Under the pieces are notes generated by a model. That model had not been told where the DNA came from. It searched no databases and saw only the letters and a list, made by a program, of their open reading frames with translations. Source: a virus. Taken from it: DNA of 64,000 nucleotides. Below are positions 1 through 64,000 of the stretch, one piece after another (positions within the stretch are counted from its first letter, which is position 1; the number at the start of each line of letters is the position of its first letter). Both the position numbers and the translations under genes were made by a program. The stretch spans positions 5,476-69,475 of the IMG/VR virus record IMGVR_UViG_3300023242_000006; one strand, written 5' to 3'.

Positions 1-152
1 ACTTACTGAACTCCATACTGAACGACTTACTGAATGGTTTACTGAATCCTTTACTGAATATTTTACTGAATTATATACTGAATTATACACTGAATACCTT
101 ACTGACTTACTTATTGAATCGCTTACTTTATCTTTTATTGATTTACTTAGTT

Positions 153-374
153 TCATAGTTTTATTTTTGGTATTAAATTCCTTACTGAACCACTTACTGA
201 ATCCCTTACTGAATTCCAGACTGAATTACTTAGTGAATTACTTACTGAATTATACACTGAATACCATACTGACTTACTTATTGAATCGCTTACTTTATCT
301 TTTATCGATTTACCTAGTATCATAGTTTTATATTTGGTATTGAATTCCTTACTGAACCACTTACTGAAACCCAT
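153..374 (-). CDS. Repeat-array mini-protein (M-x-x-GKSIKDKV N-terminus, then xSVx tetrapeptide repeats, ending IPKIKL)
   Basis: ORF track. The N-terminus is conserved across array members, and the ATG lies in the conserved junction. Confidence 0.5.
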   Translation of the reverse strand: MGFSKWFSKEFNTKYKTMILGKSIKDKVSDSISKSVWYSVYNSVSNSLSNSVWNSVRDSVSGSVRNLIPKIKL

Positions 375-514
375 ACTGAATTACTTACAGAATCATATAC
401 TGAATCATTTACTTTATTACTTACAGAATAAAGTACTTTATCCCTTACTTTATTACTTACTGAATAATATACTGAAGCTCTTACGTTATCTTTTATTGAT
501 TTACTTAGTTTCAT
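320..514 (-). CDS. Repeat-array mini-protein paralog
   Basis: Same MKLSKSIKDNV..SV-repeat architecture. The 5' extension in the ORF track probably overcalls the start. Confidence 0.45.
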   Translation of the reverse strand: MKLSKSIKDNVRASVYYSVSNKVRDKVLYSVSNKVNDSVYDSVSNSVWVSVSGSVRNSIPNIKL

Positions 515-704
515 AGTTTATTTTTGGCATTAAATCCGTTACTGAATTCCTTACTGAATCACTTACTGAATCATGTACTGATTTAAATACTGAATCCCTT
601 ACTGAACGACTTACTGAATCCCTTACTGAATTCCAGACTGAATACCTTACTGAATTATATAGTGAATCCCTTACTTTATTTTTTATCGATTTACCTAGAA
701 TCAT
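501..704 (-). CDS. Repeat-array mini-protein paralog
   Basis: Begins MILGKSIKNKVRDS and carries SVxx repeats. Confidence 0.5.
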   Translation of the reverse strand: MILGKSIKNKVRDSLYNSVRYSVWNSVRDSVSRSVRDSVFKSVHDSVSDSVRNSVTDLMPKINYETK

Positions 705-708
705 AGTT

Positions 709-891
709 TTATTCTTTTATATTTGGTATTGAATCACTTACTGAATCATATACTGAATCCCTTACTGAATACCTTACTGAAACCCATACTGAAGCCCTTA
801 CAGAACCATGTACTGAATTATTTACTGAATTACTTACTGAATACCTTACTGAATCCTTTACTTTATCTTTTATTGATTTACCTATTATCAT
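709..891 (-). CDS. Repeat-array mini-protein paralog
   Basis: Begins MIIGKSIKDKVKDSVRYSV and ends IPNIKE. Confidence 0.5.
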   Translation of the reverse strand: MIIGKSIKDKVKDSVRYSVSNSVNNSVHGSVRASVWVSVRYSVRDSVYDSVSDSIPNIKE

Positions 892-1227
892 AGTTTTATT
901 CTTTTATTTTTGGTACTGAATCACCTACTGAACCCCATACTGAATCACTTACTGAAACCCATACTGAATCCCATACTGAATTATATACTGAATTACTTAC
1001 TGAATTATATACTGAATTACTTATTGAACTGTTTACTTTATCTTTTATCGATTTACCTAGCTTCATTGTTTTATTATTTTATATTTGGTACTGAATTCCT
1101 TACTGATTTCAGTACTGCATCACTTACTGAATACCATACTAAATTCCTTACTAAATTCCTTACTGAATTCCAGACTGAATCCCTTACTGAATTATATAGT
1201 GAATCCCTTACTTTATTTTTTATCGAT

Positions 1228-1515
1228 TTACCTAGTTTCATTGTTTATTTTTGACATTAAATCCCTTACTGAATTATATACTGAATCCCATACTGAATTC
1301 CTTACTTTATCACTTACTGAATTACTTACTGATTTAATCACTGAATCCCTTAATGAATACCTTACTGAACCCCTTACTGAATACCTTACTGAATACCTTA
1401 CTGAATACCATACTGAATCACTTACAGAACCATGTACTGAATTATTTACTGAATTACTTACTGAATACCTTACTGAATCCTTTACTTTATCTTTTATTGA
1501 TTTACCTATTATCAT
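1228..1515 (-). CDS. Repeat-array mini-protein paralog
   Basis: Begins MIIGKSIKDKVKDSV. It is longer because it has more 12-nt repeats. Confidence 0.5.
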   Translation of the reverse strand: MIIGKSIKDKVKDSVRYSVSNSVNNSVHGSVSDSVWYSVRYSVRYSVRGSVRYSLRDSVIKSVSNSVSDKVRNSVWDSVYNSVRDLMSKINNETR

Positions 1516-1730
1516 AGTTTTATATTTGGCGTTGAATTCCTTACTGATTTCATTATTAAATGATTCACTAAATGGTTTACCGAATAGATTATTGAATTAC
1601 TTACTGAATCTCTTACTGAATTCCTTACTGAATTCCTTACTGAATCCCTTACTGAATTCCTTACTGAATTCCTTACTGAACCCCTTATTGAACCCCTTAC
1701 TTTATCTTTTATTGGTTTACCTAGTTTCAT
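1512..1730 (-). CDS. Repeat-array mini-protein paralog
   Basis: Begins MKLGKPIKDKVRGS, with (SVRN)n repeats. Confidence 0.5.
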   Translation of the reverse strand: MKLGKPIKDKVRGSIRGSVRNSVRNSVRDSVRNSVRNSVRDSVSNSIIYSVNHLVNHLIMKSVRNSTPNIKL

Positions 1731-1766
1731 TGTTTATTTTTGGCATTAAATCCGTTACTGAATCCC

Positions 1767-1979
1767 TTACTGAATCCCTTCTGAATTACTTACTGAACAC
1801 CATACTGAATTACTTACTGAACTCCATACTGAATCACTTACTAAATCACGTACTGAATCCCATACTGAATTACTTACAGAATCATATACTGAATCATTTA
1901 CTTTATTACTTACTGAATACCTTGCTGAACCAAATACTGAATCCCTTACTTTATCTTTTATTGATTTACCTACTATCAT
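1767..1979 (-). CDS. Repeat-array mini-protein paralog
   Basis: Begins MIVGKSIKDKVRDSV. Confidence 0.5.
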   Translation of the reverse strand: MIVGKSIKDKVRDSVFGSARYSVSNKVNDSVYDSVSNSVWDSVRDLVSDSVWSSVSNSVWCSVSNSEGIQ

Positions 1980-1983
1980 AGTT

Positions 1984-2178
1984 TTATTCTTTTATTTTTG
2001 GTATTGAATTACTTACTGAACGACTTACTGAATTACTTACTGGAGTCCATACTGAATTCCTTACTGAATTCCTTACTGGAGTCCATACTGAATTCCTTAC
2101 TGAATACCATACTGAATCACTTACTGAATCTCTTACTGAACCCCTTACTTTATCTTTTATTGATTTACCTAGTATCAT
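1984..2178 (-). CDS. Repeat-array mini-protein paralog
   Basis: Begins MILGKSIKDKVRGSV and ends IPKIKE. Confidence 0.5.
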   Translation of the reverse strand: MILGKSIKDKVRGSVRDSVSDSVWYSVRNSVWTPVRNSVRNSVWTPVSNSVSRSVSNSIPKIKE

Positions 2179-2187
2179 TGTTTTAAT

Positions 2188-2232
2188 AAAAAAGTGCAGA
2201 AGGTTATTATTTTTCCCTCTGCACCTAATTTA
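2188..2232 (-). terminator. Rho-independent terminator (stem GGTGCAGAGGG/CCTTCTGCAC followed by a T-run on the minus strand)
   Basis: The inverted repeat gtgcagaagg...ccctctgcac reads on the minus strand as a hairpin followed by TTTTTTATT. It lies directly downstream of gene 2234..2479. Confidence 0.6.
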
Positions 2233-2233
2233 A

Positions 2234-2479
2234 TTAATCTTTTGACTTTTCGTAAACTGCTTTCAAAGGATTGTAAACAACTTGTGTTGTGATTAAACAA
2301 CTTTTCTTTTGTTCTAAAGTTGTGTGATTTTCTGTTGTTAAAACAGACTCACCCTCAACTAAGAACGTTTCATTTACTGCATCAATATCTACTACTTTTT
2401 TAGCGTTTTTGATGAAGTGACCACTTGTACTACTTGGTGCTACATTTACACCCACATTTAATTTTTCCATACTACTCAT
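2234..2479 (-). CDS. Hypothetical protein (unique insert inside the repeat array)
   Basis: Non-repetitive 81-aa ORF between array units, with its own terminator. Confidence 0.5.
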   Translation of the reverse strand: MSSMEKLNVGVNVAPSSTSGHFIKNAKKVVDIDAVNETFLVEGESVLTTENHTTLEQKKSCLITTQVVYNPLKAVYEKSKD

Positions 2480-2762
2480 ATTTATTGTTTAAAATTTTAC
2501 TGAATTACTTATTTTATTTTTAGTATTGAATTACTTACTGAATCCCTTACTTTATCTTTTATTTGTTTACCTAGTTTCATTGTTTATTTACCTAGTATCA
2601 TTATTTTATTTTTGGTATTGAATCATGTACTGAATCATATACTAAATCCCTTACTGAATCACTTACTGAACCCCATACTGAATCATATACTGAATCACTT
2701 ACTGAATTATATACTGAATCCCATACTGAATTACTTACTTTATCTTTTATCGATTTACCGAT
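2480..2762. repeat. Degenerate distal units of the same CTTACTGAAT array
   Basis: Junction motifs recur near 2560, 2590 and 2745 without an intact mini-gene ORF. Confidence 0.7.
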
Positions 2763-2763
2763 A

Positions 2764-3915
2764 TTAAAATTCATAAGTCATTAATTTGAAGTAATCGTTA
2801 CCCGATAAACTAGAGTAACGTTGAAGTTCATCATTACTAAATTCACCATTTTCTAATTTATAGGTAATATCATCATCAAATATAGTTGAAAATTTCTCAC
2901 CTTGTCTACTAATACTAACAATATTATTTTTTAAAATAGTAGGTACTCTGTATAAACTAGCGATAGCATCTTTAGCGGAGTCATAACTTGGCTCAACACC
3001 TAAAAAAAACATTCTATCTGTTGATGGGCAATAACACCTTACATATGCAATATTTACGTCATTTATTTGACCCTTAAATAGTGTGTAAACACCAATTCTG
3101 TTAGACCTAGTTGTACCTTCCAAATATTCATTTTTAGTATCATTCACAAATGAATCAACCTGTTTTAGATTATCTCGCATGAAGTCAAAAACAGCTTCTG
3201 TGCCGTCTCTACTTTCAATGTAAAGTAAAATCATTGACTTGGTTTCTTCGTTCTCTTCCTTAATAAAATCACTAAATGTATACTTTCTATTTTTCAACTT
3301 TAAAAATAAATCAGCATCAACATTTAAACCATTGATAAAATAGCAACCAGTACCATCATTAAATTCAATCGCAAAATCTTCTGTGTTGTGAGGCAATAAA
3401 TTTTCAGAAAGAATGTATTTAGGTGGTTGTACAGCGAAAACAACATTTTCAAATTCAAACGTTTCAAAAACATTTGACTCAATTAATGATTGGTACATAT
3501 TGAACTTTTCATCATTTAACACACCAATCTGTGTGAAATAATCATAAAACGAAATCCAACCAAAATTTGACCACCCAATGTATGAACTTTTCAGCTCTTT
3601 GTTTTCATCCATTTTTTTTAAAAAATCGGATTTTAATTTACTATTTTTATATTTTTCAAAAATAGTTGGGTATTCTGATACATCCATATTAAAATCCTTA
3701 AACATAGTTATTTTAATAATAGCATCAATTATCGAATCACAATAGATAACTTGTGGATTAGGTAAACTAACAAGGTTATTATATAACCAACTTATACCTG
3801 TTTCAAATTTTGATTTGTCAATACCCATTGAGCAATCATTGTAGGCTTTATTTATCCATTTGTCTCTTACTACCAATGTTAACGCCTCTTCTTGTTTTGT
3901 TAATTCTTCTTTCAT
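2764..3915 (-). CDS. Hypothetical protein (383 aa)
   Basis: Long ORF with no recognisable motif. Confidence 0.55.
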   Translation of the reverse strand: MKEELTKQEEALTLVVRDKWINKAYNDCSMGIDKSKFETGISWLYNNLVSLPNPQVIYCDSIIDAIIKITMFKDFNMDVSEYPTIFEKYKNSKLKSDFLKKMDENKELKSSYIGWSNFGWISFYDYFTQIGVLNDEKFNMYQSLIESNVFETFEFENVVFAVQPPKYILSENLLPHNTEDFAIEFNDGTGCYFINGLNVDADLFLKLKNRKYTFSDFIKEENEETKSMILLYIESRDGTEAVFDFMRDNLKQVDSFVNDTKNEYLEGTTRSNRIGVYTLFKGQINDVNIAYVRCYCPSTDRMFFLGVEPSYDSAKDAIASLYRVPTILKNNIVSISRQGEKFSTIFDDDITYKLENGEFSNDELQRYSSLSGNDYFKLMTYEF

Positions 3916-3956
3916 TTTTTTTGTTTTTCTTTTTGTTAATTATTATTATTATTTGA

Positions 3957-4588
3957 TTAATCCCACCAACCTTCTATATTGTTTTCCAATATATTAAACA
4001 ACAACTTTTTTGCTCTTTCGTGATTGATGTGTCCTATATTCATTGCGATTTTTTGTTTTATTTCGCTTTGGTTTTCACCATCAAGTGTAAAGATACCTTT
4101 GCCAGTTAAAACTTGTTTATATATTCTAGGATATTTTTTAAAGTAGTCGTCAAAGTTTTCTTCTAATAACCTAGATTTCCAAGCTGAACAACCTCGTCCA
4201 TCATTAATTGGTTTAAACCAATTTTTTGTTTTATGGTAATCAGAATACTCACTTGAATAAAACTCATCTTGTACAAGTTTCATTAAACGAACACAAAGCC
4301 TCATTCTACTTGCATCTTGTTTTGCTCTGGTATGAATATCTCTATCCCCAATATATTTGGCTTGTGCTGATAGTTTATGTTTTAGTATTTCGAAGATATA
4401 GTGGCTATCCCAATCTCTATCTTTCCATATGATAGGAAACCAATAGATAAGTTTTTTAACGCCTTTAATAAACTCTTTACCAATGAATCTACCATCATTT
4501 TTCCACCACATGGCTATAAACCTTAATTTTCTAATTATCCAAGGTTTAGAATCTCTTTCATCTTTCCATTGGTCGAATATGTCTTTTT
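3957..4588 (-). CDS. Hypothetical protein (start trimmed to MEAEKD, downstream of the promoter motif at 4594)
   Basis: ORF 3957..4625. The TACAAAGGTA motif at 4594-4603 lies inside the longer call, so the internal ATG is more likely. Confidence 0.5.
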
Positions 4589-4648
4589 CTGCTTCCATGG
4601 TACAAAGGTACATATAATATTTCATATACGCAAATAAATTTTATATTT

Positions 4649-5056
4649 TTATTTTAAATATTTGTATTTTGTTTTAACTATCGCATATAGTTCTTTTAAT
4701 TTAGAACCATGTGGTTTTCCTTGTCCTAACCCTTGTAGTGTTTTAAATTCATTATCGAAAATTGATTGTAACGTTTCTTTTGTTTCTGCATTATGAATAA
4801 TAGCTTCAACTTCATCAGCATATTTCCAGAATTTATCTGATTTTCTACTCATCGAAATAGTAAGTGTTAACATAAAACCAAACGGAACCCCAACAAATAA
4901 CCCCATTTTAAGATTCACAAACTGATTTAGAGGTAATTCAGCACTATCACTAAAAAATTGGAAGAGTAAGAAGATAAAAATTACAGTAAATAACCACCAA
5001 AAAATAAAGATTTGAAATAAAGGTGCTGTGTCAAAAAAGTTACTTAATTTTTTCAT
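4649..5056 (-). CDS. Membrane protein (N-terminal TM helices)
   Basis: Hydrophobic N-terminus FFDTAPLFQIFIFWWLFTVIFIFLLF. Confidence 0.5.
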   Translation of the reverse strand: MKKLSNFFDTAPLFQIFIFWWLFTVIFIFLLFQFFSDSAELPLNQFVNLKMGLFVGVPFGFMLTLTISMSRKSDKFWKYADEVEAIIHNAETKETLQSIFDNEFKTLQGLGQGKPHGSKLKELYAIVKTKYKYLK

Positions 5057-5440
5057 ATTGTTTTTAATTTAGGTTCATTTGTCAATTTCTTTTTCGAAAT
5101 ACTTTTGCATGATGTATGCAAGTAATGTACTTTGTATAATAATTTCTGGATATGACCAGTGTTCAAGGATAAGCGTAAGCCCTATCGTGATGAATAGGAA
5201 CAATATTATAAATAAGCCAAATGTTTTCATAAGTTAGTTTTTCTTTCGTGTTCCAATACTTTTATATGTCTTTTTAGTGCGTTAATCTCGAAGTCTTTTG
5301 CATTATCAGTTGTTGCTTCATTAAATACGGCTCTGAACGTTGCGTACAGTCTTCTGTGTGATATTTTGAACCGTGCCAAGTCCCAATCAATCATACGGTT
5401 CTTGGCATGTTTGTTTAGTAATTCAGCCAGTTTGTCCATA

Positions 5441-5671
5441 TTATTTTGTGTTGCATTTACAGTGTCCCGCATGTGTCATTGAAATTCCATCTCTAACTTT
5501 GGAATAGATATAAGTATGACCTTTGTAGTCAAACTCTTGTATGTCTTCAGCATGTGAAAAAGCACCATTGCTAATTCTTACAGTACCTTTTGTTGGCGTT
5601 TTTTGTTCTACATGAGTTGTTGTTTCACCACACCCAGTTAACCCTAATAGAATGAACAGAACCCAAACCAA
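5441..5671 (-). CDS. Putative lipoprotein
   Basis: Signal peptide with lipobox LGLTGC. Confidence 0.45.
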   Translation of the reverse strand: MVWVLFILLGLTGCGETTTHVEQKTPTKGTVRISNGAFSHAEDIQEFDYKGHTYIYSKVRDGISMTHAGHCKCNTK

Positions 5672-5688
5672 TGATAATTTTTCTTTAA

Positions 5689-6129
5689 TTATAATAAAAT
5701 GTTTGTTGATGTTGTACTCTTTTCATTGTACTCACTTACCGTATAATTAAACATTACTTCGTGAACTTTTATCACCTTTGATGTATCTTGTTTGATTACG
5801 GTATGTTGGAAACGTTCGTAGAACTTCACGTCTTCTGCTTCAAACTCGTGGATGAACCAACCATGTTTTTGCAATATTATAATGTCGTCTTTGGTAAACC
5901 AAAAGAACAAGTTATCTAGTGTTTCTACTGCTGATAACCAACTTGCTATTTCTTCGTCAAAATCCATAGCTAAATTTGAGTTAGCACAAAAACTAAACTC
6001 ATTATGAATAAGTCCAGTGAATTCACCATTGAATGCGTACCAAAGACCTTGTAGTGTATCTTTGTGGCATACTCTGAAATATGTTTGTTTACAGCTCATT
6101 TTCTTTTTCGTATAGGTGCCTTCCAACAC
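5689..6129 (-). CDS. Hypothetical protein
   Basis: ORF of 146 aa. Confidence 0.5.
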   Translation of the reverse strand: MLEGTYTKKKMSCKQTYFRVCHKDTLQGLWYAFNGEFTGLIHNEFSFCANSNLAMDFDEEIASWLSAVETLDNLFFWFTKDDIIILQKHGWFIHEFEAEDVKFYERFQHTVIKQDTSKVIKVHEVMFNYTVSEYNEKSTTSTNILL

Positions 6130-6269
6130 ATTTAGTTTCTTCTTTACAATCCCAAAGCATACCTCTTTTTTCTGGTGGTATCATATGGCAATTGTGTGGT
6201 TTGTTATGGTTCTTAGAATGTTCAATGATTCTATCGTTAAAATGGTTTCTAATAACCCATGGACATTCT

Positions 6270-6617
6270 TTACAAGGTTTCGCCATGTTTTTCTCCTTCT
6301 ACTTGTTTTTTGTTCTTGTTGTGGTACGCATCGATTTCGTCTTGCGTTGCCAAACGGTATTCAACACCATACAAGTCCAATTCTTGGTGGTCACAATGCC
6401 AGTCACAAGCAACGTGTGTTGCACCATGCGAACGCATTTCTGTTAACTTGTTGATTAGGTTTTCTATGTTAACCAGACCCGCATCTGAAAATAAGGTTTC
6501 ACCCAATTCGGTGTAGTCTTCATGTGTATCATAGTCAAAACCTAGTTCTTCAAATGGACGAGAATCCAATGAAATTTCTTGAATGTTTTTCTGGTGTAAG
6601 AATAATACGTTTTCCAT
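6270..6617 (-). CDS. Hypothetical acidic protein
   Basis: ORF of 115 aa. The promoter motif lies 17 nt upstream at 6635-6644. Confidence 0.5.
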   Translation of the reverse strand: MENVLFLHQKNIQEISLDSRPFEELGFDYDTHEDYTELGETLFSDAGLVNIENLINKLTEMRSHGATHVACDWHCDHQELDLYGVEYRLATQDEIDAYHNKNKKQVEGEKHGETL

Positions 6618-6634
6618 GTTTTACTTATTTAGAA

Positions 6635-6690
6635 TACAAAGGTATGAAATAAAAATGACACTACCAAATGATAGTGTCACTTTTTTATTA
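6635..6690 (-). promoter_or_regulatory. Terminator-promoter cassette, copy 1: TACAAAGGTA promoter element next to the palindrome TGACACTAccaaatgaTAGTGTCA flanked by A/T runs
   Basis: Direct reading. Near-identical cassettes occur at 13732-13790 and 21155-21210. Confidence 0.6.
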
Positions 6691-6695
6691 AAAAA

Positions 6696-7289
6696 TTATT
6701 TTAATTTAGCTTTTTTACTCTCATCAATCATTTTATCCAACATATCTAACCCTTCACCTATGTTTTTCAACTTATCAACACGGAAATCTGATAACTCCAA
6801 TCGTTTAAATGGTAAAATGAACTCTTTAACCAAATCATTGTGCTTGTCGTGTCTTCCCCAATCTTTCACGTAGCCATCGTACTTACCAGTAGTTTCTACG
6901 TGGTCTAGTGTATCTTTGCAGAATGTGTTAGCTTCTTTGTATTTGTGGTCGTAACCACCAACAAAACGTTCAGCCAATTCAAGACTAGACATATTGCTTC
7001 TGATATCTAACCCACATGAAATATTTTCAATAGCATTCAAATGCAAACAAATAATCAATCGATAGTCATAAGGTAAACTATCTTTAACAAGGATTTCTTT
7101 GATTTCTCTTTCAATCTCGTTTACACGTTGGATAAAGGCAGTAGCATTTTTCTTACTCAAACACCATACGTATTTATGGTAATGTGATGGAACATAGTCC
7201 AACCCAGTAACATAATCAATTTGGAAATACTTTCCTTTTTTTGATGCTTTAAATGATGTTAGCATAGTTTTTTTTATTTGATGAAACAA
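6696..7289 (-). CDS. Hypothetical protein (possible HD-type phosphohydrolase, weak)
   Basis: His/Asp-rich segments (HYHKY, RHDKHND). Motif assignment is uncertain. Confidence 0.35.
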   Translation of the reverse strand: MFHQIKKTMLTSFKASKKGKYFQIDYVTGLDYVPSHYHKYVWCLSKKNATAFIQRVNEIEREIKEILVKDSLPYDYRLIICLHLNAIENISCGLDIRSNMSSLELAERFVGGYDHKYKEANTFCKDTLDHVETTGKYDGYVKDWGRHDKHNDLVKEFILPFKRLELSDFRVDKLKNIGEGLDMLDKMIDESKKAKLK

Positions 7290-7305
7290 AGGTAAGGATA
7301 ATAAT

Positions 7306-7512
7306 TTACCTATGCAAATATTTTCTAATAAATTTTCTTTCTTTTTTATTTAGCACGAGAACGTAGTGTCTTCCACTACGTGTTTTATAGACTTGAAGGC
7401 GTTCTTTACCCTCATAGTACCATTCATCGGTGTAGCTATGTTCTTTTATTAGTAATTCGGGATAGCAAGAGAATAATAAAAAAGCGAACACTAACAGTAA
7501 AATGTTTTTCAT
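7306..7512 (-). CDS. Small secreted protein or lipoprotein
   Basis: Signal peptide LLLVFAFLLFSC. Confidence 0.4.
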   Translation of the reverse strand: MKNILLLVFAFLLFSCYPELLIKEHSYTDEWYYEGKERLQVYKTRSGRHYVLVLNKKERKFIRKYLHR

Positions 7513-7718
7513 CGCTTTTTTATTAAATGTTTATATTTTTCACGTTGTTCTAAACGGTCTTCTTCCAAAGCATAGTTTAAATATTCAATAGCTTGGTCGC
7601 ACCATCTACCCTCACACATGTTACCTTTGGAATCACAGCGTGACCCACAGATAAAATCTTCACAAAGAAGACACATGCGTTCTTGTTGTTCTTCCGAAAG
7701 TTCATGTTGCTCCAACAT
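7509..7718 (-). CDS. Cys-rich small protein
   Basis: CLLCEDFICGSRCDSKGNMCEGRWC. Confidence 0.4.
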   Translation of the reverse strand: MLEQHELSEEQQERMCLLCEDFICGSRCDSKGNMCEGRWCDQAIEYLNYALEEDRLEQREKYKHLIKKR

Positions 7719-8491
7719 ATATTATTCTTTAAGTGTTTTTACTATGTCTTTAATCGCATTAACTGCTGACAGTAGTGTTGATGTATCGGATTTATAATCA
7801 ACTTTATCACGTGTAGTTAATGGGTAAGAACTTCTGCTTCTTTATCACCAATACGAACTTTGATTCGTAATAAACTTTCTTGTGCCATTATCTGTTTTCG
7901 TTTATGTATTGAATTGCTTCTGGTCTTAATCTCGCTCTCATTTTTGCTTGATTTTCGTAATCAAACATACGGTAAAACACCATAGCGTTGTCTTGGACAT
8001 TGGTTATTGAGTTTATTCTTTCCAATTTTTCTGTAACATACCCATATTGGTTATCGTATGTTTGCCACACAGCAATTGCTGATGCTTTCATTTCCTCAAA
8101 AATAAGGACGCTTGGTGTATTCATAATTAATGTTTTTATTAGTCTTCTTCTTCTTCTTCTGGATTGTTAGCGTCAATAATCTTTTCAGCTTTTAAATTGT
8201 ATAAAATATCTCCCATGCTATCCTGTGACAATATGTAGTTTCTAATTTCTTCAATGGTAAATGTGTTCTGCATAGCTATTATATTAATTTAATTATTTTC
8301 ATTTGTTATATCTTTAATTATTGTTGATTTAATTGGGTATGATGCTACAATATAATTCGTTTCACCGTATTCTCCTCCGTAAAATGTATAAGCATTCTCT
8401 GAGATTACGCATTCTCTACATTCGATTTTTACTCTACCTTCGTGTCCGTTGAAATAATATGATACACTAAATGTTTTTTTATTTTTCATGA

Positions 8492-8745
8492 TTAATTAAT
8501 TATATTTTCTATGTATTTATAAGTTCTTAGACCTTTTTCACCTTTTTCTATTGCTTGCACCATACCTTTTTTATATGAATACCTTACCCAGTGACCCTTT
8601 GAGTTTGAATATCGTCTTAATTTACCTCTACTATATTCCCATTGTTCAGCTAAATCACCTACAACACGATAAATTAAGTTGCCTTTTTTATCGTAGTTTT
8701 CAAAAGATTTGATTGACCCATTAGAGTATTCAGAAAAGTTTTAAT
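8492..8745 (-). pseudogene. MORN-repeat-like gene fragment with no ATG start
   Basis: The minus frame reads NFSEYSNGSIKSFENYDKKGNLIYRVVGDLAEQWEYSRGKLRRYSNSKGHWVRYSYKKG. It is open but has no in-frame ATG. Confidence 0.35.
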
Positions 8746-8783
8746 AGTGAAATCTTTATAATAGGTTATTTTGTGTGCTACCA

Positions 8784-9194
8784 TTAGAACTTGGGTTCAA
8801 TAACATTTATTGCCGAATATTCCACGTCATCTACTGTGTAATTTTCCACATACGCATAACATTTTCCATCTTTCAAGTTTGATTTGAAACCAAAGAAATC
8901 AAGGATTAAAAGTAAATCATAAGTTTCTGGGGTTTTATCATCTACCGAAACAGAAATATGTCTGCACTCACCGATAGGGTGTACTTCTATTGAATAGGCT
9001 ACACGATACCCCATGGGTAATTCTATTGAATGGTTTGGGTTATTCCCGATAGCATCATCGATTGCTTCTTCACTGTCTACTTTTTGTTGTAGTTCAACCA
9101 TTTTATCATAAGATACCACATGGTTATCTGCATACTCGATAAGAGTTTTGATTTTCTTTTGGACTTCATCGTCCAATAATAATAGCTCTAACAT
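8784..9194 (-). CDS. Hypothetical protein
   Basis: ORF of 136 aa. Confidence 0.5.
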   Translation of the reverse strand: MLELLLLDDEVQKKIKTLIEYADNHVVSYDKMVELQQKVDSEEAIDDAIGNNPNHSIELPMGYRVAYSIEVHPIGECRHISVSVDDKTPETYDLLLILDFFGFKSNLKDGKCYAYVENYTVDDVEYSAINVIEPKF

Positions 9195-9329
9195 ATTTTT
9201 GGTAATAAATTTTTAATAAATGGAAACCAACGTTTTAACCAACAAATTTTCTTTGCTCGTTTATAACCTTCAAGTCTAACTTTATCTTTCACTTCTTCTG
9301 ATGTTTCGGATAAAATACGTTGTGCTGTT

Positions 9330-9995
9330 TTACTTCTCATTATTTTTATTTTTAAGTTCAGATAAAAACCTTTCGATAACAGAACCTCTCGTATCTCCTT
9401 CTTGACGGTCAAACAACATAAAATCCAAAAGAATCTTTCCCAATTCATTTTCGTGATACATTTTAGAGTTGTTTTTAACATGTGGTAATACAACACCTCT
9501 TAAAGATTCTTCTGCTCTTTTTAACGCTTGTGGGAACATTGTTTTACCCTTAAACTTTTCCATTATCTCACTAATACTTTTAGCTTCACCAGTATCAATA
9601 ATAGCCATGTCTTCCAACTCACCACCATTATCTAAGTTAGGGCAACTTTGAATGCGGAACTCGACTTCTTTATCTATTTCAGCTTTGATTTGCCATTTAA
9701 CTTTCTTTGGACTAATATATCTGGATAGATTAGTTTTGGCTAATTCAGCAACGCATGCGTTAACTGATTCTGAAATCTCTGTGTGTAACACTTCAACTTC
9801 AACCAAGTCTTGATAAACTTCAATAACTATGACTTTGGTAAACACATTGTGTTTAACGGCATCACCAGTGTCGTTTTGGTTGAAGTAAGTTAAAACATCA
9901 TGGTAAACACCAATATCACCAACTTGAATATTTTTAATAGACTTTGTTTTTTTACCTAAAAAACTAAAAAACGGTTTTTGGTTATTACTTTGCAT
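9330..9995 (-). CDS. Hypothetical protein (221 aa)
   Basis: The promoter motif at 10016-10025 lies about 20 nt upstream. Confidence 0.55.
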   Translation of the reverse strand: MQSNNQKPFFSFLGKKTKSIKNIQVGDIGVYHDVLTYFNQNDTGDAVKHNVFTKVIVIEVYQDLVEVEVLHTEISESVNACVAELAKTNLSRYISPKKVKWQIKAEIDKEVEFRIQSCPNLDNGGELEDMAIIDTGEAKSISEIMEKFKGKTMFPQALKRAEESLRGVVLPHVKNNSKMYHENELGKILLDFMLFDRQEGDTRGSVIERFLSELKNKNNEK

Positions 9996-10205
9996 AGTTT
10001 GATTTTTTAATTATGACACAAAGGTAAATATAATAAATGATATATCCAAATTTTTACCAATTATTTTTAAATTATTTCACCTCTTTTAATTTCTTCTTCT
10101 CGACCCAAAAGTTCTAGGTCACTTTCAATCCAAGCTCTCACTTGTTTTTTGATGTAATCTTTACTCTCTAATTTCTTTGTTGTTGTAAGGTTTTTTTGTC
10201 ATAAT

Positions 10206-10484
10206 TTACATATAATAAGTTGCTTGTGTATAATAATATTCATTTGGTGTTGGTTGATACAAGTGACCGTCACCAAAATAATTGTTTTTCATGTGATGTT
10301 CGGCTTCAACATAAGACCCAAATGATAATATATTGTAATTACCATTATCACTAGACTTAACCATTCTCCAACCCCAAAAACCTTTGCGTTGTATGTGCCA
10401 AGTCATTTTGGTGAAGTCATGTCTTGATTGCGTTACTATTCTATACTTTTCCATTATTCTGTAAAATAGTTTAAGTTTTCCCAA
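10206..10484 (-). CDS. Hypothetical protein
   Basis: ORF of 92 aa. Confidence 0.45.
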   Translation of the reverse strand: MGKLKLFYRIMEKYRIVTQSRHDFTKMTWHIQRKGFWGWRMVKSSDNGNYNILSFGSYVEAEHHMKNNYFGDGHLYQPTPNEYYYTQATYYM

Positions 10485-10848
10485 AAAATAAGATTATACC
10501 TAATATAGTTAGTACCATAACCATTTGCCAGTAAAAGGTTTGTAGTAAGCTAAACCTAAAGCCAAGATGATACGCAAAGGTATATGTCCAGTAATACCAG
10601 TTAAAACCCATATAAATGCCATTACCAATGATAATAATACATAATAGATAACTGCGTTGATAAAGAATTTTTTCATATATTTGTTTTTACTTGTTAATAA
10701 TAATTCCGAAAGAAAGGCAGCCGATAACAACATATACCCAAAAAAGGGGCTTTAGTGCTATGTTCAAGTTCGGTGCTTCGATTATACATTTTGTTTAAAT
10801 TGAGAGTTTTGTGCTTCGATTTCCCCTTCTTCGGGTATATGCCAAGCG

Positions 10849-11232
10849 TTATCGGCAACTGCTACCGACACGTTCAAAATGAAACTTTCCATCCCATAAA
10901 GTGTGCTTAATTGACCCCATATTAATTGCTACTTGCATTTTCGTTTTGCTTTTAAATAAGTATTCAAGTTTTTCATTCAGCATTTTATTGAGCTGAATTC
11001 TATAACCTTCTAAATCTGTATGGCACTTGTAATTATTGCAATCTTTACAACTTGGGTTAAGGTTTTCCAACTCATTACTACCTCCAAAAACTTGTGGTTT
11101 AATATGGTCAACATTCCAGCCTTTGAGTAAATCAACTCCACAATAAGCACACTTACCATTGCACTTATCAAAGACTATTACTCTAATTTTGGCTTTTGAG
11201 TTCATTTTATTTTGATTTGTGAAGAAGGGCAT
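10849..11232 (-). CDS. HNH endonuclease
   Basis: CAYCGVDL...WNVDHIKPQVFGGSNELENLNPSCKDCNNYK is the classic HNH/McrA-type motif. Confidence 0.75.
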   Translation of the reverse strand: MPFFTNQNKMNSKAKIRVIVFDKCNGKCAYCGVDLLKGWNVDHIKPQVFGGSNELENLNPSCKDCNNYKCHTDLEGYRIQLNKMLNEKLEYLFKSKTKMQVAINMGSIKHTLWDGKFHFERVGSSCR

Positions 11233-11371
11233 CCGCTAACAAATGCTATACAATATGTCGGGTGACGTGCTTCGATTAAAAAATTGTGGTTAATTCAACT
11301 TTGGTGCTTCGTATTAACTTTTGCGGTAAAAACCGACACATCGTATAGCACCGATAAGGTTATATGCTATT

Positions 11372-11611
11372 TTAATAGACAGCACGTTTAACGAATCCGA
11401 AAATATCGACAGATGTTCTAACCATCATTTCTTTATCGTATTTTACACGAAACAAAATATTGTCTTTATATCTTTTTATTTTCATTGTTTTTGCGCATTT
11501 TTTAGAACATCTTGTTCTATTAATATTTGTTTCGTATTCAACGCCACAACATTCACATTTAGACTTTTTAAAGTCGATATTTCCTTTGTATTTATTTATT
11601 AAATATTTCAT
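11372..11611 (-). CDS. Zinc-ribbon small protein
   Basis: CECCGVEY...CSKKC. Confidence 0.4.
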   Translation of the reverse strand: MKYLINKYKGNIDFKKSKCECCGVEYETNINRTRCSKKCAKTMKIKRYKDNILFRVKYDKEMMVRTSVDIFGFVKRAVY

Positions 11612-11778
11612 TTTGTTTATAATTTAGGAAAGAAAAACAGCGTATAACAGCGTGTATAAAAAATGGCGGGTTCAGTGCTATTTAGAAACATTTGTGCTAT
11701 ATTCAACGCATTGCTTTCAAGTTAATTTTGTGCTTTAATTCCGCCACTTCTCATACACGCCACCCTTTAGTGGCAAAG

Positions 11779-12006
11779 CTAACCGATGTATTTCCTGACA
11801 AAGTATTGGTCACGATTACAAAACTCCGTTCTATGAGAATTTAGACCATCCCCATAAGCATCTGTTATTTGTTCAGCCTCTGTAAGTAAAAGGCTTTTAG
11901 CTTCATTAATCGCAATATTTATCACTCTATGATACAAAGGGTCATTATCCCATTTTTCTTTGGCTCCTTCGAGCCTTTTTATTAGTTGATTTAACGGAGT
12001 TTCCAT
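11779..12006 (-). CDS. Hypothetical small protein
   Basis: ORF of 75 aa. Confidence 0.4.
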   Translation of the reverse strand: METPLNQLIKRLEGAKEKWDNDPLYHRVINIAINEAKSLLLTEAEQITDAYGDGLNSHRTEFCNRDQYFVRKYIG

Positions 12007-12131
12007 TTCGTTTTTAAATTAAATTTAGTGCTGATAATCCGCCCAGCACATAACAGCGTGTATAAAAAATGGCGTTCGTAATTAATTTTTAAAAACGATA
12101 AACTTGCTATATATGGTATTTATATGATAGC

Positions 12132-12380
12132 TTAACGCCACTTGGTACTAAATTGAATACCTCCTTTTGTTTTTCTGCCATTTTTATATTCTTTTACAAT
12201 TATTGTAGGTCTTTCTAATGCTCTGCCACTAAATCCAGAAAGCCTATTTTTATAATTTAATTTTTGAACCCTAATTGCTTCTTTTTCAATTTCTTCTTTT
12301 GTTGCATCATCATGTATATCGAAGTATTCCCAGCCGTAAGAAGATTGTCCAAAATTTTGTGTGATTTGAAATTTTTTCAT
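12132..12380 (-). CDS. Hypothetical small protein
   Basis: ORF of 82 aa. Confidence 0.4.
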   Translation of the reverse strand: MKKFQITQNFGQSSYGWEYFDIHDDATKEEIEKEAIRVQKLNYKNRLSGFSGRALERPTIIVKEYKNGRKTKGGIQFSTKWR

Positions 12381-12448
12381 AATTTTGTTTTTTAATTTTT
12401 AAAAACTATAAACTTGCTATATCTGGTAGTTATAGTGCATTAATTTGC

Positions 12449-12688
12449 CTAACTATCTGTATGCCATTTGTGGCAAGGCTCACATAAATTGTCTCGGTAT
12501 TCTTTTGTAGGTTTGTCACAATCTCGGCAAACAAACGGCACAATAACAACGGGTATAGTTAATTGCTCTCTTTTGCCTTTTAAATAAGCCTCTTCCATTG
12601 CATCAAGTACATCGTCCCTTAATCTACTTTGTTCATTAAACCCATCTGTCTCTTCTTGTAATATACTTAGTAAGTTTGTTCTTGTCAT
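12449..12688 (-). CDS. Cys-rich small protein
   Basis: CRDCDKPTKEYRDNLCEPCHKW. Confidence 0.4.
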   Translation of the reverse strand: MTRTNLLSILQEETDGFNEQSRLRDDVLDAMEEAYLKGKREQLTIPVVIVPFVCRDCDKPTKEYRDNLCEPCHKWHTDS

Positions 12689-12744
12689 TTTAATTTAATT
12701 TAGTGTTATTAATCCGCAACTAACCATACCCAAAGCGTTAGCAA

Positions 12745-12951
12745 CTATTTAAAATTTGCTTTATAATCAGTTGTATCTATTTTAATCAAGTGGTAAGCCT
12801 CACTTGTTTTTCCATTGCCTTCGAGTCTATACATTACTCCATCTGTATCTTTTACTATTTTACCGTCTTTTTCGTAAGTGCATCCTACTAAAAACACAGT
12901 TGCTAACAATGTATAAAATGCATAGCTTAATTTCGTTCTTAAATTTTTCAT
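12745..12951 (-). CDS. Putative lipoprotein
   Basis: Lipobox LVGCTY. Confidence 0.4.
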   Translation of the reverse strand: MKNLRTKLSYAFYTLLATVFLVGCTYEKDGKIVKDTDGVMYRLEGNGKTSEAYHLIKIDTTDYKANFK

Positions 12952-13051
12952 TTGTTGTATTTTTAAAGTTTATTAATTAATTCAAAGTTTTGTGTTGTTT
13001 AGGTTGCTACGCACCTTATACAATCGTTATCACTCAGCTTAGAAGTAATAG

Positions 13052-13273
13052 CTAAAGAATTGCAATATATTTTTTAACTTCATTCCAATATTTAAAATTT
13101 AATCTATCACTATCATAAATATTTGGATTGTCGTTTATTATTTCTTCGACTGCAATTTGTGCATATTTTTTAGCCATTTCTAGTTCAACTATATGCTCAT
13201 CTTTGGTTTTTTCAAAAACATTTCCTCTATACATTTTGTTTGCTAATTCATTAGCTTTTTTAATTGGTGTCAT
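13052..13273 (-). CDS. Hypothetical small protein
   Basis: ORF of 73 aa. Confidence 0.4.
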   Translation of the reverse strand: MTPIKKANELANKMYRGNVFEKTKDEHIVELEMAKKYAQIAVEEIINDNPNIYDSDRLNFKYWNEVKKYIAIL

Positions 13274-13441
13274 AATATTTTTGTATTTAAAAGCCGAAGT
13301 GATAACATACGCTAACCGCTATTTAGGCTTTTGGTTTAATTTAATAATTGTTTTGTGTCTGTAAGTATTTGTAATAATCTGAAAATTTAGGCTTACTTTT
13401 CCCTAAACATCGTATAGCACCGATAAGGTTAGCGGTAATTT

Positions 13442-13729
13442 TTAGAACGCTTGAAGAATATAACCATTGTATAAGCGTTTTGTTTCAGCTAATTGACTAC
13501 GTTCGTCTTCTGTACATTCATTCCAATGTTCCGCTTCATTATCATTGTGTTTTTGGTCATATTTGTTGATAGGTACTTTGACAATAAGTGTTTTGTCTTT
13601 ATTAACAAACACACGTCTGGTCAATCCAGTGTTCTTGTAGGTAAAGGCTTCACCATTTACAAATATAACATCAGCTGTAGATTCTACGGTAGCCGTTTTA
13701 ATGTTAACTATGTGTTCTATTCTACTCAT
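13442..13729 (-). CDS. Hypothetical protein (start at MSRIEH, 2 nt downstream of the promoter motif)
   Basis: ORF 13442..13831 trimmed. The N-terminal extension in the track is a translation of the terminator-promoter cassette. Confidence 0.5.
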   Translation of the reverse strand: MSRIEHIVNIKTATVESTADVIFVNGEAFTYKNTGLTRRVFVNKDKTLIVKVPINKYDQKHNDNEAEHWNECTEDERSQLAETKRLYNGYILQAF

Positions 13730-13731
13730 GG

Positions 13732-13790
13732 TACAAAGGTATAAAATAAAAATGACACTACCAAAAGATAATGTCATTATTTTTAATTTA
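13732..13790 (-). promoter_or_regulatory. Terminator-promoter cassette, copy 2
   Basis: TACAAAGGTAtaaaataaaaaTGACACTAccaaaagaTAATGTCAttattttt. Confidence 0.6.
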
Positions 13791-13802
13791 TTTTCAGTAA
13801 TA

Positions 13803-14111
13803 TTAAAAAAACAAGTTAATAAACCACGCAAATAACAATACTAACCATGGTGTGAGTAATAAATTACCCCACATTTTGCCGTTGTCTTCATATTCACTCT
13901 TAATCGATACACCTAAACTAGGTTTTATTGCTGTTAAAAACAACGAAAAACCTACAAACTGCAACACTGTGAAATGTGGTGCATCAGCAAATGCCGATAA
14001 GATAAACCAACCATACAATGTGTGTGCGATAAAACCCCAGACAAATGCGTTGTAACATAAGATACCTAATGTTAAACCAATTACACCAATCAATACTAAT
14101 AAACTTTCCAT
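13803..14111 (-). CDS. Membrane protein
   Basis: Multiple TM segments. Confidence 0.45.
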   Translation of the reverse strand: MESLLVLIGVIGLTLGILCYNAFVWGFIAHTLYGWFILSAFADAPHFTVLQFVGFSLFLTAIKPSLGVSIKSEYEDNGKMWGNLLLTPWLVLLFAWFINLFF

Positions 14112-14154
14112 TTTATTTTTTTTTTTAATATTTATACTACAAAGGTAAATAAAA

Positions 14155-14427
14155 CTATTGTCTTTTCCAAATTTTTCGAGCAGAATTACTCTTTGGTGAT
14201 AAAATATTTCTTATCACACCCATATTGTTACCCCATAAAACTAGGAACAATCCTAAGCACACCCAACGGTTGGTATGGTAACCAATGATAAAAAAACCAA
14301 CAACTGATATGCAGAACTCAAACAGCAAATAAAAAAACTTTGCTTTTGAAATTTTCAAATCTAATTCAGCTTTTTTTCTCTTTTCTTCTTCCAACAAGTA
14401 TTCCTTGTATTTATCTAATGAACTCAT
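14155..14427 (-). CDS. Membrane protein
   Basis: TM helices. Confidence 0.4.
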   Translation of the reverse strand: MSSLDKYKEYLLEEEKRKKAELDLKISKAKFFYLLFEFCISVVGFFIIGYHTNRWVCLGLFLVLWGNNMGVIRNILSPKSNSARKIWKRQ

Positions 14428-14768
14428 ATCTCAAAGTTTTGGTTATTCACACTATCCTGTGTGGTTTCGTAAACCTGTGATTTAATTTTGTTGTAACCAT
14501 TGGTGTCAGTTTCTCGTTCGTAGTTAATCAACAAACGCATTGAATGTAGAATATCATAACCCATTTTGTTAATCTTGTTACTAAACTTAACACCGTTACC
14601 AGTAACAGTCATTTTCACGATAAACTCACCACGAGTATGACTAGTCCATTGCTCACCATTTGAATGAAACAATGATATTACTCTACCATTTTTGGTAGGT
14701 TTGTCAGTAATACTGTATTCGTGAAGTCCTTCATCAAATACGTGGAATGTTCTTTTTACCTTAGACAT
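14424..14768 (-). CDS. Hypothetical protein
   Basis: ORF of 114 aa. Confidence 0.45.
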   Translation of the reverse strand: MSKVKRTFHVFDEGLHEYSITDKPTKNGRVISLFHSNGEQWTSHTRGEFIVKMTVTGNGVKFSNKINKMGYDILHSMRLLINYERETDTNGYNKIKSQVYETTQDSVNNQNFEI

Positions 14769-15027
14769 TTTTTGAACTTAATAGTGTTTGTAATTCGTTA
14801 AAGTCAGAATCACGTAGCTTTTCATCCTCATAATACGTATAGCTACTAAAAGATTGTGGGGTTTTTTCTTCAAGTTCAATTGAAAAACCACTTACATCAC
14901 CTTTACTAATTTTACCAAATTTGGTAGGGTCTTTAAGGATTTTTTTTAAATCGTTTTTAAGGGCGATATTTAATATGTTTATTTTCATATAGCAAAGATA
15001 TTAAAATTATTTATAATAAACAAATTA

Positions 15028-15345
15028 TTACCATTTTATTTTTACTTCAAGGTCAAAAGTTATTGGTTCCGTGGTAATCAAGTAACCAATTCTATTTATA
15101 AAGTGATAACCACTACAATAGTACATACAAGCATTAACTTCCCCACTATCGTTTATTTCTTCTTCACAATCACTCTCTATGATTGTTATTACTCGGTTTT
15201 CTTTTGCCATTTGCAGAACAAAGTCAATTTCATCACCGTAGGTTTCAAACATAGACCCATTAAATGATGCGTTGGTGTCAATATGATTTTGAACTAATTC
15301 AAATTGTTCATCAAATTGTTCTTCTGTAAGTTGTAATGGTGTCAT
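15028..15345 (-). CDS. Hypothetical acidic protein
   Basis: ORF of 105 aa. Confidence 0.45.
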   Translation of the reverse strand: MTPLQLTEEQFDEQFELVQNHIDTNASFNGSMFETYGDEIDFVLQMAKENRVITIIESDCEEEINDSGEVNACMYYCSGYHFINRIGYLITTEPITFDLEVKIKW

Positions 15346-15574
15346 ACCAATTTTTTTTAGTTAATTTTTCATACTTGGTAATCATACTATTCATATTAAA
15401 ATATATGATACTAAAGATTACAGCACCAATAGGTATAATAATCCAATCATAACTAGCATTTGGGTTTTTACTTGGTATAAAAATAAATGGTAGTGTAGCT
15501 AACCAACACAAAATGGAACACCATTTCATTTGCATCCTAAAATTTTTCGCCTCTTTTAAGGTTTCTTCTGACAT
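15311..15574 (-). CDS. Membrane protein
   Basis: TM helices. Confidence 0.4.
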   Translation of the reverse strand: MSEETLKEAKNFRMQMKWCSILCWLATLPFIFIPSKNPNASYDWIIIPIGAVIFSIIYFNMNSMITKYEKLTKKNWYDTITTYRRTI

Positions 15575-15585
15575 ACTAATTTTTT

Positions 15586-15936
15586 TTAAATGAACCCTAA
15601 ATATCTACTTGGTTTATCGAAGCCATCCAATTCCATGTATTCTTTTGCTCTTTCTTCTGAAGTTCCCTCGGCAATGTATTGAGCCGTTTTAGCCACTTTA
15701 AAACCAGACATAAGCGTTTGTGCCACTTTCTTGCTATCTTCGTTTCTAGCGTCTGTATGGTACTCATCAGATGCCATGTGTTCGATAGTCTGCAACATCA
15801 AACCAAAGGCTGATTGTTGTAGTGTTCTATGTTGCCATGAAAATATTTCGACAAACTCTTTATTCTTCTCTTTGTTACTAGAGTTAACGAAATCAGTTAT
15901 TGCATCAGCTAATTCTTTTGGTGATAATCTTAACAT
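15586..15936 (-). CDS. Hypothetical protein
   Basis: ORF of 116 aa. Promoter motif at 15962. Confidence 0.5.
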   Translation of the reverse strand: MLRLSPKELADAITDFVNSSNKEKNKEFVEIFSWQHRTLQQSAFGLMLQTIEHMASDEYHTDARNEDSKKVAQTLMSGFKVAKTAQYIAEGTSEERAKEYMELDGFDKPSRYLGFI

Positions 15937-15995
15937 AATAATGTTTTTAATTGATTAGATAACAAAGGTAAGCAAAATATTTTAAAGCGCCAAAT

Positions 15996-16286
15996 TTAAA
16001 ATGGAGAATCTTCTATTATTTCTAAAATAAATTCTTCTTTTATAGCTATAGCATTAAGTTTTAACTTTTTAGCGTTAATTCTTTTAGAGTTTATAATATA
16101 AATAATTGAACCTAAATGATATTTTGGGGATAATTCTTTTAGATTAAAAGATTTTTCACCTATATTACAAGGTAATTGATAAATTTTAGAACCAGAACAA
16201 ACAATGTTAGGAAAACCATTAAATTTATATGAAATAACCATAATTTTGATTGTATGGTTATCTACTTGTTTTTCAATTAGTTTCAT
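15996..16286 (-). CDS. Hypothetical protein
   Basis: ORF of 96 aa. Confidence 0.4.
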   Translation of the reverse strand: MKLIEKQVDNHTIKIMVISYKFNGFPNIVCSGSKIYQLPCNIGEKSFNLKELSPKYHLGSIIYIINSKRINAKKLKLNAIAIKEEFILEIIEDSPF

Positions 16287-16327
16287 ATATTATACAATTA
16301 AAAGTTCGTATATCTAGTAGTTAGCGG

Positions 16328-16825
16328 TCAGGCTATGACAGACACCACGTTTTCAAAATTAACATAAGTATGACCTTTCCCTTTTTCACAACCTTGACCT
16401 TCGTGCCAAAAACCATACTGCATAGTTTCAGGGTATAGTTTGACAATTTCGCCTTCAAATTCACCTTTACGAACCAATTTTGCTATTACTTTTTGACCTT
16501 CAATCAAATCAAGTTTAAACTCATTTTCAGCAACCCATTTTTTAATAAATGTTTCTTGAACGTTGCTTCTATCGTAAGAAACGCTATCAAGAATTTCTAC
16601 TAATTCGCTATCAGGAGCAAAACCTTCGTCCTCAAACTCTTTTGCAAGTTCATAGCCATCATCGTTGCTGTGCCATTGAAGTATTTTTTCAGCAGTTTCA
16701 ATACAATCTTCTAATGGTGTTTCATCGTTACACCATTCGTTTACTTGCTTTCCTACAATTTTAGCAAGTTCTTTTACCATTTCATCGTTCCAAGTTGGAC
16801 GAGTTGTTGTTAATGTTTCTGACAT
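16328..16825 (-). CDS. Hypothetical protein (165 aa)
   Basis: ORF. Confidence 0.5.
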   Translation of the reverse strand: MSETLTTTRPTWNDEMVKELAKIVGKQVNEWCNDETPLEDCIETAEKILQWHSNDDGYELAKEFEDEGFAPDSELVEILDSVSYDRSNVQETFIKKWVAENEFKLDLIEGQKVIAKLVRKGEFEGEIVKLYPETMQYGFWHEGQGCEKGKGHTYVNFENVVSVIA

Positions 16826-17359
16826 TTTCTTGTTATTTATTTGTGGACTTCTAAAAGCGGAGAAGCCCGAACCGCTAACAGCACCTACAATAAATTGGGG
16901 GTTCTGTGGTAACTTGTATCTTTGTTCTTCGCATCAAGTGTAGTGGTTCAATGAATTTTTCTGCTCCGAAATCCCCAACTTCTTGTAGCTGCATTCCGTT
17001 ATGTGTAAGTGTTACATTCATACTTCTAATCAACAATTTTCGCATCTTTTAATATACTTTCTCTAAAATATAATTCGTTTCCATGACATAACTTCTCAGT
17101 TTTCCAATCAAAAAGTTCCCTTTGCCCTCCCAGTCTTTTTATCTCAGGAAATTCTTGATTCAAATCCTCTATTCTTTTTTTTAGAAAATCAATTCGTTCA
17201 TCAAATTGACATTTAATCTCTTTTGTAATTGTAATACCTTTCATCTTATTTAATATTTTAGTTTAATTAACCCCAGTAGTTATATGCAATGCTACGTTTG
17301 TGCTTCGTATTAAGTTTCGTGGTTATAATCTTTTTGTTTTATTTTTCTATCACACAAAA

Positions 17360-17929
17360 TTAAGAAATCATTTTAATTTGTTTTGAATTTAATACAACAT
17401 ACACATTAGATACGTTTGCATCTTTACCATACCCAACACCATCATGTACATTTTTAATAATAACCCCATCAAAACCATATTTAATTGCTATTTCAGGTGT
17501 TCTATTTGTTGTTATCCTATCAACCCCATGTTTTAACAAATACTTAATCGCATCTTCACTATTTTCTATACCTTCTACTGAAATATAATCCCAAGATTCA
17601 AAATTAGCATCCACTATTAATGGTTTAACTATTTTAAGATATACATCATATATTATTTTTTCACCATTTTCTTTTTTAGAACGATGTGTTGCATATTTAT
17701 CAGCTAGATTAATATCAGTAGTAAAATATGCATATTGATTTTCACTTGTTCTGAATGAATCAAATTTATTATTTGTGCCATGATAAACTATTAATGGATT
17801 CCCATTTTTATCAACAACTTTACTATTACCAAACCATTCTCGAAAATTATCATTCAAATTGTTATTAATTGTTTTCTGTTCATTTAAATATTCACGTATA
17901 GTCGTTGCTATAAATTTCCTTAGTTCCAT
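17360..17929 (-). CDS. Hypothetical protein (189 aa). I suspect an ADP-ribosyltransferase-like fold but cannot confirm it
   Basis: VYHGT..F...YFTTD..ESWDY..EGIENSE segments. This is a weak impression only. Confidence 0.3.
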   Translation of the reverse strand: MELRKFIATTIREYLNEQKTINNNLNDNFREWFGNSKVVDKNGNPLIVYHGTNNKFDSFRTSENQYAYFTTDINLADKYATHRSKKENGEKIIYDVYLKIVKPLIVDANFESWDYISVEGIENSEDAIKYLLKHGVDRITTNRTPEIAIKYGFDGVIIKNVHDGVGYGKDANVSNVYVVLNSKQIKMIS

Positions 17930-18066
17930 AATGATAAATAGTTTAATCTATATATAAATAGTCACTTTTTAATTTTCCACCCAGAAAAATAAAACAAAAG
18001 GGTTCAGTTCTCCGATTAAACATTCCACCTTAATAATCCACACCTACACATAATAAGGTGTATAAT

Positions 18067-18570
18067 TTAAAGTTTTCTTGTTGCACCATTGGAATCGGTT
18101 GCGACAATAACACATTGGTCATTTAATCGTAACAATCGATAACAAGCTTCATCACTTGCTTTGTTAGCACTCTTAGTTTTAAGGATAACAACACCTTTTG
18201 AATCAAATACCTCAAACTTTAAAGGTAAAGAAGAATCAAATCTATAACCAAATCTTACTTCTCTAAAATACTCATCACGAGTACCAATCTTTTTTACCTT
18301 GAAAGAAATGTCTTTATCCCATTGAGTTGAGTTTTCTGGAAACGTACCGTCTTCGTTTTGAAGAACTGGATAGATTGAAAGATATGGTTTTTCACCAGTA
18401 GTGTCTTCCCATGTGAAGTTAACATCCCAAACCTTACCATTATTATCAGTGAAAGCATTCCAGTTATCATGTAAGTCACCCTCTCTAAGGTCAATTACGT
18501 GTTTCTCATTTTGGAACATAAGAGTTAATACTTTGTTCTTGCAGTCAACGATTGAAGTTAAATTTTCCAT
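18067..18570 (-). CDS. Hypothetical protein (167 aa)
   Basis: Promoter motif at 18607. Confidence 0.5.
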   Translation of the reverse strand: MENLTSIVDCKNKVLTLMFQNEKHVIDLREGDLHDNWNAFTDNNGKVWDVNFTWEDTTGEKPYLSIYPVLQNEDGTFPENSTQWDKDISFKVKKIGTRDEYFREVRFGYRFDSSLPLKFEVFDSKGVVILKTKSANKASDEACYRLLRLNDQCVIVATDSNGATRKL

Positions 18571-18649
18571 ATTAAATTGGTTTTAGCGTTAATGACGGTA
18601 CAAAGGTAAGTATAATATTTTAAACTACCAAGTAATTCCTGGTTTATTT

Positions 18650-18958
18650 TTAATTTAACCAGATTTTTGTGTTTTCACCTAATATATTTATTACCTCATA
18701 TATTTCGGTTTCGTAACAGAATAAAGCCTCTTTAAAAATTTTAATGTTTTTGTTGATGTAAACCAATTGTAACTCAATACAGTCAACTAATTCTAATTTA
18801 GCATCACTATCAACAAAAAGGTAAGTAGTATATAATTCGCCTAGTAATTCAGCACGTATTTTTAATAACCCATTCAAGAAAGTAGTTGTACTATCATGGT
18901 TTAACTTTGAATATACTTCGTACACTGTGAATAATCTTTTGTCTATTTGAATACGCAT
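18650..18958 (-). CDS. Hypothetical protein (paralog of the disrupted gene at 20390..20630)
   Basis: Promoter motif at 18979. Sequence similarity to the frameshifted copy. Confidence 0.5.
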   Translation of the reverse strand: MRIQIDKRLFTVYEVYSKLNHDSTTTFLNGLLKIRAELLGELYTTYLFVDSDAKLELVDCIELQLVYINKNIKIFKEALFCYETEIYEVINILGENTKIWLN

Positions 18959-19201
18959 AATTTCTATTGTTTATTTATTATACTACAAAGGTATGTAATT
19001 AATTCCATGTATCCAAATTTACACATAAAAAAAATGGATGGCTTTCGCCACCCACTCTAAAACGTAAGAACCACCAAACGTTTTAATCACTAACACAAAC
19101 CTTTGTTACCATAGCAACAGCGATTTCGCATATTTATGTTAGTAGATAAGTTAACATGAAACAAAAATAAATCTATTTAAAACTTTTTTATAATTAATTG
19201 A

Positions 19202-19876
19202 TTACCGATAATTTGCGGGGTCTTTTCCTTCTTTCCTCAACTGGTTTTCATATCTTTTTTGTGCGTCATCTTCAATTTGTTGGTATGTCCTGTTTCCAAC
19301 TCTTTCATATTCAATCTCTGAAGGTGTCTTCTCATTAAATCCCAAGATTTCTCTAACCCAACCAACATCATTTTTTATATTGCTTTTACCGATGTTATAT
19401 CCAATAAAAAACATTACGCAAACAGCAACAATATAAAATAACCAACGAGAGCCAACCGTATTGTTAATATCAATTATCCATCTATATAATAAACCACCAA
19501 GCAGTATCATTACTATACAACTTACAAACACACCAGTATTGATAGCAAATAGAACATTCAAAGATGATTCCTCAAAAAAGAAGTCTAGCAACCTTAACAT
19601 CAACCAACCATGTGTAAAATCAAACAATACATAACCACTGATTAACATTACCACCCAAAACTTTATCTTTGAAAACCCATCAAAGGATAAAACAGATAAC
19701 ACAAATAATAATGGCGCTAAAAACACACCTATGATTGCACCGCTGAATAACATTAAAAACCCACTAGCAAAATCTAAATGAGCAATAGTTTCAAAATCGT
19801 ATTCTTTAACTGTAAATTTACTTCCATCAGCATTCTTGCCTCTGAAAATATTTTTTGGGAAAAAATTACTTACCAT
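19202..19876 (-). CDS. Polytopic membrane protein
   Basis: At least 5 TM helices. Confidence 0.5.
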   Translation of the reverse strand: MVSNFFPKNIFRGKNADGSKFTVKEYDFETIAHLDFASGFLMLFSGAIIGVFLAPLLFVLSVLSFDGFSKIKFWVVMLISGYVLFDFTHGWLMLRLLDFFFEESSLNVLFAINTGVFVSCIVMILLGGLLYRWIIDINNTVGSRWLFYIVAVCVMFFIGYNIGKSNIKNDVGWVREILGFNEKTPSEIEYERVGNRTYQQIEDDAQKRYENQLRKEGKDPANYR

Positions 19877-19893
19877 ACTTTTTATTTTTTAGT

Positions 19894-20286
19894 TTATAAT
19901 TCATCAATTGAATCCAGATAAATAACTGTATCATTGACCGTAATGTACTCTCTGTCTTCCATTTCTGCATCAAACCATACCTTGAACCAACCTAACTCAC
20001 TAGACCCTTCTTTCAAGTCGTCATGTAGGCAAACAACATCACCCTTGTGTTGGTAGAAAAGATTTTCATCACTTGAATAATCTGCGTACTCAATTACTTT
20101 GATTGTATTGGTGTTTTCTTGGTTGTACCCATCCAAATGGTTGTGTAATGCAATCATGCAACGTGTGTCACCAAAAAAGTTTCCTTTCTTGATATTGATT
20201 TTACCGTATGAACGTTTTTTATCTACGGTGTCGTAAGCTACAAAATAGTTACCTTCTTTCTTAATTTTAAATTCTTGTACTGACAT
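19894..20286 (-). CDS. Hypothetical protein
   Basis: Promoter motif at 20318. Confidence 0.5.
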   Translation of the reverse strand: MSVQEFKIKKEGNYFVAYDTVDKKRSYGKINIKKGNFFGDTRCMIALHNHLDGYNQENTNTIKVIEYADYSSDENLFYQHKGDVVCLHDDLKEGSSELGWFKVWFDAEMEDREYITVNDTVIYLDSIDEL

Positions 20287-20389
20287 GGCTTTTTGGTTTT
20301 AATTATTAATACGATACAAAGGTAGGGAAAAGAAATGAAATAACCAAATCTTTTCCCATATTTTTTAATTAATTTGCAACAGCAACTTC

Positions 20390-20630
20390 TTATAATGATA
20401 ATACATCATTAAATATGTTAATGTTTTTATTAACGATAACTAATTGAGTTTCGATATTATTTACTAAATCTAATTTCGCATCGTCATTTTTAGGGTTTGA
20501 GTCAACTAACTCTAAACTAGCTACTAATTCATTTCTAGCTTCAATTAATATTGATAAAAACTAATTGTTTGGTCTTTAGATAATGTTGAACAAACTTCAT
20601 TAACTGTAAATAATTTTTTGTTTATTTTCA
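20390..20630 (-). pseudogene. Frameshifted paralog of gene 18650..18958 (one base short in a T5 run)
   Basis: Reads MKINKKLFTVNEVCSTLSKDQTISFYQY* and then, in another frame, IEARNELVASLELVDSNPKNDDAKLDLVNNIETQLVIVNKNINIFNDVL. Both parts align to the 18650 protein. Own promoter motif at 20657. Confidence 0.55.
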
Positions 20631-20721
20631 TGTTTTTATATTTTAATTATTAATATGATACAAAGGTAAGTAATTTCCTGGACACTTGCAAATTTTTGAC
20701 CAGGTTTTTTCAAAATATTTT

Positions 20722-21126
20722 TTAGTCGATTACAACTTCATTGGAAACCAATGAAGTGAAGAATGGTACGATTCTCCAAAGGTCTTCTTTAGCAATACGG
20801 ATATTGACATTGTGGTCGTCAGTTTCTTCAATACGACAATCGTTGTCGTGGTAGTTAACCCCATCAACTGAAACTTTCATGATGTTCTTCTCATAAACTT
20901 TCCAAAGTTTATCAGAAATACTACCATATAGGTCTAGGTATTCTCCCTCATAAGGACACTCGGTATCATCAACGACTTCTTCCAAGTTCTCAAATGGTGC
21001 ATCCATGAGGTTTTCAGATAGTTTTGGTACGGCAAGTTCCATGATTTCTTGTTCTGTCGCATCTACATCAACAATTACTCTTGTTACTAAAGATACTCTT
21101 ACTAATTTTGCTACTTTTTTTGACAT
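20722..21126 (-). CDS. Hypothetical acidic protein (start at MSKKVAKL)
   Basis: Trimmed from ORF 20722..21198. The extension is the cassette translated. Confidence 0.5.
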   Translation of the reverse strand: MSKKVAKLVRVSLVTRVIVDVDATEQEIMELAVPKLSENLMDAPFENLEEVVDDTECPYEGEYLDLYGSISDKLWKVYEKNIMKVSVDGVNYHDNDCRIEETDDHNVNIRIAKEDLWRIVPFFTSLVSNEVVID

Positions 21127-21154
21127 GACTTTTGGTTTTTTAATTATTACATGA

Positions 21155-21210
21155 CAAAGGTAGAAATAAAAAATGACACTACCAAACGATAGTGCCATTA
21201 TTTTTAAATT
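21155..21210 (-). promoter_or_regulatory. Terminator-promoter cassette, copy 3
   Basis: GACAAAGGTAgaaataaaaaaTGACACTAccaaacgaTAGTGCCAttattttt. Confidence 0.6.
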
Positions 21211-21219
21211 ATTTTACAT

Positions 21220-22374
21220 TTATTCTTTTTCATTATTCGTTACACACCACCAAACCGTTGCTACAGATATGATTAGCGTTAATAAGTAAACAAATATCAA
21301 TTGACCACTAGTCGGTTCAAATGACAGATAATTAAAGTCTTCAAACGATTTATATTTCCAATGTGTTCTAATTGCATTATAGTATGTCTTGTGGAATAAT
21401 TTACTATCTGGGTTTTTAGCTGACATTAATTCTTCACGAATATCAATCAACACCCTTTTATTATCACACCATGAAAATGGTTTGACCCATTCAAACTTAC
21501 CATTCTTATCAACACCAATACAAACAACTATCTCGTTCTGGTTTCCACCATCCCAATATGCTTCTTGCAAGAATGCTGTGTTTATGTCTTTGCTCTTAAA
21601 GAATAACGTAAACACCTTAACTTTATACTGACTACCATAAGCACCATTTATATGGTCTAGTGTTTTGGCGAAACCCCATTTATTGTTTATTTTGGTGTTT
21701 TCTAACCCTAATACTGATGTTTGATAATTGTAATTTGCAATTTTTGGGTAATCATATAGACTAGCTTTTTTTGCTTCTTCTTCGGTAATTTCTGGATAGT
21801 TAAACGCAGAGTGATTACTTTTTAATATATTTGTAAACGGTTTCTCATATGTTGTTGTTTCAGATGTATGTACCTCTTTATCCCATGCGAAGAAATACAT
21901 ATCCCCATCTTTACCACAACTACCTCTATAATCTATATCTCGATTAAGGTCAACAAATTTAGGCTTACCACGCCATTGCTTCATCAATGATTTGTACTTG
22001 GACAGACTAATACCAATCTCGTTACCTTTTGTGTCAATAATTGTGTAATGTTCAGCGTTGTAATCACAATATGAACAGTCATAATACACTGTGTGTGTTG
22101 TCCTTGTTTTACCGCTACCAGTTGAGTAGGTTCTGCTACACGTTTTCTTGACCCAAGTTTCGTAAGGTTCGTAGTATCTAGCTTCTGTTACGATGAACCC
22201 ATTGTATTCGGTATCACTTAACGTATAGCTTTTTATTGAATAGTACGAAATCAATATGAAAAGGATTGAACCCGCAGTTGGTATGAATAACTCCCACCAA
22301 ACAATTTCTTTTTTAAATAATACCCATCCAACTATTACAGCTAAGATGGGTATTAATAGTGCGTACCAAATCAT
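21220..22374 (-). CDS. Membrane-anchored protein (N- and C-terminal TM helices)
   Basis: TM segments at both ends of a 384-aa ORF. It overlaps the stop of the upstream gene at 22374. Confidence 0.5.
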   Translation of the reverse strand: MIWYALLIPILAVIVGWVLFKKEIVWWELFIPTAGSILFILISYYSIKSYTLSDTEYNGFIVTEARYYEPYETWVKKTCSRTYSTGSGKTRTTHTVYYDCSYCDYNAEHYTIIDTKGNEIGISLSKYKSLMKQWRGKPKFVDLNRDIDYRGSCGKDGDMYFFAWDKEVHTSETTTYEKPFTNILKSNHSAFNYPEITEEEAKKASLYDYPKIANYNYQTSVLGLENTKINNKWGFAKTLDHINGAYGSQYKVKVFTLFFKSKDINTAFLQEAYWDGGNQNEIVVCIGVDKNGKFEWVKPFSWCDNKRVLIDIREELMSAKNPDSKLFHKTYYNAIRTHWKYKSFEDFNYLSFEPTSGQLIFVYLLTLIISVATVWWCVTNNEKE

Positions 22375-22958
22375 TATAGTTCTAAACTAATGTTATCGTC
22401 TTTGCCAGTTCTCATAACTTCATCTGTACGTGTAGATGTAATCGGTTTGTAAACCAACGCTTGTCTACCCATAAAAACATTATAGAAGCTATTAGGGAAT
22501 TTTTGTATATGGTTCTTGTGTTGTTTTACAACATCTTGAATAACCTTTTCTTCATTAAAGAAACCTTCACGCTGTGCTTCAACTGACCTAGATAAATCTT
22601 TATATAATGCACTAACTTCGCTATAATTTGAATTAGGGTTAGATTCTGTTATCCATTTCATAAACACTTGTGGTGCATCTTTACGACCTTCCATAATAAT
22701 GTTAATGTTTTGTCTGAATGATTCATCATTCTTGACTGCAATCTGTGTTTTCTGTGCAATTACTTTGTACATTTTATCATAGAATGAAGTTCTTTCCTCA
22801 ATCTTTTGGTCAAATGTGTTTCTCAAATCAATCTCCGTATTAGAGAACGATACAAAGTTAGAGAAGAATACTACGATAAAGATAATACCTAAACCAATCA
22901 GCCCTAATTTAATTAGGAATTGGTTGTCAAATTTGTTTTCACCATTAGTGTTTGTCAT
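22374..22958 (-). CDS. LemA-like membrane protein (weak)
   Basis: Single N-terminal TM plus a soluble domain of about 160 aa. Size and topology resemble the LemA family. Promoter motif at 22993. Confidence 0.35.
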   Translation of the reverse strand: MTNTNGENKFDNQFLIKLGLIGLGIIFIVVFFSNFVSFSNTEIDLRNTFDQKIEERTSFYDKMYKVIAQKTQIAVKNDESFRQNINIIMEGRKDAPQVFMKWITESNPNSNYSEVSALYKDLSRSVEAQREGFFNEEKVIQDVVKQHKNHIQKFPNSFYNVFMGRQALVYKPITSTRTDEVMRTGKDDNISLEL

Positions 22959-23188
22959 ACGTTTAAATTTTTAAGTTATTATTATTTAGATTACAAAGGT
23001 ATATAAAAATTTTGGTTTTACCAAATTAATTGCTATCTTTTTTATTTTTTTTTCTTTTGTGTGGTAATGTTTTGTAATATTGATAAGTATCTTTTGAAAG
23101 GTCTCTTTGGTCTACTAGTTGTGATTACATTACAATTGGGGTAACGCATAGGTAGCAAGTTTAAAAACAAGACCAAACATTATAAGTA

Positions 23189-23518
23189 ATTATAAATTTG
23201 CTTTGAGATATTTGGTTTTAACTCTAATAAACTCTTCTTCATAATACTTTTCAGCATCTTCTATTGAAAAAGAAGAATAATACGACCACGCCCATAAGTC
23301 ACCACAACCCGAACCATAACCATCATCTTTATTTGAGGTTTCGCCCTCAATATATCAACTTCATAAGGATAAATATCTTCTAATTTATATCTATCACTTG
23401 GTAGTCTTTCTTTACCACGAAATGATACGTTTTCTATTACTTCAACAACTTGTCTTTCAACAGGTTTTTCAACACATTCTGGCGATGATTTCACTAAATA
23501 CAATTTAGGTAATCCCAT
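23189..23518 (-). pseudogene. Gene with an apparent single-nt frameshift near 23328
   Basis: ORF 23261..23518 degenerates into MMVMVRVVV junk. Another frame continues sensibly as EGETSNKDDGYGSGCGDLWAWSYYSSFSIEDAEKYYEEEFIRVKTKYLKANL*. Confidence 0.45.
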
Positions 23519-23769
23519 ATTTTGTGTATTTCATATTATTTCTTTTTTGCTTTTGTTTTTACAATCTCAACCATTTGTCTTTCAAATGTTGTAATTGCCG
23601 ATACAATCTTACGACAATCTTCGTCTGACAAAGATTCAAACCCACCAATCATGTCTTTGATACCTTTAGTGGACAAATTGACATAGATATTCTTCAAATA
23701 TTTAATCAGTACAATATTAATCTGATTAAATACTTAATTAATACAAAGGTACATATATATCAATTAAAT

Positions 23770-23905
23770 AAGACATGGGATATTGACCATATAGTTCCAT
23801 TATCATCAGCTAAAACAGAAAATATGTTATATAAACTATTTCATTTTTCTAACACACAACCTATGTGTAGTTATCATAACAGATTAATTAAAAAAATAAA
23901 ATCAT
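23770..23905 (+). pseudogene. C-terminal remnant of an HNH homing endonuclease
   Basis: The plus-strand frame reads WDIDHIVPLSSAKTEN..LFHFSNTQPMCSYHNRLIKK. It matches the C-termini of the HNH proteins at 42116 and 43842, and there is no N-terminal part. Confidence 0.55.
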
Positions 23906-23908
23906 TTC

Positions 23909-24538
23909 TTAACTTTTTTTTATTATTGGGTTAATAACCTGTTCAATTATTTTGATTGCAGATGTTATTTTTCGATAGTCTTCGTTGTTTAAAGTATCAT
24001 TTTTTGTAAAATAATCTTTAATAAGACGATTATTAAGGTTAACATAGATATTCTTCAGGGTATTACCCTTTAACATAGCACGTTGAACTGGTGATGCAAC
24101 ACCACCTTGTGCTTCAATGTCCTTGGTAATCTTTTCTTTACCATATCTTCTAGGAATCAAAGCTTCTTTCTTCTCGGACACTTTGTCCTTGACAATGACC
24201 TTGATAGGTTCCACAACTTGCTCAACTACTTCTTCAACTTCAATCACCTCTGCGACCTCAATAGGTTCAGTTTGTGGTGTTGGTGGTGACTGCATTAAAC
24301 GTTGATACTTATTGATTAAATCTTTACTTGTAAGAATAAGGTTTTCAAACAACCCAACCAACAATTCTTTGGTTGAGTTATTTAACTTGCCCTCTTTTTG
24401 TAGAGAGTATAACATAGTAAACGGTATTTTAATTTCATCTGTAAAGATTTCTTTTAAATCGTTGTTCTGCTCAATAATTCCTAGAATAACTAATTCATTG
24501 TACTCTAAATCTGCTATTTTTTCAATTGTTTTTGTCAT
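23909..24538 (-). CDS. Hypothetical protein with acidic PEV-rich linker
   Basis: 209-aa ORF. Its C-terminal about 45 aa is duplicated as a fragment at 23560-23700. Confidence 0.5.
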   Translation of the reverse strand: MTKTIEKIADLEYNELVILGIIEQNNDLKEIFTDEIKIPFTMLYSLQKEGKLNNSTKELLVGLFENLILTSKDLINKYQRLMQSPPTPQTEPIEVAEVIEVEEVVEQVVEPIKVIVKDKVSEKKEALIPRRYGKEKITKDIEAQGGVASPVQRAMLKGNTLKNIYVNLNNRLIKDYFTKNDTLNNEDYRKITSAIKIIEQVINPIIKKS

Positions 24539-24550
24539 AACTTATATTAT

Positions 24551-24928
24551 TTATATGATTGCTCTTTCGTTAATTTCTTCAACAACTTCAGCGTTTTTTT
24601 TAATACATTTTTCTAAATTCAATCTTAAACTACCAATTTGGTTCTTCATCATATCGTGTGTTGCACGAATAATAATCATTTCTAACTTATTACTTCTACG
24701 TCTTTTTAAGATTTCTTTGCCTTGTTTAAGCAATCTATGGGATTCAGAAATATGTTTAACATCAGTACCTTCTACCAGATGATACCAACCAGATAACTCT
24801 CGGTCAATGTTACCTTGTTTTTCACTCACATCTTTATAGTTTGATTCAATTTTGTCAAATTGATTAATGAAATCAACTACTGATTGTAACATCTCATTGT
24901 CTTTGGCAACTAATTTTAATTTCTCCAT
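24551..24928 (-). CDS. Hypothetical protein
   Basis: 125-aa ORF. Its 5' end and promoter are duplicated at 28165-28320. Confidence 0.5.
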   Translation of the reverse strand: MEKLKLVAKDNEMLQSVVDFINQFDKIESNYKDVSEKQGNIDRELSGWYHLVEGTDVKHISESHRLLKQGKEILKRRRSNKLEMIIIRATHDMMKNQIGSLRLNLEKCIKKNAEVVEEINERAII

Positions 24929-25136
24929 TTTTGGTTTGTGTTAATTATTATAATGCAAAGGTATATATAATAATTTAACCCACCAAATATTTTTATGAAT
25001 TTCTTTAATTTTTGGTGCAAAAAGTGTTTTCCTAAAACTTCGTATGTTACCATGCCACTAATTTTATTTGACAAAAAAAAAAACGAAACTTCAAAGAGAA
25101 ATCTCGTTTTTTTTTTGAAAAAAGTTTAGTTTAATT

Positions 25137-28100
25137 CTAATCTTTAATTATTTTTATTGTCCTTGTTTTTAATTTAACAAAATATACACCCTTAGTTAAA
25201 TTACCAAAGTAAATAGTGTTACCATCTTGTTTTACCTTGATACTTCTACCCAAAACGTCATAAACTTTTACTCTTATATCGTTAGTTTCTAAGTAAAGAA
25301 CATCTCTAACGGGGTTAGGATAGGCGTAAAATAAGTCTTCTTTAACTTCCACCACTTTAAGAGGCTCTTGATAAACCAATTGAAATCTACCATTAAATTC
25401 GCCAACTTCTGATGTAAATGTATGGGGTAGTGAGTGTAATACTCCGTTATCTTTTACGTATACATTTTGTATTCCTTGAATTGAATCTAGTGATATTGTA
25501 AAGGTTTCGGCAACTGCTGTAAAATAACCTAACCCAACAACATCATTAACGTCAAACTCACCTCTCGACTGTATTTTATTTAAGTTATCAGAGTCATCTA
25601 AAGAGTAAAATTTAATAGCTTTTCTTGGAGATGAATCAATGTAGTCCCACCCCTTCTGATAGTTTTTAGTTGTTTCAGAGCTGTAACCTATAAGTTGTTG
25701 AGAAAATAACCCTAACTCTGTTGTTAAATTTAACCAAACCCTTTTAATTGAATCTTGAGATGTTCTAAAGAATACTACACTCGTCGTATTATCAATAACT
25801 TTATCCATAAAACTAGGTCTGAATATCAAATCATTTTCTGTCTGAGCCTCAACTAAGAAACCTTGCCCGCTACCAATCGCTGATGTTGGTATCTTACTAG
25901 TAAACGTTGCTGTAGTTCCTATTGTACCAGAAGTAGCCGTTCCACCTAATAAATTGTAATACGCATAATCCGAGGTAGAAAAATTATTAGCTTGTAGCCC
26001 TGGGTAAGTTGTTAAAAAACTCCCCGTATGTGTCCAATATGCTAATGTTCCGCTAATATTTGCTAAGTTTTCATTAATAAAATCGTTAGCTTTAATTGAC
26101 GATGAATAGGGGTTTCCCACTAAATTAAAATCATCAATATTACTAGAACTATTACCACTTAATTTTAATGGATATACAATCACCCCCGTATTCAAATCTC
26201 CCGTAAATGTCACTAGCTCGCCTCTTGGGTAGGGTGGTGAATTTGGTATTGATTTTATCATAGATGCATATCCCTTTCCCGCAACCATACTGTCTGTTTG
26301 GCTAGATAGAGTCCAAGCAAAGGGAGCTTCATCATCTTGACCATCGGGGTCATCAGATTGAAATACTCCGTTAAGATGCGTTTTAGTATCTAAAAAATTT
26401 TCCGTTATAAATTCAAATGTATAGTTATTTTGCCACGCCCCTAATGCTTGACTTATTGTTGTATTTACAGAGCTAGACAAATATGTATAGTCATATCTTT
26501 TCATTTGGGTAGTTCTTCTCTGAACAGAAATATTTCCATTTGAAGTTGATGAATCATTTATTGGTATTAATTTTCCACCCGATTCCACTATAAGACTTCC
26601 AAGATTCTCAATGTGGTTCTGAACAGTTACAAAATCACCCGATTTTACAACTAGACTCCCATTAACAGTTAAATTACAACAATCGAAGCTACCATTTATA
26701 GAAGTGTCATAATTACCATTTATTACAGCATTTCTAGTCTGAGAGGGGAAACCACCAACCCAAGAAGTTCCATTCCAAGTTGATGTTAAATTACAAGTAG
26801 CTAGTGTAATATTCTGATTTAATATATTATATCCATTAACATTATCCCACAAGCCAACATTAGCAAATTGAATTGAGTAACCAAGGTTATTTTCTAAATT
26901 ATTATCCGCTATATGTAATAACAACTCATAAGTGTCATTAGGCAAATCATTAGGTATTGTAATTGTAAATGAGTTCGTTCCCTTGTTAAGTTCTCTAATA
27001 TCAAAATTAATTAAGCGTTTAGTATAAACAGTTCCTCTTTTAAAGACTAAATATAATTTCTTTTCGTATAAAATATTAGCGTACCCAACATTATCTACGT
27101 TTAAGGTAAGTTGATTACCAATAATACTACTTGAGCGAAGTACAAGCCTATACCCAAGGTTTTTAATAATGGTTTCATAGTGGTTAGAAGCAATCCAATT
27201 ATTCCAAGTTGGAATATGGTAGTCTCTATTTAAAGTTGTAAAATTAAGATTATTCATCTCAGTAATAGCGTTAGAACCACTTGTTCTAGGAGGATTAGAC
27301 CCGTTAGTTTCACCCGTCATTGGTAAATAGCGAGAAGTATTAGATATGAACGTGTAGTCGGACGAACCCACAGGATTAGTAAATTGACCGCTAACACTAT
27401 AAGTCCCCATATCTGCATAATAATTTAAAAAAGCATCGTTATAGAAACCAATTCTATCCCCTCCAAAATTAGTAGGTACAGAATTACCATACATTATTCT
27501 CTTAGCATTAGCATATCTAAGTTGTAGTGGTATGTCAATATGAAAGTTTGCTAACATTGAATCGACAACTTCCTTTCTATTAGCCCATTGCACGTTTGAT
27601 ATAGTACCCGCATGCCCAAATTCGGTAGAGCTTGTATAATACCATTCACCCCAAGTTCCTATAAAACCCGCTTGAATTGACATTACAACATCTTTATTTA
27701 AATTTACAACATTTGACAATTGAGAGATGTGGCTTAGTATTTGAGACTTAGCGGGTTGTTGTAAATTAGTGCCACTATAACAATTTGAATCACAATCATT
27801 AGTATAAGCAAATCTTATAATAACCTTTAATCCAGCATTGCGAATTCTGTCAAAATCTGTTTGCATATTGGTAATATAAGTTGATGTCAAAGCACCACTT
27901 GGTAAAATAAAATATCTGTATACGACAGTGACTCTATCGGTGGATGTGCGCCAATTAGTCAAAGTACTTTGAGATAGTTGATTATAGGAGAAAGAGGTGG
28001 CGGGGGAAAGTAAAGAGCCTGATATATTGATAGAATATTTTTGTAACCCCCTTTCAGGGTTTTCTATTATTGCAGTACTTTCGGTGTAATTTATGGTTTG

Positions 28101-28295
28101 GGATACCGCTACAAAATTGATGAATAATAACACCAAATATATTAAGTTTTTGCGTTTAACATTGATACCTTCTACTACATGATACCAACCAGATAACTCT
28201 CGGTCAACGTTATCTTCCTTTTCAGTCACATCTTTATAGTGTGATTCAATTTTGTCAAATTGATTAATGAAATCAACTAATTTTAATTTTTTCAT
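25137..28295 (-). CDS. Large secreted protein with T9SS (Por) C-terminal sorting domain
   Basis: C-terminus FYAYPNPVRDVLYLE...VKVYDVLGRSIKV....GVYFVKLKT matches the Bacteroidetes T9SS CTD pattern. The N-terminal 45 aa duplicate the N-terminus of gene 24551..24928 and are followed by a signal-peptide-like LIYLVLLFINFVAVSQ. Confidence 0.7.
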   Translation of the reverse strand: MKKLKLVDFINQFDKIESHYKDVTEKEDNVDRELSGWYHVVEGINVKRKNLIYLVLLFINFVAVSQTINYTESTAIIENPERGLQKYSINISGSLLSPATSFSYNQLSQSTLTNWRTSTDRVTVVYRYFILPSGALTSTYITNMQTDFDRIRNAGLKVIIRFAYTNDCDSNCYSGTNLQQPAKSQILSHISQLSNVVNLNKDVVMSIQAGFIGTWGEWYYTSSTEFGHAGTISNVQWANRKEVVDSMLANFHIDIPLQLRYANAKRIMYGNSVPTNFGGDRIGFYNDAFLNYYADMGTYSVSGQFTNPVGSSDYTFISNTSRYLPMTGETNGSNPPRTSGSNAITEMNNLNFTTLNRDYHIPTWNNWIASNHYETIIKNLGYRLVLRSSSIIGNQLTLNVDNVGYANILYEKKLYLVFKRGTVYTKRLINFDIRELNKGTNSFTITIPNDLPNDTYELLLHIADNNLENNLGYSIQFANVGLWDNVNGYNILNQNITLATCNLTSTWNGTSWVGGFPSQTRNAVINGNYDTSINGSFDCCNLTVNGSLVVKSGDFVTVQNHIENLGSLIVESGGKLIPINDSSTSNGNISVQRRTTQMKRYDYTYLSSSVNTTISQALGAWQNNYTFEFITENFLDTKTHLNGVFQSDDPDGQDDEAPFAWTLSSQTDSMVAGKGYASMIKSIPNSPPYPRGELVTFTGDLNTGVIVYPLKLSGNSSSNIDDFNLVGNPYSSSIKANDFINENLANISGTLAYWTHTGSFLTTYPGLQANNFSTSDYAYYNLLGGTATSGTIGTTATFTSKIPTSAIGSGQGFLVEAQTENDLIFRPSFMDKVIDNTTSVVFFRTSQDSIKRVWLNLTTELGLFSQQLIGYSSETTKNYQKGWDYIDSSPRKAIKFYSLDDSDNLNKIQSRGEFDVNDVVGLGYFTAVAETFTISLDSIQGIQNVYVKDNGVLHSLPHTFTSEVGEFNGRFQLVYQEPLKVVEVKEDLFYAYPNPVRDVLYLETNDIRVKVYDVLGRSIKVKQDGNTIYFGNLTKGVYFVKLKTRTIKIIKD

Positions 28296-28449
28296 TTTTG
28301 GTTTGTGTTAATTATTTTTATTAATTCATTGGGATTATTAAATTATTTGTATTACCTTTGTGTAACTTTCATAAAACCTGTGGTCTTACAACCACATATA
28401 TAAAGTCATGCACACTATACTCAATATAGTCTTCGAGTTTAGGTCTATA

Positions 28450-28839
28450 TTATTTAAAAGCTACTGGGTTATCTACAACTTTACCCATGGCGTTCGCTTG
28501 TTTTACTGACAAGTGTCTGACCTTGCCATCTGCATCTGGATTACCAGACACTGCTTTACCAATTGCTGACCTGTCGGTTGCGTTGTCCGCACTACCTACA
28601 CCCGCAGCATCCATTACTTGAGATAACTTTAAAAGTTTACCATCGCCTTGCGTTGCGTTTTTAATCTTTTTTGTTAACGTTTGAACTTTTTTCTTTTCGT
28701 CTTGGTTCAACTCAGTGAATTTACCCTCAACATCTTCTTTTTCAGTGTCTTCTCCACCACCTTCTTTGTTCGCTTCTTTTATTTTACTAAGTAAAGATTC
28801 TCTAAGCATGTCTTTTATAAATGATTTTTTCATATCCAA
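28450..28839 (-). CDS. Hypothetical protein
   Basis: ORF of 129 aa. Confidence 0.45.
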   Translation of the reverse strand: MDMKKSFIKDMLRESLLSKIKEANKEGGGEDTEKEDVEGKFTELNQDEKKKVQTLTKKIKNATQGDGKLLKLSQVMDAAGVGSADNATDRSAIGKAVSGNPDADGKVRHLSVKQANAMGKVVDNPVAFK

Positions 28840-29210
28840 TTCTTTTATAATAAATATCTCTAAAACTAATAAAAATTAATAAAACACATATCTGCGTACA
28901 CATTTGTGTACATCAATATATTGTTTCTATGTTTAATATCATATTGATATTTTGACGTTATCACAAAATCAGTGCCGTTTAACTCGTATAGTCTATATCG
29001 TATATCGCTTATTCTATCCATTTACCCCAAATTCGTTCAAAATTTTCTTTTGATATAGCAAATATCTTTTCCATATCACGCCAAATTGATTTAAGCGAAA
29101 TGTCGGTTTTATTCATTTTATCATATAACGTATATGATGACAATGTTAATAAGCAAAACATGTAATTTTTATCTAGATAATTTATTATGATTTTTTCCAT
29201 CAGAAAAATT

Positions 29211-29504
29211 TTAGTTTAATTTTTTTTCAAAGTCTTTTTCTATTTGTACCATAACCACTTCTTTAAATGCTTGGTTTATTATTTTAGAATCAACACCAAA
29301 AATTTTACATAACTGTATTTCTACATCCCAAAGATAAGTATTTTTATCTGATTCTATTTCTTTGATACTAAAGTCATGGGCCAAAGGAAAACTTTTTCCT
29401 TTGGCCCTATCAGCATATATTCTGTAAACAACATAATGCTTGTCAATATATTTTTTGACAAGCATCACATTAAAAATATCTTCTTTACTATTAATCAAGT
29501 TCAT
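29211..29504 (-). CDS. Hypothetical protein
   Basis: ORF of 97 aa. Confidence 0.4.
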   Translation of the reverse strand: MNLINSKEDIFNVMLVKKYIDKHYVVYRIYADRAKGKSFPLAHDFSIKEIESDKNTYLWDVEIQLCKIFGVDSKIINQAFKEVVMVQIEKDFEKKLN

Positions 29505-30369
29505 TGTAAGCTAAAAGAACTCTAGGGTTTCTTCTCAATACGTTAAGTGATTTTTCACGTACTTGACGTACTCTTTCACGAGTTATCCCCATTCTATCAC
29601 CAACTTCATTAAGAGTCATAGGATTATTACCATTCAACCCAAATAAACATTCCATGATTTCCCTATCTCTTAAAGATAAAACACCAAGAATTGAGTTTAT
29701 TTCATCAATTAAATTTGAATCATTCAATATATGGTCAGTTGCTTTAAATGAATTATCAGCAATCAATTCACCTAACGCTGAACCACCATCATCGTTACCA
29801 ACTTGACGGTCCAATGAATCCATATTATATGTGCTTAATACATCTAAAAACAGGAAATCTTCATCGTTCATTTCGTTACCAAACTCTTCCATTACTTCTT
29901 GAACATCTACTTTACGACCTTTTATTTGTTCAAGTTCAGCAATCTTTTTATTTAACTTAGATAAGCTATTCAATTTATTTGCTGGAATACGAACCATCGT
30001 ACCATTCTTTGCGATGTGTTCTAGAATTATTTTTCTGACCCACCATACAGCATATGAAATAAATTTATAACCCATACTTGGTGTGAATTTCTCAGCAGCA
30101 ATAACTAATCCGATATTACCTTCATTTACTAAGTCTTCCAATGCTATACCATTACTAACATATTGTTTAGCAACTGACACAACAAAACGTAAATTTTTTT
30201 GAACTAATTCATTTATGGCTTTTTCATCACCTAAACTTGCTCTTTCACTAACAGCAAATTCTTCTTCTGGGGATGAGAACAAAGGAACACTCCCAATTTC
30301 TTTTAAATATTGTTTGAAAGATTCATTCTCTCTATTGGTAAGTTTGTACGAAATTTTTAATTGCTTCAT
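29491..30369 (-). CDS. RNA polymerase sigma-70 family factor (regions 2-4)
   Basis: Region 4 HTH LNEVGDRMGITRERVRQVREKSLNVLR. Region 2 FISYAVWWVRKII. About 290 aa. Confidence 0.8.
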   Translation of the reverse strand: MKQLKISYKLTNRENESFKQYLKEIGSVPLFSSPEEEFAVSERASLGDEKAINELVQKNLRFVVSVAKQYVSNGIALEDLVNEGNIGLVIAAEKFTPSMGYKFISYAVWWVRKIILEHIAKNGTMVRIPANKLNSLSKLNKKIAELEQIKGRKVDVQEVMEEFGNEMNDEDFLFLDVLSTYNMDSLDRQVGNDDGGSALGELIADNSFKATDHILNDSNLIDEINSILGVLSLRDREIMECLFGLNGNNPMTLNEVGDRMGITRERVRQVREKSLNVLRRNPRVLLAYNELD

Positions 30370-30433
30370 AAATAAATTATATTTTTAGTTAATGTTATGT
30401 AAAGGTAATGAATATATTTGGTTTTAAAAAGGC

Positions 30434-30877
30434 TTAATCAGTGTTTCTTTCTAAGTCTCTTTTTAAGTCTTTTTCTTTGATGGAGTGTTTTTTATCATAT
30501 AAGTGTTTACCTTTACCCAAACCAATGTTAACCTTGATAAACCCAGTGTTTGATACTATAATTTCAATAGGTACAATAGTCAACCCCTTTTGCGATAAAC
30601 TTTTATCTAACTTAAAGATTTCTTTTTTCTTCATAAGAAGCTTTCTATCTCTTAGCGGTAAATGATTGTTATGTTTACCACCTTCTTTGTGTTCAGCAAC
30701 GTGCATACCTTTAATAAACAACTCACCATTGGAGATGTAACAATAAGCCTCAACAATAGAAGCCTTACCATTCCTAATAGACTTAACCTCAGACCCAACC
30801 AAGACGATTCCCGATACAAAAGTTTCGATAATCTCATACTCAAATCTCGCTTTGCGATTAGTTAAAATAACTTTCAT
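30434..30877 (-). CDS. smpB: SsrA-binding protein SmpB
   Basis: MKVILTNRKARFEYEIIETFVSGIVLVGSEVKSIRNGKASIVEAYCYI is the canonical SmpB N-terminus. Start trimmed so that the promoter motif at 30886-30895 lies upstream. Confidence 0.8.
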   Translation of the reverse strand: MKVILTNRKARFEYEIIETFVSGIVLVGSEVKSIRNGKASIVEAYCYISNGELFIKGMHVAEHKEGGKHNNHLPLRDRKLLMKKKEIFKLDKSLSQKGLTIVPIEIIVSNTGFIKVNIGLGKGKHLYDKKHSIKEKDLKRDLERNTD

Positions 30878-30954
30878 AATATACAAAGGTACTAAATAAT
30901 TTCTAATTATACAATTTATTTACTTATTTAATTTTTATAACTATATTTATATTT

Positions 30955-31083
30955 ATGAAAACAGATACAACTAAACTCAACATCACCCTTCCAACAGAGT
31001 TAATTAAAAAAGTAAAAGAAGGTAATTATAACCGTACTCAGTTATTAGTTAGTCTTTTAAAAAATTATATTAACAAAAAGTAA
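30955..31083 (+). CDS. Ribbon-helix-helix (CopG/Arc-like) small protein
   Basis: MKTDTTKLNITLPTELIKKVKEG... Short basic protein. Confidence 0.4.
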   Translation: MKTDTTKLNITLPTELIKKVKEGNYNRTQLLVSLLKNYINKK

Positions 31084-31159
31084 AATAATTAAATTATTTT
31101 ACGGTTTTTTCACCGTTTTCATTGTTTCATGATATTTATATGTATACAAACAAAATATT

Positions 31160-31318
31160 ATGAAAAAAGACAAATTATCACCAAAAGAGAGAAAACAAAC
31201 CATAAGTATCCAGATTCCTAATGAATTAATAATTCATTTAGATGTAATTAATAATAAGAGTAAATTCTTCGAATGGTTATTAATTGAACATTTTAACACT
31301 TTAAAAAATGGAAAATAA
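31160..31318 (+). CDS. Ribbon-helix-helix-like small protein; overlaps the start of the downstream endonuclease gene
   Basis: ..KQTISIQIPNELIIHLD.. Its stop overlaps the ATG at 31308. Confidence 0.4.
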   Translation: MKKDKLSPKERKQTISIQIPNELIIHLDVINNKSKFFEWLLIEHFNTLKNGK

Positions 31319-32258
31319 AACTGAAAATTTTATTTCAAAAGCTAAATTAATACATGGTGATAAATATGATTATTCAAAAGTTAACTATATTAATAAAAGA
31401 ACTAACGTTAAAATAATTTGTTCTGAACATGGTGTTTTTGAACAATTAGTACATAACCATTTAAAAGGTAATGGTTGTATTAAATGTTCTGGAAAAGGTT
31501 TAACTAATGAAGAATTTATTAATAAATGTAATATAGTTCATAAAAATAAATTTAATTATTCATTGGTAGATTATAAAAATTGTTATGAAAAAATTAAAAT
31601 AATTTGCCCAATACATGATAAATTTGAACAAACACCAAGTTCTCATATTAGTGGTGTTGGTTGTTGGAAGTGTTTTAATGAGGATAGAACCACATCAAAT
31701 AATGAGTTCATATTAAAAGCCGAAAAAGTTCATAGCGATAAATATAATTATTCTAAAATTATTTATTTAAATAGTAAAGTTAATATCACAATTATTTGTC
31801 CAATACATGGTGACTTTGAACAAACACCTAATATGCATTTAAAAGGTTGTGGTTGCCGTAAATGTGGTTATATAACGGTGTCTAAAAAAGCAATTAATAA
31901 TTCACATAGTTTTTCACTATCAAGTTGGAAAAATATTATATCTAAAAACATAAAGGCTAAACCAATGTTATATATTATTAAATGTTATAATGATACTGAA
32001 GAATTCATTAAAATAGGTATAACAATAAACAACTTAAAAGGAAGATACCCTAGTAATAAACATATGCCTTATAAATATGATATAATATTAACACATGAAG
32101 CTGAACCAGAATTAGTGTTTAACATAGAAAAAGCGTTACACAGGTATTTTAAAAAAATTAAATACACCCCGACTATAAAATTCCATGGTATGGGTGAGTG
32201 TTATTATATAAAAGATAAACCAGAAATTTTAAACTATTGTAATAAACAATTAAATTAA
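31308..32258 (+). CDS. Putative homing endonuclease: three zinc-ribbon repeats plus a C-terminal T5orf172 (GIY-YIG-like) domain
   Basis: The repeat [10 protein letters not shown]..IICxxHGxFEQxPxxHLKGxGCxKC occurs three times. C-terminus [18 protein letters not shown].......YDIIL.HEA....[11 protein letters not shown]. It sits on the plus strand, opposite to all its neighbours. Confidence 0.6.
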
Positions 32259-32397
32259 TTTTCTTTAACTTCTGAACCCTGTAATTGAATACCAGCAGTA
32301 TATTTTTCTAGAATGAAATATTCAAAATATGCTTTCTTGTTAGAACAAATTTTATTCATTTTTTATGTGTTTTTAAATATAAAAGGTATTTAAATAG

Positions 32398-32471
32398 TGT
32401 CCACAACAGGAGTCGAACCTGTGACCTATCCCACATTGGGGGAGTGCTCTAACCAACTGAGCTATGTGGAC
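32398..32471 (-). tRNA. tRNA (74 nt) with textbook acceptor, D and T arms, and an anticodon loop CCAATGT that lacks U33
   Basis: Minus strand GTCCACA-TA-GCTCAGTTGGTTAGAGC-A-CTCCC-CCAATGT-GGGAT-AGGTC-ACAGGTTCGACTCCTGT-TGTGGAC-A. The anticodon would formally be AAU, so the identity is unresolved. Confidence 0.7.
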
Positions 32472-32521
32472 TAATTGGAGGCGTTGCTTTTACGGTTCGT
32501 TTCTCCATTATAAAAACTATT

Positions 32522-33337
32522 TTACTCTAAGTTCTTCAAAAGCACTGGTGCACCTACACCAAAATAATTATTTTGACCATAAATAGACTTTCCATGTTTT
32601 TTAAAGCCTTCTGCAATAATCCTTTCATTCTCTACACGTTGTAGTTCCAACATTTTAGGTTGAGATAGAATATCTTTAGTTTTCGCATCGTAGAGAGCAG
32701 ATTCAAAATCTCCTTTTGATTTAGCAATTCTTGCTGCCGCTAAATTCTTTTGCTCTTCCTCTTTTTTTGAAGCCAACTCATTCTTCCCTATTTGTACTGC
32801 TGTTTCCGTAGCTAGTTTAGATACTTCTAGTGGAATGTCCACATCAGTAATTCTCACACGCTTAAACTCCACAAAAAATTCTGGCAACTCTTGTTGTAAT
32901 ATCTTACTTAGCGCTTTTTCGGCCACACCTCTTTGGTGTCTGTTCAAGTCTGTTGCTGAATATTGTGGCACAACTTCTTTGGCTGCGGAAGATAAAGAAC
33001 TCTCAATTTTTATATTTACATCGTTTATCTTTGTGTGTAAATGTTGTAATTGGTTCGGATTCAGATTATAGTCTAAAGATAATTGAACTTTAGTTACCAT
33101 GTCGTTTTTATCATTAAACTCAAAAACCTTCACAATAGTATGCTCCCTAACATCATACTCGACCATCTCATCCCAAACCCAATGGAAACCTCCATTCATC
33201 CCCTCTGGGTAAATTTTATTCATGTTGGTCTCTCCACCCCAACTAACCTCGACTCCTTTATGTCCCGAATCGACAGTTGTACAACCTATTAACAACAATA
33301 ATGTTAATACACCTAATAAACCTAAAAATTTCTTCAT
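32522..33337 (-). CDS. SPFH/band-7 (prohibitin/HflC-like) lipoprotein
   Basis: Lipobox LLLIGCTT, then GHKGVEVSWGG..YD.R and a long coiled C-terminal region typical of SPFH. Confidence 0.6.
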   Translation of the reverse strand: MKKFLGLLGVLTLLLLIGCTTVDSGHKGVEVSWGGETNMNKIYPEGMNGGFHWVWDEMVEYDVREHTIVKVFEFNDKNDMVTKVQLSLDYNLNPNQLQHLHTKINDVNIKIESSLSSAAKEVVPQYSATDLNRHQRGVAEKALSKILQQELPEFFVEFKRVRITDVDIPLEVSKLATETAVQIGKNELASKKEEEQKNLAAARIAKSKGDFESALYDAKTKDILSQPKMLELQRVENERIIAEGFKKHGKSIYGQNNYFGVGAPVLLKNLE

Positions 33338-34073
33338 TTTACTTTTGTTTTGTTAATTTGTAAAAAAAATAATCTAATAATTTCCACATTAACGCAAGTG
33401 GTACGAAAATTGGCCATGTAATTGTAATCCCTACAATCTTCCAGAACGCCTGTGTATAAACCAAATCATCATAGCTGTCTCTACTCTCCATCTCACGAGA
33501 ATACTTTTTGTAAGAGAAATAGAACGCTAAAAACGTTGCGAATAAATAAATAAAAATCATACTAATCTTTTTTTCTTGTTCTTTTAATAAATACGTATGT
33601 CAACCAAAAGACATATACAACGGCAACGATTGCCAATAACCCTAATGCTCCTTTCATAATTTTGTTTTTGAGTTTTATAAAGGTCGCTCAAACCTATCTA
33701 ATTTTATTTTATAAAGGTAATACTAATTTTATTGTCACCCTAATTTTTTAGCTAAAAAAGAATAAAAATAGAATTTTATCAAGACATTATATATTATGCT
33801 ACCACGTATAAGTTAGGTTCACTATATAAAACTCTGTTTATTCTTTTAATTAAAATATTTCAGGTAACGGCATCCAAGCTATGACTTCATCATTAATAAA
33901 GTAGCCATCATCTGAAGACCACTCTTCAAAATCACTTCCGTCCATAAAACCTATATAACATACACCTATTTTAATATCCTTACCTTTGGTTAATACTAAC
34001 AACCTATCTGTTTTTTTCCCATCCCAATTACCTGTTTCCCAAGCGTTTGGTTTACCTCTGTTCCATCCCATAA

Positions 34074-34370
34074 TTATTTTCTTTTAATTGTTTTTCCATC
34101 TTTATTGTTGTTTTGTTTTAATACTTTTTTGTTTTTCTTTGGCCACATACCTTCACAGTTACTTCGTTCATCCCAACACCATCTAAGTGTTCTAGCAACA
34201 ACCACATTGGTTGAATGTACATCACAACCCGATTCCAATAGCTTGGCAAACTCTCTTGTTGCTCGTCTATCCATCTTATGAGTAACTGCCACCATAACGG
34301 CACCATCACATTTAGAACATGTAGCTACTTGAACCTTGACTTTACTTAAGTATTCTTCTTGATTTTCCAT
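34074..34370 (-). CDS. Hypothetical Cys-containing protein
   Basis: ORF of 98 aa. The promoter motif lies 2 nt upstream (34373-34382). Confidence 0.45.
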   Translation of the reverse strand: MENQEEYLSKVKVQVATCSKCDGAVMVAVTHKMDRRATREFAKLLESGCDVHSTNVVVARTLRWCWDERSNCEGMWPKKNKKVLKQNNNKDGKTIKRK

Positions 34371-34412
34371 GATACAAAGGTAGATATAAATTACTTTATA
34401 TCCTAATAAAAA

Positions 34413-35108
34413 TTAAAGTTTTTTTGCCGTGGGTATTAAATCGTTGATTTCTAGGTATTCACCAGTAGTACCAATTGTGTCAATACCAATAATATTATTG
34501 TTAATGGTTAGTTTTTTTAATGTAGAATGACCTACAACACAGGTAACCCCATCAATCATATCTTTATATAGAGATGGTATTCTAACCCATATAGGTGTTT
34601 GAGTAATATCATTACCAGATTGGTCAAAATTGTCACCCATAGTGAATCTAAAAGCGGATTTATTGTTAACAAATAATTGATTAATAGAATTTTCTAAATC
34701 GTTTAAGTTAATATCATAGAAACCAGCCCATGTTTTTGTCACACCAGCATGTGTAAACACATATTTGTCATAGACAAAACACATTTGAACCAGTCCATAG
34801 GTAACTGCTGGCTCTAATATTTCATTGATATCTGTGAATTTAAAAGGGTTAAACCCAGAATATTTTTCTTGGACATCTTTTAAGTAATGAAAATCATGGT
34901 TTCCTAGTAGTAAAACTACTTGGTCCATGTTATTTTTCTTAAATTCTAATAATTCTTTGAAGTTTTCTATCTGTTGGTCGACAGTAATATCGTAATGGGT
35001 ATCAAAATAGTCACCGATGAATATAATTTTGTCAACATCTTTCTCTTTTGCTACTATTTCTTTCCATAATACTCTTCCATGAGTATCACCTAGTGCTATA
35101 ATTCTCAT
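34413..35108 (-). CDS. Ser/Thr phosphatase-like metallophosphoesterase (PP-lambda/ApaH family)
   Basis: GDTHG..., IFIGDYFD, GNHD motifs. Confidence 0.75.
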   Translation of the reverse strand: MRIIALGDTHGRVLWKEIVAKEKDVDKIIFIGDYFDTHYDITVDQQIENFKELLEFKKNNMDQVVLLLGNHDFHYLKDVQEKYSGFNPFKFTDINEILEPAVTYGLVQMCFVYDKYVFTHAGVTKTWAGFYDINLNDLENSINQLFVNNKSAFRFTMGDNFDQSGNDITQTPIWVRIPSLYKDMIDGVTCVVGHSTLKKLTINNNIIGIDTIGTTGEYLEINDLIPTAKKL

Positions 35109-35123
35109 AATTTTACTAATTAG

Positions 35124-35225
35124 TGGTACATCGTATAGGAATCGAACCTATGTTACCGCAAGCGATTGGTACTTAATCTTCCGATGTGCTCTCATTTCGG
35201 CATTCTACCATTAAACTAACGATAT
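35124..35225 (-). tRNA. tRNA-like element A (encodes CCA; good T-arm; about 98 nt if the distal 5' acceptor strand is used, or a 60-nt minimal form)
   Basis: 3' end ..ATAGGTTCGATTCCTAT-ACGATGT-ACCA. Complementary 5' strands are ACATCGG at 35181-35187 or ATATCGT at 35219-35225. Confidence 0.45.
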
Positions 35226-35336
35226 GTTTGGTTATATTATATGGTGGTCTATCACCACAATGTTTTCAATAGTACTGTTTTATGTGTGCCTCACGTGATT
35301 ACTCACATCAATGTCGCTTTAATAATATAACCTAGA

Positions 35337-35408
35337 AACTCATACTGGATTCGAACCAGCGTCTGCGGGCTCAACGCCCACCATAGTGTCCACTCTACCA
35401 ATGAATCA
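35337..35408 (-). tRNA. tRNA (72 nt) with anticodon loop CGTTGAG (formally UUG, Gln-like, but G at position 33)
   Basis: GATTCAT-TG-GTAGAGTGGACACTAT-G-GTGGG-CGTTGAG-CCCGC-AGAC-GCTGGTTCGAATCCAGT-ATGAGTT-T. Confidence 0.55.
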
Positions 35409-35505
35409 ACTATCACTATGTCGCTCGGCAAAGTTAAACGTGATAGAAAGGATTATAACCGTCTGAAAGTTTGCCGACCTTCATGTTGCTATTCCCCAAT
35501 TTTGT

Positions 35506-35603
35506 GCGAGAGGGTGGACTCGAACCACCGACACCCAGTCCCTAGTTGTTCCCTTGTACTTCGGGCTAAAGACCTTAGCGTTTACCACTTCGCCACTCTC
35601 GCA
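35506..35603 (-). tRNA. tRNA-like element C (98 nt): perfect 7-bp acceptor stem GCGAGAG/CTCTCGC, 3-bp D-stem, good T-arm, but no canonical anticodon stem
   Basis: GCGAGAG-TG-GCGAAGTGGTAAACGC-...48 nt...-GGTGGTTCGAGTCCACC-CTCTCGC-A. Confidence 0.45.
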
Positions 35604-35931
35604 AATTACTAGTCTTTCCTAGTTGTCAGAGGTTTTCCCTTCTACCATCGGTTCTGGCACACATCACCGAAAACAAGCTTTGCCTTTGTAAACTTCGTCA
35701 CCGTAAAACTCTCTGGCCCCTCTTATTTGATGTTCTTGGTCAGTTAAGTATCTCAAAGCGCTAAGCTTTTTAACTAACCAAAAACCCACAAGAGATGTTT
35801 CGTTCAAATCCAGACCATCATGTTTCTACTGACTAATAACCTCACACTGAAAGCGTACCCCGTGTTATTGGTTTTCGACAAGAGGAAATAAGATACAAAT
35901 CTCCCCACTCTGCTGTTGATTTGTGGTTGGG

Positions 35932-36020
35932 AAAGGACTCGAACCTCTCTGTAGGGTGCTACCCGTGCCAACACCTTCCATCGGAATCGAACCGACCTTC
36001 TCCAAGCCAACCAAATTGAC
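35932..36020 (-). tRNA. tRNA-like element D (about 89 nt) containing two T-arm-like hairpins (GGTCGGTTCGATTCCGA and AGAGGTTCGAGTCCTTT)
   Basis: Acceptor GGTTGGC/CCCAACC with one mismatch. Confidence 0.35.
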
Positions 36021-36344
36021 TTTACTTTACAAAGTCTAAGTAGGTTTAGTTGCAGACTTTCAAAACCTATACGTCTATAGGTCTCCTTCTTCTGAGTGCT
36101 TCTTTTCACAGAGTTTACCTCTATTGGTATGTTATCCCAGTTTTCAACACAAAACCAATGTGTTAGCAATCGTGGGGAGAACGGGATTCGGACCCGCAAT
36201 CTCTAGGTTATGCCCCCAGCGAATAATTTTCTTTCTAAATGTTAGTAACCACCTCTTCAAGTTGTACACCTATCCGATTTTAATCTAACACGTTAAACAA
36301 AAGAAACTCCAATCATTCTTCCTCCCTAACGGTTTTTGTAGACA

Positions 36345-36445
36345 AGACTGAATTTGAATCAGTACCGCCAAGCTAGCCACGCTCGGATTGGGTGTTTAAT
36401 GAGATTTGCCCACACCTCCAGCCATTATTGTGTCTACTGATTTAA
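36345..36445 (-). tRNA. tRNA-like element G (101 nt): perfect acceptor GTAGACA/TGTCTAC, T-arm ACTGATTCAAATTCAGT
   Basis: Direct reading. The internal domain does not fold as a standard anticodon arm. Confidence 0.4.
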
Positions 36446-36992
36446 GATTCTCCTAGAACCACCGCTCCTACGAAGCCAGCTCAGTTTTTCCACCACTTGT
36501 CTAATATTTGCCATCTTCACAACACGATGAGTAGCGTACATGCACGAGGATATTTCACCTCTTTAGGAACTCGTACTCCCTACTATTTTCGGTCTAGCCG
36601 ACCAGCGCTACCTCTAATCAACAAACGCCATTTGTGTTTGACTATAGTGTCTGAACATACCAAGTTCATAAGTTTTGATTACATCTAAGCCGCTAAGCCT
36701 AATATCACGCACCAGACCTTACTGGTATCAGTGTGGTTAACACTACTTGTTGACTTTGAACAAATATTTTAATAAATCACATATCACCAAGAATGTATAA
36801 GTTATATAAGCCCAAACCCTCATACACCGCCTAGCTTAACACCCTTATAAAACTTTGCTCAAATTACCTTATGAGACTTACATTCTTTCTACAGTTAAGT
36901 TTACAACTTATCTTACTTAACAAACATAACACCTCTTGTAGTATTGTAACTAACTTATTACTTGTTTGTCTTTCTATATGTGATTAATATGA
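36446..36992 (-). ncRNA. Roughly 550-nt noncoding leader between the promoter motif at 36993-37002 and tRNA-like element G; no ORF
   Basis: The promoter motif is followed by no minus-strand ORF. The track ORF 36497..36688 (+) looks spurious. GC content is moderately raised. Confidence 0.35.
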
Positions 36993-37055
36993 TACAAAGG
37001 TACTAACTCTTTTTTAAAAATGCAAGTATTTTGTATCATTTTTTTTGTTTTTTAT

Positions 37056-37283
37056 TTAACACCTTAAAACTGAACCATCACTGTCCCTCATAGGAAATTG
37101 TGGTTTATGAATTTCATTTAATTCAGCTTGATGTTCTGGACCACCCATGCTTGGGTCAATCTCATGCTTAAACACAAGGTTCAAGTGTTTTTTAATCATA
37201 TCGGTTTCTTTGCTACCGATAGTAATTGGGTTAGCTACTTCAAAGAAACCTTGAAGCCAAAATGCGAAGTCTCTACTAGTCAT
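37056..37283 (-). CDS. Hypothetical protein
   Basis: ORF of 75 aa. Confidence 0.4.
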   Translation of the reverse strand: MTSRDFAFWLQGFFEVANPITIGSKETDMIKKHLNLVFKHEIDPSMGGPEHQAELNEIHKPQFPMRDSDGSVLRC

Positions 37284-37293
37284 ATTTATTTAT

Positions 37294-37590
37294 TTATTTA
37301 TTTAAGTAATCTACTAATTCTTGTAATTTGTTCGCATCTTTTGGGTTAAAGATAAATTCATCAAATGCACCATAGTTGCATTTATACCCAAAAATATATT
37401 TGATTCCGTATTTAACTCTTTCCCAAAATGGTTTTTTGTTTAAATGAATATGGAAATAACACATTGGATATTTGCTACCATTATCTAATTCATCTTCACT
37501 ATAAAGAATTATAAGTTGATGGTCGGTTGAGTGACACTCACAGATTAATATTTCTTTTTCATCTGTTGTTTTTTTATTACTCATATTCAA
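37294..37590 (-). CDS. Hypothetical Cys/His-containing protein
   Basis: ORF of 98 aa. Confidence 0.4.
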   Translation of the reverse strand: MNMSNKKTTDEKEILICECHSTDHQLIILYSEDELDNGSKYPMCYFHIHLNKKPFWERVKYGIKYIFGYKCNYGAFDEFIFNPKDANKLQELVDYLNK

Positions 37591-37909
37591 CTTTGTTTTT
37601 TGTTGTCAATATAAACACTTGCGTTTGTTCCCAATCACCAGTATTTCCCATCACATAGGTGTAACCATCTTTATCACCCATGAAGAAATCTTCACCTTTG
37701 GCTCCCATAGATGAAATGTCATAACCATAATAGTTATCTTCTAAATCTTCATCATCAACTTGAAGATGGAGTTCATCATCATTTACCAACCATTTTTTGT
37801 CGATGAAATCCAAGTTAATTGGGCTATCATCACAATGACCCATAATAGTTTCTAATTCAACTATAATAGCATCTCGTTCAATAATGTGTTTTTTAATTCT
37901 ATCAATCAT
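37577..37909 (-). CDS. Hypothetical acidic protein
   Basis: ORF of 110 aa. Confidence 0.45.
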   Translation of the reverse strand: MIDRIKKHIIERDAIIVELETIMGHCDDSPINLDFIDKKWLVNDDELHLQVDDEDLEDNYYGYDISSMGAKGEDFFMGDKDGYTYVMGNTGDWEQTQVFILTTKNKVEYE

Positions 37910-37910
37910 A

Positions 37911-38561
37911 TTATTTTGTTATTTCAATTTCATGTGGTAAATTACTCATTACATATCTAGCATTCAAAACGCTAGCGTTCAAAAATACACCCCCATCTGG
38001 AAAATCAACTCTTCCATAAGCTTCGTGTATGTGTCCATGAACAAACAACTTTAAATTTGTTAGTTCAGATATCTTCTCCAATAAATAAGGACATCCAGTT
38101 ACGTCACCCTTTAGTGTCAAATCCAAATATCCTTTGGCTGCACCATGTGTGATTAGTATATCAGTATCTAATGGTATCAAATCCCAATGTGGGCATATTT
38201 CAGTTCCTTTTCGGTTGAAAGCCCATGAATAGAACCAAGGTTGTACTGGACTTCCCCAAATCTTTAACCCTTCAATCTCAACACCACTATCATTCAAGTA
38301 GGTAATGTTAGGGTATTTTGCTAACATAGCTTCTATCTCATACTCTGGTGCTTGCTCAAAAAAGAAATCGTGGTTACCAGCAATGAAAATCTTGTACTTA
38401 TAAGGTAAATCGTTATACCATGATAGGAAAACTTCTATCTCTTGTCTGGTACCCCTACTAGAAACATCACCCGCATGGATAACACAATCACCACCAGCCA
38501 AATATTTGCTAGGGATGTTATTGTGTTGATTGTGAGAATCAGATAGTGCCGTAATAGTCAT
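37911..38561 (-). CDS. Metallophosphoesterase (YfcE/MJ0936-like)
   Basis: SDSHN, GD, GNHD, GHIH motifs. Confidence 0.7.
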   Translation of the reverse strand: MTITALSDSHNQHNNIPSKYLAGGDCVIHAGDVSSRGTRQEIEVFLSWYNDLPYKYKIFIAGNHDFFFEQAPEYEIEAMLAKYPNITYLNDSGVEIEGLKIWGSPVQPWFYSWAFNRKGTEICPHWDLIPLDTDILITHGAAKGYLDLTLKGDVTGCPYLLEKISELTNLKLFVHGHIHEAYGRVDFPDGGVFLNASVLNARYVMSNLPHEIEITK

Positions 38562-38568
38562 GTTTCTT

Positions 38569-38928
38569 TTATTTTATAATTTCAATTTTAACAGTTATTA
38601 CACCAGTCTTATGGCTACCAATATTACCAAAAGTTTTATAACTTAAATCAATTATCATTGGTCTTTTATCCCCCATTCTATCGGTAATAGTTGTCACTGT
38701 TTGTTTATTGTTTTGAGTGTTGGTAATTAACAATTTAGTACCCATGGGTAAGGCGTTGTAAGCGCATGTGGCTGAATCTCGGTGCATCCTAACACCAGAA
38801 GCACTTATTCTTCCATGCATGTCATACCATGTCGCTTTGACAAAAGTATTTTTTGTAGTTTTTGTAAATGATGTTAATACGATAAAACCTAGGACTATTA
38901 ACATCAAAATTGTTTTCAAATTTTTCAT
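38569..38928 (-). CDS. Secreted RlpA-like / 3D-domain (double-psi beta-barrel) protein
   Basis: Signal peptide, then ATWYDMHGRISASG...DSATCAYNALPMGTKLLITN..N.K.V...ITDRMG......IDLSYKTFGNIG. Start trimmed to MKNLKT. Confidence 0.55.
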   Translation of the reverse strand: MKNLKTILMLIVLGFIVLTSFTKTTKNTFVKATWYDMHGRISASGVRMHRDSATCAYNALPMGTKLLITNTQNNKQTVTTITDRMGDKRPMIIDLSYKTFGNIGSHKTGVITVKIEIIK

Positions 38929-38992
38929 ATTTTTCGTATTTGTTATACAAAGGTACGAAATAAAATTCAATAAACCAAGCTTTTATGAAAAT

Positions 38993-39802
38993 TTAAAAAT
39001 TTGATGGAAGATTAACAGTCGGAAAACTGTTCCCATAATTGTTTCTCATTAGTGTTCTTTCAGATGCGTCAATCACAGCAGTTTCATACCACTCGTCATA
39101 CATCTTAACAATAAATTTATGGTGATATTCGTTCTCATTCTTGAACTGACTCAATAATTTTTCTCTACTCAAAGGTCCATGACCAATCCAAGTAACAACC
39201 CAATTTCTAGAACCTAAAGTGATAACTAATTGAGTTAAAAAGTCTTTCATCTTATCACCAATAACAGTATTGGCGTACCACTCGTTTAAATGGTCCAAAG
39301 CATATTGATAAATTTTTGGTGTTTCAAAAGTAAGTTTCTCAGAGATTGTTTCTACTAAAGCTTGACTACCAGCTTCAACATGAAAACTTTTTAATATTTT
39401 TTTCAATTGTGAGTCAATCACTGTTTCTTTGTAGTAATCATTGAAATAGTTCTCGATGAACTCACCATTATATAAATCTTTATCATTCCCATGACTAAAT
39501 CTATTAACAGCTTTAAAAAGTAGTTTAACACTACCCTCAGACATATCTAATGTCTCTAAATACTCTGTAAGTTTTTTTGTTAATATACGCTTATGAAAAC
39601 CAAACCATTTATGGAATAATTCAACACTAGTTTCGTTATCGATGGTTATAAAATAGCCAAAGATAGTCTTAAAAGTAACCAAAAATTCATTCGGTGTGGT
39701 ACTGGTATAATTATCTTTTTCAACCACTTTAAAATAAACGTAATCAGTAATTACTCTGTAGTTTTTTTCTAAGAAATCGGTTATTAATTTTTCATCAGTC
39801 AT
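38993..39802 (-). CDS. Hypothetical protein (269 aa)
   Basis: ORF. Confidence 0.5.
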   Translation of the reverse strand: MTDEKLITDFLEKNYRVITDYVYFKVVEKDNYTSTTPNEFLVTFKTIFGYFITIDNETSVELFHKWFGFHKRILTKKLTEYLETLDMSEGSVKLLFKAVNRFSHGNDKDLYNGEFIENYFNDYYKETVIDSQLKKILKSFHVEAGSQALVETISEKLTFETPKIYQYALDHLNEWYANTVIGDKMKDFLTQLVITLGSRNWVVTWIGHGPLSREKLLSQFKNENEYHHKFIVKMYDEWYETAVIDASERTLMRNNYGNSFPTVNLPSNF

Positions 39803-39849
39803 GTTATTAAATTTTTACCAATGTAATTTTTTTTGTATATAAATCAATA

Positions 39850-41877
39850 CTATAATCGAATTATTGTTAAATTAATATTCTTTTTATCGATATCTACACT
39901 AGAAACTACAACGTGAACCATATCACCCAAACGAATCTTATCACCTGTGTTATACCCTTTAACACAATAGTTACTCATATCAACTTGATATGTATCACCA
40001 GAAATTTCAGATAACTTAATAAGTCCTTCGGCTTTGGAATCAATTAATTCAACGTATATTCCGTATTCAGTTAATGATGTGATTATACCTTTATTTACAG
40101 TACCTACTTTATCGTTTAAATAAACACAATACATGTATTTGATTGAGTCACGTTCAGCTTTCTGTGCTTTCTTTTCTCTTTCAGATAAATGAATACATCT
40201 AGTTTCTAACTTCTCTAACTTAGGTGTTGTTTTCTTGTTCTCATCCAAATACAAAGCTAACAATCTATGAACGATTACATCACTGTAACGTCTGATTGGA
40301 CTAGTAAAGTGTGAATAGTTAGCAAAACCTAAACCATAGTGACCAATGTTTTTTGTTGTATAGTTTGCTTTTTGCATTGTTCTGACAACTAAGTTATTAA
40401 CCATATCTTCTTCAGCAGTACCACGTATATCTATTAACAATTTGTTAAGGGATTTTGTTGTTTCTTCTGGGGTATCGATTTTAATATCGTAACCAAACTG
40501 AACAATAAAGTCTTTTAACGCTGCTAACTTTTCTTCGTTAGGTTTATCGTGTGCTCTATTCACGTTGGGTAAACCTTTCGTGTTGATGAACTGAGCTACG
40601 TGTTTATTCGCTAACAACATGTATTCTTCAATAAGTTTGTTTGAGTCTTTGGCAACCTTGAATATAATCCCAGTTGGTTTACTATTCTCATCCAATTTGA
40701 ATTTGACCTCTTGTTTATCAAATGATAAAGAACCTTTTATCAAACGAACTTTACGCATCTTTTTAGCTATCTTGTTCAACGCCAATACAGCATCGGCTAG
40801 TTTTCTAGCTGGGTCCCAACCTAATAACCTTAAACCAGTGTCTTCCAATAGTATTTTGGTTCTACCCTCAACATCGTCTTTAGGTAACCTACCCAATTCA
40901 ATGATAGCTTGCGCTTCTTCGTAGCTAAATCTGTGGTCAGAGTTAATTACGGTTCTACCGAACCATTCTTCTAACACATGACCATTGTGGTCTAACTTAA
41001 AGACAGCAGAAAAACATAATTTATCTTCATTAGGTCTTAACGAACATAACCCATTAGATAGGTTCTCTGGAAGCATAGGGACACATCTATCAACTAAGTA
41101 AACACTTGTACCTCTGGCAAAAGCTTCTTTATCTAATTCGCTATCTGGACGTAAGTAATGTGATACATCGGCAATATGAACGCCAACATACAACTCACCA
41201 TCAAGCCATTCCACGCTCAACGCATCGTCAAAGTCTTTGGCATCAGCTGGGTCAATTGTGAAGGTAAGTACATCACGCATATCTCTACGTTTATCAATTT
41301 CTTCTTGTGTAATTTCTGTAGAAATCAAATTGGCCTCCATAATTACATCTGTTTCGAAATAGTAAGGTAAACCATATTCTTCTAAAATACTATGTATCTC
41401 AGTTTCGTGTTCACCAGCATTACCTAGAATTCTGATAACTTCACCGTTAGGGTTTTTAGCACCTTCTTTCCATTCAGTTATACTTGCAATTACTTTTTGG
41501 CCTTCTGTAGCACCCATTGTCTTGTTTAATGGAATAAAAAAGTCAATTGGTAGTTTGTTGCTATCTGGAACAAAGAAAGCAAATTTAGCGCTTATTTGGA
41601 TTACACCAACAAACTCTGTTCTAAAACGCTCAACTACCTCAATTACTTTACCTTCAAGTGCACGACCTTGACCAACCATTACCTCAATTTTTACCTTATC
41701 CAAATGCAACGCATGGTTAGTGTTGGTTTTATGAACATAAATGTCTTTTGGTAAATTCTCACTCACCAAATATGCGGACCCACTTTGAGTCATTGAGATT
41801 CGCCCTTCTAGTATGTCACCAACATTAATTCTATTTATTTTTTTTTCTATCATTATTATTTTTTTACAAATATACAT
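39850..41877 (-). CDS. RNase R / RNase II family 3'-5' exoribonuclease
   Basis: 675 aa with N-terminal OB/cold-shock-like region, central RNB-like region and C-terminal S1-like domain (..GIITSLTEYGIYVEL..). The size is that of VacB/RNase R. Confidence 0.65.
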   Translation of the reverse strand: MYICKKIIMIEKKINRINVGDILEGRISMTQSGSAYLVSENLPKDIYVHKTNTNHALHLDKVKIEVMVGQGRALEGKVIEVVERFRTEFVGVIQISAKFAFFVPDSNKLPIDFFIPLNKTMGATEGQKVIASITEWKEGAKNPNGEVIRILGNAGEHETEIHSILEEYGLPYYFETDVIMEANLISTEITQEEIDKRRDMRDVLTFTIDPADAKDFDDALSVEWLDGELYVGVHIADVSHYLRPDSELDKEAFARGTSVYLVDRCVPMLPENLSNGLCSLRPNEDKLCFSAVFKLDHNGHVLEEWFGRTVINSDHRFSYEEAQAIIELGRLPKDDVEGRTKILLEDTGLRLLGWDPARKLADAVLALNKIAKKMRKVRLIKGSLSFDKQEVKFKLDENSKPTGIIFKVAKDSNKLIEEYMLLANKHVAQFINTKGLPNVNRAHDKPNEEKLAALKDFIVQFGYDIKIDTPEETTKSLNKLLIDIRGTAEEDMVNNLVVRTMQKANYTTKNIGHYGLGFANYSHFTSPIRRYSDVIVHRLLALYLDENKKTTPKLEKLETRCIHLSEREKKAQKAERDSIKYMYCVYLNDKVGTVNKGIITSLTEYGIYVELIDSKAEGLIKLSEISGDTYQVDMSNYCVKGYNTGDKIRLGDMVHVVVSSVDIDKKNINLTIIRL

Positions 41878-41964
41878 ATTAATATTTCAATAAACAATTT
41901 TTTTTTCATATAAATTTGTTTTTTTTTAAAAATTACTTATATTTATATATAGAAACTATATATT

Positions 41965-42126
41965 ATGAAAAAACAAGACAAACGAATTCTTCTAAATATT
42001 GATGGGGAATTAAAAACAGAATTTACAAAAAAATGTGATGATAACCATATGAAAATATCAGCCAGAATAAAATATTTAATTAGATTAGATGTAGAAAATA
42101 AAATAATTATTAAAAATGGAAACTAA
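41965..42126 (+). CDS. Ribbon-helix-helix (CopG/Arc-like) protein; overlaps the downstream HNH gene start by 11 nt
   Basis: ILLNIDGELKTEFTKKCDDNHMKISARIKYLI. Confidence 0.5.
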   Translation: MKKQDKRILLNIDGELKTEFTKKCDDNHMKISARIKYLIRLDVENKIIIKNGN

Positions 42127-42877
42127 AGTATGTAAAAAATGTTCAATAGATAAACCAATATCTAATTTTAGTGTAGCTAAAGATAATAGAGACGGTTTAA
42201 ATAATATATGTAAAAAATGTAAATGTGAATATAGTAAAAATTACACATTAAATAATTTTAATGAAATTTCAATAAAAAGAAAAAAATTTTATAATATTAA
42301 TAAAGATAGATTATTAAATCCAGAAACCTATGTTTTAATACATAATAAAATTTGTAGTGTTTGTAATGATGATAAAGCTATTTGTGAATTTAATAAAAAT
42401 AAAAAAAGTAATGATGGGTATAGAGCAGATTGTAAAATTTGTCAAGCTAAAAAAGGTAAAATATATCGGCTAAATAATGTTGATAAATTAAAACAATATC
42501 GTTTAGATAATAAAAATAATATAAACCAATATAGAAAAAATAAAAAACAAACTGATATTAATTATAAAATAACCTGTAATTTAAGAACTAGACTTTGGTC
42601 AGCTATTAAAAACGAATATAAATCTGGTTCAGCAGTAAGTGATTTAGGTTGTAGTATTGAATATTTTAAAAACTATATTGAATTAAAATTTGAAGATAAA
42701 ATGTCTTGGGATACTTGGGGTCGTGATACTTGGCATTTAGACCATGTAAAACCATTATCATCGTTTAATTTATCTAATAGGGAAGAATTTTTAATAGCTG
42801 TTAATTATAAAAACATTAAACCAATGTGGTGTAAAGATAATTTAAGTAAAGGTGGGGTGAAAAATGTTCATGCTTAG
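42116..42877 (+). CDS. HNH homing endonuclease
   Basis: Cys-rich N-terminus with C-terminal WHLDHVKPLSS...N...PMWCKDNLSKG. It lies on the plus strand amid minus-strand genes. Confidence 0.7.
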   Translation: METKVCKKCSIDKPISNFSVAKDNRDGLNNICKKCKCEYSKNYTLNNFNEISIKRKKFYNINKDRLLNPETYVLIHNKICSVCNDDKAICEFNKNKKSNDGYRADCKICQAKKGKIYRLNNVDKLKQYRLDNKNNINQYRKNKKQTDINYKITCNLRTRLWSAIKNEYKSGSAVSDLGCSIEYFKNYIELKFEDKMSWDTWGRDTWHLDHVKPLSSFNLSNREEFLIAVNYKNIKPMWCKDNLSKGGVKNVHA

Positions 42878-42919
42878 TCTTCCTTCTAATATATCGTTTA
42901 TTTTAATCATTCTTTTTTA

Positions 42920-43435
42920 TTAATCGACAATGAAATCATTAATCATCTCATTGTACTTTTCTTCGTTATTTTGTATTTTCCCGTAATACATTCTAGCCAT
43001 TGGCCCATACTGTTCTTGTTTATATTTTAGGTTTAATTGTTGTGTTTCATACCATGGGTAGATTTCCTTGTTGAAGTGGTAAAACAATCTACATGCGTAT
43101 CTGTCTGCAAAAATTTCTTCTTCAAAGATATGTGCTGTGAATTCATTAAAGTCTTCTATTGATAAATTAGCTAACATCAAGTCTTTACCCATTCTACTAA
43201 TACGTTTCATGTGTGCAGTTTCGTGAAGCAATATGAAGTAAACCAACTTGTCATGGTATCTATTAATCACCGACATATCCAACAATACACCATTAAGTGT
43301 AGCAATGGCCAAAGGTCCTCTAAGTTTTCTATCTTTATAAACAAATTCAGAACCCACCATAAACTGAATCAATTTGATGAAATCGTATTTTCCATCACGT
43401 TCAATTAGTTTATCTATGATTTTTTTGTCTATCAT
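42920..43435 (-). CDS. Putative HExxH metallopeptidase-like protein
   Basis: LHETAHM motif. Otherwise unassigned. Confidence 0.35.
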   Translation of the reverse strand: MIDKKIIDKLIERDGKYDFIKLIQFMVGSEFVYKDRKLRGPLAIATLNGVLLDMSVINRYHDKLVYFILLHETAHMKRISRMGKDLMLANLSIEDFNEFTAHIFEEEIFADRYACRLFYHFNKEIYPWYETQQLNLKYKQEQYGPMARMYYGKIQNNEEKYNEMINDFIVD

Positions 43436-43743
43436 TAATATAAGTCTTCAGAGAACAACACTATTTTGTGTTGTGTTATTTGCCCAGCCTCAAAAGCGAT
43501 TTGTGCCGCTTCTTCACGTTCAACAAATCTATCAGTATTGGTTAAGAACCCTTGTCTTTCAGTTCGCTTCAAAGCATGTGCATTTTCATCATATGGAAAA
43601 CCAACCATCTTAGCAAACATGCTAATACAGTTGTGGTGTCTTCTACCACAAATTACAAATCCAGACTCAATGTTTTTTGGGCCATGAGTCATCTCTTTAC
43701 CATCATCATAATGGTTTGCCGCACATAAAATATATTCTTTCAT
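43435..43743 (-). CDS. Hypothetical protein
   Basis: 102 aa. Promoter motif 3 nt upstream. Confidence 0.45.
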   Translation of the reverse strand: MKEYILCAANHYDDGKEMTHGPKNIESGFVICGRRHHNCISMFAKMVGFPYDENAHALKRTERQGFLTNTDRFVEREEAAQIAFEAGQITQHKIVLFSEDLY

Positions 43744-43841
43744 ATTACAAAGGTACTATTAATTTTTTATATATCCAAATAATAATGTTCAATTCTATCG
43801 TCTTTTTAAAAATATGTGGATATTTATAATAAATATAAATT

Positions 43842-44486
43842 ATGACACTAGAAGAAAAAAAAGAAGCTAAAAGACTTTACGATATGGAATATCGTAAAAA
43901 AAATAAATTAAGAATATCAAAACAACAAAAAGCTAGATATAATGCTTTAAGTGACGAAGAACGTTTAATTATTAATAAAAATAAATACGAAAAATTAGAT
44001 AAAGAAAAAAAGAAAAAAAAAGATAAAGAATATGCTATTAAAAATAAAGAAAAATTAAATTTAAAAAAGAAATTATGGGGGTTAGAAAACCCAGAAAAAC
44101 ATAAAAAAGCTAAATATGATTATGTAAAGAAAATGATGAGTACTGATATTCTTTATAAACTAAAGAGATATGTTTCCGCATCAATAAATCAAAGTTTAAA
44201 GAAAAAAGGTTTTTATAAAAAATATAGGTCGTATGAAATACTTGGGTGTTCTTATGAAGAATTTAAAACCCATATCGAATCTAAGTTTGAACAATGGATG
44301 AATTGGGAAAATCGTGGTAATTGGAATGGGGTACCCAAAGAAATTAATACTGCTTGGGATATTGACCATATACTACCACTTAGTTCAGCAATGTGTGAAG
44401 AAGACGTTATTAAACTTAATCACTACACCAATCTACAACCACTTTGTAGTTATACTAATAGAAATATAAAAAGAGACCAATATTAA
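43842..44486 (+). CDS. HNH homing endonuclease
   Basis: C-terminus WDIDHILPLSSA....N.QPLCSYTNRNIK. Basic N-terminal region. Plus strand. Confidence 0.7.
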   Translation: MTLEEKKEAKRLYDMEYRKKNKLRISKQQKARYNALSDEERLIINKNKYEKLDKEKKKKKDKEYAIKNKEKLNLKKKLWGLENPEKHKKAKYDYVKKMMSTDILYKLKRYVSASINQSLKKKGFYKKYRSYEILGCSYEEFKTHIESKFEQWMNWENRGNWNGVPKEINTAWDIDHILPLSSAMCEEDVIKLNHYTNLQPLCSYTNRNIKRDQY

Positions 44487-44496
44487 TCTCTTTTTA

Positions 44497-45021
44497 TTAA
44501 TGTCTATGTGCTGGAACTAAATTAATTTTAAAACTCGTTAATCGACCAGCTTTAACCAACTTATCACCAAATTCTTGAAATATTGGGATATGCTCCTTAC
44601 GGTCATCCCAAGCTTCTAATTCATTTACGTTAGCATATTTTTCTAACAATGATTCCATTGTTTTTATTTTAGCAACATCAGTACTACCACCTCTGTTGAA
44701 ATGGTACTCATCGAATATTAACCCTTTTGCGTCTAAGATTTTCTTTACCAAGTCACCTAGCTTCACTATTCGACCAGTCAACATAACCATACATGTGTTT
44801 GCGTTAACTTTCTCTTTCTTATATGCTGAAGTAACCATTGGCACCGTTGGCATATCAAAGATATCCATATCTAAGCTGAAAGGTTGTCCCCACCATCCAG
44901 GGAAAGGCCAAACCTTTCCAGTTTTTTCTTGGTATTCTTTTTTACCAAATTCTGGAAGAGGTGTCATTAATAAAGTGCCGTCAAAATCGAAAACAGCTAG
45001 TCTAGTTATTTTTTTTTCCAT
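44497..45021 (-). CDS. HAD-superfamily hydrolase
   Basis: Motif I VFDFDGTL. Confidence 0.6.
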   Translation of the reverse strand: MEKKITRLAVFDFDGTLLMTPLPEFGKKEYQEKTGKVWPFPGWWGQPFSLDMDIFDMPTVPMVTSAYKKEKVNANTCMVMLTGRIVKLGDLVKKILDAKGLIFDEYHFNRGGSTDVAKIKTMESLLEKYANVNELEAWDDRKEHIPIFQEFGDKLVKAGRLTSFKINLVPAHRH

Positions 45022-45025
45022 AATA

Positions 45026-45712
45026 TTAGTTTTTATATTTCCAAATGTATTTATAAGCGTGTTTTGTTTTATTTCTTAAATTTGCACTAATGTTTTTTCT
45101 AGACAACCCAAGTTCATTCTCAACATCTTGTGCACTTTTCCATTCTTTAATAAAATTGTTATTTAAATCGTATTGTAAAATAGGTTTTTTAATACTTTCA
45201 GCATTATTTTTAACCCATTCTTCAGATTTAATTATTTTTTTACCTCTAAGGTTATCAATAGCTTTCTGGTGAGCTAAAGTTTTACCAGTTTTTTTTCTAT
45301 TTTCAGAAATTAATTTTTTTGTTTCTTCTGAATGTGGGTTATAAACTCTATTTTTATTCGCTTCTCTTATTTTTTGTTTACGTTCCTCTGAATAAATAAC
45401 ACCAAAACCACCATCACCACCTAATGTTAAATTCATTCCGTTTTCATTATTACCATGAAAAGAATTATATTCATTTATATAATTGATTTCAATTTCATTT
45501 ATTTCATTTAACGAATGTTCACCTTCGTATATAACATCAAAACTATGACCGCTAAAACCATATTTTAATAATGAGTAATATATTAATGGTTGTTTTTTAC
45601 ATTTTAAACGTCTATAATAATCAAGTCTTAATTTTAAATTACTCGTTTTACCGATATAAATTCTACCAGATGGCGAAACTATTTTATAAATTTGACAAAT
45701 CTTTTTTTCCAT
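45026..45712 (-). CDS. GIY-YIG homing endonuclease (Seg/I-TevI-like) with NUMOD-type DNA-binding modules
   Basis: IYKIVSPSGRIYIGKTSNLKLRLDYY (GIY..YIG), repeated ..H.EETKKLISE.. and ..HQKAIDNLRG.., and a C-terminal HTH. Confidence 0.75.
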   Translation of the reverse strand: MEKKICQIYKIVSPSGRIYIGKTSNLKLRLDYYRRLKCKKQPLIYYSLLKYGFSGHSFDVIYEGEHSLNEINEIEINYINEYNSFHGNNENGMNLTLGGDGGFGVIYSEERKQKIREANKNRVYNPHSEETKKLISENRKKTGKTLAHQKAIDNLRGKKIIKSEEWVKNNAESIKKPILQYDLNNNFIKEWKSAQDVENELGLSRKNISANLRNKTKHAYKYIWKYKN

Positions 45713-45921
45713 AATATTGTTTTATTAATAAATATCACAATATTTCTCAAAATCAAATTTATTTTACAACCAACGTTCCATCAAAATCAAATACCGATAA
45801 TTTATTTATATTTTCCATAATTCTAATTTTCTGTTTCTAAACGTTTAATTACGTCTTTAATGTTAATAAATGATATTATTATACGTGATAGTATCGATAG
45901 CTGTTAATTTTGTCATGTGAT

Positions 45922-46308
45922 TTAAAGCTTTTTAATTAACACAACAAACACACTTAAAATAATCAAAACCATTGTCACTAACATCAACGTTGCTTTGTAA
46001 ACCCTTAGATAACGATTATATTTTAAACCATTATTTAAAAGAGCACCATATATCCTTTTTGTTGCTGAACCAATCAATACTTTTGTTATATTTGAATGTG
46101 CGTTTATTGTTTGTTTAAGTGCACCACTTATTCTTTTTGTTTCACATAACTTTTCCTTCTTTAATTTATCTATAGTTTCCAAGTTATTTTTTTCATAATC
46201 ATCTATGATTCTTAAAACATTTTCAATGTTTGGTTTGGGTTTTTGAATCTCATTATTTAGTTTTTCTGAAAGTTTCCCCCGTCTTGTTTTTAATATATCA
46301 AATTTCAT
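45922..46308 (-). CDS. Hypothetical protein with C-terminal TM
   Basis: 128 aa. Promoter motif at 46323. Confidence 0.45.
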   Translation of the reverse strand: MKFDILKTRRGKLSEKLNNEIQKPKPNIENVLRIIDDYEKNNLETIDKLKKEKLCETKRISGALKQTINAHSNITKVLIGSATKRIYGALLNNGLKYNRYLRVYKATLMLVTMVLIILSVFVVLIKKL

Positions 46309-46335
46309 TCTTTTTTTTCTTTTACAAAGGTAATC

Positions 46336-46800
46336 TTAATTTTTGAATATTCCAAATATTCGTTTATAAATATTTTGTAAAAATTTAATAACCTTTTCAA
46401 ATATATTTTCGTTTGAGTAAAAATAATCTATGTAATCCAACTGTGCCGTTGATGGTGACGTTGGTTGGATGCTAATTAAATCTTGTGAAACTGTAGACGC
46501 AGCAACGTTTTGAATTACTGGAAAAACAAAGTTATGAAATTCTTCACCCATTTTCCAGTAAAAATCTAAATCAATGTTGGCTTCGAAAATTCGTGCCCAT
46601 CCATATATGTAACCTTTGGCCTCAACTTTAGTAAGACCAAAAACGGTGATAATATCTTTTACCAGCTTATCACCATTGAATGGAATTGAGATTCTTAGGT
46701 CACTATACCTTTGATAGATACCTTGATTTCCAACATCACTAGTTTTTATATAATAATTTTCTGATAAGTAAACATATATAAGTTTTTTCATATACAACAT
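46336..46800 (-). CDS. Hypothetical protein
   Basis: ORF of 154 aa. Confidence 0.45.
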   Translation of the reverse strand: MLYMKKLIYVYLSENYYIKTSDVGNQGIYQRYSDLRISIPFNGDKLVKDIITVFGLTKVEAKGYIYGWARIFEANIDLDFYWKMGEEFHNFVFPVIQNVAASTVSQDLISIQPTSPSTAQLDYIDYFYSNENIFEKVIKFLQNIYKRIFGIFKN

Positions 46801-46827
46801 TACTTATAATGATAACACTAGTAAAGG

Positions 46828-47322
46828 TTATTTAGATGGTTTTGGTTTAATCGTGGCGAACATTTTTTTACCTTCTAACTTAGGCATAGCCTCTGGGCTA
46901 CCATATTCTTCAACTGCAAGTATCGTCTTAAGAATTTGTTCTTGACCAATGTCAATATGTTGCATTTGTCGACCTCTAAATTGAAGACTAACTTTAATCC
47001 TATGGCCTTTTTGTAAAAACTCAACCATGTGTTTGATTCTGTAGTTCAAATCATTCTCAGATGTGTTAGGTCCTAGTTTGATTTCTTTCATGTCAAGTGT
47101 TTTGTTCTTAGGTTTTTTACTTTGTTCGTATATAAACTTTTCATAATTCATTACACGACAAACAGGTGGTTGAGCTTTTTCGTTAATCATAACCAAATCA
47201 AGTTCTTTTGATTTGGCTAATTTAATGGCATCAGCTAATGCCATTATTCCCTCATCAATAATACGCAATTCACTTGCTGTTATCTCTGAATTAAGTTTAT
47301 GTTCTATTATTTTTTTACGCAT
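46828..47322 (-). CDS. infC: Translation initiation factor IF-3
   Basis: ELRIIDEGIMALADAIKLAKSKELDLVMINEKAQPPVCRVMNYEKFIYEQSKK...LQFRGRQMQH aligns along the full length with bacterial IF-3. Confidence 0.8.
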   Translation of the reverse strand: MRKKIIEHKLNSEITASELRIIDEGIMALADAIKLAKSKELDLVMINEKAQPPVCRVMNYEKFIYEQSKKPKNKTLDMKEIKLGPNTSENDLNYRIKHMVEFLQKGHRIKVSLQFRGRQMQHIDIGQEQILKTILAVEEYGSPEAMPKLEGKKMFATIKPKPSK

Positions 47323-47707
47323 TAATTGCTTTGATTAATTCTTCAAACGATTCAACCTGTTTAACATCGTACTTTTCACATACAATATCAACATTGCCTT
47401 TCCTCCAGAAACCTTCTGGACATAAAACGATTAGTTTACCACCTTTGGCGTGTAACCCCAATTCCAACAATGAGATTGGTGACTTCGTATTAGGGTCGAA
47501 GTACATCAAAATGATGTCTGCCATGTCTAACGCTTTCAATTCCCAAGATACTTGTTCATTGAATTGTTTATTCTCAATTTTTTGCTCCCATGAGCTGTCC
47601 CAATCATCTCTTCTTGGGTTTAAAAACGTGTAACCTTTATAAGATAACTCGTCTACTATTCTTTTTTGCCAATTCTCAGCTTTACCCATTTCGATTGACC
47701 CAGCCAA
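47315..47707 (-). CDS. Nucleoside 2-deoxyribosyltransferase-like protein
   Basis: About 130 aa with the conserved LELG.H..GK..I...PEG Rossmann-like core typical of the family. Confidence 0.5.
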   Translation of the reverse strand: MAGSIEMGKAENWQKRIVDELSYKGYTFLNPRRDDWDSSWEQKIENKQFNEQVSWELKALDMADIILMYFDPNTKSPISLLELGLHAKGGKLIVLCPEGFWRKGNVDIVCEKYDVKQVESFEELIKAINA

Positions 47708-48250
47708 AAAAAATACATTTATTGTTTTTAGCGAATGTCAAATCATTTGGTGCTTGTATTTCTTTTGATTTTTCCATGAAATATTTTAATTCAAGTTGAT
47801 AGTGTAATCGTTAAAACCTACATCATCATTATTATCTTCGTCATCACTAGAATCGTCTGTGTTAGTAATAGTAATAGATTCAATTACTCCTTCAAGTTCG
47901 TCTAATACGGTCACTTCAATTGCACCAGTTACATCATCGTATTCTATGTCGATGATATATTCCCCTAAATCTACCTTTTTTCTTATTAACATTTAACCAT
48001 TCATAGTATTTGGTGTTATTTTACCAGCAATAATATCTGGTATTACTTTTTCTTGGTAATCGTTCAACAATTTTTCTCGTGTAACTGACCAACCAATTGG
48101 TGGTAATGTATAATCTTCAAAGTATGTATAGCGAATCATACCAGCAATGTTGGGACCAACCGACTTAATTTCACCATCTGGCATTACTAACTCAAATTTT
48201 CCGTCAACTATGTGTCTTATTTCGATATACATACTTATTATATTTTTGTT

Positions 48251-49423
48251 TTACCCACCAGAGATACAATCATTTTCACCATCATCGTCATTTATTTTAT
48301 CATTGTAAGTTATTTTATCAATGATATTTTTAGTAAAGTTAGCAACACCTTTTTTAGGTTTATTAACCACAGCACTACCATAACCATCGTAAGCATAAGC
48401 ATAGTTAACTATGTCAGCATCTTCTATTTTAATGAATAGTGGTTCTTCAAAACCTAATTTTTCACCTTTTTTATCTTCAAAAGGTTCAATCTCAATTGTT
48501 GAGAAATTAATAACACGACTAATAGTACCTATTGATTGACCATCAATCTCAAACCTATAACCTTGGTTATTCTCACTGTACATAGGTCTAGGGTATACGT
48601 TAACACCGCTAGCTATTTCAACCATCTCACCATTTTTATCTCTCATTGTAACATTGTGTTTACCTTTAATTTTTTTAACATTAAAGATAGATTCAAATAC
48701 CGATGGAGTTTCTTCATGAATATTAACCTCGCTGATGATTGCTTTAACAATATCAACAGTAATCGTTTCCAAATTAGAAATGAAATTGACGCATTCTTTT
48801 TTAAATTGTGTGTGAATCAATAAATCATTTACTATTTCTTCGACAACTTCTGGCTTCAAATCCTCGAATTTTTTAAGGTAACGGATACGTCCTGGTCTTT
48901 GTATAAGATTTTTTTCTATATACAACTCATTTGTAGTCAATAAGAATACTCTTCTAAACTCAGAATTTAACGCACCATCCATGATTGTTAACATCGTAGA
49001 TGAATCACCAAATATCTTCTCATACTCATCTATAAATATAGTTATATTTTGAGAAATTGAGTTTAAGAATGTATGGATTCCTTGAATGTTTGATTCTACT
49101 AGGATAGTTGGTTGGTTTAATTGTGTTGCGATAACTTTCGAAGAAACAGTTTTACCAGTACCTTTTAAACCATTTAACAAAATACCCAAATTATTATTCG
49201 TCGCACTATATGTTTTGATGATTCGGTTAATCAAATCACTCTCCAAACCATATAATTTGTAGTCGAATGTGAAACCATCACTATGTTTAACCAAATAAAA
49301 ACGTCCATATTCGTCTACACCTACTGTATAGATAGCGTTTTCTAATTTTTCAAATTCTTGCGATGGATGAGTAAGGTAAAGTTTTTTACCATCAGCATTC
49401 CATACTTTTTTTACGTCTCCCAT
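48251..49423 (-). CDS. P-loop ATPase (Walker A GLKGTGKT, Walker B IFIDEYE)
   Basis: Motifs read directly. Confidence 0.6.
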   Translation of the reverse strand: MGDVKKVWNADGKKLYLTHPSQEFEKLENAIYTVGVDEYGRFYLVKHSDGFTFDYKLYGLESDLINRIIKTYSATNNNLGILLNGLKGTGKTVSSKVIATQLNQPTILVESNIQGIHTFLNSISQNITIFIDEYEKIFGDSSTMLTIMDGALNSEFRRVFLLTTNELYIEKNLIQRPGRIRYLKKFEDLKPEVVEEIVNDLLIHTQFKKECVNFISNLETITVDIVKAIISEVNIHEETPSVFESIFNVKKIKGKHNVTMRDKNGEMVEIASGVNVYPRPMYSENNQGYRFEIDGQSIGTISRVINFSTIEIEPFEDKKGEKLGFEEPLFIKIEDADIVNYAYAYDGYGSAVVNKPKKGVANFTKNIIDKITYNDKINDDDGENDCISGG

Positions 49424-49569
49424 TATATTTATTTTAAATGTTACTAATTAACTCTAACTTTTCTTTTCTAGTTAGTTGTTTTATTCTATATTCTTCTTTA
49501 CTGGCTAAACTTCTATTTTCAACCTCAAAGGAATATCGTAGAATAACGGGTAATCTTGTCATGGTATAT

Positions 49570-50457
49570 TTAGCACAATTTGTCACTAATTTTTTCATTA
49601 TATCTAATAATAATTAAATTAATATTTTTGCTTTTACAATAATCTTTTTTAATTTTATCGTTAATTTGTTGTTGTTTAAATTTTATTATTCCACCAAAAT
49701 AATTAACTGGTTTGTAATGTTGAATACCGTTGAATTCAATACATATATTATAATCTGGTAAATAAAAATCAAATGGTAATAAATTAATATTTTTACAATC
49801 AGGAAATTTATATTGTCGTAAATATTTTATTTTTTTATTTTCTAATATATCTTTAATTTCAATTTCACCTTTTGATTCATTACATAAAGGACAACCATGT
49901 TTTCTGTTGATATGATGGTCTGGAGATTGTTCAAACTCACCATGCTCTGGACATATTATTTTAACCTTAATTTTATTATTTCTATAATTAACTTTTGAAT
50001 AATCATATTTATTATTATGTATTTTATCACCCTCTTCTATAAATGTTTCAATATTTTTATTATTATAAGTACAGTAAGTACAACCATGACCCTTTAAATG
50101 ATTACTTGGTGTTTGCTTGAATTCACCGTGGATTGAACAAATTATCTTTATTTCATTATGTGAACTGATATAATTAATATTTTTATAATCGAATTTATTA
50201 CCATGTATTTTAATCGCATCAAAAATAAATTTCTCGTTATTTTTAGTTAATTTATTTTTCATCTCTTCTCTTCCACATAATAAACAGCCTTTACCTTGTA
50301 TATGTGATTTTGGAGTCTGTTTAAATTCTCCATGTATCGGACAAATTATAACAACTTTTTGTGTTTGATTAATATAATCGACTAAACTATATTCATATTT
50401 ATTTGAATGTTTATTATTAGCTTTAATTTTAAAATTCTCTGTATTTGATGTACTCAT
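49570..50457 (-). CDS. Putative homing endonuclease: three zinc-ribbon repeats plus a C-terminal PD-(D/E)XK (Vsr/DUF559-like) nuclease domain
   Basis: Same KYDYS..IICPIHGEF.Q.P..H..G.GC..C repeats as 31308..32258. C-terminus FDFYLPDYNICIEFNGIQHY. Confidence 0.6.
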   Translation of the reverse strand: MSTSNTENFKIKANNKHSNKYEYSLVDYINQTQKVVIICPIHGEFKQTPKSHIQGKGCLLCGREEMKNKLTKNNEKFIFDAIKIHGNKFDYKNINYISSHNEIKIICSIHGEFKQTPSNHLKGHGCTYCTYNNKNIETFIEEGDKIHNNKYDYSKVNYRNNKIKVKIICPEHGEFEQSPDHHINRKHGCPLCNESKGEIEIKDILENKKIKYLRQYKFPDCKNINLLPFDFYLPDYNICIEFNGIQHYKPVNYFGGIIKFKQQQINDKIKKDYCKSKNINLIIIRYNEKISDKLC

Positions 50458-50523
50458 AATTATTCTTTATTATAAATATATCAAAATATTATAAAATACT
50501 GTTTTGTTCTGAATTTACTAAAA

Positions 50524-50778
50524 CTAAACGTCCATTTCAAATTTATTTATTAATAATAATTTATCATTTCTTTTTAACTTTTTAATTTTAATTTCTAACT
50601 TACTGGCTTCTGACCTATTTTGAACTCCCCAGAATGCTTTTAAAATAACTGGTAAACGATTTTTACAATATTTTGCACCCTTGCCTTTATTATGTGTTGT
50701 GATTCGTTTATTTACATCAGTTGTTATACCAGTGTAAACAGTACCATCGTTGCATTCCACCAAATAAACATACCACAT
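50524..50778 (-). CDS. GIY-YIG nuclease (small YhbQ-like)
   Basis: MWYVYLVECNDGTVYTGITTDVNKRITTHNKGKGAKY. Confidence 0.7.
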   Translation of the reverse strand: MWYVYLVECNDGTVYTGITTDVNKRITTHNKGKGAKYCKNRLPVILKAFWGVQNRSEASKLEIKIKKLKRNDKLLLINKFEMDV

Positions 50779-50996
50779 TACAAATCAAAACTAAGACTAC
50801 CACCTGTGTCATTAAAAAAATTGTTCGGTATTAACCCATGTTCAGCTAGACAAGAAATAACTATTTGTTTCATCATATATGAATTACCCGTAATCAAGGT
50901 TGCGTTAGAAGTGTTATTTTGAATACATAACCAAATAAACTCATCAACTGTCTTAACAACATCTTCGTGTTTTACACCATGCAAATCTAAAGTCAT
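50778..50996 (-). CDS. Smr domain protein
   Basis: LDLHGVKHEDVVKTVDEFI.....ATLITGNS. Confidence 0.6.
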   Translation of the reverse strand: MTLDLHGVKHEDVVKTVDEFIWLCIQNNTSNATLITGNSYMMKQIVISCLAEHGLIPNNFFNDTGGSLSFDL

Positions 50997-51469
50997 TTAT
51001 TTATTGTTTCTAAAATTTTATCTATACAAGCAACTTGTGTTTCATGAAGTAAGTCTCTAGCTTCATCTAAAGTAACCCATTTATAACCATCCATTTCTGG
51101 AAAACCACCTCGTTCAGCTGGAACGTTAGAATTACATTTAAGTTCTTGCTCACCCCAATTAAATTTTGAGTCCCTTTTTTCTAAGTACAAAAAAGGATAA
51201 ACAATTTTTTTCTTATGTCCGTAATTAACACCTAGCATTGGAAAAATATCAAAATCAGTAGAACCAGATAAATCTAGGTTTGTTTCCTCATACGTTTCAC
51301 GCAAGGCTCCTTCTAAGAATGTTTCATTTTCTTCAACCTTACCCTTTGGAATACTCCAAAAATTAGGTTTATGGTTTGTCGGGTGTGCTATTAATAATTG
51401 TTTATTTTTTCTTACAATAAACAAACCAGCAGCTATCGTTTTCATCATTTTAAATGATTTTAGTACCAA
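50993..51469 (-). CDS. NUDIX hydrolase
   Basis: Nudix box GKVEENETFLEGALRETYEETNL. Confidence 0.75.
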   Translation of the reverse strand: MVLKSFKMMKTIAAGLFIVRKNKQLLIAHPTNHKPNFWSIPKGKVEENETFLEGALRETYEETNLDLSGSTDFDIFPMLGVNYGHKKKIVYPFLYLEKRDSKFNWGEQELKCNSNVPAERGGFPEMDGYKWVTLDEARDLLHETQVACIDKILETINK

Positions 51470-51782
51470 CTAACGCCTCATACCATTCTTCACCGCCAGA
51501 AATATTCTTTGGTGGCAAAATCATTGCTTGACTTAATACCCCTTTAATTTCAAAAGGCGCTAAATTCGTTACAAAATTTGTTGTAAAATTAATGAATTCT
51601 TCTGGTTTATGCGTTTTACCTAAATTAGTAAAAACACTTCTAATATCACCATCACCAAAATCTACAATCATTTTAATACCATAGCTTTTTGGTATTGATG
51701 TCGCTTCTGTTATTCGACCAACTTTAATTTCTAGTTTGCTCTCGATTTCTAAGAACTCGTCAAAACTAATTTCTTTTTTCAT
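51450..51782 (-). CDS. tRNA-binding domain protein (CsaA/EMAP-like)
   Basis: FLEIESKLEIKVGRITEA..IPKS.YGIKMIVDFGDG is the OB-fold tRNA-binding signature. Confidence 0.6.
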   Translation of the reverse strand: MKKEISFDEFLEIESKLEIKVGRITEATSIPKSYGIKMIVDFGDGDIRSVFTNLGKTHKPEEFINFTTNFVTNLAPFEIKGVLSQAMILPPKNISGGEEWYEALVGTKII

Positions 51783-51940
51783 CTATGTAGAATTGTTCAG
51801 TAATTATTTTAATTTGTTTCTCGTTAGATTCAATAGCTCTATTAATTAAATCATCATTGATAGAACCTAACATAATTTTAAGTAACCTATTTGATTCTTG
51901 TAATGCTTCTTTAAAAGCTTTTAAATGCGATATCGATACT

Positions 51941-52372
51941 TTATACATTTATTAAATTCATTTTAGTTAATATTTCTTCTACTTTAACCCAGTCAACAAA
52001 TGGTCTAGGTGAAATTGCAAGGTCTATCTTCAAAGGGCAACCTAAAGCACTATCATCAATCATTAATGGAGCGTAGCTTTTAGGTGATGTTGTCCAATTC
52101 AATTGAGTTGGATTCTTTTGAATTCCATATAGAGGAATGTCATTAGTTTTAAACCAATTAATTGCATCGGTTAAACCATGGTTATCTGTGGTACCATCTA
52201 ATCTATCAAAATTACTACCATCACTTCTCATCGTGAAAAGAATAAGTCTATGACCATTCTCAACTAATTTTTTTAAAACAGTAATTGCACCTATATCATA
52301 ACCAACTCTAGGGTAATCATGCGTAACAACAGTTCCGTCAAAATACAAGTTAATTTCAATTGTATTTTTCAT
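51941..52372 (-). CDS. HAD-like phosphatase (divergent motif I)
   Basis: NLYFDGTVVTHDYP. It shares a fold signature with 56821..57252 and 57254..57817. Confidence 0.4.
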   Translation of the reverse strand: MKNTIEINLYFDGTVVTHDYPRVGYDIGAITVLKKLVENGHRLILFTMRSDGSNFDRLDGTTDNHGLTDAINWFKTNDIPLYGIQKNPTQLNWTTSPKSYAPLMIDDSALGCPLKIDLAISPRPFVDWVKVEEILTKMNLINV

Positions 52373-52417
52373 ACTACAAAGGTACTAAGATTATTTTAAA
52401 TACGCAAGTAAAAATAA

Positions 52418-52648
52418 ATTAAAATTACCTTTTGATTTCTATTTACCAGATTTTAATATTTGTATTGAATTTAACGGGATTCAACATTATAAAGTAGTTG
52501 AACATTTTGGTGGGGTTCAAGGGTTTAATTCTAGGAAAATTAATGATAAAATAAAAAGGGAATATTGTTTACTAAACAATATTCCACTTATTATTATTAA
52601 ATATAATGACAATGTTGGTGATAAATTAACTTATTCAAAAGTAGTATA
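52418..52648 (+). pseudogene. C-terminal remnant of a PD-(D/E)XK homing endonuclease domain
   Basis: The plus frame reads LPFDFYLPDFNICIEFNGIQHYKVVEHFGGVQGF..IIIKYND. It matches the C-terminus of 49570..50457 and has no N-terminal part. Confidence 0.55.
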
Positions 52649-54244
52649 ACCCAACTTACCGTCTTTATCTAGCATAAAATTTATGTGTTGGGCTCGACCA
52701 TCTGTGTGGATAATAACATGTGATTGTAACCATGAGCTGGCACCTCTGTTATAACCCACCCTTAATTTTGTACTAGTACCAACAGCCAATGCTCCGTCCT
52801 TTCTACCAGGCGAGTGATAATGACCAACCACAATTTTAGTATTTAATTTTCTAAATTGTAATAACGAACCTCGACTACCATTTGAACCTATGTCACCATG
52901 TTGACCTAATTCCCAATCTTTAACCCGATAAGAAGCGCTTCGACCCAACGTAATAAACTTAGGAAACTTCTGGTTGATGATACTTGGAATTACTCCTTTG
53001 ACATTATAAGGGTCGTTAGAGTATTGCTCTAACAACATATCAGACATTTTCATGTAAAGTCTAGAATTTTTGTACGTTGGTTGTTTCTTCCAATCTTCAT
53101 TCTTAAGCCAACGGTCTAAGAAATCATCATGATTACTTCTGACAATAACCACGTTATCAAACTTTTCAAATGCTTTTAACGATTCTAACATAAAATCAAC
53201 CTCTTTACCTAAGTCATTAGTGCCAGATATTTCTTTACCATACTGAATGAAAGGGTCTTTAATCTCATGATGGGTAATTGAAGACCCATCAAATACGTCA
53301 TGTAATATAACGTGTTGTGGTTTTACTCTTTCAAATAAACTAAGTGTTGTATCTAAAACGTCTTGGTCATGATGTCCATAGTGAATATCACCTAATATAG
53401 CAGCAGCGAATTTAGTTACTTCACTTACCTCACCTTTTTCAACTCGATAATATAAATCAGTAAAATTACCTGTTTTATCATCAGCGGTTACTTGTCTAAC
53501 GAAAAATGTGTCATCATTTTTAATCTCAACAATAACGAATCCAAATGTATGGTGGAACTCGCCAGTTTTACCAGCTTTAGAATCAGTATAATTCTTTTTA
53601 GTTACAGCACCAGTAGTGGTCATCATTTTAGGTTTGTTACCTTCTAATACTGAAATCATTTCTAACTGAACCTTTGGGCTACCAAACACGCATGAATTAA
53701 TACCACTCAACGCTTGTAAACCAGTCATAGGGTTCACAGCCGTTGGTTGAATCTTAATATCTGACATAATCGATACGTACTTATGTATATCATGTCTGTT
53801 AGCATCTAGGTATGGTAATACCTCTGAAACCCAAAATTCTGATTCTTCTTGTTGATTTGTCCACATACTAGTAGGGTTTCTATACCTACCAGCTATGATA
53901 TGAATATCAGCAGCGATAAATTCAGCATAAGCTTCTAAGTTTTTCATCAAACCAGTATGAACAGGCGTATTGTTCTGAGCCCAACTTATAATAAAACGTT
54001 TTTTAGTCCCGTCATGGACTCTTGTTTTGGCTTTTACATACTGTTCTGGTTCAATTTCAACTTTTTCTTTGAAGTTTAATTTTTTAAACCATTTTCTAAC
54101 GGTTCTCTCTGATAACCCTAAGTCATTACCAATTTTAATTGCTAATTTCTCAACTGTTAAATTATTTTCTAACCTATTAACATATTCTAACCTAAATTTC
54201 TCAATTTCAATTTCAGTTAAATCTTTAAATTTAATTTTTACCAT
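52631..54244 (-). CDS. Calcineurin-like metallophosphoesterase with N-terminal HTH region
   Basis: GDIHYGHHD, HDVFDG, RSNHDD, GHYH motifs. N-terminus LSERTVRKWFKK. Confidence 0.65.
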   Translation of the reverse strand: MVKIKFKDLTEIEIEKFRLEYVNRLENNLTVEKLAIKIGNDLGLSERTVRKWFKKLNFKEKVEIEPEQYVKAKTRVHDGTKKRFIISWAQNNTPVHTGLMKNLEAYAEFIAADIHIIAGRYRNPTSMWTNQQEESEFWVSEVLPYLDANRHDIHKYVSIMSDIKIQPTAVNPMTGLQALSGINSCVFGSPKVQLEMISVLEGNKPKMMTTTGAVTKKNYTDSKAGKTGEFHHTFGFVIVEIKNDDTFFVRQVTADDKTGNFTDLYYRVEKGEVSEVTKFAAAILGDIHYGHHDQDVLDTTLSLFERVKPQHVILHDVFDGSSITHHEIKDPFIQYGKEISGTNDLGKEVDFMLESLKAFEKFDNVVIVRSNHDDFLDRWLKNEDWKKQPTYKNSRLYMKMSDMLLEQYSNDPYNVKGVIPSIINQKFPKFITLGRSASYRVKDWELGQHGDIGSNGSRGSLLQFRKLNTKIVVGHYHSPGRKDGALAVGTSTKLRVGYNRGASSWLQSHVIIHTDGRAQHINFMLDKDGKLGYTTFE

Positions 54245-54550
54245 TATTTTTTAAAATTTTATTTATTTTATTTATTTTAGTTAATAAATTATCTGTTTTT
54301 TCATTGTATTTTATTATTATTAACTTTATTTTATTATTGTCACAGTAATCTTTTTTTATTTTATCTTTCTTCTGTTGTTCTTTTAAACCACTTGTACCAC
54401 CAAATAACATAAAAAATACCAGCTATTACACTTGCGATGACAATATACTTAAAAACCACCACAAACATAAAGACTCCAAAAAAAACGCCTTGAATAACGA
54501 ATACCGTTAACAGACTAATCAATAGGTATAATGAAAATTTTGCCTTCATT

Positions 54551-54910
54551 TTAATTTATTTTTTTCCACATTCGGTCATGAAATTTTGTTTTGTACGTTC
54601 CCAACTCGAAACTATTGTTGTGTAATATGATATCTAAAGCCATCGGTAATTCAGAATATAATTTATCCCACTCGGCTTTTTGTTCGTCAGAATACTCCTT
54701 AATTTCTTCCACATTAAATGGGTCAAAATATGCTGGCATACCATTCAACATAAGGTCAATCTCTTCGTAAAGACTATCACCATTAAATGGTGGCATATAT
54801 TCTTCACCATCATGTTTAACACCAGAAATAATGTTATCTTTCATCGACCAACGTAATTTTGACAACAATGTTACGTGTTCTTTTTTTAATTCTAATTTTA
54901 GTACTGACAT
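54551..54910 (-). CDS. Hypothetical protein
   Basis: ORF of 119 aa. Confidence 0.45.
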   Translation of the reverse strand: MSVLKLELKKEHVTLLSKLRWSMKDNIISGVKHDGEEYMPPFNGDSLYEEIDLMLNGMPAYFDPFNVEEIKEYSDEQKAEWDKLYSELPMALDIILHNNSFELGTYKTKFHDRMWKKIN

Positions 54911-54914
54911 TCGG

Positions 54915-55298
54915 TTATTTTTTTACATAAGAATCCAATAATACTTGGACCCGTTTATTATCTTTTTTAGCTTTAGCTTGTTCTTTCTCAACCCTACTAT
55001 CTATATACTCACAAATAGCTATCGCCCTTAAATTGTTATAAAATTTACCATTATGTTCGTTTCCTTTAACCACAAAAGCAACTGTTACTACTTCATTAAG
55101 GCTAAATCTTTCTAATGTTTCAACGTTTTCATTAATAAATTCTAACTTAACAATCTCTGGGTATTGTTCTTCTGTTTTTACAACAAATTCTCTCTTTTTA
55201 AAGTTACCAAATTCCTGTATCTCTCCAATTTGTTTAATTGTACCATCTAAAAAATAATGCATATATTTAATTTTGTTCGTTAATAATTCTTTCCACAA
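54915..55298 (-). CDS. Hypothetical protein
   Basis: ORF of 127 aa. Confidence 0.45.
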   Translation of the reverse strand: MWKELLTNKIKYMHYFLDGTIKQIGEIQEFGNFKKREFVVKTEEQYPEIVKLEFINENVETLERFSLNEVVTVAFVVKGNEHNGKFYNNLRAIAICEYIDSRVEKEQAKAKKDNKRVQVLLDSYVKK

Positions 55299-55995
55299 TT
55301 TCTGTCACCCCTTCAACAGCACTTTTCTCTACGTACTCAATGTTTAAATCAAGTGTGTCTAAATCATGACTAGGGTTAGGGTCAACGTATATTACGTTAA
55401 AACCTTTCGGTAGGTTATCAAAAAAACTTAAGGTATAACCAATTTGTAAACTAGTTCCAACAATTATTACAATATCAGCTGTTAAAAAAGCATCATAAGC
55501 TTTATTTACATCAAAAGGATATTCACCAAACCATACAATGTGTGGTCTTAATTGTGCACCATACTTCTCGCATTTATCACCAATATTAATATCAGAATAA
55601 CCAATGTCAATAGAATCTAACTTAACTTTTAAAAGATTACCAGTTAAATAAGAACTCCTAGCTTTAGTTAACTCACCATGCAAGTGAATGATGTTAGTAG
55701 ACCCACCTCTTTCGTGCAAATCATCAACATTTTGTGTAACGATAGTTACATCAAAGTCTTCTTCTAACCTAGCCAATGCTTTATGTGCATTGTTAGGTTC
55801 AACACTTGGCATTTGTCTTCTGCGGTCATTGTAAAAGTTAAGTACTTTCTCACGGTCTTTTCTCCAACCATCAAGAGTACAAACTTCTTCAATCTTATGG
55901 TTTTCCCAAAGGCCATCTACCAAATCTCTGAATGTATCAACACCAGATTCTTTGCTTATTCCAGCACCTGTAAATATAACTACTTTCTTTTTCAT
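55267..55995 (-). CDS. Sir2-family NAD+-dependent deacylase or ADP-ribosyltransferase (no Zn-ribbon Cys4)
   Basis: GAGISKESGVDTFRD, TQNVDDLHERGG, catalytic LHGEL. Confidence 0.75.
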   Translation of the reverse strand: MKKKVVIFTGAGISKESGVDTFRDLVDGLWENHKIEEVCTLDGWRKDREKVLNFYNDRRRQMPSVEPNNAHKALARLEEDFDVTIVTQNVDDLHERGGSTNIIHLHGELTKARSSYLTGNLLKVKLDSIDIGYSDINIGDKCEKYGAQLRPHIVWFGEYPFDVNKAYDAFLTADIVIIVGTSLQIGYTLSFFDNLPKGFNVIYVDPNPSHDLDTLDLNIEYVEKSAVEGVTEIVERIINEQN

Positions 55996-56297
55996 TACTT
56001 CTGAACAGCCGATTTAACCCCAAGAATCATGTTTTTGATAACTTTAACCATTAAAAAAAACCCACCGATGAAACCGAAGTCATACCACCCACCGTTATTA
56101 TTAACAGCATAGATAGCTACATCATTCCAGATAAGACTACCAATAAATGATGGTAGCATAATCATACCATGCCAAGTACCACCCCAAAAGCCATATACAT
56201 GCTCACTAGGATTCATATATTGGATTTGTGAAACATCAGCACATCCAGTCATTAATAATAGCGTAAAAGCCGCTAAAACGTAAATTAAATTTTTCAT
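55995..56297 (-). CDS. Membrane lipoprotein
   Basis: Lipobox LLMTGCADV plus TM segments. Confidence 0.45.
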   Translation of the reverse strand: MKNLIYVLAAFTLLLMTGCADVSQIQYMNPSEHVYGFWGGTWHGMIMLPSFIGSLIWNDVAIYAVNNNGGWYDFGFIGGFFLMVKVIKNMILGVKSAVQK

Positions 56298-56474
56298 TTT
56301 GTAATATTAAAAGTTAAATTTTTATAAATTTTAATTTGGTTGCTAAGATAATGTCTAACATGACCACCATCACATAAAACCACACACCAGATATCGTTTT
56401 CAAATGTTCCACCATTTGAAACATAAATAGCATAACCCTCTTTGTCTTCTTCAACAATCACTGGTATTGGGTTT

Positions 56475-56828
56475 TTAAATTCTAGCATCGTGTTTCATTT
56501 CTAATTTTTTATTAATTCTTCGGTCAACTTCACCTTCAATGATTCTATTAGTACAATTTGAAATTATTTTCTCAGTAATACCGTTTATCTTATCATCAAT
56601 GTGTCTTGACATACCATTTTCGATTTGTTTTAGCTTAAAATCTAAACGGTCTTTTAATTTTATTTTATCTTGTTCAGTGATACCATCAACGAAAAAATCT
56701 ATTTCTGTCTTTAGGTAATCAACCATAATAGCTTTCAAATCATCTGCTGACATCAAAACAGTTTCACCATTAACCGTTTTTATTTTTATACAATCTTTTC
56801 GACTATCGTTGAAAGATAAATTAACCAT
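56475..56828 (-). CDS. Hypothetical protein
   Basis: ORF of 117 aa. Confidence 0.4.
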   Translation of the reverse strand: MVNLSFNDSRKDCIKIKTVNGETVLMSADDLKAIMVDYLKTEIDFFVDGITEQDKIKLKDRLDFKLKQIENGMSRHIDDKINGITEKIISNCTNRIIEGEVDRRINKKLEMKHDARI

Positions 56829-57252
56829 AATGTTTAGTTAATAAATTATAAACCTCTGACCAATCAGTGGTTGGGTCAAAACCAGCTTTATCTTCAAACA
56901 AAACATTCATATAAGGTTTTTTATCGTAATTCCCATAACCATCTGGTTGAGTAGGTACCTCTGGATTATCGTTGACATACTTGAATAGAATATCATTAGC
57001 TTTGAATAAAGCTAAATACTCATTGACTTCATGTGGGTGAGAACATGTATATAAAAACATAACAACATCTGGCAACTTGCTAATTAATTGCAAAGTTTCT
57101 TTCGCCATAGGGTAAAACTCATCTGTAGTGTTACGAACGTAGTTAGGTTTAAGTATGGTACCATGGATATCAAACGCCCAAAAAGTTCTATCCCAGTTTC
57201 TAGAAATCATATACCCGAAATGATTTACATTTATTGATTTTATTATACTCAC
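56821..57252 (-). CDS. HAD-like phosphatase family protein (divergent)
   Basis: WAFDIHGTIL motif I-like. Confidence 0.4.
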   Translation of the reverse strand: MSIIKSINVNHFGYMISRNWDRTFWAFDIHGTILKPNYVRNTTDEFYPMAKETLQLISKLPDVVMFLYTCSHPHEVNEYLALFKANDILFKYVNDNPEVPTQPDGYGNYDKKPYMNVLFEDKAGFDPTTDWSEVYNLLTKHYG

Positions 57253-57253
57253 A

Positions 57254-57817
57254 TTATTTATTTAAAAAACTAATTACTTTCTCTTTAATACCTATTTGTT
57301 TGATACCCTCATTAATTCTAGGTGTGATAACAAAATTTTTAACACCCCATGTTCCTCTCCAACTTATATCTAAGTCATCAACAGCAACCCAATTTGTTAT
57401 TTGTTCGTTATCTTTAACATATTGGTTAATCTCTAAAGAACGTTCTTGCTCATAACGAAAAGACATATCCCACTGAAAACCGTCTGGTTTATAAGTACCG
57501 ATAAAACTTTTTGTCGTGGCTATTGGTTTCTTAATTATCCCTTGTTCTATGTAGTATTCACTTAATTCTTCTAATGTCCCATGTTTCTTCCAATCGGAAG
57601 AAACAACTATCTCAGCACCAGTTTCTTCTAATATTTGATTTAAAACCTTAACAGCTTTTGCGTCAAAATCATCAAACCTAACCGAAGCTGGTGCATGACA
57701 AAGAAATTTAGATGATTCTGGATTAGTAGAACAATATTTTACCCACTTCTTATTACGACACCCCCAATTATTGGATAGACATATTACACCATCATTATCT
57801 AAGAATATTACTTTCAT
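57254..57817 (-). CDS. HAD-like phosphatase
   Basis: IFLDNDGVI, VSSDWK, AVDDLD, which correspond to motifs I-III. Confidence 0.5.
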   Translation of the reverse strand: MKVIFLDNDGVICLSNNWGCRNKKWVKYCSTNPESSKFLCHAPASVRFDDFDAKAVKVLNQILEETGAEIVVSSDWKKHGTLEELSEYYIEQGIIKKPIATTKSFIGTYKPDGFQWDMSFRYEQERSLEINQYVKDNEQITNWVAVDDLDISWRGTWGVKNFVITPRINEGIKQIGIKEKVISFLNK

Positions 57818-57960
57818 ACTACAAAGGTACTAAAAGATTTTGATAAATAAAATGTTTTGGTGGAATAATTTTTTTTGGTTCATTTATTCTGATAAAAACC
57901 AGTCTTTTTCAAAATATCTAGATATTTATAAAAGTAAGAATACCATTGGTTGGGAGGTAA

Positions 57961-58416
57961 TTACTCTGTAGGTTTATACCTTACAATAGTAACACATTCT
58001 CCTCTAAAAATTTCATCTATCATAGGTAAAATTATTTTTTCATCACCCCCAGCAAGCCCACAACCAATAAGTGGCATACCAAAAAGTAAACCAGTAAATT
58101 TATTTTTCATTTCTCTTAACGCAGAACGTAAAGCATCATAATCTAAATCCATTTGACCATTTCGTCTTCCAGTATAGTCATATTGACCATACAAATTAAC
58201 AATTATAGGTTTTGTGTTTTCGGTATAGGTAATTGTACCTAATTTATCTCTATCACCTTTTATTGTTTCACAATCAGCTTCATAAGCTTCTGGAAATTTA
58301 CTTTTAATTTGTGGGGCTATACCAGCACCCATAGTACAAAAACAGTTACAGCAATGAGCTATAACATCAAATAATTCGGCATCTCTTACTAAGTCACCAT
58401 CAATGTATTTTATCAT
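57961..58416 (-). CDS. Macro domain protein (ADP-ribose / O-acetyl-ADP-ribose binding or hydrolase)
   Basis: DVIAHCCNCFCTMGAGIAPQI and IGCGLAGGD. Confidence 0.7.
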   Translation of the reverse strand: MIKYIDGDLVRDAELFDVIAHCCNCFCTMGAGIAPQIKSKFPEAYEADCETIKGDRDKLGTITYTENTKPIIVNLYGQYDYTGRRNGQMDLDYDALRSALREMKNKFTGLLFGMPLIGCGLAGGDEKIILPMIDEIFRGECVTIVRYKPTE

Positions 58417-58421
58417 AATTT

Positions 58422-58955
58422 TTATTGTTTTAAAGTTTCTCTTACTCGCATAATAGCTTCACCTAACCAGTTTTTACCTTGCCATTTGCTCTTATCTTCA
58501 ATATTTCGGTGTTCAACACCCATTCCAATCCCCCAGATTTTATCGTAAGGGCTTGCTTCAACAATTTCTCTATCTTCAGTTGCTAACAATGATGTTTTGA
58601 AACTTATATTCTGTGTAAACTTGGCCAAGTTACCTTGATAAACAAATTCTCTACATACTCCATTCCATCTATTTGTATCGAAATTTTTAACACTACGACC
58701 CAAAGCTTTTTGTTCTTTTGGGTTTGTAGTATTCATAATAGTTTCATATACTTCCATATCTTTGAAATATAAAGCTTTTTGGGCCATCATGTATTGTTCA
58801 CAACTAGTGTAAGTGATTCCAGCAATGACAAACTTTGATGGATGCCATTGACTATAAATCCCATTCCAAAAGAATACAAACTCGTCTGTTATTGTAACGT
58901 CTTTTGTTCCCATAATTAAACTTTTGCTCGTTCTCTCACTTCTTCGAATGTCCAT
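58422..58955 (-). CDS. NADAR (YbiA/DUF1768) domain protein
   Basis: FFW...SQW.PS.F.I.G..YTSCEQYMMAQKALYF.D......I.....P.EQKALGR.V.NFD...W......V...GN.AKF.QN......LL.T....IVEASPYDKIWGIG. Confidence 0.7.
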   Translation of the reverse strand: MDIRRSERTSKSLIMGTKDVTITDEFVFFWNGIYSQWHPSKFVIAGITYTSCEQYMMAQKALYFKDMEVYETIMNTTNPKEQKALGRSVKNFDTNRWNGVCREFVYQGNLAKFTQNISFKTSLLATEDREIVEASPYDKIWGIGMGVEHRNIEDKSKWQGKNWLGEAIMRVRETLKQ

Positions 58956-59937
58956 TCTTTAGTGATTATACCGTTTCTGAACACTTCTACCAACTCATCT
59001 GTAACATCGTTGAACTCAGAATCCATTGAAGTAACTGTTCTAAACGTACCATCGTCATTCTTAACCAATTTAAGTAACCCTTGTTTTGATTTCTTGAATG
59101 ATTTTGTGATGTTACCATTAGCATCCATCTCAGTTGGAGATTTGATGATATTCTTTTCTTCACCATTGACAATAGCATAACATGCTTTGGTTGCAAAGTT
59201 TTGCGTATCACGGTTGATATCGGCTTGTAATAATTTGCCACCCATACCTAAAGCTAAGTTTTCTGGTGATATTTTTTGTTCCTCTAACAATGCATAGATT
59301 TCTTTGATTGAATCTAGATTAACACCATCACCTTGAATCACACGAACTTGTGGTGGTAACACTTTATAACCCTTATCGTTTACTGTGTAACCGAATTTGT
59401 CGAATAATATAGTGAAAATTTCTTTCAATGTCATTAACACGTCACCAGAATCTGGACGGATAACTAGTTGATTTCCTGGTTCTGATGGGCGAGATAGTAC
59501 TAAGTCTCTCAATTCAGTTCCCCAATACTCAGAACATGCACGAAAGATATTGTATGAATCAGATACACACGCAACTAACCCAGTAGGGAATGTTGTAAGT
59601 ACTCGTTTCATCATTTCCAATTCACCTTCTTCACCTTTAAGTGTCATGATAGAGTGTTCAGTTGCTGGGATAGATAACCCATAAACCGTTTCTGTATTGT
59701 AGTAATCTCTGATGTATTTAGATGCCATGATTGTGTCAGACCCTCTAAAGTTTACCAAGTGAGCAGAGCCACCGATACCAGCTGATTGTACAGACGATAC
59801 ACCACGGAAACCGAAGTCATTCAACACGTAATCAACCAGAAACTCTCTTAACCCAGTATCATATGATGTGTTTTTTTGAAAACTACTATCTACTATTTTA
59901 CGAACTTCTCTCGAAAGTGTAGCAACCGTAATCGGGT
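58916..59937 (-). CDS. nadV: Nicotinamide phosphoribosyltransferase NadV/NAMPT, exon 2
   Basis: ...YPITVATLSREVRKI...VLNDFGFRGVSSVQSAGIGGSAHLVNFRGSDT... The frame is open upstream of the track ATG and reads back to a splice-like boundary. Confidence 0.7.
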
Positions 59938-60856
59938 CGTGATGTTCGTATAGGTTCGTTAATCCCTATACCGTTCTCTTATGAACTGCTACATTTTTCA
60001 ATGTAGACCAGACTATATCAACATCTTATAAATAAGATGGTATCCATTTCCACTCACTTGAGTGTACGTCTTTCGACTAGTCGTTGAACTTTTTTAATCT
60101 TTATTTTGATAAGTATAAATTCTAGTTATGTGAGAAATAAACTCTTCTGTCGTCATGGTACTTTTTGAATTATTACAAAACTTACAACAACTAACACAAT
60201 TATCAACAGAATAACCAATAGAGTTATTTACTCTATCAACACCATTAACTCTAAATGGAGAAGTATCCATTTTTTTTCGTTTAGTGCCTTTCCATCCCAT
60301 ATGTGGTTCTAAACCACAATAATGACAATTACCATCTAGTAATTTATAACATTCCTCAGTAGTTAACTTAAAAAAGTAATTTCTTCTTGTTGCTGCTTTT
60401 AAATAATTTCTAAAAATTTCATGTTTAAGACCTTCAAAATTTGGTTTTGATTGCCTTTCAACTATTTTTTCTTTCATTAAACAACCACATGATGCGTGTC
60501 TACCGTTTTTTAAAAGATTACTTCTAGCTATTGTGGTATTACCACAATCACATTTACAAAGGTAACCTTTTTCTCTACTGTGATGCTCAATAACTGTTAA
60601 CCTATTGAACTTTTTACCTATCATTTTCTCTTTTGCTTTCATATGTTACAACATTAATTATAATAATAAATATATAACTATTTCACAAAAGACATTAAAA
60701 ATTAAACTTAGCTGCTGATTTTCCAATCTCTTACCTTTTCAAACATTCACGATTGATGTTACCATCTGCGTTGTAGTGTTAAGAGCTCTAAGGACGTTCC
60801 AGCAATTAGAATACTTTCGATATGGTGTCACCACCATAAAGGGCTATATTAATCTA
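59938..60856 (-). mobile_element. Group I-like intron (about 919 nt) interrupting nadV, carrying an HNH endonuclease ORF
   Basis: On the RNA strand exon 1 ends ..GUAUGGU and the intron ends ..CAUCACG (terminal G) before ACCCGAUU. Splicing restores VWY-PITV, which is conserved in NAMPT. Confidence 0.65.
60094..60642 (-). CDS. Intron-encoded HNH endonuclease
   Basis: C..C pairs and C-terminal GVDRVNNSIGYSVDNCVSCCKFCNNSK. Confidence 0.7.
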   Translation of the reverse strand: MKAKEKMIGKKFNRLTVIEHHSREKGYLCKCDCGNTTIARSNLLKNGRHASCGCLMKEKIVERQSKPNFEGLKHEIFRNYLKAATRRNYFFKLTTEECYKLLDGNCHYCGLEPHMGWKGTKRKKMDTSPFRVNGVDRVNNSIGYSVDNCVSCCKFCNNSKSTMTTEEFISHITRIYTYQNKD

Positions 60857-61394
60857 ACCATACTTGCAACAAGATAGTTTCTAAAAAGTTAGTTAACCAT
60901 GCACAGTTCTCATCTAAAGATTCGATAACGAACAAAACATTTTTGGTTCCAACTACATTTCCTTCTGGAACTGCTTTGATGCTGATAGGTAATTTACCAT
61001 CATACATCTCGATAATATAATCGAATTTTGTTCTATCGAATACATCGTCACGACCAAACACACCGTGCTTTGTACCTAAATATTCAAATGCTTCATCAAC
61101 CTCTTCTTTCGTAATGGCAACACCTTCTAAGTATTGTTTTAAAAAGATTTGTAACCCGTAGAATACTGTCTCAGAGAATTTACCACCTCTTGATTCCAAG
61201 TAAGATACCATCTTAGTCATTTCACTACCATAGAATCTGTGATGTGAATATTTGTAAGCATCTGAACACAAAATCAAGTTGTTTGGTTTTGTTAACGCTT
61301 TACTGAGATATTTTTGAATACCTTCAATAGATACCCAATCTTTGTTTTCTATCGCAGTTTTTAATTTTTCAGCTATTTTTTTTTGTAAACTCAT
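60857..61394 (-). CDS. nadV: Nicotinamide phosphoribosyltransferase NadV/NAMPT, exon 1
   Basis: ..LCSDAYKYSHHRFYG... is the NAMPT N-terminus. The track ORF ends LQVWLD* just inside the intron. Confidence 0.7.
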
Positions 61395-61415
61395 GTTTTT
61401 GTTCTTTATTTAATG

Positions 61416-62414
61416 TTATTCACCAGTGTAAGTTACATTATCAATTCTTTCAACTAATCTTTCACCAATATTTGGTATAAGTTTTTCATCGTAAACTTTG
61501 TTAACCAAAGCCAACATCATTTCACGGTGTTCTGGCATTACTTTGGTTCTAACCGTATCAAAGTTACTGAACTCTCTAATTGGAATCCATTTAACATCTG
61601 CGATATCATCACTAGCTTTTGCGTAACCCATATTTTTGCGACCCAAGAATAACGTAGTCATTATCCCAGATTCTTCTTTGGCATATCTCCAATCTTTTAC
61701 TCTATGACTTAAGATATATTTTAAGTCGCTGATAACACAATTACCACCAGTTTCTTCACGAAACTCTCTCAAAGCTGCTTTTTCATAGCTTTCATCTGTC
61801 GGGTCAACAAATCCACCAACGAATCTCCAATACTTCTCGTTAGGTTTTCTACCCATAAGAATCTCACCTTCATCGTTGTATGCACAGATATCAACTGTTG
61901 GATAAGAGACTGGTCTTTGATTAAATGCTGAGTAGATAACACCAGACCTAAAATCAGTAGAGTCAAGAGTTTCTTTAGCGACATCTGCTCTAATGTTTGT
62001 AGCGTTATGGTTAAAGCTAGCTTCTAATTCAATAACTTGAAATTTGCCTTTGTAATGAGGAATGAACGAATCACGGCTACCATAAATAACTGTTTTCTTT
62101 TCACCAAACGGCATAGAAATAGCTGAATCAATTTCTGAACTCCATTTTTCATCGTATCTTTGGTCCATTACTGGTAAAATCATTAAACTAGGAAACGATT
62201 TTTGAATCATAGCTTTACGACTAGCAAAATCCAAAGGGTTTTTCTTGGTGTTTTGTACTCTAGACACACCTAGGATAAGTACAGTTTTTTTATGATTTGA
62301 AAGGACGTGGTTAATCAAGTCAATATGTCCTTTATGTAATCGGTTTGTTTGAAATCGCCCTATAACAACCCCAACTTCAAAATCCGTTGGTTCTATGTTT
62401 TTTTTAATGTCCAT
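61416..62414 (-). CDS. Bifunctional NMN adenylyltransferase / Nudix hydrolase (NatV/NadM-Nudix-like)
   Basis: N-terminus GRFQ..HKGH (nucleotidyltransferase H-x-G-H). C-terminal Nudix box GGFVDPTDESYEKAALREFREETGG. Start trimmed to MDIKK, downstream of the promoter motif at 62438. Confidence 0.75.
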   Translation of the reverse strand: MDIKKNIEPTDFEVGVVIGRFQTNRLHKGHIDLINHVLSNHKKTVLILGVSRVQNTKKNPLDFASRKAMIQKSFPSLMILPVMDQRYDEKWSSEIDSAISMPFGEKKTVIYGSRDSFIPHYKGKFQVIELEASFNHNATNIRADVAKETLDSTDFRSGVIYSAFNQRPVSYPTVDICAYNDEGEILMGRKPNEKYWRFVGGFVDPTDESYEKAALREFREETGGNCVISDLKYILSHRVKDWRYAKEESGIMTTLFLGRKNMGYAKASDDIADVKWIPIREFSNFDTVRTKVMPEHREMMLALVNKVYDEKLIPNIGERLVERIDNVTYTGE

Positions 62415-62486
62415 ATTTGATTTTATTTTTATAGTACAAAGGTACAAAAAAAAATGCAGATAAAACAAATTATCTAAAAGTTTTTT

Positions 62487-63872
62487 TTATTTAACTTGAA
62501 AACCCATTGTTTGTTTCTCTTTTTCCACTTGGCTTGAATAAAACCCTTTGTAAGATTCATTAATTAAACTAACAGTATCATCAATACCCCATTCAGCATC
62601 ATCCTCAGACATCTCTTTAATGTTATCAGCTAAATTTGCTATGAAAGCACCTGTGATGTTAACTTTTTTACCGTTTATTTTACCAGAAAGCGCATTGTAC
62701 ACTTCTTGAACCTTCCATTGTTCTGGTAAATGAATCTTACATACTTTGATTATTTGTTCGTCATCTAAGAAACTATAATCTAACGTGAAGTTAAAACGTC
62801 CAGGTCTCTCAGCCGCTTTATCCACTAACCCTTTGTCATTGGTGGAAGCCAATAAACTTATTTTTCTTTTCTTAACTCCATCGAAGAACGATAAAAATTG
62901 ACCTAACAAACGAGTGTAGCTACCATTATCTCTTGAACCTAAGTACAAGTCAATATCATCCATTATAATTACAGCGTTTTCGAATATCTCACACCCTTCC
63001 ATGATTGACGTTAAGTCTTCAGAGTTACCGAAGTCTGGAATAATAAATGTTACATTAGGAATAAGCTTTCTAGCAATCTCACGAATTGATTCCGTTTTTC
63101 CAGTTCCTGGTTCACCATTAAGTAAGTATCTTGCATTACCACCTCTAGCCACACGTGTTACAAAGTGTTCTATAAATTTCATTTGAACATCATTAAGAAC
63201 AAGTTCGTTACTAGCAGCTTCGATATCAATGATTTCAATACCTTTAAAACGACCCTCTCTTAATTTAACTTTGATACATTTACCTTTGTATTCAGATTCA
63301 TTAAAAGCAAGAGTTTTAATTTTCTTAATCAATTTCGAAAAATCGTTATGGTCAATACCTTTTTTAGAAGTTAAATGAAATTGATTATTCAATTCATTTC
63401 GACCATCTAAAAACATTTTTGTTTGAAAGATATAATCGTTTTCATCATCTTCTAACTTACAAATAAACCAGTAAGAACCTGTAACTTCGAAATTACCTCC
63501 AAACTCTACTCTACCAATATTATCGCTAGTACCGTAACCATTTACAACCATACCACTTTGTTTACCTTTCATCACTGAATGTAAATAAGCGTTGATAATT
63601 GCAAATTCAATAAAACTAACTTCTTCAGTGTATGAATTAGTTAAGTACGGTTCATCATCATCATCATCATCATCATATGTTTTGTTCGAAAACGAATCAT
63701 TTGGTACCCCAAAAGTTTCAACCTCAGTTGATAATATAGCAACCTCTTCCAAAGTTTCTACATCTATTTTTGGTAAAAGACTAACTAAATCTTCTAGACT
63801 TTTAGTTAGTCTAATTTCACGCTTTTGATTTGAATTTGTCACTTCAACCTTCTTTTTTTTCTTTTCGTACAT
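62487..63872 (-). CDS. AAA+ ATPase with poly-Asp N-terminal region
   Basis: Walker A GEPGTGKT, Walker B IIMDDIDL, and a DDDDDDE run. Confidence 0.65.
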   Translation of the reverse strand: MYEKKKKKVEVTNSNQKREIRLTKSLEDLVSLLPKIDVETLEEVAILSTEVETFGVPNDSFSNKTYDDDDDDDEPYLTNSYTEEVSFIEFAIINAYLHSVMKGKQSGMVVNGYGTSDNIGRVEFGGNFEVTGSYWFICKLEDDENDYIFQTKMFLDGRNELNNQFHLTSKKGIDHNDFSKLIKKIKTLAFNESEYKGKCIKVKLREGRFKGIEIIDIEAASNELVLNDVQMKFIEHFVTRVARGGNARYLLNGEPGTGKTESIREIARKLIPNVTFIIPDFGNSEDLTSIMEGCEIFENAVIIMDDIDLYLGSRDNGSYTRLLGQFLSFFDGVKKRKISLLASTNDKGLVDKAAERPGRFNFTLDYSFLDDEQIIKVCKIHLPEQWKVQEVYNALSGKINGKKVNITGAFIANLADNIKEMSEDDAEWGIDDTVSLINESYKGFYSSQVEKEKQTMGFQVK

Positions 63873-64000
63873 GTTTTTTTTTTATTTTTAAATTTGATTA
63901 ATGATGGTCAATTCTTTCTATTTCTTTTATGTTCATTATTGTTTTTATTTCATCGTAACTAACTGGTCTATACTCCCATCCATTACAACCCATATCTAAA

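What the first reader, a model, noticed from the sequence alone, without database searches (positions are those of the whole stretch)
1..2762. Higher-order tandem array of about 13 paralogous mini-genes built from 12-nt CTTACTGAAT microrepeats
Each unit of about 200 bp carries a conserved junction holding the ATG and a strongly conserved N-terminus M-I-L-G-K-S-I-K-D-K-V, then a variable number of 12-nt repeats encoding xSVx tetrapeptides, then a conserved C-terminus IPNIK. Only the minus-strand frame has conserved starts and ends, so these look like real genes whose repeat copy number is free to expand and contract. That is a hypervariable protein family or a contingency locus. A unique gene with its own terminator (2234..2479) is embedded in the array. 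I know of no described counterpart.
Basis: seen in the sequence. Interest (0 to 1): 0.75.

Follow-up and report, generated by a model that had tools for sequence, protein, structure and literature searches.

The report
Tandem mini-gene array in a phage
A phage of Bacteroidota carries a long tandem array of tiny genes (about 13 in the window, 43 in a full-length contig), each predicted to encode one helix built from a four-residue repeat; the repeat matches a module found inside relatives of the neighbouring gene, the array changes size quickly between strains, and its function is unknown.

Summary
Window 1..2774 is a two-level repeat: 12-nt units (core TACTGAAT: 79 copies here, 1 in the other 61 kb) grouped into ~200-nt units. 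Each unit holds a minus-strand ORF: MxLGKSIKDKV-(xSVx)n-SIPNIK.

The window shows only the proximal third. Another contig of the same phage reads through 8.7 kb and 43 mini-ORFs.

The repeat has a counterpart. The upstream 383-aa gene belongs to the DUF6745 family. Many relatives carry the same tetrapeptide repeat internally, with different codons in different lineages; this phage's copy lacks it.

The "unique embedded gene" is the conserved ~80-aa partner of DUF6745 genes.

Related phages have 0, 1, 2, 4-5 or 8+ mini-genes. Otherwise identical assemblies differ only by 24- or 36-nt in-frame indels.

Points for real genes:
- Invariant ATG.
- Stop avoidance.
- One relative's mini-gene has its own Bacteroidota-type promoter.

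Points against:
- No purifying selection between copies.
- The bulk of the array follows a strong terminator with no recognisable promoter.

Best reading (0.6): a fast-evolving, tandemly amplified family of small helical proteins. It is not a classical contingency locus, because 12-nt steps stay in frame. Function is unknown.

The parts
1..2774 (-). The part of the mini-gene array that lies in the window (proximal ~1/3 of the 8.7-kb array seen in L006 11142..19862).
   Evidence: TRF period 12. 79 TACTGAAT cores against 1 elsewhere. Base-for-base match to L006 apart from one 24-nt indel. Full extent.
4603..4634 (-). Bacteroidota-type promoter (TTTG-N20-TACCTTTG). It is the last one on the coding strand before the array and probably drives the 222-aa gene, the DUF6745 gene, mini-gene 1 and the partner gene.
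   Evidence: Two-box consensus: 25 matches in the window against 5.1 expected, 20 on the minus strand. The same site is L006 9282..9313. The next sense-strand site is L006 19902..19933, after the array.
2764..3915 (-). 383-aa DUF6745-family gene without the internal tetrapeptide repeat. Its longer homologues carry (xSVx)n or (xNVx)n between the N- and C-terminal domains.
2601..2774 (-). Mini-gene 1 (57 aa, MNFNIGKSIKDKV...). Its ATG overlaps the last codons of the DUF6745 gene by 11 nt. It lies upstream of the terminator, inside the promoter-driven unit.
   Evidence: The 94%-identical strain L001 has a 99-aa version at the same place.
2509..2580 (-). Remnant mini-ORF (23 aa, MKLGKQIKDKVRDSVSNSILKIK), with a further stub (MILGK*) just upstream at about 2581..2600.
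   Evidence: L006 11336..11407.
2234..2479 (-). Conserved ~80-aa partner of DUF6745 genes (81 aa from the first ATG; gene callers use the second ATG, giving 78 aa). It is not part of the repeat family.
   Evidence: A homologue sits just downstream of the DUF6745 gene in essentially all 40+ loci, at 46-100% identity. 434 homologues, no Pfam family or name.
2186..2226 (-). Intrinsic terminator after the partner gene: 12-bp stem, 11-nt loop and a U6 tail. The first distal mini-gene's ATG is ~8-15 nt further on.
   Evidence: Fold -18.3 kcal/mol, z -5.0, 0 of 200 shuffles as stable. The same order (hairpin plus T-run, then mini-genes within 15-30 nt) is visible in L002 and L008, read from the sequences, not folded.
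1984..2178 (-). Mini-gene (64 aa, MILGKSIKDKVRGSV...SIPKIKE).
   Evidence: AF2 predicts a single helix, residues 7-58, pLDDT 80.
1767..1979 (-). Mini-gene (70 aa). An 11-nt repeat spacing shifts the frame near the C-terminus (...SNSEGIQ*).
   Evidence: (the single 11-nt spacing).
1512..1730 (-). Mini-gene (72 aa here, 64 aa in L006). It contains the polymorphic 24 nt at 1646..1669, which is two 12-mers.
1228..1515 (-). Mini-gene (95 aa). Its start overlaps the upstream stop (ATGA) and its end overlaps the next start by 14 nt.
1074..1241 (-). Mini-gene (55 aa).
896..1066 (-). Mini-gene (56 aa).
709..891 (-). Mini-gene (60 aa).
501..704 (-). Mini-gene (67 aa).
320..514 (-). Mini-gene (64 aa).
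153..323 (-). Mini-gene (56 aa from the conserved MILGKS start). The ORF listing extends it to 374 from an upstream out-of-register ATG.
   Evidence: L006 13569..13739.
1..156 (-). Mini-gene cut by the window edge (MKLSKSIKDKVSDSISKSV...). It is complete in L006 13736..13930 (64 aa).

Best explanation
The locus is a tandemly amplified, fast-evolving family of small protein-coding genes.

What each gene encodes. Each mini-gene encodes a 41-104 aa protein. It has a short conserved lead-in (M-x-[LI]-G-[KN]-S-[IV]), a variable number of x-S-V-x tetrapeptides, and a short conserved tail. It is predicted to form one long alpha-helix.

Origin (inferred). The repeat matches the internal repeat module of DUF6745-family proteins, and the lead-ins resemble each other. 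The most economical reading is that it became a free-standing gene in a phage clade whose own DUF6745 protein lacks the repeat.

How the array changes. It varies at two levels:
- 12-nt units are gained or lost. This is shown: the 24- and 36-nt indels are the only differences between otherwise identical contigs.
- Whole ~200-nt units differ in number. This is shown: 0, 1, 2, 4-5, 8+ or 43 units in related phages. Replication slippage and unequal recombination are the inferred mechanisms.
- Within an array the copies are homogenised at the DNA level (one codon pair for S-V), which is concerted evolution.

Expression (inferred). The genes are packed at -14 to +20 nt, often with ATGA overlaps, which fits translation by coupling or reinitiation on a polycistronic RNA. 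The first mini-gene belongs to the promoter-driven DUF6745/partner unit. The 41 distal ones would be reached by read-through of the partner gene's terminator or from an unrecognised phage promoter.

Function. Not shown. The variable positions are dominated by R/S/W/Y and D/N/G/Y beside an invariant S-V stripe, and copy number is unstable. The most likely role is an accessory, dosage- or diversity-dependent host-interaction function, not a core replication or virion function.
For: 1. The repeat and ORF anatomy are confirmed. There are 43 ORFs in 8.7 kb, all co-oriented with the flanking genes.
2. The frame is identified by homology. A profile of the window's mini-proteins hits 1884 representative proteins, E down to 1e-55. 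The 150 listed are mostly 370-600 aa, and several sampled ones match PF20530. Repeat-bearing DUF6745 relatives include P0091, P0080 and P0072.
3. Selection acts on the peptide across lineages. The fixed dipeptide uses AAT-GTT, AAC-GTC, AAT-GTC, TCA-GTT or TCA-GTA in different lineages, but one pair within each. P0122's Ala/Arg/Gly/Pro-rich sequence suggests a high-GC source, which would mean different codons again (inference from composition).
4. Stops are avoided in the S-V frame. At the codon after Val, 0 stops are seen against 10.5 expected (P about 2e-5). At the Ser slot, none of ~22-26 single-step variants of TCA is TAA or TGA (P about 0.002-0.004), and about half are synonymous against 33% expected. 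The other two sense frames are closed, and the antisense frames contain some stops.
5. The ATG is invariant in 41 of 41 units while adjacent bases vary in up to 23 of 41.
6. The family and its N-terminal signature recur in diverged phages: L002, L010, L057, L067, L069, L072, P0217 and L085.
7. In L069 the mini-genes are interleaved singly with ordinary genes. One has its own consensus Bacteroidota promoter ending 20 nt before the ATG. That consensus is 5-fold enriched in the window.
8. The units are old. Mean pairwise identity is 70% and the maximum is 91%, yet 39 of 41 keep the full frame.
9. Two independent assemblies agree base for base over 2.8 kb of array.
10. AF2 predicts a single helix with pLDDT 80.
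Against: - No expression or proteomic data exist for this phage.
- Among paralogues the N-terminal codons show no purifying selection: 19 synonymous against 102 non-synonymous differences, with 23% synonymous expected.
- Across mini-gene lineages the DNA itself is unusually uniform (GGT for Gly, TCA-GTA for Ser-Val everywhere). So DNA-level homogenisation, or a DNA-level constraint, cannot be separated from peptide selection within this family.
- 12-nt slippage preserves the frame automatically, and the junction carries stops in all frames. Part of the ORF regularity therefore comes for free.
- The 41 distal units start right after a strong intrinsic terminator. No host-type promoter lies on their strand until after the array.
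- The 5-unit array of strain L001 could be an assembly collapse instead of a true difference.
- The proposed function is conjecture.
Confidence: 0.6

Rival explanations
1. Silent satellite. A fragment of a repeat-bearing gene landed in the untranscribed gap between a terminator and the next promoter, then expanded by slippage and unequal recombination. The ORFs are by-products of a 12-nt unit and a junction that is copied with its ATG and stops. Most distal units are never expressed.
For: The bulk of the array lies between a strong terminator and the next sense promoter, with none inside it. There is no purifying selection among paralogues. Codons are uniform, which shows DNA-level homogenisation. 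Copy number swings from 0 to 43 among relatives, so no particular number is required.
Against: Units average only 70% identity, yet 39 of 41 keep the frame, the ATG never varies, and stop codons one substitution away are absent. Relatives keep single copies with their own promoter among ordinary genes. A phage with limited packaging capacity would have to carry 8.7 kb of inert DNA. The terminator-then-mini-genes order is kept in three lineages at 60-70% protein identity.
Confidence: 0.2
2. DNA-level element. About 700 in-phase copies of ATTCAGTA, all in one orientation, act as a binding platform for a phage or host DNA-binding protein (iteron-like origin, partition or packaging site, or a decoy). 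On this reading the ORFs are incidental.
For: The octamer is perfectly uniform across lineages whose flanking proteins are only 60-70% identical. Orientation is strict. A 1.3-kb ORF-poor region adjoins the array.
Against: The same peptide repeat is written with other codons in the DUF6745 proteins. In L069 the repeat occurs as short isolated genes, not as a platform. Some relatives lack the array altogether. GC skew does not switch at the array. The variable tetranucleotide avoids stops in one frame.
Confidence: 0.06
3. RiPP-like system. The mini-proteins are precursor peptides with a conserved leader and a variable multi-core region. The DUF6745 protein (invariant C-Y-C-P-S-T-D-R and R-Q-G-E motifs) and its ~80-aa partner modify them.
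For: A conserved N-terminal lead-in is followed by a hypervariable body, in many tandem copies next to a conserved two-gene module. The DUF6745 alignment has invariant Cys, Asp and Arg residues. Phage RiPP clusters are discussed in the literature (PMC11118758; title and abstract only, listed).
Against: Most DUF6745/partner loci have no mini-genes. In most relatives the repeat sits inside the DUF6745 protein itself. No RiPP enzyme, protease or transporter domain was found. L069 mini-genes are scattered away from any such module.
Confidence: 0.05
4. Assembly artefact. Short-read assemblers expanded or mis-joined a much shorter repeat.
For: Many contigs of this family break at the repeat. L001 shows only 5 units where L006 shows 43.
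Against: The window's source and L006 come from separate records and agree base for base over 2776 nt apart from one 24-nt indel. No two units exceed 91% identity, so the units are distinguishable at k = 141. Five contigs of the relative agree.
Confidence: 0.04
5. The plus strand is the coding or transcribed strand. Each junction carries a Bacteroidota -7-like box (TAttTTTG) on the plus strand, followed by an LLNxLLN ORF.
For: 11 antisense TAnnTTTG boxes in the window and 35 in L006, one per junction. Two antisense frames are nearly stop-free.
Against: The box is the reverse complement of the P-K-I codons. It is absent from the arrays of L008 and L010 and nearly absent from L002. No full two-box promoter occurs in the array. 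The antisense ORFs have only TTG starts and some internal stops. They have no homologues, whereas the S-V frame does. All neighbouring genes are on the minus strand.
Confidence: 0.03

Closest known systems
Internal tetrapeptide-repeat module of DUF6745 (Pfam PF20530) family proteins
   Same: Same period-4 motif: x-[S/N]-V-x, with R/W/G/S and D/N/A at the variable positions. The lead-in is similar (KLGASV against MKLGKSI). The mini-protein profile matches these proteins at E down to 1e-55. The array sits next to a DUF6745 gene.
   Different: There the repeat is one run inside a 370-600 aa protein, between two folded domains. Here it is free-standing, with its own start and stop, and amplified up to 43 times, while the adjacent DUF6745 protein has lost the run. 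The family has no published function.
Genomic accordions: tandem gene amplification in large DNA viruses (poxvirus K3L, Elde et al. 2012, from my own knowledge; the term is also used for giant viruses in PMC5871332, listed)
   Same: Whole-gene tandem duplication. Copy number differs between close relatives. Expansion and contraction by recombination.
   Different: Accordion copies are recent and nearly identical. Here units average 70% identity and each also varies internally by 12-nt steps. No selective agent is known.
Simple-sequence contingency loci of bacteria and phages (Moxon et al., from my own knowledge)
   Same: Short tandem repeats inside coding sequence whose number changes faster than point mutations accumulate.
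   Different: The unit is 12 nt, so changes alter protein length and not the reading frame. There is no on/off switch, and the repeats are not in a promoter spacer.
Domain tandem-repeat expansion in Bacteroidota phages, e.g. BACON repeats of crAssphage (PMC6949934; title and abstract only, listed)
   Same: A repeat hotspot in phages of the same host phylum, evolving by duplication.
   Different: BACON repeats are ~80-aa folded domains within one long protein. Here the units are separate genes made of 4-aa repeats.

Membership tests
DUF6745 (PF20530) family, for the neighbouring gene 2764..3915 | Match to the Pfam model at or above its gathering score | tested here: inconclusive
   The window protein itself scores only 12 bits (E 0.13, cut-off 27). 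Its homologues at 55-60% identity carry a precomputed PF20530 annotation. P0122, found through the repeat profile, scores 185 bits. Membership by transitive homology is secure. The direct hit is below threshold.
xSVx tetrapeptide-repeat module, as in DUF6745 proteins | Period of four residues with fixed S/N-V and variable flanks, recognisable by profile search | tested here: met
   A profile of 11 window mini-proteins finds 1884 proteins at E <= 1e-3 and 291 at <= 1e-10. The repeat composition is listed.
xSVx tetrapeptide-repeat module, as in DUF6745 proteins | Embedded between the N-terminal and C-terminal DUF6745 domains | tested here: not met
   The mini-proteins consist of the repeat alone, 41-104 aa. 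The adjacent DUF6745 protein has a non-repeat linker at that position.
Contingency locus (phase-variable simple-sequence repeat) | Repeat number varies between closely related genomes | tested here: met
   A 24-nt indel is the only difference between the window and L006 in the shared array. A 36-nt indel is the only difference in L003 against four sister contigs. Assembly error is not excluded.
Contingency locus (phase-variable simple-sequence repeat) | Repeat changes shift the reading frame or promoter spacing, giving reversible on/off expression | tested here: not met
   The unit is 12 nt. 116 of ~118 within-unit spacings are multiples of 12. Both observed polymorphisms are in frame.
Genomic accordion / adaptive gene amplification | Tandem copies of a complete gene with copy number differing among close relatives | tested here: met
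   43 units in L006, 5 in the 94%-identical strain L001, 2 in the 70% relative, 0 next to the module in L014.
Genomic accordion / adaptive gene amplification | Copies nearly identical (recent amplification) and tied to a known selective pressure | tested here: not met
   Mean pairwise unit identity is 0.70 and the maximum is 0.91. The selective pressure cannot be tested here.
RiPP precursor-peptide array | Adjacent recognisable modifying enzyme, protease or transporter | tested here: not met
   No Pfam, NCBIfam, PHROG or PADLOC family for the neighbours. The DUF6745 fold has no solved relative.
Iteron-type origin or DNA-binding array | Repeats associated with a replication initiator, an AT-rich unwinding element or a skew switch | tested here: not met
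   No GC-skew switch at the array. No initiator gene identified nearby. Protein binding is not testable with these tools.
Any curated protein repeat family (pentapeptide and others) | Significant hit of a mini-protein to a Pfam, PHROG or NCBIfam model | tested here: not met
   Only sub-threshold, low-complexity hits. No tblastn hit in 50,697 phage records.

The most novel reading that the evidence does not exclude
The array is a self-diversifying library of single-helix binder proteins, a phage counter-defence or host-manipulation arsenal. Slippage of 12-nt units and unequal recombination between units would keep producing new lengths and new combinations of R/S/W/Y and D/N/G/Y surface residues beside an invariant S-V stripe. 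Terminator read-through would set the dose. This would be a recombination-based route to protein diversification in phages, distinct from diversity-generating retroelements.
Probability: 0.15. Interest if true: 0.85.

Novelty: new variant of a known kind. Interest (0 to 1): 0.6.

Why it matters
Phage genomes are compact, so 8.7 kb spent on 43 versions of one tiny gene calls for an explanation.

- If the mini-proteins are made, the locus is a natural example of nested-repeat evolution: a repeat inside a gene inside an array. It generates protein length and surface diversity faster than point mutation.
- It gives a first handle on the xSVx module and the DUF6745/partner gene pair. These occur in hundreds of uncultured phages and bacteria, and I found no literature on them.
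- The locus explains why assemblies of these phages break here.
- It offers a simple strain-typing marker.
- If the array proves silent, it would be a rare case of satellite-like DNA persisting in a phage.

Tried and rejected
- Megablast and tblastn of the flanks, the DUF6745 protein, the partner and a mini-protein against 50,697 phage records gave no match.
- The word-indexed homology search with a 60-aa mini-protein gave one weak hit only. The index probably handles such repeats badly; the exhaustive HMM search worked.
- Pfam, PHROGs, NCBIfam and PADLOC scans of the mini-proteins, partner and neighbours gave nothing above threshold.
- Literature searches for DUF6745, for the repeat strings and for analogous phage arrays found nothing specific.
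- tRNA and Rfam scans of the distal flank found nothing.
- The sigma-70 promoter scan was uninformative for a Bacteroidota host, and the simple terminator scan missed the hairpin because its loop is 11 nt.
- A dN/dS comparison of the orthologous single mini-gene in L014 and L015 failed. The region is identical over 268 nt while the neighbouring gene differs by 13%, which indicates mosaic exchange.
- The first Ser-slot count was contaminated by out-of-phase anchors and was redone.
- One long recoded or frameshifted polyprotein was rejected. Units sit in all three frames (lengths mod 3 = 1, 2, 0 in 23, 13 and 5 units), and the genome uses standard stops in its long genes.
- The antisense promoter idea was rejected as a by-product of the P-K-I codons.
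- The bacterial genome scan with the DNA repeat gave scattered, unrelated hits with no mini-gene signature.

Full report
**1. The observation**

The first 2.8 kb of the window is a nested tandem repeat.
- Tandem Repeats Finder reports a 12-nt period with ~180 copies over 1..2140 and again over 2619..2739. It also reports periods of 167 and 175 nt.
- The core octamer TACTGAAT occurs 79 times in 1..2800, once in the other 61 kb, and never in the opposite orientation. 106 successive spacings are exactly 12 nt.
- Thirteen conserved junctions divide the 12-mers into units of roughly 170-290 nt.
- On the minus strand each unit is an ORF with three parts: M-[IK]-[LI]-G-K-S-I-K-D-K-V, then x-S-V-x repeats, then S-[IV]-P-[NK]-I-K. 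The stop overlaps the next ATG (ATGA) or lies 4-12 nt before it.

- The array is cut by the window edge.
- Two plus-strand frames are also nearly open and give regular LLNx ORFs with TTG starts.
- The first mini-gene overlaps the upstream gene, so the array extends to 2774.

**2. Genome setting**

The window is ~30% G+C, and almost every ORF is on the minus strand.

Its genes fit a large phage of Bacteroidota:
- a 1052-aa protein with a type IX secretion sorting domain;
- an RNase R-like protein;
- NAPRTase and an NMNAT/NUDIX protein;
- AAA ATPases.

The two-box Bacteroidota promoter consensus (TTTG-N18-22-TAnnTTTG) occurs 25 times against 5.1 expected, with 20 matches on the coding strand. 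Nothing similar exists among 50,697 deposited phage records.

**3. The full array**

The 383-aa protein encoded just upstream (2764..3915) occurs identically on a 60.4-kb contig, L006.
- The window and L006 are identical over 2776 nt of array, apart from one 24-nt indel of two 12-mers at window 1646..1669.
- L006 continues. The array runs from 11142 to 19862 (8.7 kb), with 277 exact cores and 43 mini-ORFs of 23-104 aa, packed at -14 to +20 nt.
- The 41 units beyond the terminator are 131-319 nt long. They average 70% pairwise identity with a maximum of 91%. There is no regular higher-order period beyond one two-unit block repeated at offset 23.
- That divergence explains how a k = 141 assembly could cross the array. 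Together with the agreement of two records, it argues against an artefact.
- Other contigs do break at the array.

**4. What the repeat is**

The upstream protein has more than 438 homologues, many annotated as DUF6745 (PF20530).
- The longer homologues carry an internal run of the same tetrapeptide between the N-terminal and C-terminal domains. Examples are DSVRDSVWGSVSGSV... and a DNVRANV... variant, with up to ~65 repeats. The window's copy has a non-repeat linker there.
- A profile of the window's mini-proteins, run against 1.84 billion representative proteins, finds 1884 hits. The listed hits are mostly 370-600 aa. They include P0122, whose amino-acid composition suggests a high-GC bacterium, and a few other architectures. 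Free-standing small hits are rare; one is P0217, 58 aa, MKLGKSIKDKV...LIPKIK.
- Within each lineage the fixed dipeptide uses a single codon pair, but the pair differs between lineages: AAT-GTT, AAC-GTC, AAT-GTC, TCA-GTT, TCA-GTA.
- The window's ordinary genes use TCA for only 28% of Ser and GTA for 31% of Val.

This is the signature of concerted evolution within an array combined with conservation of the peptide across lineages. It identifies S-V as the biological reading frame of the repeat.

The mini-gene lead-in (M-K-L-G-K-S-I) resembles the lead-in to the internal repeat (K-L-G-A-S-V in P0080 and P0072). This suggests the mini-genes derive from that module.

**5. The embedded gene**

The 81-aa ORF (2234..2479) is not unique.
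- A homologue at 46-100% identity lies just downstream of the DUF6745 gene in essentially all 40+ loci examined.
- It has 434 database relatives and no family assignment.
- DUF6745 plus this partner is therefore a conserved two-gene module.
- In this phage one mini-gene and a remnant sit between the two genes. The bulk of the array follows the partner's terminator, a 12-bp stem at -18.3 kcal/mol, z = -5.

**6. Comparative variation**

| Locus | Relation to the window's phage | Mini-genes |
|---|---|---|
| L006 | same phage | 43 |
| L001 / L011 | 94% nucleotide identity, partner protein identical | 2 (99 and 69 aa) before the partner, 3 after, then the same distal flank as L006 |
| L002-L005, L013 | DUF6745 protein 70% identical | 2 after the partner and a hairpin; the five contigs differ only by one 36-nt deletion in L003 |
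| L008-L010 | 60% identical | at least 3; contigs end in the array |
| L014 / L015 | 62% identical | none after the partner; one degenerate 100-aa member 1 kb upstream |
| L057, L067, L072 | found by DNA pattern | 4-5 in tandem |
| L069 | found by DNA pattern | at least 8, scattered among ordinary genes |

- All of these share the signature M-x-[LI]-G-[KN].
- Bacterial genomes scanned with the DNA repeat show no such arrays.

**7. Are the mini-ORFs genes?**

For:
- They lie on the same strand as the genome's other genes.
- The ATG is invariant in 41 of 41 units, while neighbouring bases vary in up to 23.
- The S-V frame has no stop in 293 strict repeats, against 10.5 expected from position-wise composition (P about 2e-5). 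The other sense frames are closed and the antisense frames carry a few stops.
- At the Ser slot, none of ~22-26 single-step variants of TCA is TAA or TGA, although two of the nine possible steps give stops (P about 0.002-0.004). About half the variants are synonymous.
- 39 of 41 diverged units keep the full frame.
- Single-copy members in L069 sit in normal gene slots. One lies 20 nt downstream of a consensus promoter of the same kind that drives its neighbours.
- The first mini-gene of the window overlaps the stop of the DUF6745 gene and lies inside a promoter-driven unit.

Against:
- Paralogues show no purifying selection on their N-terminal residues (19 synonymous against 102 non-synonymous).
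- Codons are uniform across mini-gene lineages.
- 12-nt slippage preserves the frame without selection.
- The 41 distal units begin right after a strong terminator. No host-type promoter lies on their strand until after the array, at L006 19902..19933.

I conclude that the family consists of real genes (about 0.8). Expression of the distal bulk of this particular array is plausible but unproven.

**8. Structure and function**

- AlphaFold2 predicts the 64-aa mini-protein as a single helix, residues 7-58, pLDDT 80. A repeat sequence with a shallow alignment makes this only indicative.
- The variable positions are dominated by R, S, W, Y after Val, and by D, N, G, Y before Ser.
- The DUF6745 protein folds confidently (pLDDT 88.7) but has no solved structural relative.
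- No paper mentions the family.
- Function is therefore open. I favour an accessory, host-interaction role in which dose or diversity matters. This is inference from copy-number instability and surface variability only.

**9. Rivals**

- A silent satellite in a terminator-to-promoter gap (0.2) is the serious alternative.
- A DNA-level binding array (0.06), RiPP-like precursors (0.05), an assembly artefact (0.04) and plus-strand coding (0.03) are each contradicted by specific results given in the report sections.
- The antisense TAnnTTTG box in each junction is the reverse complement of the P-K-I codons. It is missing from the arrays of L008 and L010.

**10. Comparison with known systems, and verdict**

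- The locus works like a genomic accordion crossed with an in-frame simple-sequence repeat. It fails the defining tests of both.
  - Against a classical accordion: the copies are old and diverged.
  - Against a contingency locus: there is no frame switching.
- Its repeat belongs to the uncharacterised xSVx module of DUF6745 proteins, but the free-standing, amplified form is not described anywhere I could search.
- I rate it a new variant of a known kind. It is of moderate to high interest, and expression data would be decisive.

Noticed in passing
window 4603-4634, 6637-6668, 7287-7318, 10019-10050, 13734-13765 and 15 more on the minus strand: The Bacteroidota two-box promoter consensus (TTTG-N18-22-TAnnTTTG, mostly with TACCTTTG) occurs 25 times against 5.1 expected, 20 on the coding strand. 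It supports the host phylum and maps probable host-RNA-polymerase-dependent transcription units.
   Followed up: partly
L001 4506-6030 (insertion relative to window ~9685): The 94%-identical strain carries a 391-aa IS605-family OrfB/TnpB (Cas12f-like) gene on the opposite strand. The window's phage lacks it; the flanks align on either side of window 9683-9686.
   Followed up: no
L006 19863-21152 and L001 12570-13683: The array is bounded distally by at least ~1.3 kb (up to the end of the fetched locus) with no convincing ORF, no tRNA and no Rfam hit. This stretch has several consensus promoters and small AAATGCGAAAAA repeats. It could be a non-coding RNA or a regulatory region.
   Followed up: partly
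window junctions at 162, 329, 519, 718, 905, 1080, 1246, 1521, 1735, 1993, 2607 (plus strand): Each junction has a TAnnTTTG box antisense to the mini-genes. It is the reverse complement of CCAAAAATA (Pro-Lys-Ile). It is absent from the arrays of L008 and L010, so it is probably a by-product.
   Followed up: yes
L022-L025, L028, L030, L032, L034, L038, L039, L044, L045: Many viral contigs end exactly where the internal repeat of their DUF6745 gene would begin (matches start at query residue ~110 near a contig edge). This repeat routinely breaks assemblies.
   Followed up: no
P0191, P0211, P0168 (proteins): The same xSVx repeat is fused to a different short C-terminal domain (...FPNIxKWxxV...PSFDGxxWRLHxGxDA...) with no Pfam match. 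In P0186 it is fused to a subtilase. The repeat is a portable module.
   Followed up: no
L014 4632-4937 and L015 4628-4930: A single degenerate mini-gene (100-101 aa) is identical over 268 nt between two phages whose DUF6745 genes differ at 13% of sites. This indicates recent mosaic exchange of this segment.
   Followed up: partly
window 32398-32471, 35127-35225, 35505-35602 (minus strand): Three tRNA genes. Two of the matches span 98-99 nt against a 71-position model, suggesting a long variable arm or an insertion.
   Followed up: no
window 25137-28295 (minus strand): A 1052-aa protein with DUF4874 and DUF4832 domains and a type IX secretion C-terminal sorting domain. This is a host-like secreted protein encoded by the phage.
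   Followed up: no
window 39850-41877, 58916-59827, 61416-62468 (minus strand): An RNase R/II-like exoribonuclease (RNB, cold-shock and S1 domains), plus an NAD-salvage pair (NAPRTase; cytidylyltransferase-like domain fused to NUDIX).
   Followed up: no
L051, L053, L070, L071, L082 (giant-virus MAG contigs): The same DNA triple-core pattern occurs in contigs labelled as giant-virus MAGs. There it encodes D-S-V-rich runs (e.g. VDSVDDSVDDSV) without the mini-gene signature. This is probably convergent codon use.
   Followed up: partly

Follow-up and report, generated by a model that had tools for sequence, protein, structure and literature searches.

A near-uniform family of probable Bacteroidota-type promoters heading the non-structural units of a jumbo phage

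The decamer that recurs throughout the 64,000-nt stretch of phage DNA analyzed herein (the window, to which all coordinates refer) is best read, with a probability of roughly 0.8 as judged from the sequence, as the extended -7 element of 23 Bacteroidota-type promoters on the coding (minus) strand, plus one on the opposite strand, which head the non-structural units of an uncultured jumbo phage with a Bacteroidota host. The window covers non-structural regions of the phage, and the promoter family is described for these. The main interpretive claims made for the decamer in the initial annotation, namely its promoter identity, the leaderless reading of some units, the host phylum and the existence of a single promoter class, were all supported upon testing.

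Across the whole window, the decamer KACAAAGGTA (TACAAAGGTA or GACAAAGGTA) matched exactly 22 times, against 0.53 matches expected and a maximum of 2 in shuffled sequences. The exact copies were strongly biased in strand (21 on the plus and one on the minus strand; p=1e-5), and 20 of the 21 plus-strand copies lay outside ORF bodies in a window whose intergenic share is 15.5% (P=1e-15). When the first base was left free, the plus-strand copies rose to 24, and the addition of the variant TGCAAAGGTA at 24954 brought them to 25, in agreement with the "about 25 copies" estimated previously. All 22 coordinates listed in the initial annotation corresponded to real copies, but the listed positions deviated by 0-8 nt (e.g., 4594 for 4601, 18607 for 18599 and 18979 for 18984), and the copies at 7285, 24954 and 60555 were missing from the list. 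The statement that the copies always lie just upstream of minus-strand genes held for nearly all of them, with exceptions at 60555, 23742, 36993 and 20659. The first (60555..60564, minus-strand sense) sits within a coding region without a -33 element and is probably incidental, and the second (23742..23751, minus-strand sense) likewise lacks a -33 element; the intergenic region around it measures 390 nt, and 221 nt separate it from the next ORF. The copy at 36993 belongs to P37002 (36990..37026; CTTG-N20-TACCTTTGTA), which heads a 1.9-kb ORF-free region (35.1-37.0 kb) containing tRNA and tRNA-like RNAs, while that at 20659 belongs to P20668 (20656..20692; TTTG-N20-TACCTTTGTA), whose sole ORF before the next promoter encodes 28 aa (20545-20631). 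The reported absence of the motif from the 10.1-13.7 kb block and from the plus-strand genes was also reproduced: the sole plus-strand box (28353, within 28329..28365; cattggg-N-TACCTTTGTG) is oriented away from the gene at 28295 and heads no plus-strand gene, and it is kept in the relative L087 as half of a back-to-back promoter pair.

On the coding strand, the decamer constitutes the -7 half of a two-part arrangement, in which an A/T-rich upstream block is followed by TTTG (-33), a 20-nt spacer, TACCTTTG (-12 to -5) and TA. A TTG or TTTG was placed at exactly 20 nt upstream (from the G of TTG to the TA) in 20 of the 23 sites, and a -33 element was found in about 21 of them, the two sites at 57829 and 34382 having no recognizable one; the sequence of the spacer itself was not conserved among sites. 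The two variable positions (nn) of the box were CC in 23/23 coding-strand sites, TA followed the G in 17, and A occupied the predicted +1 in 16/23. A matrix scan recovered these 23 sites and the one on the plus strand, with no match scoring between 12 and 24 bits and none in shuffled sequences; the matrix was trained on the recovered sites and their scores are hence circular, so that the independent evidence is the empty intermediate range and the zero count in shuffles. The element TACCTTTG fits both the Bacteroidota consensus, -33 TTTG and -7 TAnnTTTG (PMC7366714), as the initial annotation had noted for the -7 half, and the refined form TAHHTTTG (PMC6847099). The -33 element is absent from that annotation. 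Because a TTTG or TTG exactly 20 nt upstream is the canonical Bacteroidota -33, the promoter reading is much stronger than it would be from the decamer alone. Promoters of the E. coli -35/-10 type were not enriched (100 matches versus 106 +/- 10), and a search for a second enriched intergenic motif among 8-mers found none besides this one, consistent with one promoter class. Promoters occur every ~2.6 kb, or every ~5 genes.

These features are in good agreement with promoters of the Bacteroidota primary sigma factor (sigma-A, or sigma-ABfr) in B. fragilis, B. thetaiotaomicron, F. johnsoniae and F. psychrophilum, with which the phage box shares the same invariant bases. In F. johnsoniae, T-12, A-11, T-8, T-7, T-6 and G-5 are invariant and G is absent at -10/-9 (PMC6847099); the phage box also has no G at these positions, its -33 spacing falls within the published 19-21 nt, and it likewise lies upstream of genes. 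The phage family differs in that nn varies in the hosts and the -33 signal is slight in F. johnsoniae, whereas here nn is CC throughout, the -33 element is nearly always present and promoters are densely spaced. An alternative in which the decamer is no promoter at all would make it either a translational signal or a site bound by a phage DNA-binding protein, namely the operator of a repressor, a nuclease target, or a signal for replication or packaging. In its favor are the ~23 invariant copies of the 10-mer on a single strand, some of them within inverted repeats. This alternative is nevertheless highly improbable given the two-part structure, whose -33/-7 sequences and spacing are exactly those of the host, the lack of internal symmetry in the decamer, the invariable sense orientation ahead of genes, and the A found where transcription is predicted to start.

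The position of the boxes relative to start codons allows the mRNA leaders to be predicted. In F. psychrophilum the box occupies -12 to -5 (PMC9723704), and 4-5 nt separate it from the start site in F. johnsoniae (PMC6847099). In six sites, an ATG lies exactly 4 nt past the G (4598, 13729, 34370, 43743, 52372 and 57817), a geometry in which the A of this ATG would itself be +1, predicting leaderless mRNAs for these units. They comprise P4610 (4598..4634) and P13741 (13729..13765), both TTTG-N20-TACCTTTGTA followed by cc and the ATG; P43755 (43743..43779; TTTG-N20-TACCTTTGTA, at), heading a T4_Y16D-family gene; P52384 (52372..52408; CTTG-N20-TACCTTTGTA, gt); P34382 (34370..34406; TACCTTTGTA, tc), whose -33 is degenerate (TTAG); and P57829 (57817..57853; TACCTTTGTA, gt), with no clear -33. 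The initial annotation had already pointed to an adjacent ATG at 13729, 34370, 43743, 52372 and 57817, where it indeed follows the decamer within 2 nt at all five; the copies at 4598 (within 2 nt) and 30877 (after 4 nt) extend this set.

The remaining minus-strand promoters have predicted leaders mostly of 12-31 nt. With TTTG-N20-TACCTTTGTA, these are P6644 (6632..6668; 15 nt), P14147 (14135..14171; 24 nt), P18993 (18981..19017; 23 nt), P20324 (20312..20348; 26 nt), P23001 (22989..23025; 31 nt) and P46332 (46320..46356; 12 nt). CTTG replaces TTTG in P18608 (18596..18632; 26 nt) and P38955 (38943..38979; 15 nt), and the gap is 21 nt in P62444 (62432..62468; TTTG, TACCTTTGTA; 18 nt), which heads a cytidylyltransferase/NUDIX gene. 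Variant boxes behind TTTG-N20 occur in P7294 (7282..7318; TACCTTTGTT; 17 nt), P15970 (15958..15994; TACCTTTGTT; 22 nt), P10026 (10014..10050; TACCTTTGTG; 19 nt), P21162 (21150..21186; TACCTTTGTC; 24 nt) and P24963 (24951..24987; TACCTTTGCA; 23 nt), the last being a variant not listed in the initial annotation. A ribosome-binding role for the box was ruled out by its distance to the ATG, which varies from 0 to 31 nt.

Leaderless mRNAs, which carry a 5'-terminal AUG, are common in Actinobacteria, Deinococcus and archaea and rare in Bacteroidota. In the phage, the units in question always have ATG at the predicted +1 with a fixed spacing kept at orthologues, but they occur alongside leadered units with the same promoter type. 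Their share, as predicted from promoter geometry, is 26% of units, 3-5 times the 3.7-5.5% measured in Bacteroidota hosts, and the predicted leaders of the other units center around the host modes of 23-24 nt (PMC9723704; PMC7366714).

The same architecture, including the 4-nt spike, was found in ~100 related jumbo-phage loci, orthologous genes among them, which supports the leaderless reading. Among 516 unique boxes in the relatives, the G-to-ATG spacing was 4 nt in 58, 3 nt in 8 and 5 nt in 12, and, of 261 leadered promoters, in which no start codon forces the base, 71% had A at the predicted +1. At orthologous genes the box persisted with its spacing, whereas nn and the spacer varied. The 4-nt spacing was kept in the L220 orthologue of the gene behind P34382, in 6/7 box-bearing orthologues for P52384 (nn being CC, TC or TA) and in 8/10 for P57829; a box was present at the same place in 3/3 orthologues for P18608 and upstream of 18/19 for P46332. 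Across lineages, nn was uniform within each phage lineage and differed between lineages.

Stable hairpins overlap 5 of the 23 promoters. The -33 element of P6644 sits in the loop of a terminator-like hairpin (GTGACACTA...TAGTGTCAT, then a T-run; z=-5.8), those of P13741 (hairpin 13778-13751; z=-4.0) and P21162 (21199-21172; z=-3.9) lie within terminator-like hairpins, P18993 has a GC-rich terminator (19058-19031) upstream and a second hairpin containing its -33 (z=-4.7), and a hairpin spans the spacer of P20324 (z=-4.2). Several -33 elements are thus embedded in the intrinsic-terminator hairpin of the unit before them, making termination and re-initiation signals overlap.

Promoter-stem-loop cassettes are found in T4-type phages, and the uniformity of the present family might similarly derive from the spread and gene conversion of a terminator-promoter cassette of ~40-60 nt within each genome. 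Such concerted evolution would mediate gene shuffling without any sigma factor selecting nn, and is compatible with promoter function. Besides the hairpins, this explanation is favored by a repeat finder grouping the promoters into repeat families of 34-62 nt (D9-D14, D17), among them a 62-nt hairpin-plus-promoter cassette common to three sites with 79-89% identity (D14), by a type IX secretion gene inserted between two promoters via a duplicated 5'UTR and first codons, and by the lineage-specific nn without sigma covariation. However, the copies are alike only in the -33 and -7 elements, most spacers and flanks being dissimilar, and the promoter position is kept at orthologues across 37-90% protein identity. 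Such positional stability is more indicative of selection on vertically inherited promoters than of frequent movement, and we consider the cassette origin rather unlikely.

Four independent lines of sequence evidence support the previously proposed Bacteroidota host. A Shine-Dalgarno core precedes 1/112 genes, with A at -3 in 67%; the phage encodes a Por_Secre_tail domain for type IX secretion sorting; A1-like relatives occur in the Flavobacteriia phages of Maribacter, Cellulophaga and Flavobacterium; and the phage encodes a sigma-70-family factor of 292 aa (29491..30369, minus strand) collinear with the cellular Bacteroidota primary sigma-A. This protein is 42-43% identical to Bacteroidales RpoD, collinear from Met-1, and scores 219 bits against it versus 170 bits against the best sigma-A of another phylum. 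The sigma gene is absent from the initial annotation. It lies downstream of P30891 (30879..30915; ATTG-N20-TACCTTTGTA, then tatt and the ATG; predicted leader 2 nt), which heads an SmpB-sigma operon.

The phage factor is, by its homology, a candidate second or alternative reader of the box. With a sigma-A-like factor supplied by the phage itself, host sigma-A as the reader is an assumption; on the other hand, the sigma gene itself stands behind P30891, a promoter of the same type, so that host sigma-A would have to read at least this one. In addition, the sigma-less phage Panino has boxes of the form TTTG[TC]A and, in one case, a leaderless arrangement, so that host sigma-A is sufficient for both.

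It is possible, albeit doubtful, that the phage sigma rather than host sigma-A is the main reader of the homogenized TA-CC-TTTG-TA, making it a private dialect in which host sigma-A fires weakly or just initially, core polymerase is subsequently taken over by the phage sigma, and the lineage-specific nn and flanking bases let the latter tell phage from host promoters. Consistent with this proposal, the sigma gene belongs to the conserved core of the clade and keeps its synteny with SmpB, all phage copies have WW[IV]RK in region 2.4 versus WWIRQS in cellular sigma-A, and the nn class largely tracks the sigma tree. Boxes are dense in the sigma-encoding jumbo relatives, at ~4.4-8.6 per 10 kb in the closest ones, and their nn is uniform, whereas three sigma-less Flavobacteriia phages have 0.8-2.3 with mixed nn, and nn uniformity was not found in them. 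There are also precedents: recruitment of the host core polymerase has been proposed for jumbo phages with RpoD-like sigmas (PMC7824862), and a huge phage encodes its own sigma-70 while targeting the host sigma-70 gene (PMC7162821). Nevertheless, nn covaries with no sigma residue in regions 2.3/2.4, and CC and non-CC phages are split by S45 and K209 only, neither of which is in the -10-recognition element. The box matches the host consensus perfectly instead of forming a distinct one, the sigma gene itself needs a promoter of the same type, the sigma-less controls number three only, and shared ancestry alone may explain why nn tracks the sigma tree. The early promoters of T4 are uniform and read by the host sigma, and uniformity therefore needs no phage sigma.

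The early promoters of T4 and T5 are many near-identical, stronger-than-host consensus copies used by the host primary sigma before small early-gene clusters, with A/T-rich upstream blocks and stem-loops at some copies. The present family likewise comprises many near-identical copies of stronger-than-host consensus, is A/T-rich upstream, in part associated with stem-loops and placed before clusters of small early or non-structural genes, but it has Bacteroidota -33/-7 instead of -35/-10 elements, many of its units are predicted to be leaderless, and a full-length host-type sigma is phage-encoded. In the latter respect the phage resembles the "group 2" jumbo and huge phages with RpoD-like sigmas, which have no RNA polymerase of their own and encode an almost complete sigma of cellular type together with SmpB and tRNAs (PMC7824862; PMC7162821). 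No cognate promoter set is described for those sigmas in these two reports, whereas a candidate promoter family is defined here, and the present sigma is of the short Bacteroidota sigma-A type without region 1.1.

Under the preferred reading, a polymerase with a Bacteroidota-type primary sigma would bind both elements and start 5 nt past the G, with A as the usual first base. When infection begins, host sigma-A would read the promoters, because the phage sigma gene itself lies behind one of them, and later the phage sigma-A homologue would probably read the same set. In six units the start A would be that of the ATG, giving leaderless mRNAs, and in one the leader would be 2 nt; elsewhere transcripts would mostly carry leaders of the predicted 12-31 nt, A-rich and devoid of Shine-Dalgarno sequences, as in Bacteroidota hosts. 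Both CC (-10/-9) and TA (-4/-3) vary far less here than in host promoters or the three sigma-less Flavobacteriia phages, and this uniformity may reflect selection by something beyond host sigma-A, such as the phage sigma.

The decamer KACAAAGGTA matched the window exactly 22 times, against 0.53 expected from dinucleotide-preserving shuffles (maximum in any shuffle, 2), and 36 times against 9.7 expected when one mismatch was allowed. The exact matches were divided between the plus and minus strands in a ratio of 21 to 1, and this bias follows gene orientation: nearly all genes of the window (G+C content ~31%) lie on the minus strand, and the motif thus reads TACCTTTGTA on the coding strand. Moreover, 20 of the 21 exact plus-strand copies fell outside ORF bodies in a window whose intergenic share is only 15.5% (P=1e-15). 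The repeated decamer of the initial annotation was thereby confirmed, and an equal frequency inside genes was not observed. Every coordinate listed there proved to be a real copy, although the positions were off by up to 8 nt and the copies at 7285, 24954 and 60555 were missing. Full-text matches to TACCTTTG in the literature were confined to unrelated primers and sequences, and a collection-wide pattern scan for TTTG-N19-21-TACCTTTGTA gave mostly single scattered occurrences among the matches listed.

Alignment of 24 TACCTTTGT sites on the coding strand showed the decamer to be just one half of the signal. As a second conserved element, TTTG(G/C) ends 21 nt 5' of the TA, leaving a 20-nt gap, and is preceded by an A-rich block, while the spacer sequence is unconserved. 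The gap from TTG to TA was 20 nt in 20 of the 23 coding-strand sites and 21 nt in one, TTG being absent in the other two; in Bacteroidota promoters, a -33 TTTG, or at minimum TTG, is expected 19-21 bp before the -7 box. All 23 coding-strand sites and the single plus-strand site read TACCTTTG, with T-12, A-11, T-8, T-7, T-6 and G-5 in place and CC, never G, at the two variable positions -10/-9 (nn), and the promoters are intergenic and in sense orientation upstream of transcription units. These properties were in good agreement with the Bacteroidota primary-sigma consensus of -33 TTTG and -7 TAnnTTTG (PMC7366714), in which the box spans -12 to -5 in Flavobacterium psychrophilum (PMC9723704). 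In F. johnsoniae, the same six bases are nearly invariant (PMC6847099), G does not occur at -10/-9 (TAHHTTTG), and the start lies 4-5 nt after the box (PMC6847099, Baez et al. 2019). The consensus, the -33 element and the intergenic sense placement support the earlier interpretation as Bacteroidetes promoters, which should be extended by the -33 element, by conservation across the clade and by a phage sigma factor. A function of the box other than as a promoter is very unlikely, given that the signal is two-part with host-type spacing, is strictly oriented and stands at varying distances from the ATG.

A position-weight scan recovered the 23 coding-strand sites and the plus-strand one, with none scoring at 12-24 bits and none in shuffles; as the matrix was trained on the same sites, the independent information lies in the empty score gap and the shuffle zero. 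Matches to E. coli-type -35/-10 promoters were not enriched in the window (100 vs 106 +/- 10), and such promoters were rejected. Once low-complexity words were excluded, all enriched intergenic 8-mers derived from the box, consistent with the single promoter class proposed initially. Two further minus-strand candidates with a different nn were noticed, namely TATCTTTGctatATG at ~15000 (14983-15000), with leaderless geometry upstream of ORF 14761-14988, and TATATTTGTA at ~41874 (41856-41877), upstream of the RNB nuclease gene; CC is thus not used by every promoter of the phage. Two orphan copies without a -33 element, an exact decamer inside a gene at 60555 and a TACCTTTGTA at 23742 in the 390-nt intergenic region 23518-23909, followed by a 9-bp stem-loop (TTTAATCAG...CTGATTAAA), are probably incidental or decayed.

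When +1 was defined as the fifth base after the box G, six sites (with the ATG at 4598, 13729, 34370, 43743, 52372 and 57817) had a predicted 5'UTR of 0 nt, one (30877) of 2 nt and fifteen of 12-31 nt; this last range includes the measured modes for B. thetaiotaomicron and F. psychrophilum, 23-24 nt (PMC7366714, PMC9723704). The predicted +1 base was A in 16 of the 23 sites. The arrangement of G, 4 nt and start codon fitted exactly in the six units, all of which begin with ATG, so that the start codons adjoining the box in the initial annotation (all but 4598) have a predicted leader of 0 nt. Predicted leaderless units thus made up 6 of 21 promoters heading protein-coding genes, versus 5.5% in F. 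psychrophilum (P=7e-4; rate from PMC9723704). In 516 unique boxes of related phages, the distance from the G to the first ORF-opening ATG was 4 nt in 58 cases versus 3 nt in 8 and 5 nt in 12, and beyond this spike the distribution dipped to a trough at 8-10 nt before a broad mode. Among the leadered promoters of the relatives, where the start codon does not force the base, A was found at +1 in 71%. In a comparison whose sites were selected without requiring the -33 element, this element was equally frequent in leaderless (77%) and leadered (79%) promoters across the clade, and a leaderless sub-class with a weak -33 was therefore rejected. The sole difference between the classes was AG at -14/-13 (44% vs 17%, p=3e-6).

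The same architecture was present in ~100 related jumbo-phage loci, with TA, TTTG and the following YA kept and, at the -33 element, T-35 in ~90%, T-34 in ~85% and G-33 in ~72% of the sites. The nn was lineage-specific and uniform within each phage, being TA, TC, CA, CT or CC in the relatives, with G rare. Thus, TATATTTG was found in loci L006-L011, L214-L219 and L224, TATCTTTG in L014-L017 and L252, TACATTTG in L026, L032, L220 and L221, TACTTTTG in L046-L051 and L058, and TACCTTTG in the window, L024, L087, L088, L209-L213 and L222. Upstream of orthologous genes, box and spacing are retained although nn and the spacer sequence differ: the 4-nt spacing of gene 52372 was kept in 6 of 7 box-bearing orthologues (nn CC, TC or TA) and that of gene 57817 in 8 of 10 (TC, CA or CC), and gene 46308 had a box in 18 of 19 orthologues. 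Such a pattern would be expected under purifying selection for promoter function. The boxes were surveyed in non-structural regions only, namely the window and a distant part of a 232-kb relative (L153; IMGVR_UViG_3300033984_000473, 190.6-203.5 kb), so that the phage-wide spread named in the initial annotation is presumptive, and we infer the temporal class of the promoters. The CC-type boxes of L153 likewise head non-structural genes, encoding a PARP-type ADP-ribosyltransferase, two RNA ligases, a DNA ligase, and HD and NUDIX proteins; one may speculate that the ADP-ribosyltransferase modifies the host polymerase as T4 Alt/Mod do.

PHROG and Pfam matches in the window were to phage genes of the non-structural type, including a T5 A1-like DNA transfer protein, an RNB-family nuclease, NAD-salvage genes, homing endonucleases, HAD and metallophosphatase proteins, SmpB and Band_7. 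Megablast of 24 kb detected no DNA-level similarity to cultured phages, and the IMG/VR relatives reside on contigs of 200-362 kb, which defines an uncultured jumbo-phage clade. At window positions 1-2700 (minus), ~14 small paralogous genes (60-95 aa) stand in tandem; this array is built from a repeat with a 12-nt period that resembles GGATTCAGTAAG on the coding strand and encodes a tetrapeptide repeat, and ATTCAGTA occurs 80 times on this strand.

Four lines of evidence independent of the promoter point to a host in Bacteroidota, the phylum to which the initial annotation had assigned it. First, a Shine-Dalgarno core preceded only 1 of 112 genes, the upstream regions being A-rich with A at -3 in 67%, as in F. 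johnsoniae (PMC6847099). Second, a 1052-aa protein (25137-28295, minus) with DUF4874 and DUF4832 domains carries a C-terminal Por_Secre_tail (40 bits vs cut-off 27) and is apparently addressed to the type IX secretion system of the host, a marker of Bacteroidota. Third, the best relatives of the A1-like protein occur in Maribacter, Cellulophaga and Flavobacterium phages; and fourth, the phage sigma factor resembles Bacteroidota sigma-A.

This sigma factor, encoded at 29491-30369 (minus), is a 292-aa sigma-70-family protein comprising regions 1.2 to 4.2. It is 42-43% identical to cellular Bacteroidales RpoD and collinear with it from Met-1 (1-283 vs 1-277), scoring 219 bits, versus 170 bits to the best sigma-A of another phylum in the PDB; the RpoD set was retrieved with a bait sequence, and only real database matches were used in the comparison. 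Both share an M[KR]QLKI..[IL]TNRE N-terminus, the lack of region 1.1, FISYAVWW and TRERVRQ, whereas region 2.4 reads WW[IV]RK in all the phage sigmas and WWIRQS in cellular sigma-A. A scan of bacterial genomes with the protein gave a single match (35%, Oscillospiraceae), its 120 closest database relatives were 50-100% identical, and no cultured-phage homologue exceeded 37% identity. Three relatives that were looked up lay in phage-like contexts with SmpB near the sigma gene, adjacent to it in two. Phage alternative sigmas such as SPO1 gp28 and T4 gp55 are divergent or minimal and recognize a consensus unlike that of the host primary sigma. In contrast, the box described here is the host-type consensus and the phage protein is group-1-like, a homologue of Bacteroidota sigma-A in full length.

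Immediately after SmpB (30434-30877) comes the sigma gene, placed behind promoter P30891, which is of the same type as the others, and host sigma-A must therefore fire at least P30891 first, unless the sigma protein is injected with the DNA. This argues against the main rival explanation, in which a lineage-specific promoter dialect is read chiefly by the phage sigma. In favour of this rival, published precedents exist (PMC7824862, PMC7162821), and a uniform nn has so far been found only in the sigma-encoding jumbo clade when compared with three sigma-less control phages. In the controls, which were Cellulophaga phage phi17:2 (145 kb; no sigma gene by tblastn), Maribacter phage Panino and Flavobacterium phage elemoF, two-part matches numbered 0.8-2.3 per 10 kb, nn was mixed and no single decamer predominated. 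In Panino, TTTG[TC]A was nonetheless seen, as was a single leaderless arrangement, TATATTTGCAgtATG, and these two traits thus need no phage sigma. In the sigma tree, CC formed one clade plus the separate branch L222, CA formed a clade and TA was widespread. On the other hand, the sigma and nn did not covary: no residue in regions 2.3/2.4 tracked nn, and only S45 and K209, neither within the -10-recognising element, discriminated it, so that an encoding of nn by sigma residues was rejected. We regard the phage sigma as a possible but rather improbable principal reader.

Uniformity might also stem from concerted evolution of promoter cassettes, an alternative compatible with promoter function. 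In T4-type mobile cassettes, a promoter-plus-hairpin module recurs next to variable genes, and its copies are similar outside the promoter elements as well. Here, 5 of the 23 promoters overlapped significantly stable hairpins (z of -3.9 or lower), and one 62-nt cassette (repeat family D14) recurred at 6644, 13741 and 21162, its -33 TTTGG lying in the loop of a stem that is followed by a T-run; the arrangement resembles a fusion of an intrinsic terminator with the promoter that follows. The -33 element at 18993 lies in a second hairpin, preceded by a GC-rich terminator, and at 20324 the hairpin stem spans the spacer. Most of the copies, however, are alike only in the -33 and -7 elements.

A few promoters had other unusual surroundings. 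P20668 heads only a 28-aa ORF, and P37002 (minus) heads a 1.9-kb ORF-free, G+C-richer stretch (35100-37000) with three tRNAs and tRNA-like modules: tRNA-Gln, two oversized minus-strand tRNAs, one of 99 nt with a 39-nt insert (35127-35225) and one of 98 nt (35505-35602) read as a UAA-suppressor with an intron in the intron mode of ARAGORN, and several more T-arm-like modules (e.g., 36173-36217). Despite the SmpB gene, neither ARAGORN nor Rfam detected a tmRNA, and we rejected the idea that this region holds the tmRNA partner of SmpB. Between the intact SmpB gene and a 34-aa SmpB-like fragment (near 32260-32360), an opposite-strand block (30955-32380; plus-strand ORFs 31160-31318 and 31308-32258) contains a gene of the DUF723/T5orf172 endonuclease type, in which a repeat of ~160 nt occurs three times (D8); absent from the relatives L084-L086, the block resembles the trace left by insertion of a mobile endonuclease.

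The sole plus-strand box, TACCTTTGTG at 28353 (region 28329-28400), is followed by the hairpin CTGTGGTCTTACAACCACA and kept in the related locus L087. Transcription from it would run antisense to gene 28450-28839, and it may drive a small or antisense RNA. L087 (12100-12290) lacks the 3.4-kb type IX secretion gene, and there the inverted and forward promoters stand side by side; the gene thus appears to have entered between two back-to-back promoters and to have no forward promoter of its own. An invertible promoter at 28353 was rejected, since the same pair occurs in L087, gene insertion explains the arrangement, and no flanking inverted repeats suited to inversion were found. Upstream of genes 24928 and 28295, a duplication covers the 5'UTR and first codons (24754-24954 and 28154-28321; ~170-200 nt, 91% identical).

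Taken together, the best-supported reading from the DNA is that the window sites are Bacteroidota-type promoters read by host sigma-A. The host factor would fire them at the onset of infection, the phage sigma-A homologue would probably read them as well, and transcription beginning at the A five bases after the G would yield leaderless mRNAs in six units. A more elaborate proposal, which we hold to be improbable, is that a lineage-private homogenised box (TA-CC-, TA-TA-, TA-CA- or TA-TC-TTTG-YA) is preferentially read by the phage sigma-A paralogue with its clade-specific WW[IV]RK signature. If true, it would keep the core polymerase on phage DNA after the displacement or destruction of host sigma-A, the leaderless mRNAs, which are unusually frequent, would offer the transcripts a separate translation route, and the boxes would form the first defined promoter set for a huge-phage RpoD-like sigma.

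The use of host-type promoters by a phage is expected, and the finding is of moderate interest for the pairing with a sigma, the lineage-specific uniform nn and the conserved excess of predicted leaderless units. The promoters provide a transcription-unit map for 64 kb of otherwise unannotated genes and, as compact and presumably strong parts, could serve Bacteroidota engineering. Several independent markers place an uncultured jumbo-phage clade, with contigs up to ~360 kb, with Bacteroidota hosts from sequence alone, and the pairing of a phage-encoded, host-type primary sigma with a concrete promoter set bears on the role of the RpoD-like sigmas of huge phages. From the conserved 4-nt geometry between G and ATG, leaderless transcripts are predicted for about one quarter of the units although they are rare in the host phylum, and these predicted units bear on translation initiation without Shine-Dalgarno sequences.

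Follow-up and report, generated by a model that had tools for sequence, protein, structure and literature searches.

Three gene boundaries within a 64,000-nt stretch of viral DNA (the window) carry nearly the same 56-nt sequence. This raises the question of what the repeated element does: whether it ends transcription of the gene before it, starts transcription of the gene after it, binds a regulator, or is a mobile repeat. The minus strand carries every substantial open reading frame (ORF) near the three copies, and they are therefore read here as the reverse complement. The window has a G+C content of 31%, and its products include a sigma-70-family protein, an RNase R-like protein, NAD-salvage enzymes, and a protein with a type-IX-secretion sorting domain. 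One gene has distant protein relatives in the jumbo Tenacibaculum phages PTm1 and pT24 and in Lak phages, and IMG/VR contig 3300037294_000399 matches the window at 92-97% identity with many indels. Judged by this gene content and these relatives, the window belongs to the genome of a large Bacteroidota phage. A near-identity DNA search of GenBank phages with the 5-23 kb region returned no matches.

Several other features of the window were recorded. Positions 1-2774 on the minus strand hold a tandem array of at least 11 small paralogous genes (55-95 aa); their products start with M[IK][IL]GKSIKDKV, continue with 8-18 tetrapeptides of the form x-[D/N]-S-V (RDSV, WNSV, YDSV, and similar), and in most cases end in IPKIK or IPNIK and one further residue. 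TRF describes a 12-nt period with about 180 copies over positions 1-2140, and the array of paralogs is also present in a close relative (L024, approximately 11400-12760). Genes for tRNAs are located on the minus strand at 32397-32471, 35127-35225, 35335-35407, and 35504-35602. ARAGORN identified tRNAs for Ile(AAT) and Gln(TTG) as well as a tRNA of 99 nt for which it gave an unusual 4-base anticodon, and Rfam identified a second 99-nt tRNA-like sequence (35127-35225) that is absent from the ARAGORN output; the two 99-nt tRNAs may be intron-bearing or degenerate.

The 56-nt element (hereafter the cassette) is present in exactly three copies in the window, all near-identical, intergenic, and on the minus strand. 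The pattern TGACACTA-N8-TAGTGTCA matches at 6656-6679 (no mismatches), 13753-13776 (one mismatch), and 21174-21197 (one mismatch), where 0.46 matches are expected at up to three mismatches. In a scan with a covariance model of the full 56-nt cassette, with filters off, copies 1, 2, and 3 scored 78.6, 73.2, and 76.6 bits, respectively (E approximately 1e-13 to 1e-14), and the next best site in the window scored 36.9 bits. This gap rules out a chance repeat and, together with the pattern matches, confirms the first-pass annotation, in which a single composite had been reported at three sites. No Rfam family was found at the cassettes. Read on the minus strand, each cassette has the same order: the upstream gene's stop codon, an A-rich stretch of 12-26 nt, a 5' arm TG[A/G]CA[C/T]TATC, a loop NTTT, the 3' arm GGTAGTGTCA, a run TTTTT(T)ATTT, and TACCTTTG, with the ATG of the next gene 4-27 nt past TACCTTTG.

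In cassette 1, the stop codon of the upstream gene (6696-7289) is located at 6696-6698 and is followed by the A-run AATAAAAAAG (6680-6689, within the part at 6680-6698). The hairpin comprises the 5' arm TGACACTATC (6670-6679), the loop ATTT (6666-6669), and the 3' arm GGTAGTGTCA (6656-6665), and pairing of the A-run with the U-run lengthens its stem to 15 bp. A TTTG at 6665-6668 is followed by the U-run TTTTTATTTCA (6645-6655), TACCTTTG (6637-6644), and the start codon of a 115-aa gene (6615-6617). Cassette 2 begins with the stop codon of a 102-aa membrane-protein gene (13803-13805) and an A-rich run (part 13777-13805), followed by the 5' arm TGACATTATC (13767-13776), the loop TTTT (13763-13766), and the 3' arm GGTAGTGTCA (13753-13762), with one U·G pair. 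The U-run TTTTTATTTTA (13742-13752) and TACCTTTG (13734-13741) are then followed by TACC and an ATG at 13727-13729. Cassette 3 begins with the stop codon of a 384-aa gene (phrog_2087; 21220-21222) and an A-rich run (part 21198-21222), and its hairpin comprises the 5' arm TGGCACTATC (21188-21197), the loop GTTT (21184-21187), and the 3' arm GGTAGTGTCA (21174-21183), with one G·U pair. The U-run TTTTTTATTTC (21163-21173), TACCTTTG (21155-21162), and an A-rich leader precede the start codon of a 134-aa gene (21125-21127). The perfect or near-perfect palindrome described earlier is thus present at all three sites, but only copy 1 is perfect, and copies 2 and 3 have one mismatch each. Similarly, the hairpin itself stands, but as a 10-bp stem with a 4-nt loop NUUU rather than as two 8-bp arms around an 8-nt gap.

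The strand on which this hairpin is stable bears on its role. Minus-strand RNA of copies 1, 2, and 3 folds at -18.4, -15.9, and -15.4 kcal/mol (z -5.9, -4.8, and -5.2), and none of 200 shuffles was equally stable, whereas plus-strand RNA folds at -12.7, -6.1, and -8.2 kcal/mol (z -3.2, -1.0, and -2.2). The single mismatch in copies 2 and 3 is a transition, which leaves a G·U pair on minus-strand RNA but an A·C mismatch on the plus strand. All three hairpins begin 12-26 nt past the upstream stop codon in sense orientation, and a U-rich tract (UUUUUAUUU(C/U)A or UUUUUUAUUUC) lies directly 3' of the stem. In the 4-24 kb region, only four terminator-like sites have a long stem (12 pairs), namely the three cassettes and a site at 19058-19031; cassette 1 is called on the plus strand and the other three sites on the minus strand, and the cassette 3 hairpin is the top terminator-like site of the region. 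Additionally, when the sequence upstream of the -7 box was folded for all promoters in the window, the three cassettes gave hairpins of -13.5 to -18.4 kcal/mol, and all others were at -8.2 kcal/mol or weaker. An RNA stem-loop, a U-tract 3' of the stem, a sense position past the stop codon, and compensatory change among relatives (see below) are the features of an intrinsic terminator, and all of these were found. The earlier prediction of a terminator hairpin for the upstream minus-strand gene is borne out to this extent. The stems are AU-rich, with 3-4 G-C pairs, and are regarded as predicted terminators, in vivo efficiency aside. At 10-15 bp they are short for classical RNase III substrates, and an RNase III site was rejected on this general ground. 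Minus-strand genes at 39850-41877, 58916-59827, and 61416-62468 encode an exoribonuclease resembling RNase R (RNB, CSD, and S1 domains) and enzymes of NAD salvage (NAPRTase; cytidylyltransferase-like plus NUDIX); transcripts that end in a hairpin may be affected by an RNase able to degrade structured 3' ends.

The second half of the cassette resembles a promoter. The primary sigma factor of Bacteroidota recognizes a -33 TTTG and a -7 TAnnTTTG (PMC7366714, PMC9723704), and the -7 box is placed at -12 to -5 (PMC9723704). TACCTTTG, present in all three cassettes, fits the sigma-A -7 box, and a -33 TTTG is formed by the last three loop bases and the first base of the 3' arm. The gap between this TTTG and the -7 box is 20 nt and consists of the 3' arm and the U-run; elsewhere in the window, 22 TACCTTTG sites can be aligned on a -33 TTG, and approximately 17 of them have this 20-nt spacing. 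The cassettes therefore carry both elements of a Bacteroidota sigma-A promoter at the family spacing. Across the window, the promoter consensus is an A-rich tract, TTTGG, a 20-nt spacer, and TACCTTTGTA. For what had been called the promoter decamer, ACAAAGGTA, the window has 26 occurrences where 1.4 are expected (24 on the plus strand), and the 9-mer TACCTTTGT also occurs 26 times, a 19-fold enrichment, such that the -7 box is nearly invariant. Terminator and promoter therefore overlap, with the -33 TTTG placed in the loop region and the spacer made up of 3' arm and U-run. The first-pass annotation was thus correct that the hairpin is joined to the promoter of the next gene, but the two do not abut.

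In cassette 2, the spacing TACCTTTG-TACC-ATG predicts a leaderless mRNA. Exactly 4 nt between TACCTTTG and ATG are found at six minus-strand promoters (4602, 13733, 34374, 43747, 52376, and 57821), at each of which transcription would start on the A of the ATG and give a leaderless mRNA. These make up about one quarter of the window promoters, compared to a leaderless fraction of 5.5% in Flavobacterium psychrophilum (PMC9723704). Weaker hairpins of other sequences that enclose or include the -33 TTTG are located on the minus strand at 20314-20368, 20658-20713, 22991-23046, and 62434-62490; examples are GGGAAAAG...CTTTTCCC, CCTGG...CCAGG, TTTGGT-AAA-ACCAAA, and AGATAA-TTTGTT-TTATCT. They suggest that the overlap of terminator and promoter is a general design in this phage. 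On the plus strand, positions 28353-28420 hold a TACCTTTG copy with an upstream -33-like TTG, followed by the hairpin TGTGGTCTTACAACCACA, and this arrangement is kept in the relative L022. The plus strand has six copies of TACCTTTG and only two of TACCTTTGT, and this site is among both. It is oriented away from the adjacent genes and could be the promoter of a small or antisense RNA.

Taken together, it is likely that each cassette is an intrinsic terminator for the upstream gene and an overlapping Bacteroidota sigma-A-type promoter for the downstream gene, and that it acts as a homology patch for genome modules. Polymerase arriving from the upstream gene would transcribe the A-run, the 10-bp stem with its 4-nt loop, and the U-run UUUUUAUUU, and the RNA would be released there, inside the next promoter. 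On the same DNA, sigma-A holoenzyme would recognize the loop-region TTTG as the -33 box and TACCTTTG as the -7 box across the 20-nt spacer of 3' arm and T-run. The new transcript would begin about 5 nt past TACCTTTG, which at cassette 2 is exactly on the ATG. The outcome would be that each small gene or gene pair forms an insulated transcription unit. Additionally, cassettes, like the phage's promoters generally, would serve as homology patches for the insertion, deletion, and reordering of modules, because the cassette recurs both inside single phage genomes and among related phages.

If the hairpin acts as RNA, then pairing and geometry rather than sequence should be preserved among relatives. 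IMG/VR was searched with a pattern in which the stem is left free (TTTGG-N8-TTTTT-N6-TACCTTTGT). This stem-blind pattern gave 68 unique sites, of which approximately 35 have a strong hairpin wrapping TTTGG and ending at the T-run, with at least 15 stem sequences. A covariance model trained on 34 same-geometry copies gave 91 matches in viral loci, 83 of them distinct. In these 83 members, 94.6% of stem cells pair and changes on both sides are found in 9 of 10 pairs (127 cells), although the alignments used for pair counts were chosen or fitted for pairing and the percentage paired is thus inflated, partly by construction. Covariation was 0.565, compared to 0.228 for shuffled and at most 0.114 for slid partners. 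The compensatory changes, the stem-blind sample, and the site in L160 that is orthologous to cassette 3 are free of this pairing-selection bias. At the L160 site, an unrelated stem (GCGAGATTA/TAATCTCGC) surrounds TTTG and is followed by T7 and TACCTTTG, and the downstream gene is 77% identical over residues 1-60. What is conserved is thus structure and geometry, and the sequence can be replaced.

The same family distinguishes the strands. The sense fold is stabler than the antisense fold in 76 of the 83 members (means -13.4 vs -7.7 kcal/mol), and G·U makes up about 20% of stem pairs. It had also been claimed that the A- and T-runs on both sides would allow termination in both directions. The A-run does supply a U-run on the antisense strand; nonetheless, copies 2 and 3 form only weak antisense hairpins (-6.1 and -8.2 kcal/mol), as does the family as a whole, and no convergent genes were found among the ORFs at the three sites. 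Given the weak antisense folds, the share of G·U pairs, and the predominance of sense-stabler members, the bidirectional reading is unsupported and was rejected.

An inverted repeat centred on a -33 box, in three near-identical copies of which copy 1 is perfectly symmetric, could also be a DNA operator at which a dimeric regulator represses or activates the three downstream genes. The two-fold symmetry is not kept, however: the commonest variant, TGGCACTATC/GGTAGTGTCA, has two G·T positions, and the roughly one-fifth of stem cells that are G·U are mismatches on the other strand. The stems covary freely, and the orthologous site in L160 uses an unrelated one. Furthermore, a T-run always follows and a stop codon always precedes the element, neither of which an operator needs. 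Conserved symmetric half-sites were thus not found, and a palindromic operator was rejected as very improbable. A replaceable stem with kept geometry fits a terminator acting as sense-strand RNA and does not fit a DNA operator.

The stem is not equally variable on its two sides, and this is relevant to whether the sequence itself is recognized. Most variation lies in the 5' arm, mainly as A/G and C/T, whereas the 3' arm GGTAGTGTCA is found again in numerous phages whose coding sequences can no longer be aligned and is more uniform than a passive terminator needs. The exact 18-mer TTTGGTAGTGTCATTTTT occurs at 30 IMG/VR loci, about 24 of them in cassette context; the contigs are 12-362 kb long, and approximately 20 different ones carry the 18-mer in cassette context without other DNA that aligns to the window. 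Because the 18-mer search holds the 3' arm fixed, the apparent conservation of that arm is biased; in the stem-blind sample, the commonest 3' arm is TAGTGTCA, the type found in TTTGGTAGTGTCATTTTT, with 13 of 67. Similar spacers are found in hairpin-less promoters (TTTGGATATGTCATTTTT, TTTGGAATTGTCATTTTT; ...ATATGTCATTTTT, ...AATTGTCATTTTT), and in the window's own promoters a weak T-C/A-A signal is seen at the corresponding positions of the spacer. A simple reading is that the 3' arm is doubly constrained, in that it is also promoter spacer, and the 5' arm need only pair, which would explain why variation lies mostly in the 5' arm. Another explanation for the uniform 3' arm is concerted evolution among copies.

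These observations could alternatively mean that the cassettes form a switchable or class-specific element, in which either the near-invariant 3' arm (approximately -31 to -22) or the RNA hairpin is recognized by a phage factor. Candidates would be the phage's own sigma-70-family protein, a MotA-like (-30-box) activator, or an antiterminator or other RNA-binding protein. The recurrence of TTTGGTAGTGTCATTTTT in cassette context without other alignable DNA, its 3' arm as the commonest in the stem-blind sample, the concentration of variation in the 5' arm, the like spacers of hairpin-less promoters, the signal at the same spacer positions in the window, and the RpoD/RpoS-like sigma encoded at 29491-30369 all favour such recognition. 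In contrast, many members, and the orthologous site in L160, use different stems in the same geometry, which argues that the sequence is not required. Moreover, the fixed 3' arm of the 18-mer search biases the comparison, and shared descent with concerted evolution by recombination would also maintain uniformity, as is reported for the PeSL cassettes discussed below (PMC2839356). Recognition by a phage factor is thus considered unlikely. If true, the cassettes would be a switchable class of temporal promoters or of stage-limited terminators, with starts and stops that differ as infection proceeds. The sigma-70-family protein itself (292 aa, minus strand, 29491-30369) has regions 1.2, 2, and 4, and its best models are RpoS/RpoD, with scores under the cut-offs; it may read the near-invariant TACCTTTGT promoters.

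In the related contig L018, approximately 10 cassettes are found in 14.6 kb, each between the stop codon of a single 64-127-aa ORF and the next ORF, and a fourth copy of the cassette is present in the close relative L002. A conserved protein of 156-163 aa (starting ...LNYQLG.YVGEYI...) is encoded downstream of cassettes in L029, L004, L015, L002, L012, and L013, and a type-1 cassette precedes it in at least five large-phage contigs, which makes this an orthologous cassette position. When genome contigs were scanned with the 18-mer, nearly all of the 56 loci were chance matches, only L131, L145, L147, L095, and L120 were cassette-like, and no host assignment was obtained from them.

The cassettes had also been proposed as a recombination hotspot for module shuffling, and the window was compared with related phages. 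At cassette 1, window positions 6670-8491 are missing from a 94%-identical relative; the missing segment comprises five small genes together with the A-run, 5' arm, and loop of the cassette. In that relative, the orthologous downstream gene is preceded by TTTGGATATGTCATTTTTTATCCATACCTTTG, a hairpin-less promoter without the 5' arm, and a 68%-identical ortholog of the same gene has no promoter. For cassette 2, the downstream gene in L151 and L152 lies directly behind a promoter of the 14139 type without a hairpin, and in L152 and L155 the gene upstream of the cassette in the window is placed about 650 bp downstream instead; in this comparison, the blocks of homology stop at the -7 boxes. Cassette 3 is conserved in the only close relative available for it, and a search for loci related to its 384-aa upstream gene returned that relative alone. 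Other breakpoints fall in the spacer of the promoter at 14993 and at the -33 of the promoter at 4603, and a 3.3-kb insertion with a 1052-aa gene is flanked by a 24-nt direct repeat of leader and start (AATAATTAACACAAACCAAAAATG). The 1052-aa gene (minus strand, 25004-28307) encodes DUF4874, DUF4832, and a type-IX-secretion C-terminal sorting domain, and is missing from the 93-97%-identical relative L022. It has its own hairpin and T11 terminator (25116-25069) and no recognizable promoter directly upstream, and a tblastn search with its protein gave no matches.

Promoter and cassette sequences thus delimit modules, with two of the three cassettes at such boundaries among the few relatives compared. 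The hotspot claim holds in part: cassettes 1 and 2 do lie at the boundaries of inserted or transposed modules, but because breakpoints also fall at promoters and leaders that have no hairpin, the hairpin need not be the recombination site. Gene disruption is selected against, which by itself pushes breakpoints into intergenic DNA. Recombination at such shared sequence would be the probable cause of the mosaicism. Multi-copy, intergenic elements that are common to several phages and located at indel boundaries might instead be selfish repeats, small REP/MITE-like mobile palindromes that spread between genes without a regulatory role. The cassettes, however, always have the orientation of the flanking genes and are in fixed register with the stop codon, U-run, -7 box, and start codon; their -33/-7 spacing equals that of other promoters; and neither target-site duplications nor terminal inverted repeats beyond the hairpin were found. 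A selfish origin is thus barely credible, the least probable of the readings considered, and the cassettes are further discussed as overlapping terminator-promoters.

Each part of the cassette has a known counterpart. As in canonical intrinsic terminators, an A-run, a stable hairpin, and a direct U-run lie just past a stop codon; in contrast to them, the loop and 3' half double as -33 box and spacer, and the stem sequence is common to many copies. As in Bacteroidota sigma-A promoters (PMC7366714, PMC9723704), TACCTTTG is at -7, TTTG lies 20 nt upstream, the upstream tract is A-rich, and leaders are short or absent. Unlike in the usual promoters of this kind, the -7 box is almost invariant (TACCTTTGT, 26 copies) and the -33 box is inside a hairpin-forming repeat.

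For the composite as a whole, repeated terminator-promoter cassettes were previously found described for T4-type phages of Proteobacteria, as PeSL (promoter-early stem-loop) cassettes (Arbiol et al. 2010, PMC2839356; Comeau et al. 2014, PMC4122927), and no such cassettes were found described in the literature for Bacteroidota, Cellulophaga, or crAss-like phages. What is new is the same design assembled from different parts in large, mostly uncultivated Bacteroidota phages, with the -33 box in the terminator loop and the U-tract as spacer. The cassette provides a sequence signature for annotating transcription units in such phages, compact and portable terminator-promoter parts for Bacteroidota genetics, and a testable system for the question of whether repeated regulatory cassettes drive mosaic genome evolution among phages in general.

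PeSLs and the present cassettes are alike in their short, intergenic succession of stop codon, AT-rich tract, stem-loop terminator, host-type promoter, and start codon, and in their many similar copies, dense among small ORFs of unknown function. The layout of L018 is that of PeSLs in T4-type hyperplastic regions (PMC2839356, PMC4122927). PeSL subclasses include those in which the stem-loop overlaps the -35 box or lies between -35 and -10, and the elements overlap here likewise. PeSLs are found at indel or replacement boundaries between close relatives, as are cassettes 1 and 2 among the few relatives compared, and a role of PeSLs in module insertion, deletion, and reordering has been shown for T4-type phages (PMC2839356, PMC4122927). 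Nonetheless, the two have no sequence homology. PeSLs have a sigma-70 -35/-10 promoter with a Shine-Dalgarno sequence, whereas the cassettes have -33 TTTG/-7 TAnnTTTG and no Shine-Dalgarno sequence; PeSL stems are of the type GGGG...CCCC, whereas those of the cassettes are AU-rich with G·U pairs; and PeSLs have five positional subclasses, whereas the cassettes have a single geometry, with TTTG in the loop and the U-tract as spacer. The lineages also differ, T4-type phages in one case and a large Bacteroidota phage, distant by protein to PTm1 and pT24, in the other. For PeSLs, there is experimental proof of promoter activity, terminator activity, and mini-circles; the present cassettes are known from sequence. 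The cassettes therefore share with PeSLs a composite of promoter and stem-loop, repetition among small ORFs, and, for cassettes 1 and 2, a boundary position, but not the sigma-70 -35/-10 boxes, the Shine-Dalgarno sequence, the G/C-tract stem, or the T4-type genome. By this comparison, they are a non-homologous Bacteroidota analogue of PeSLs.
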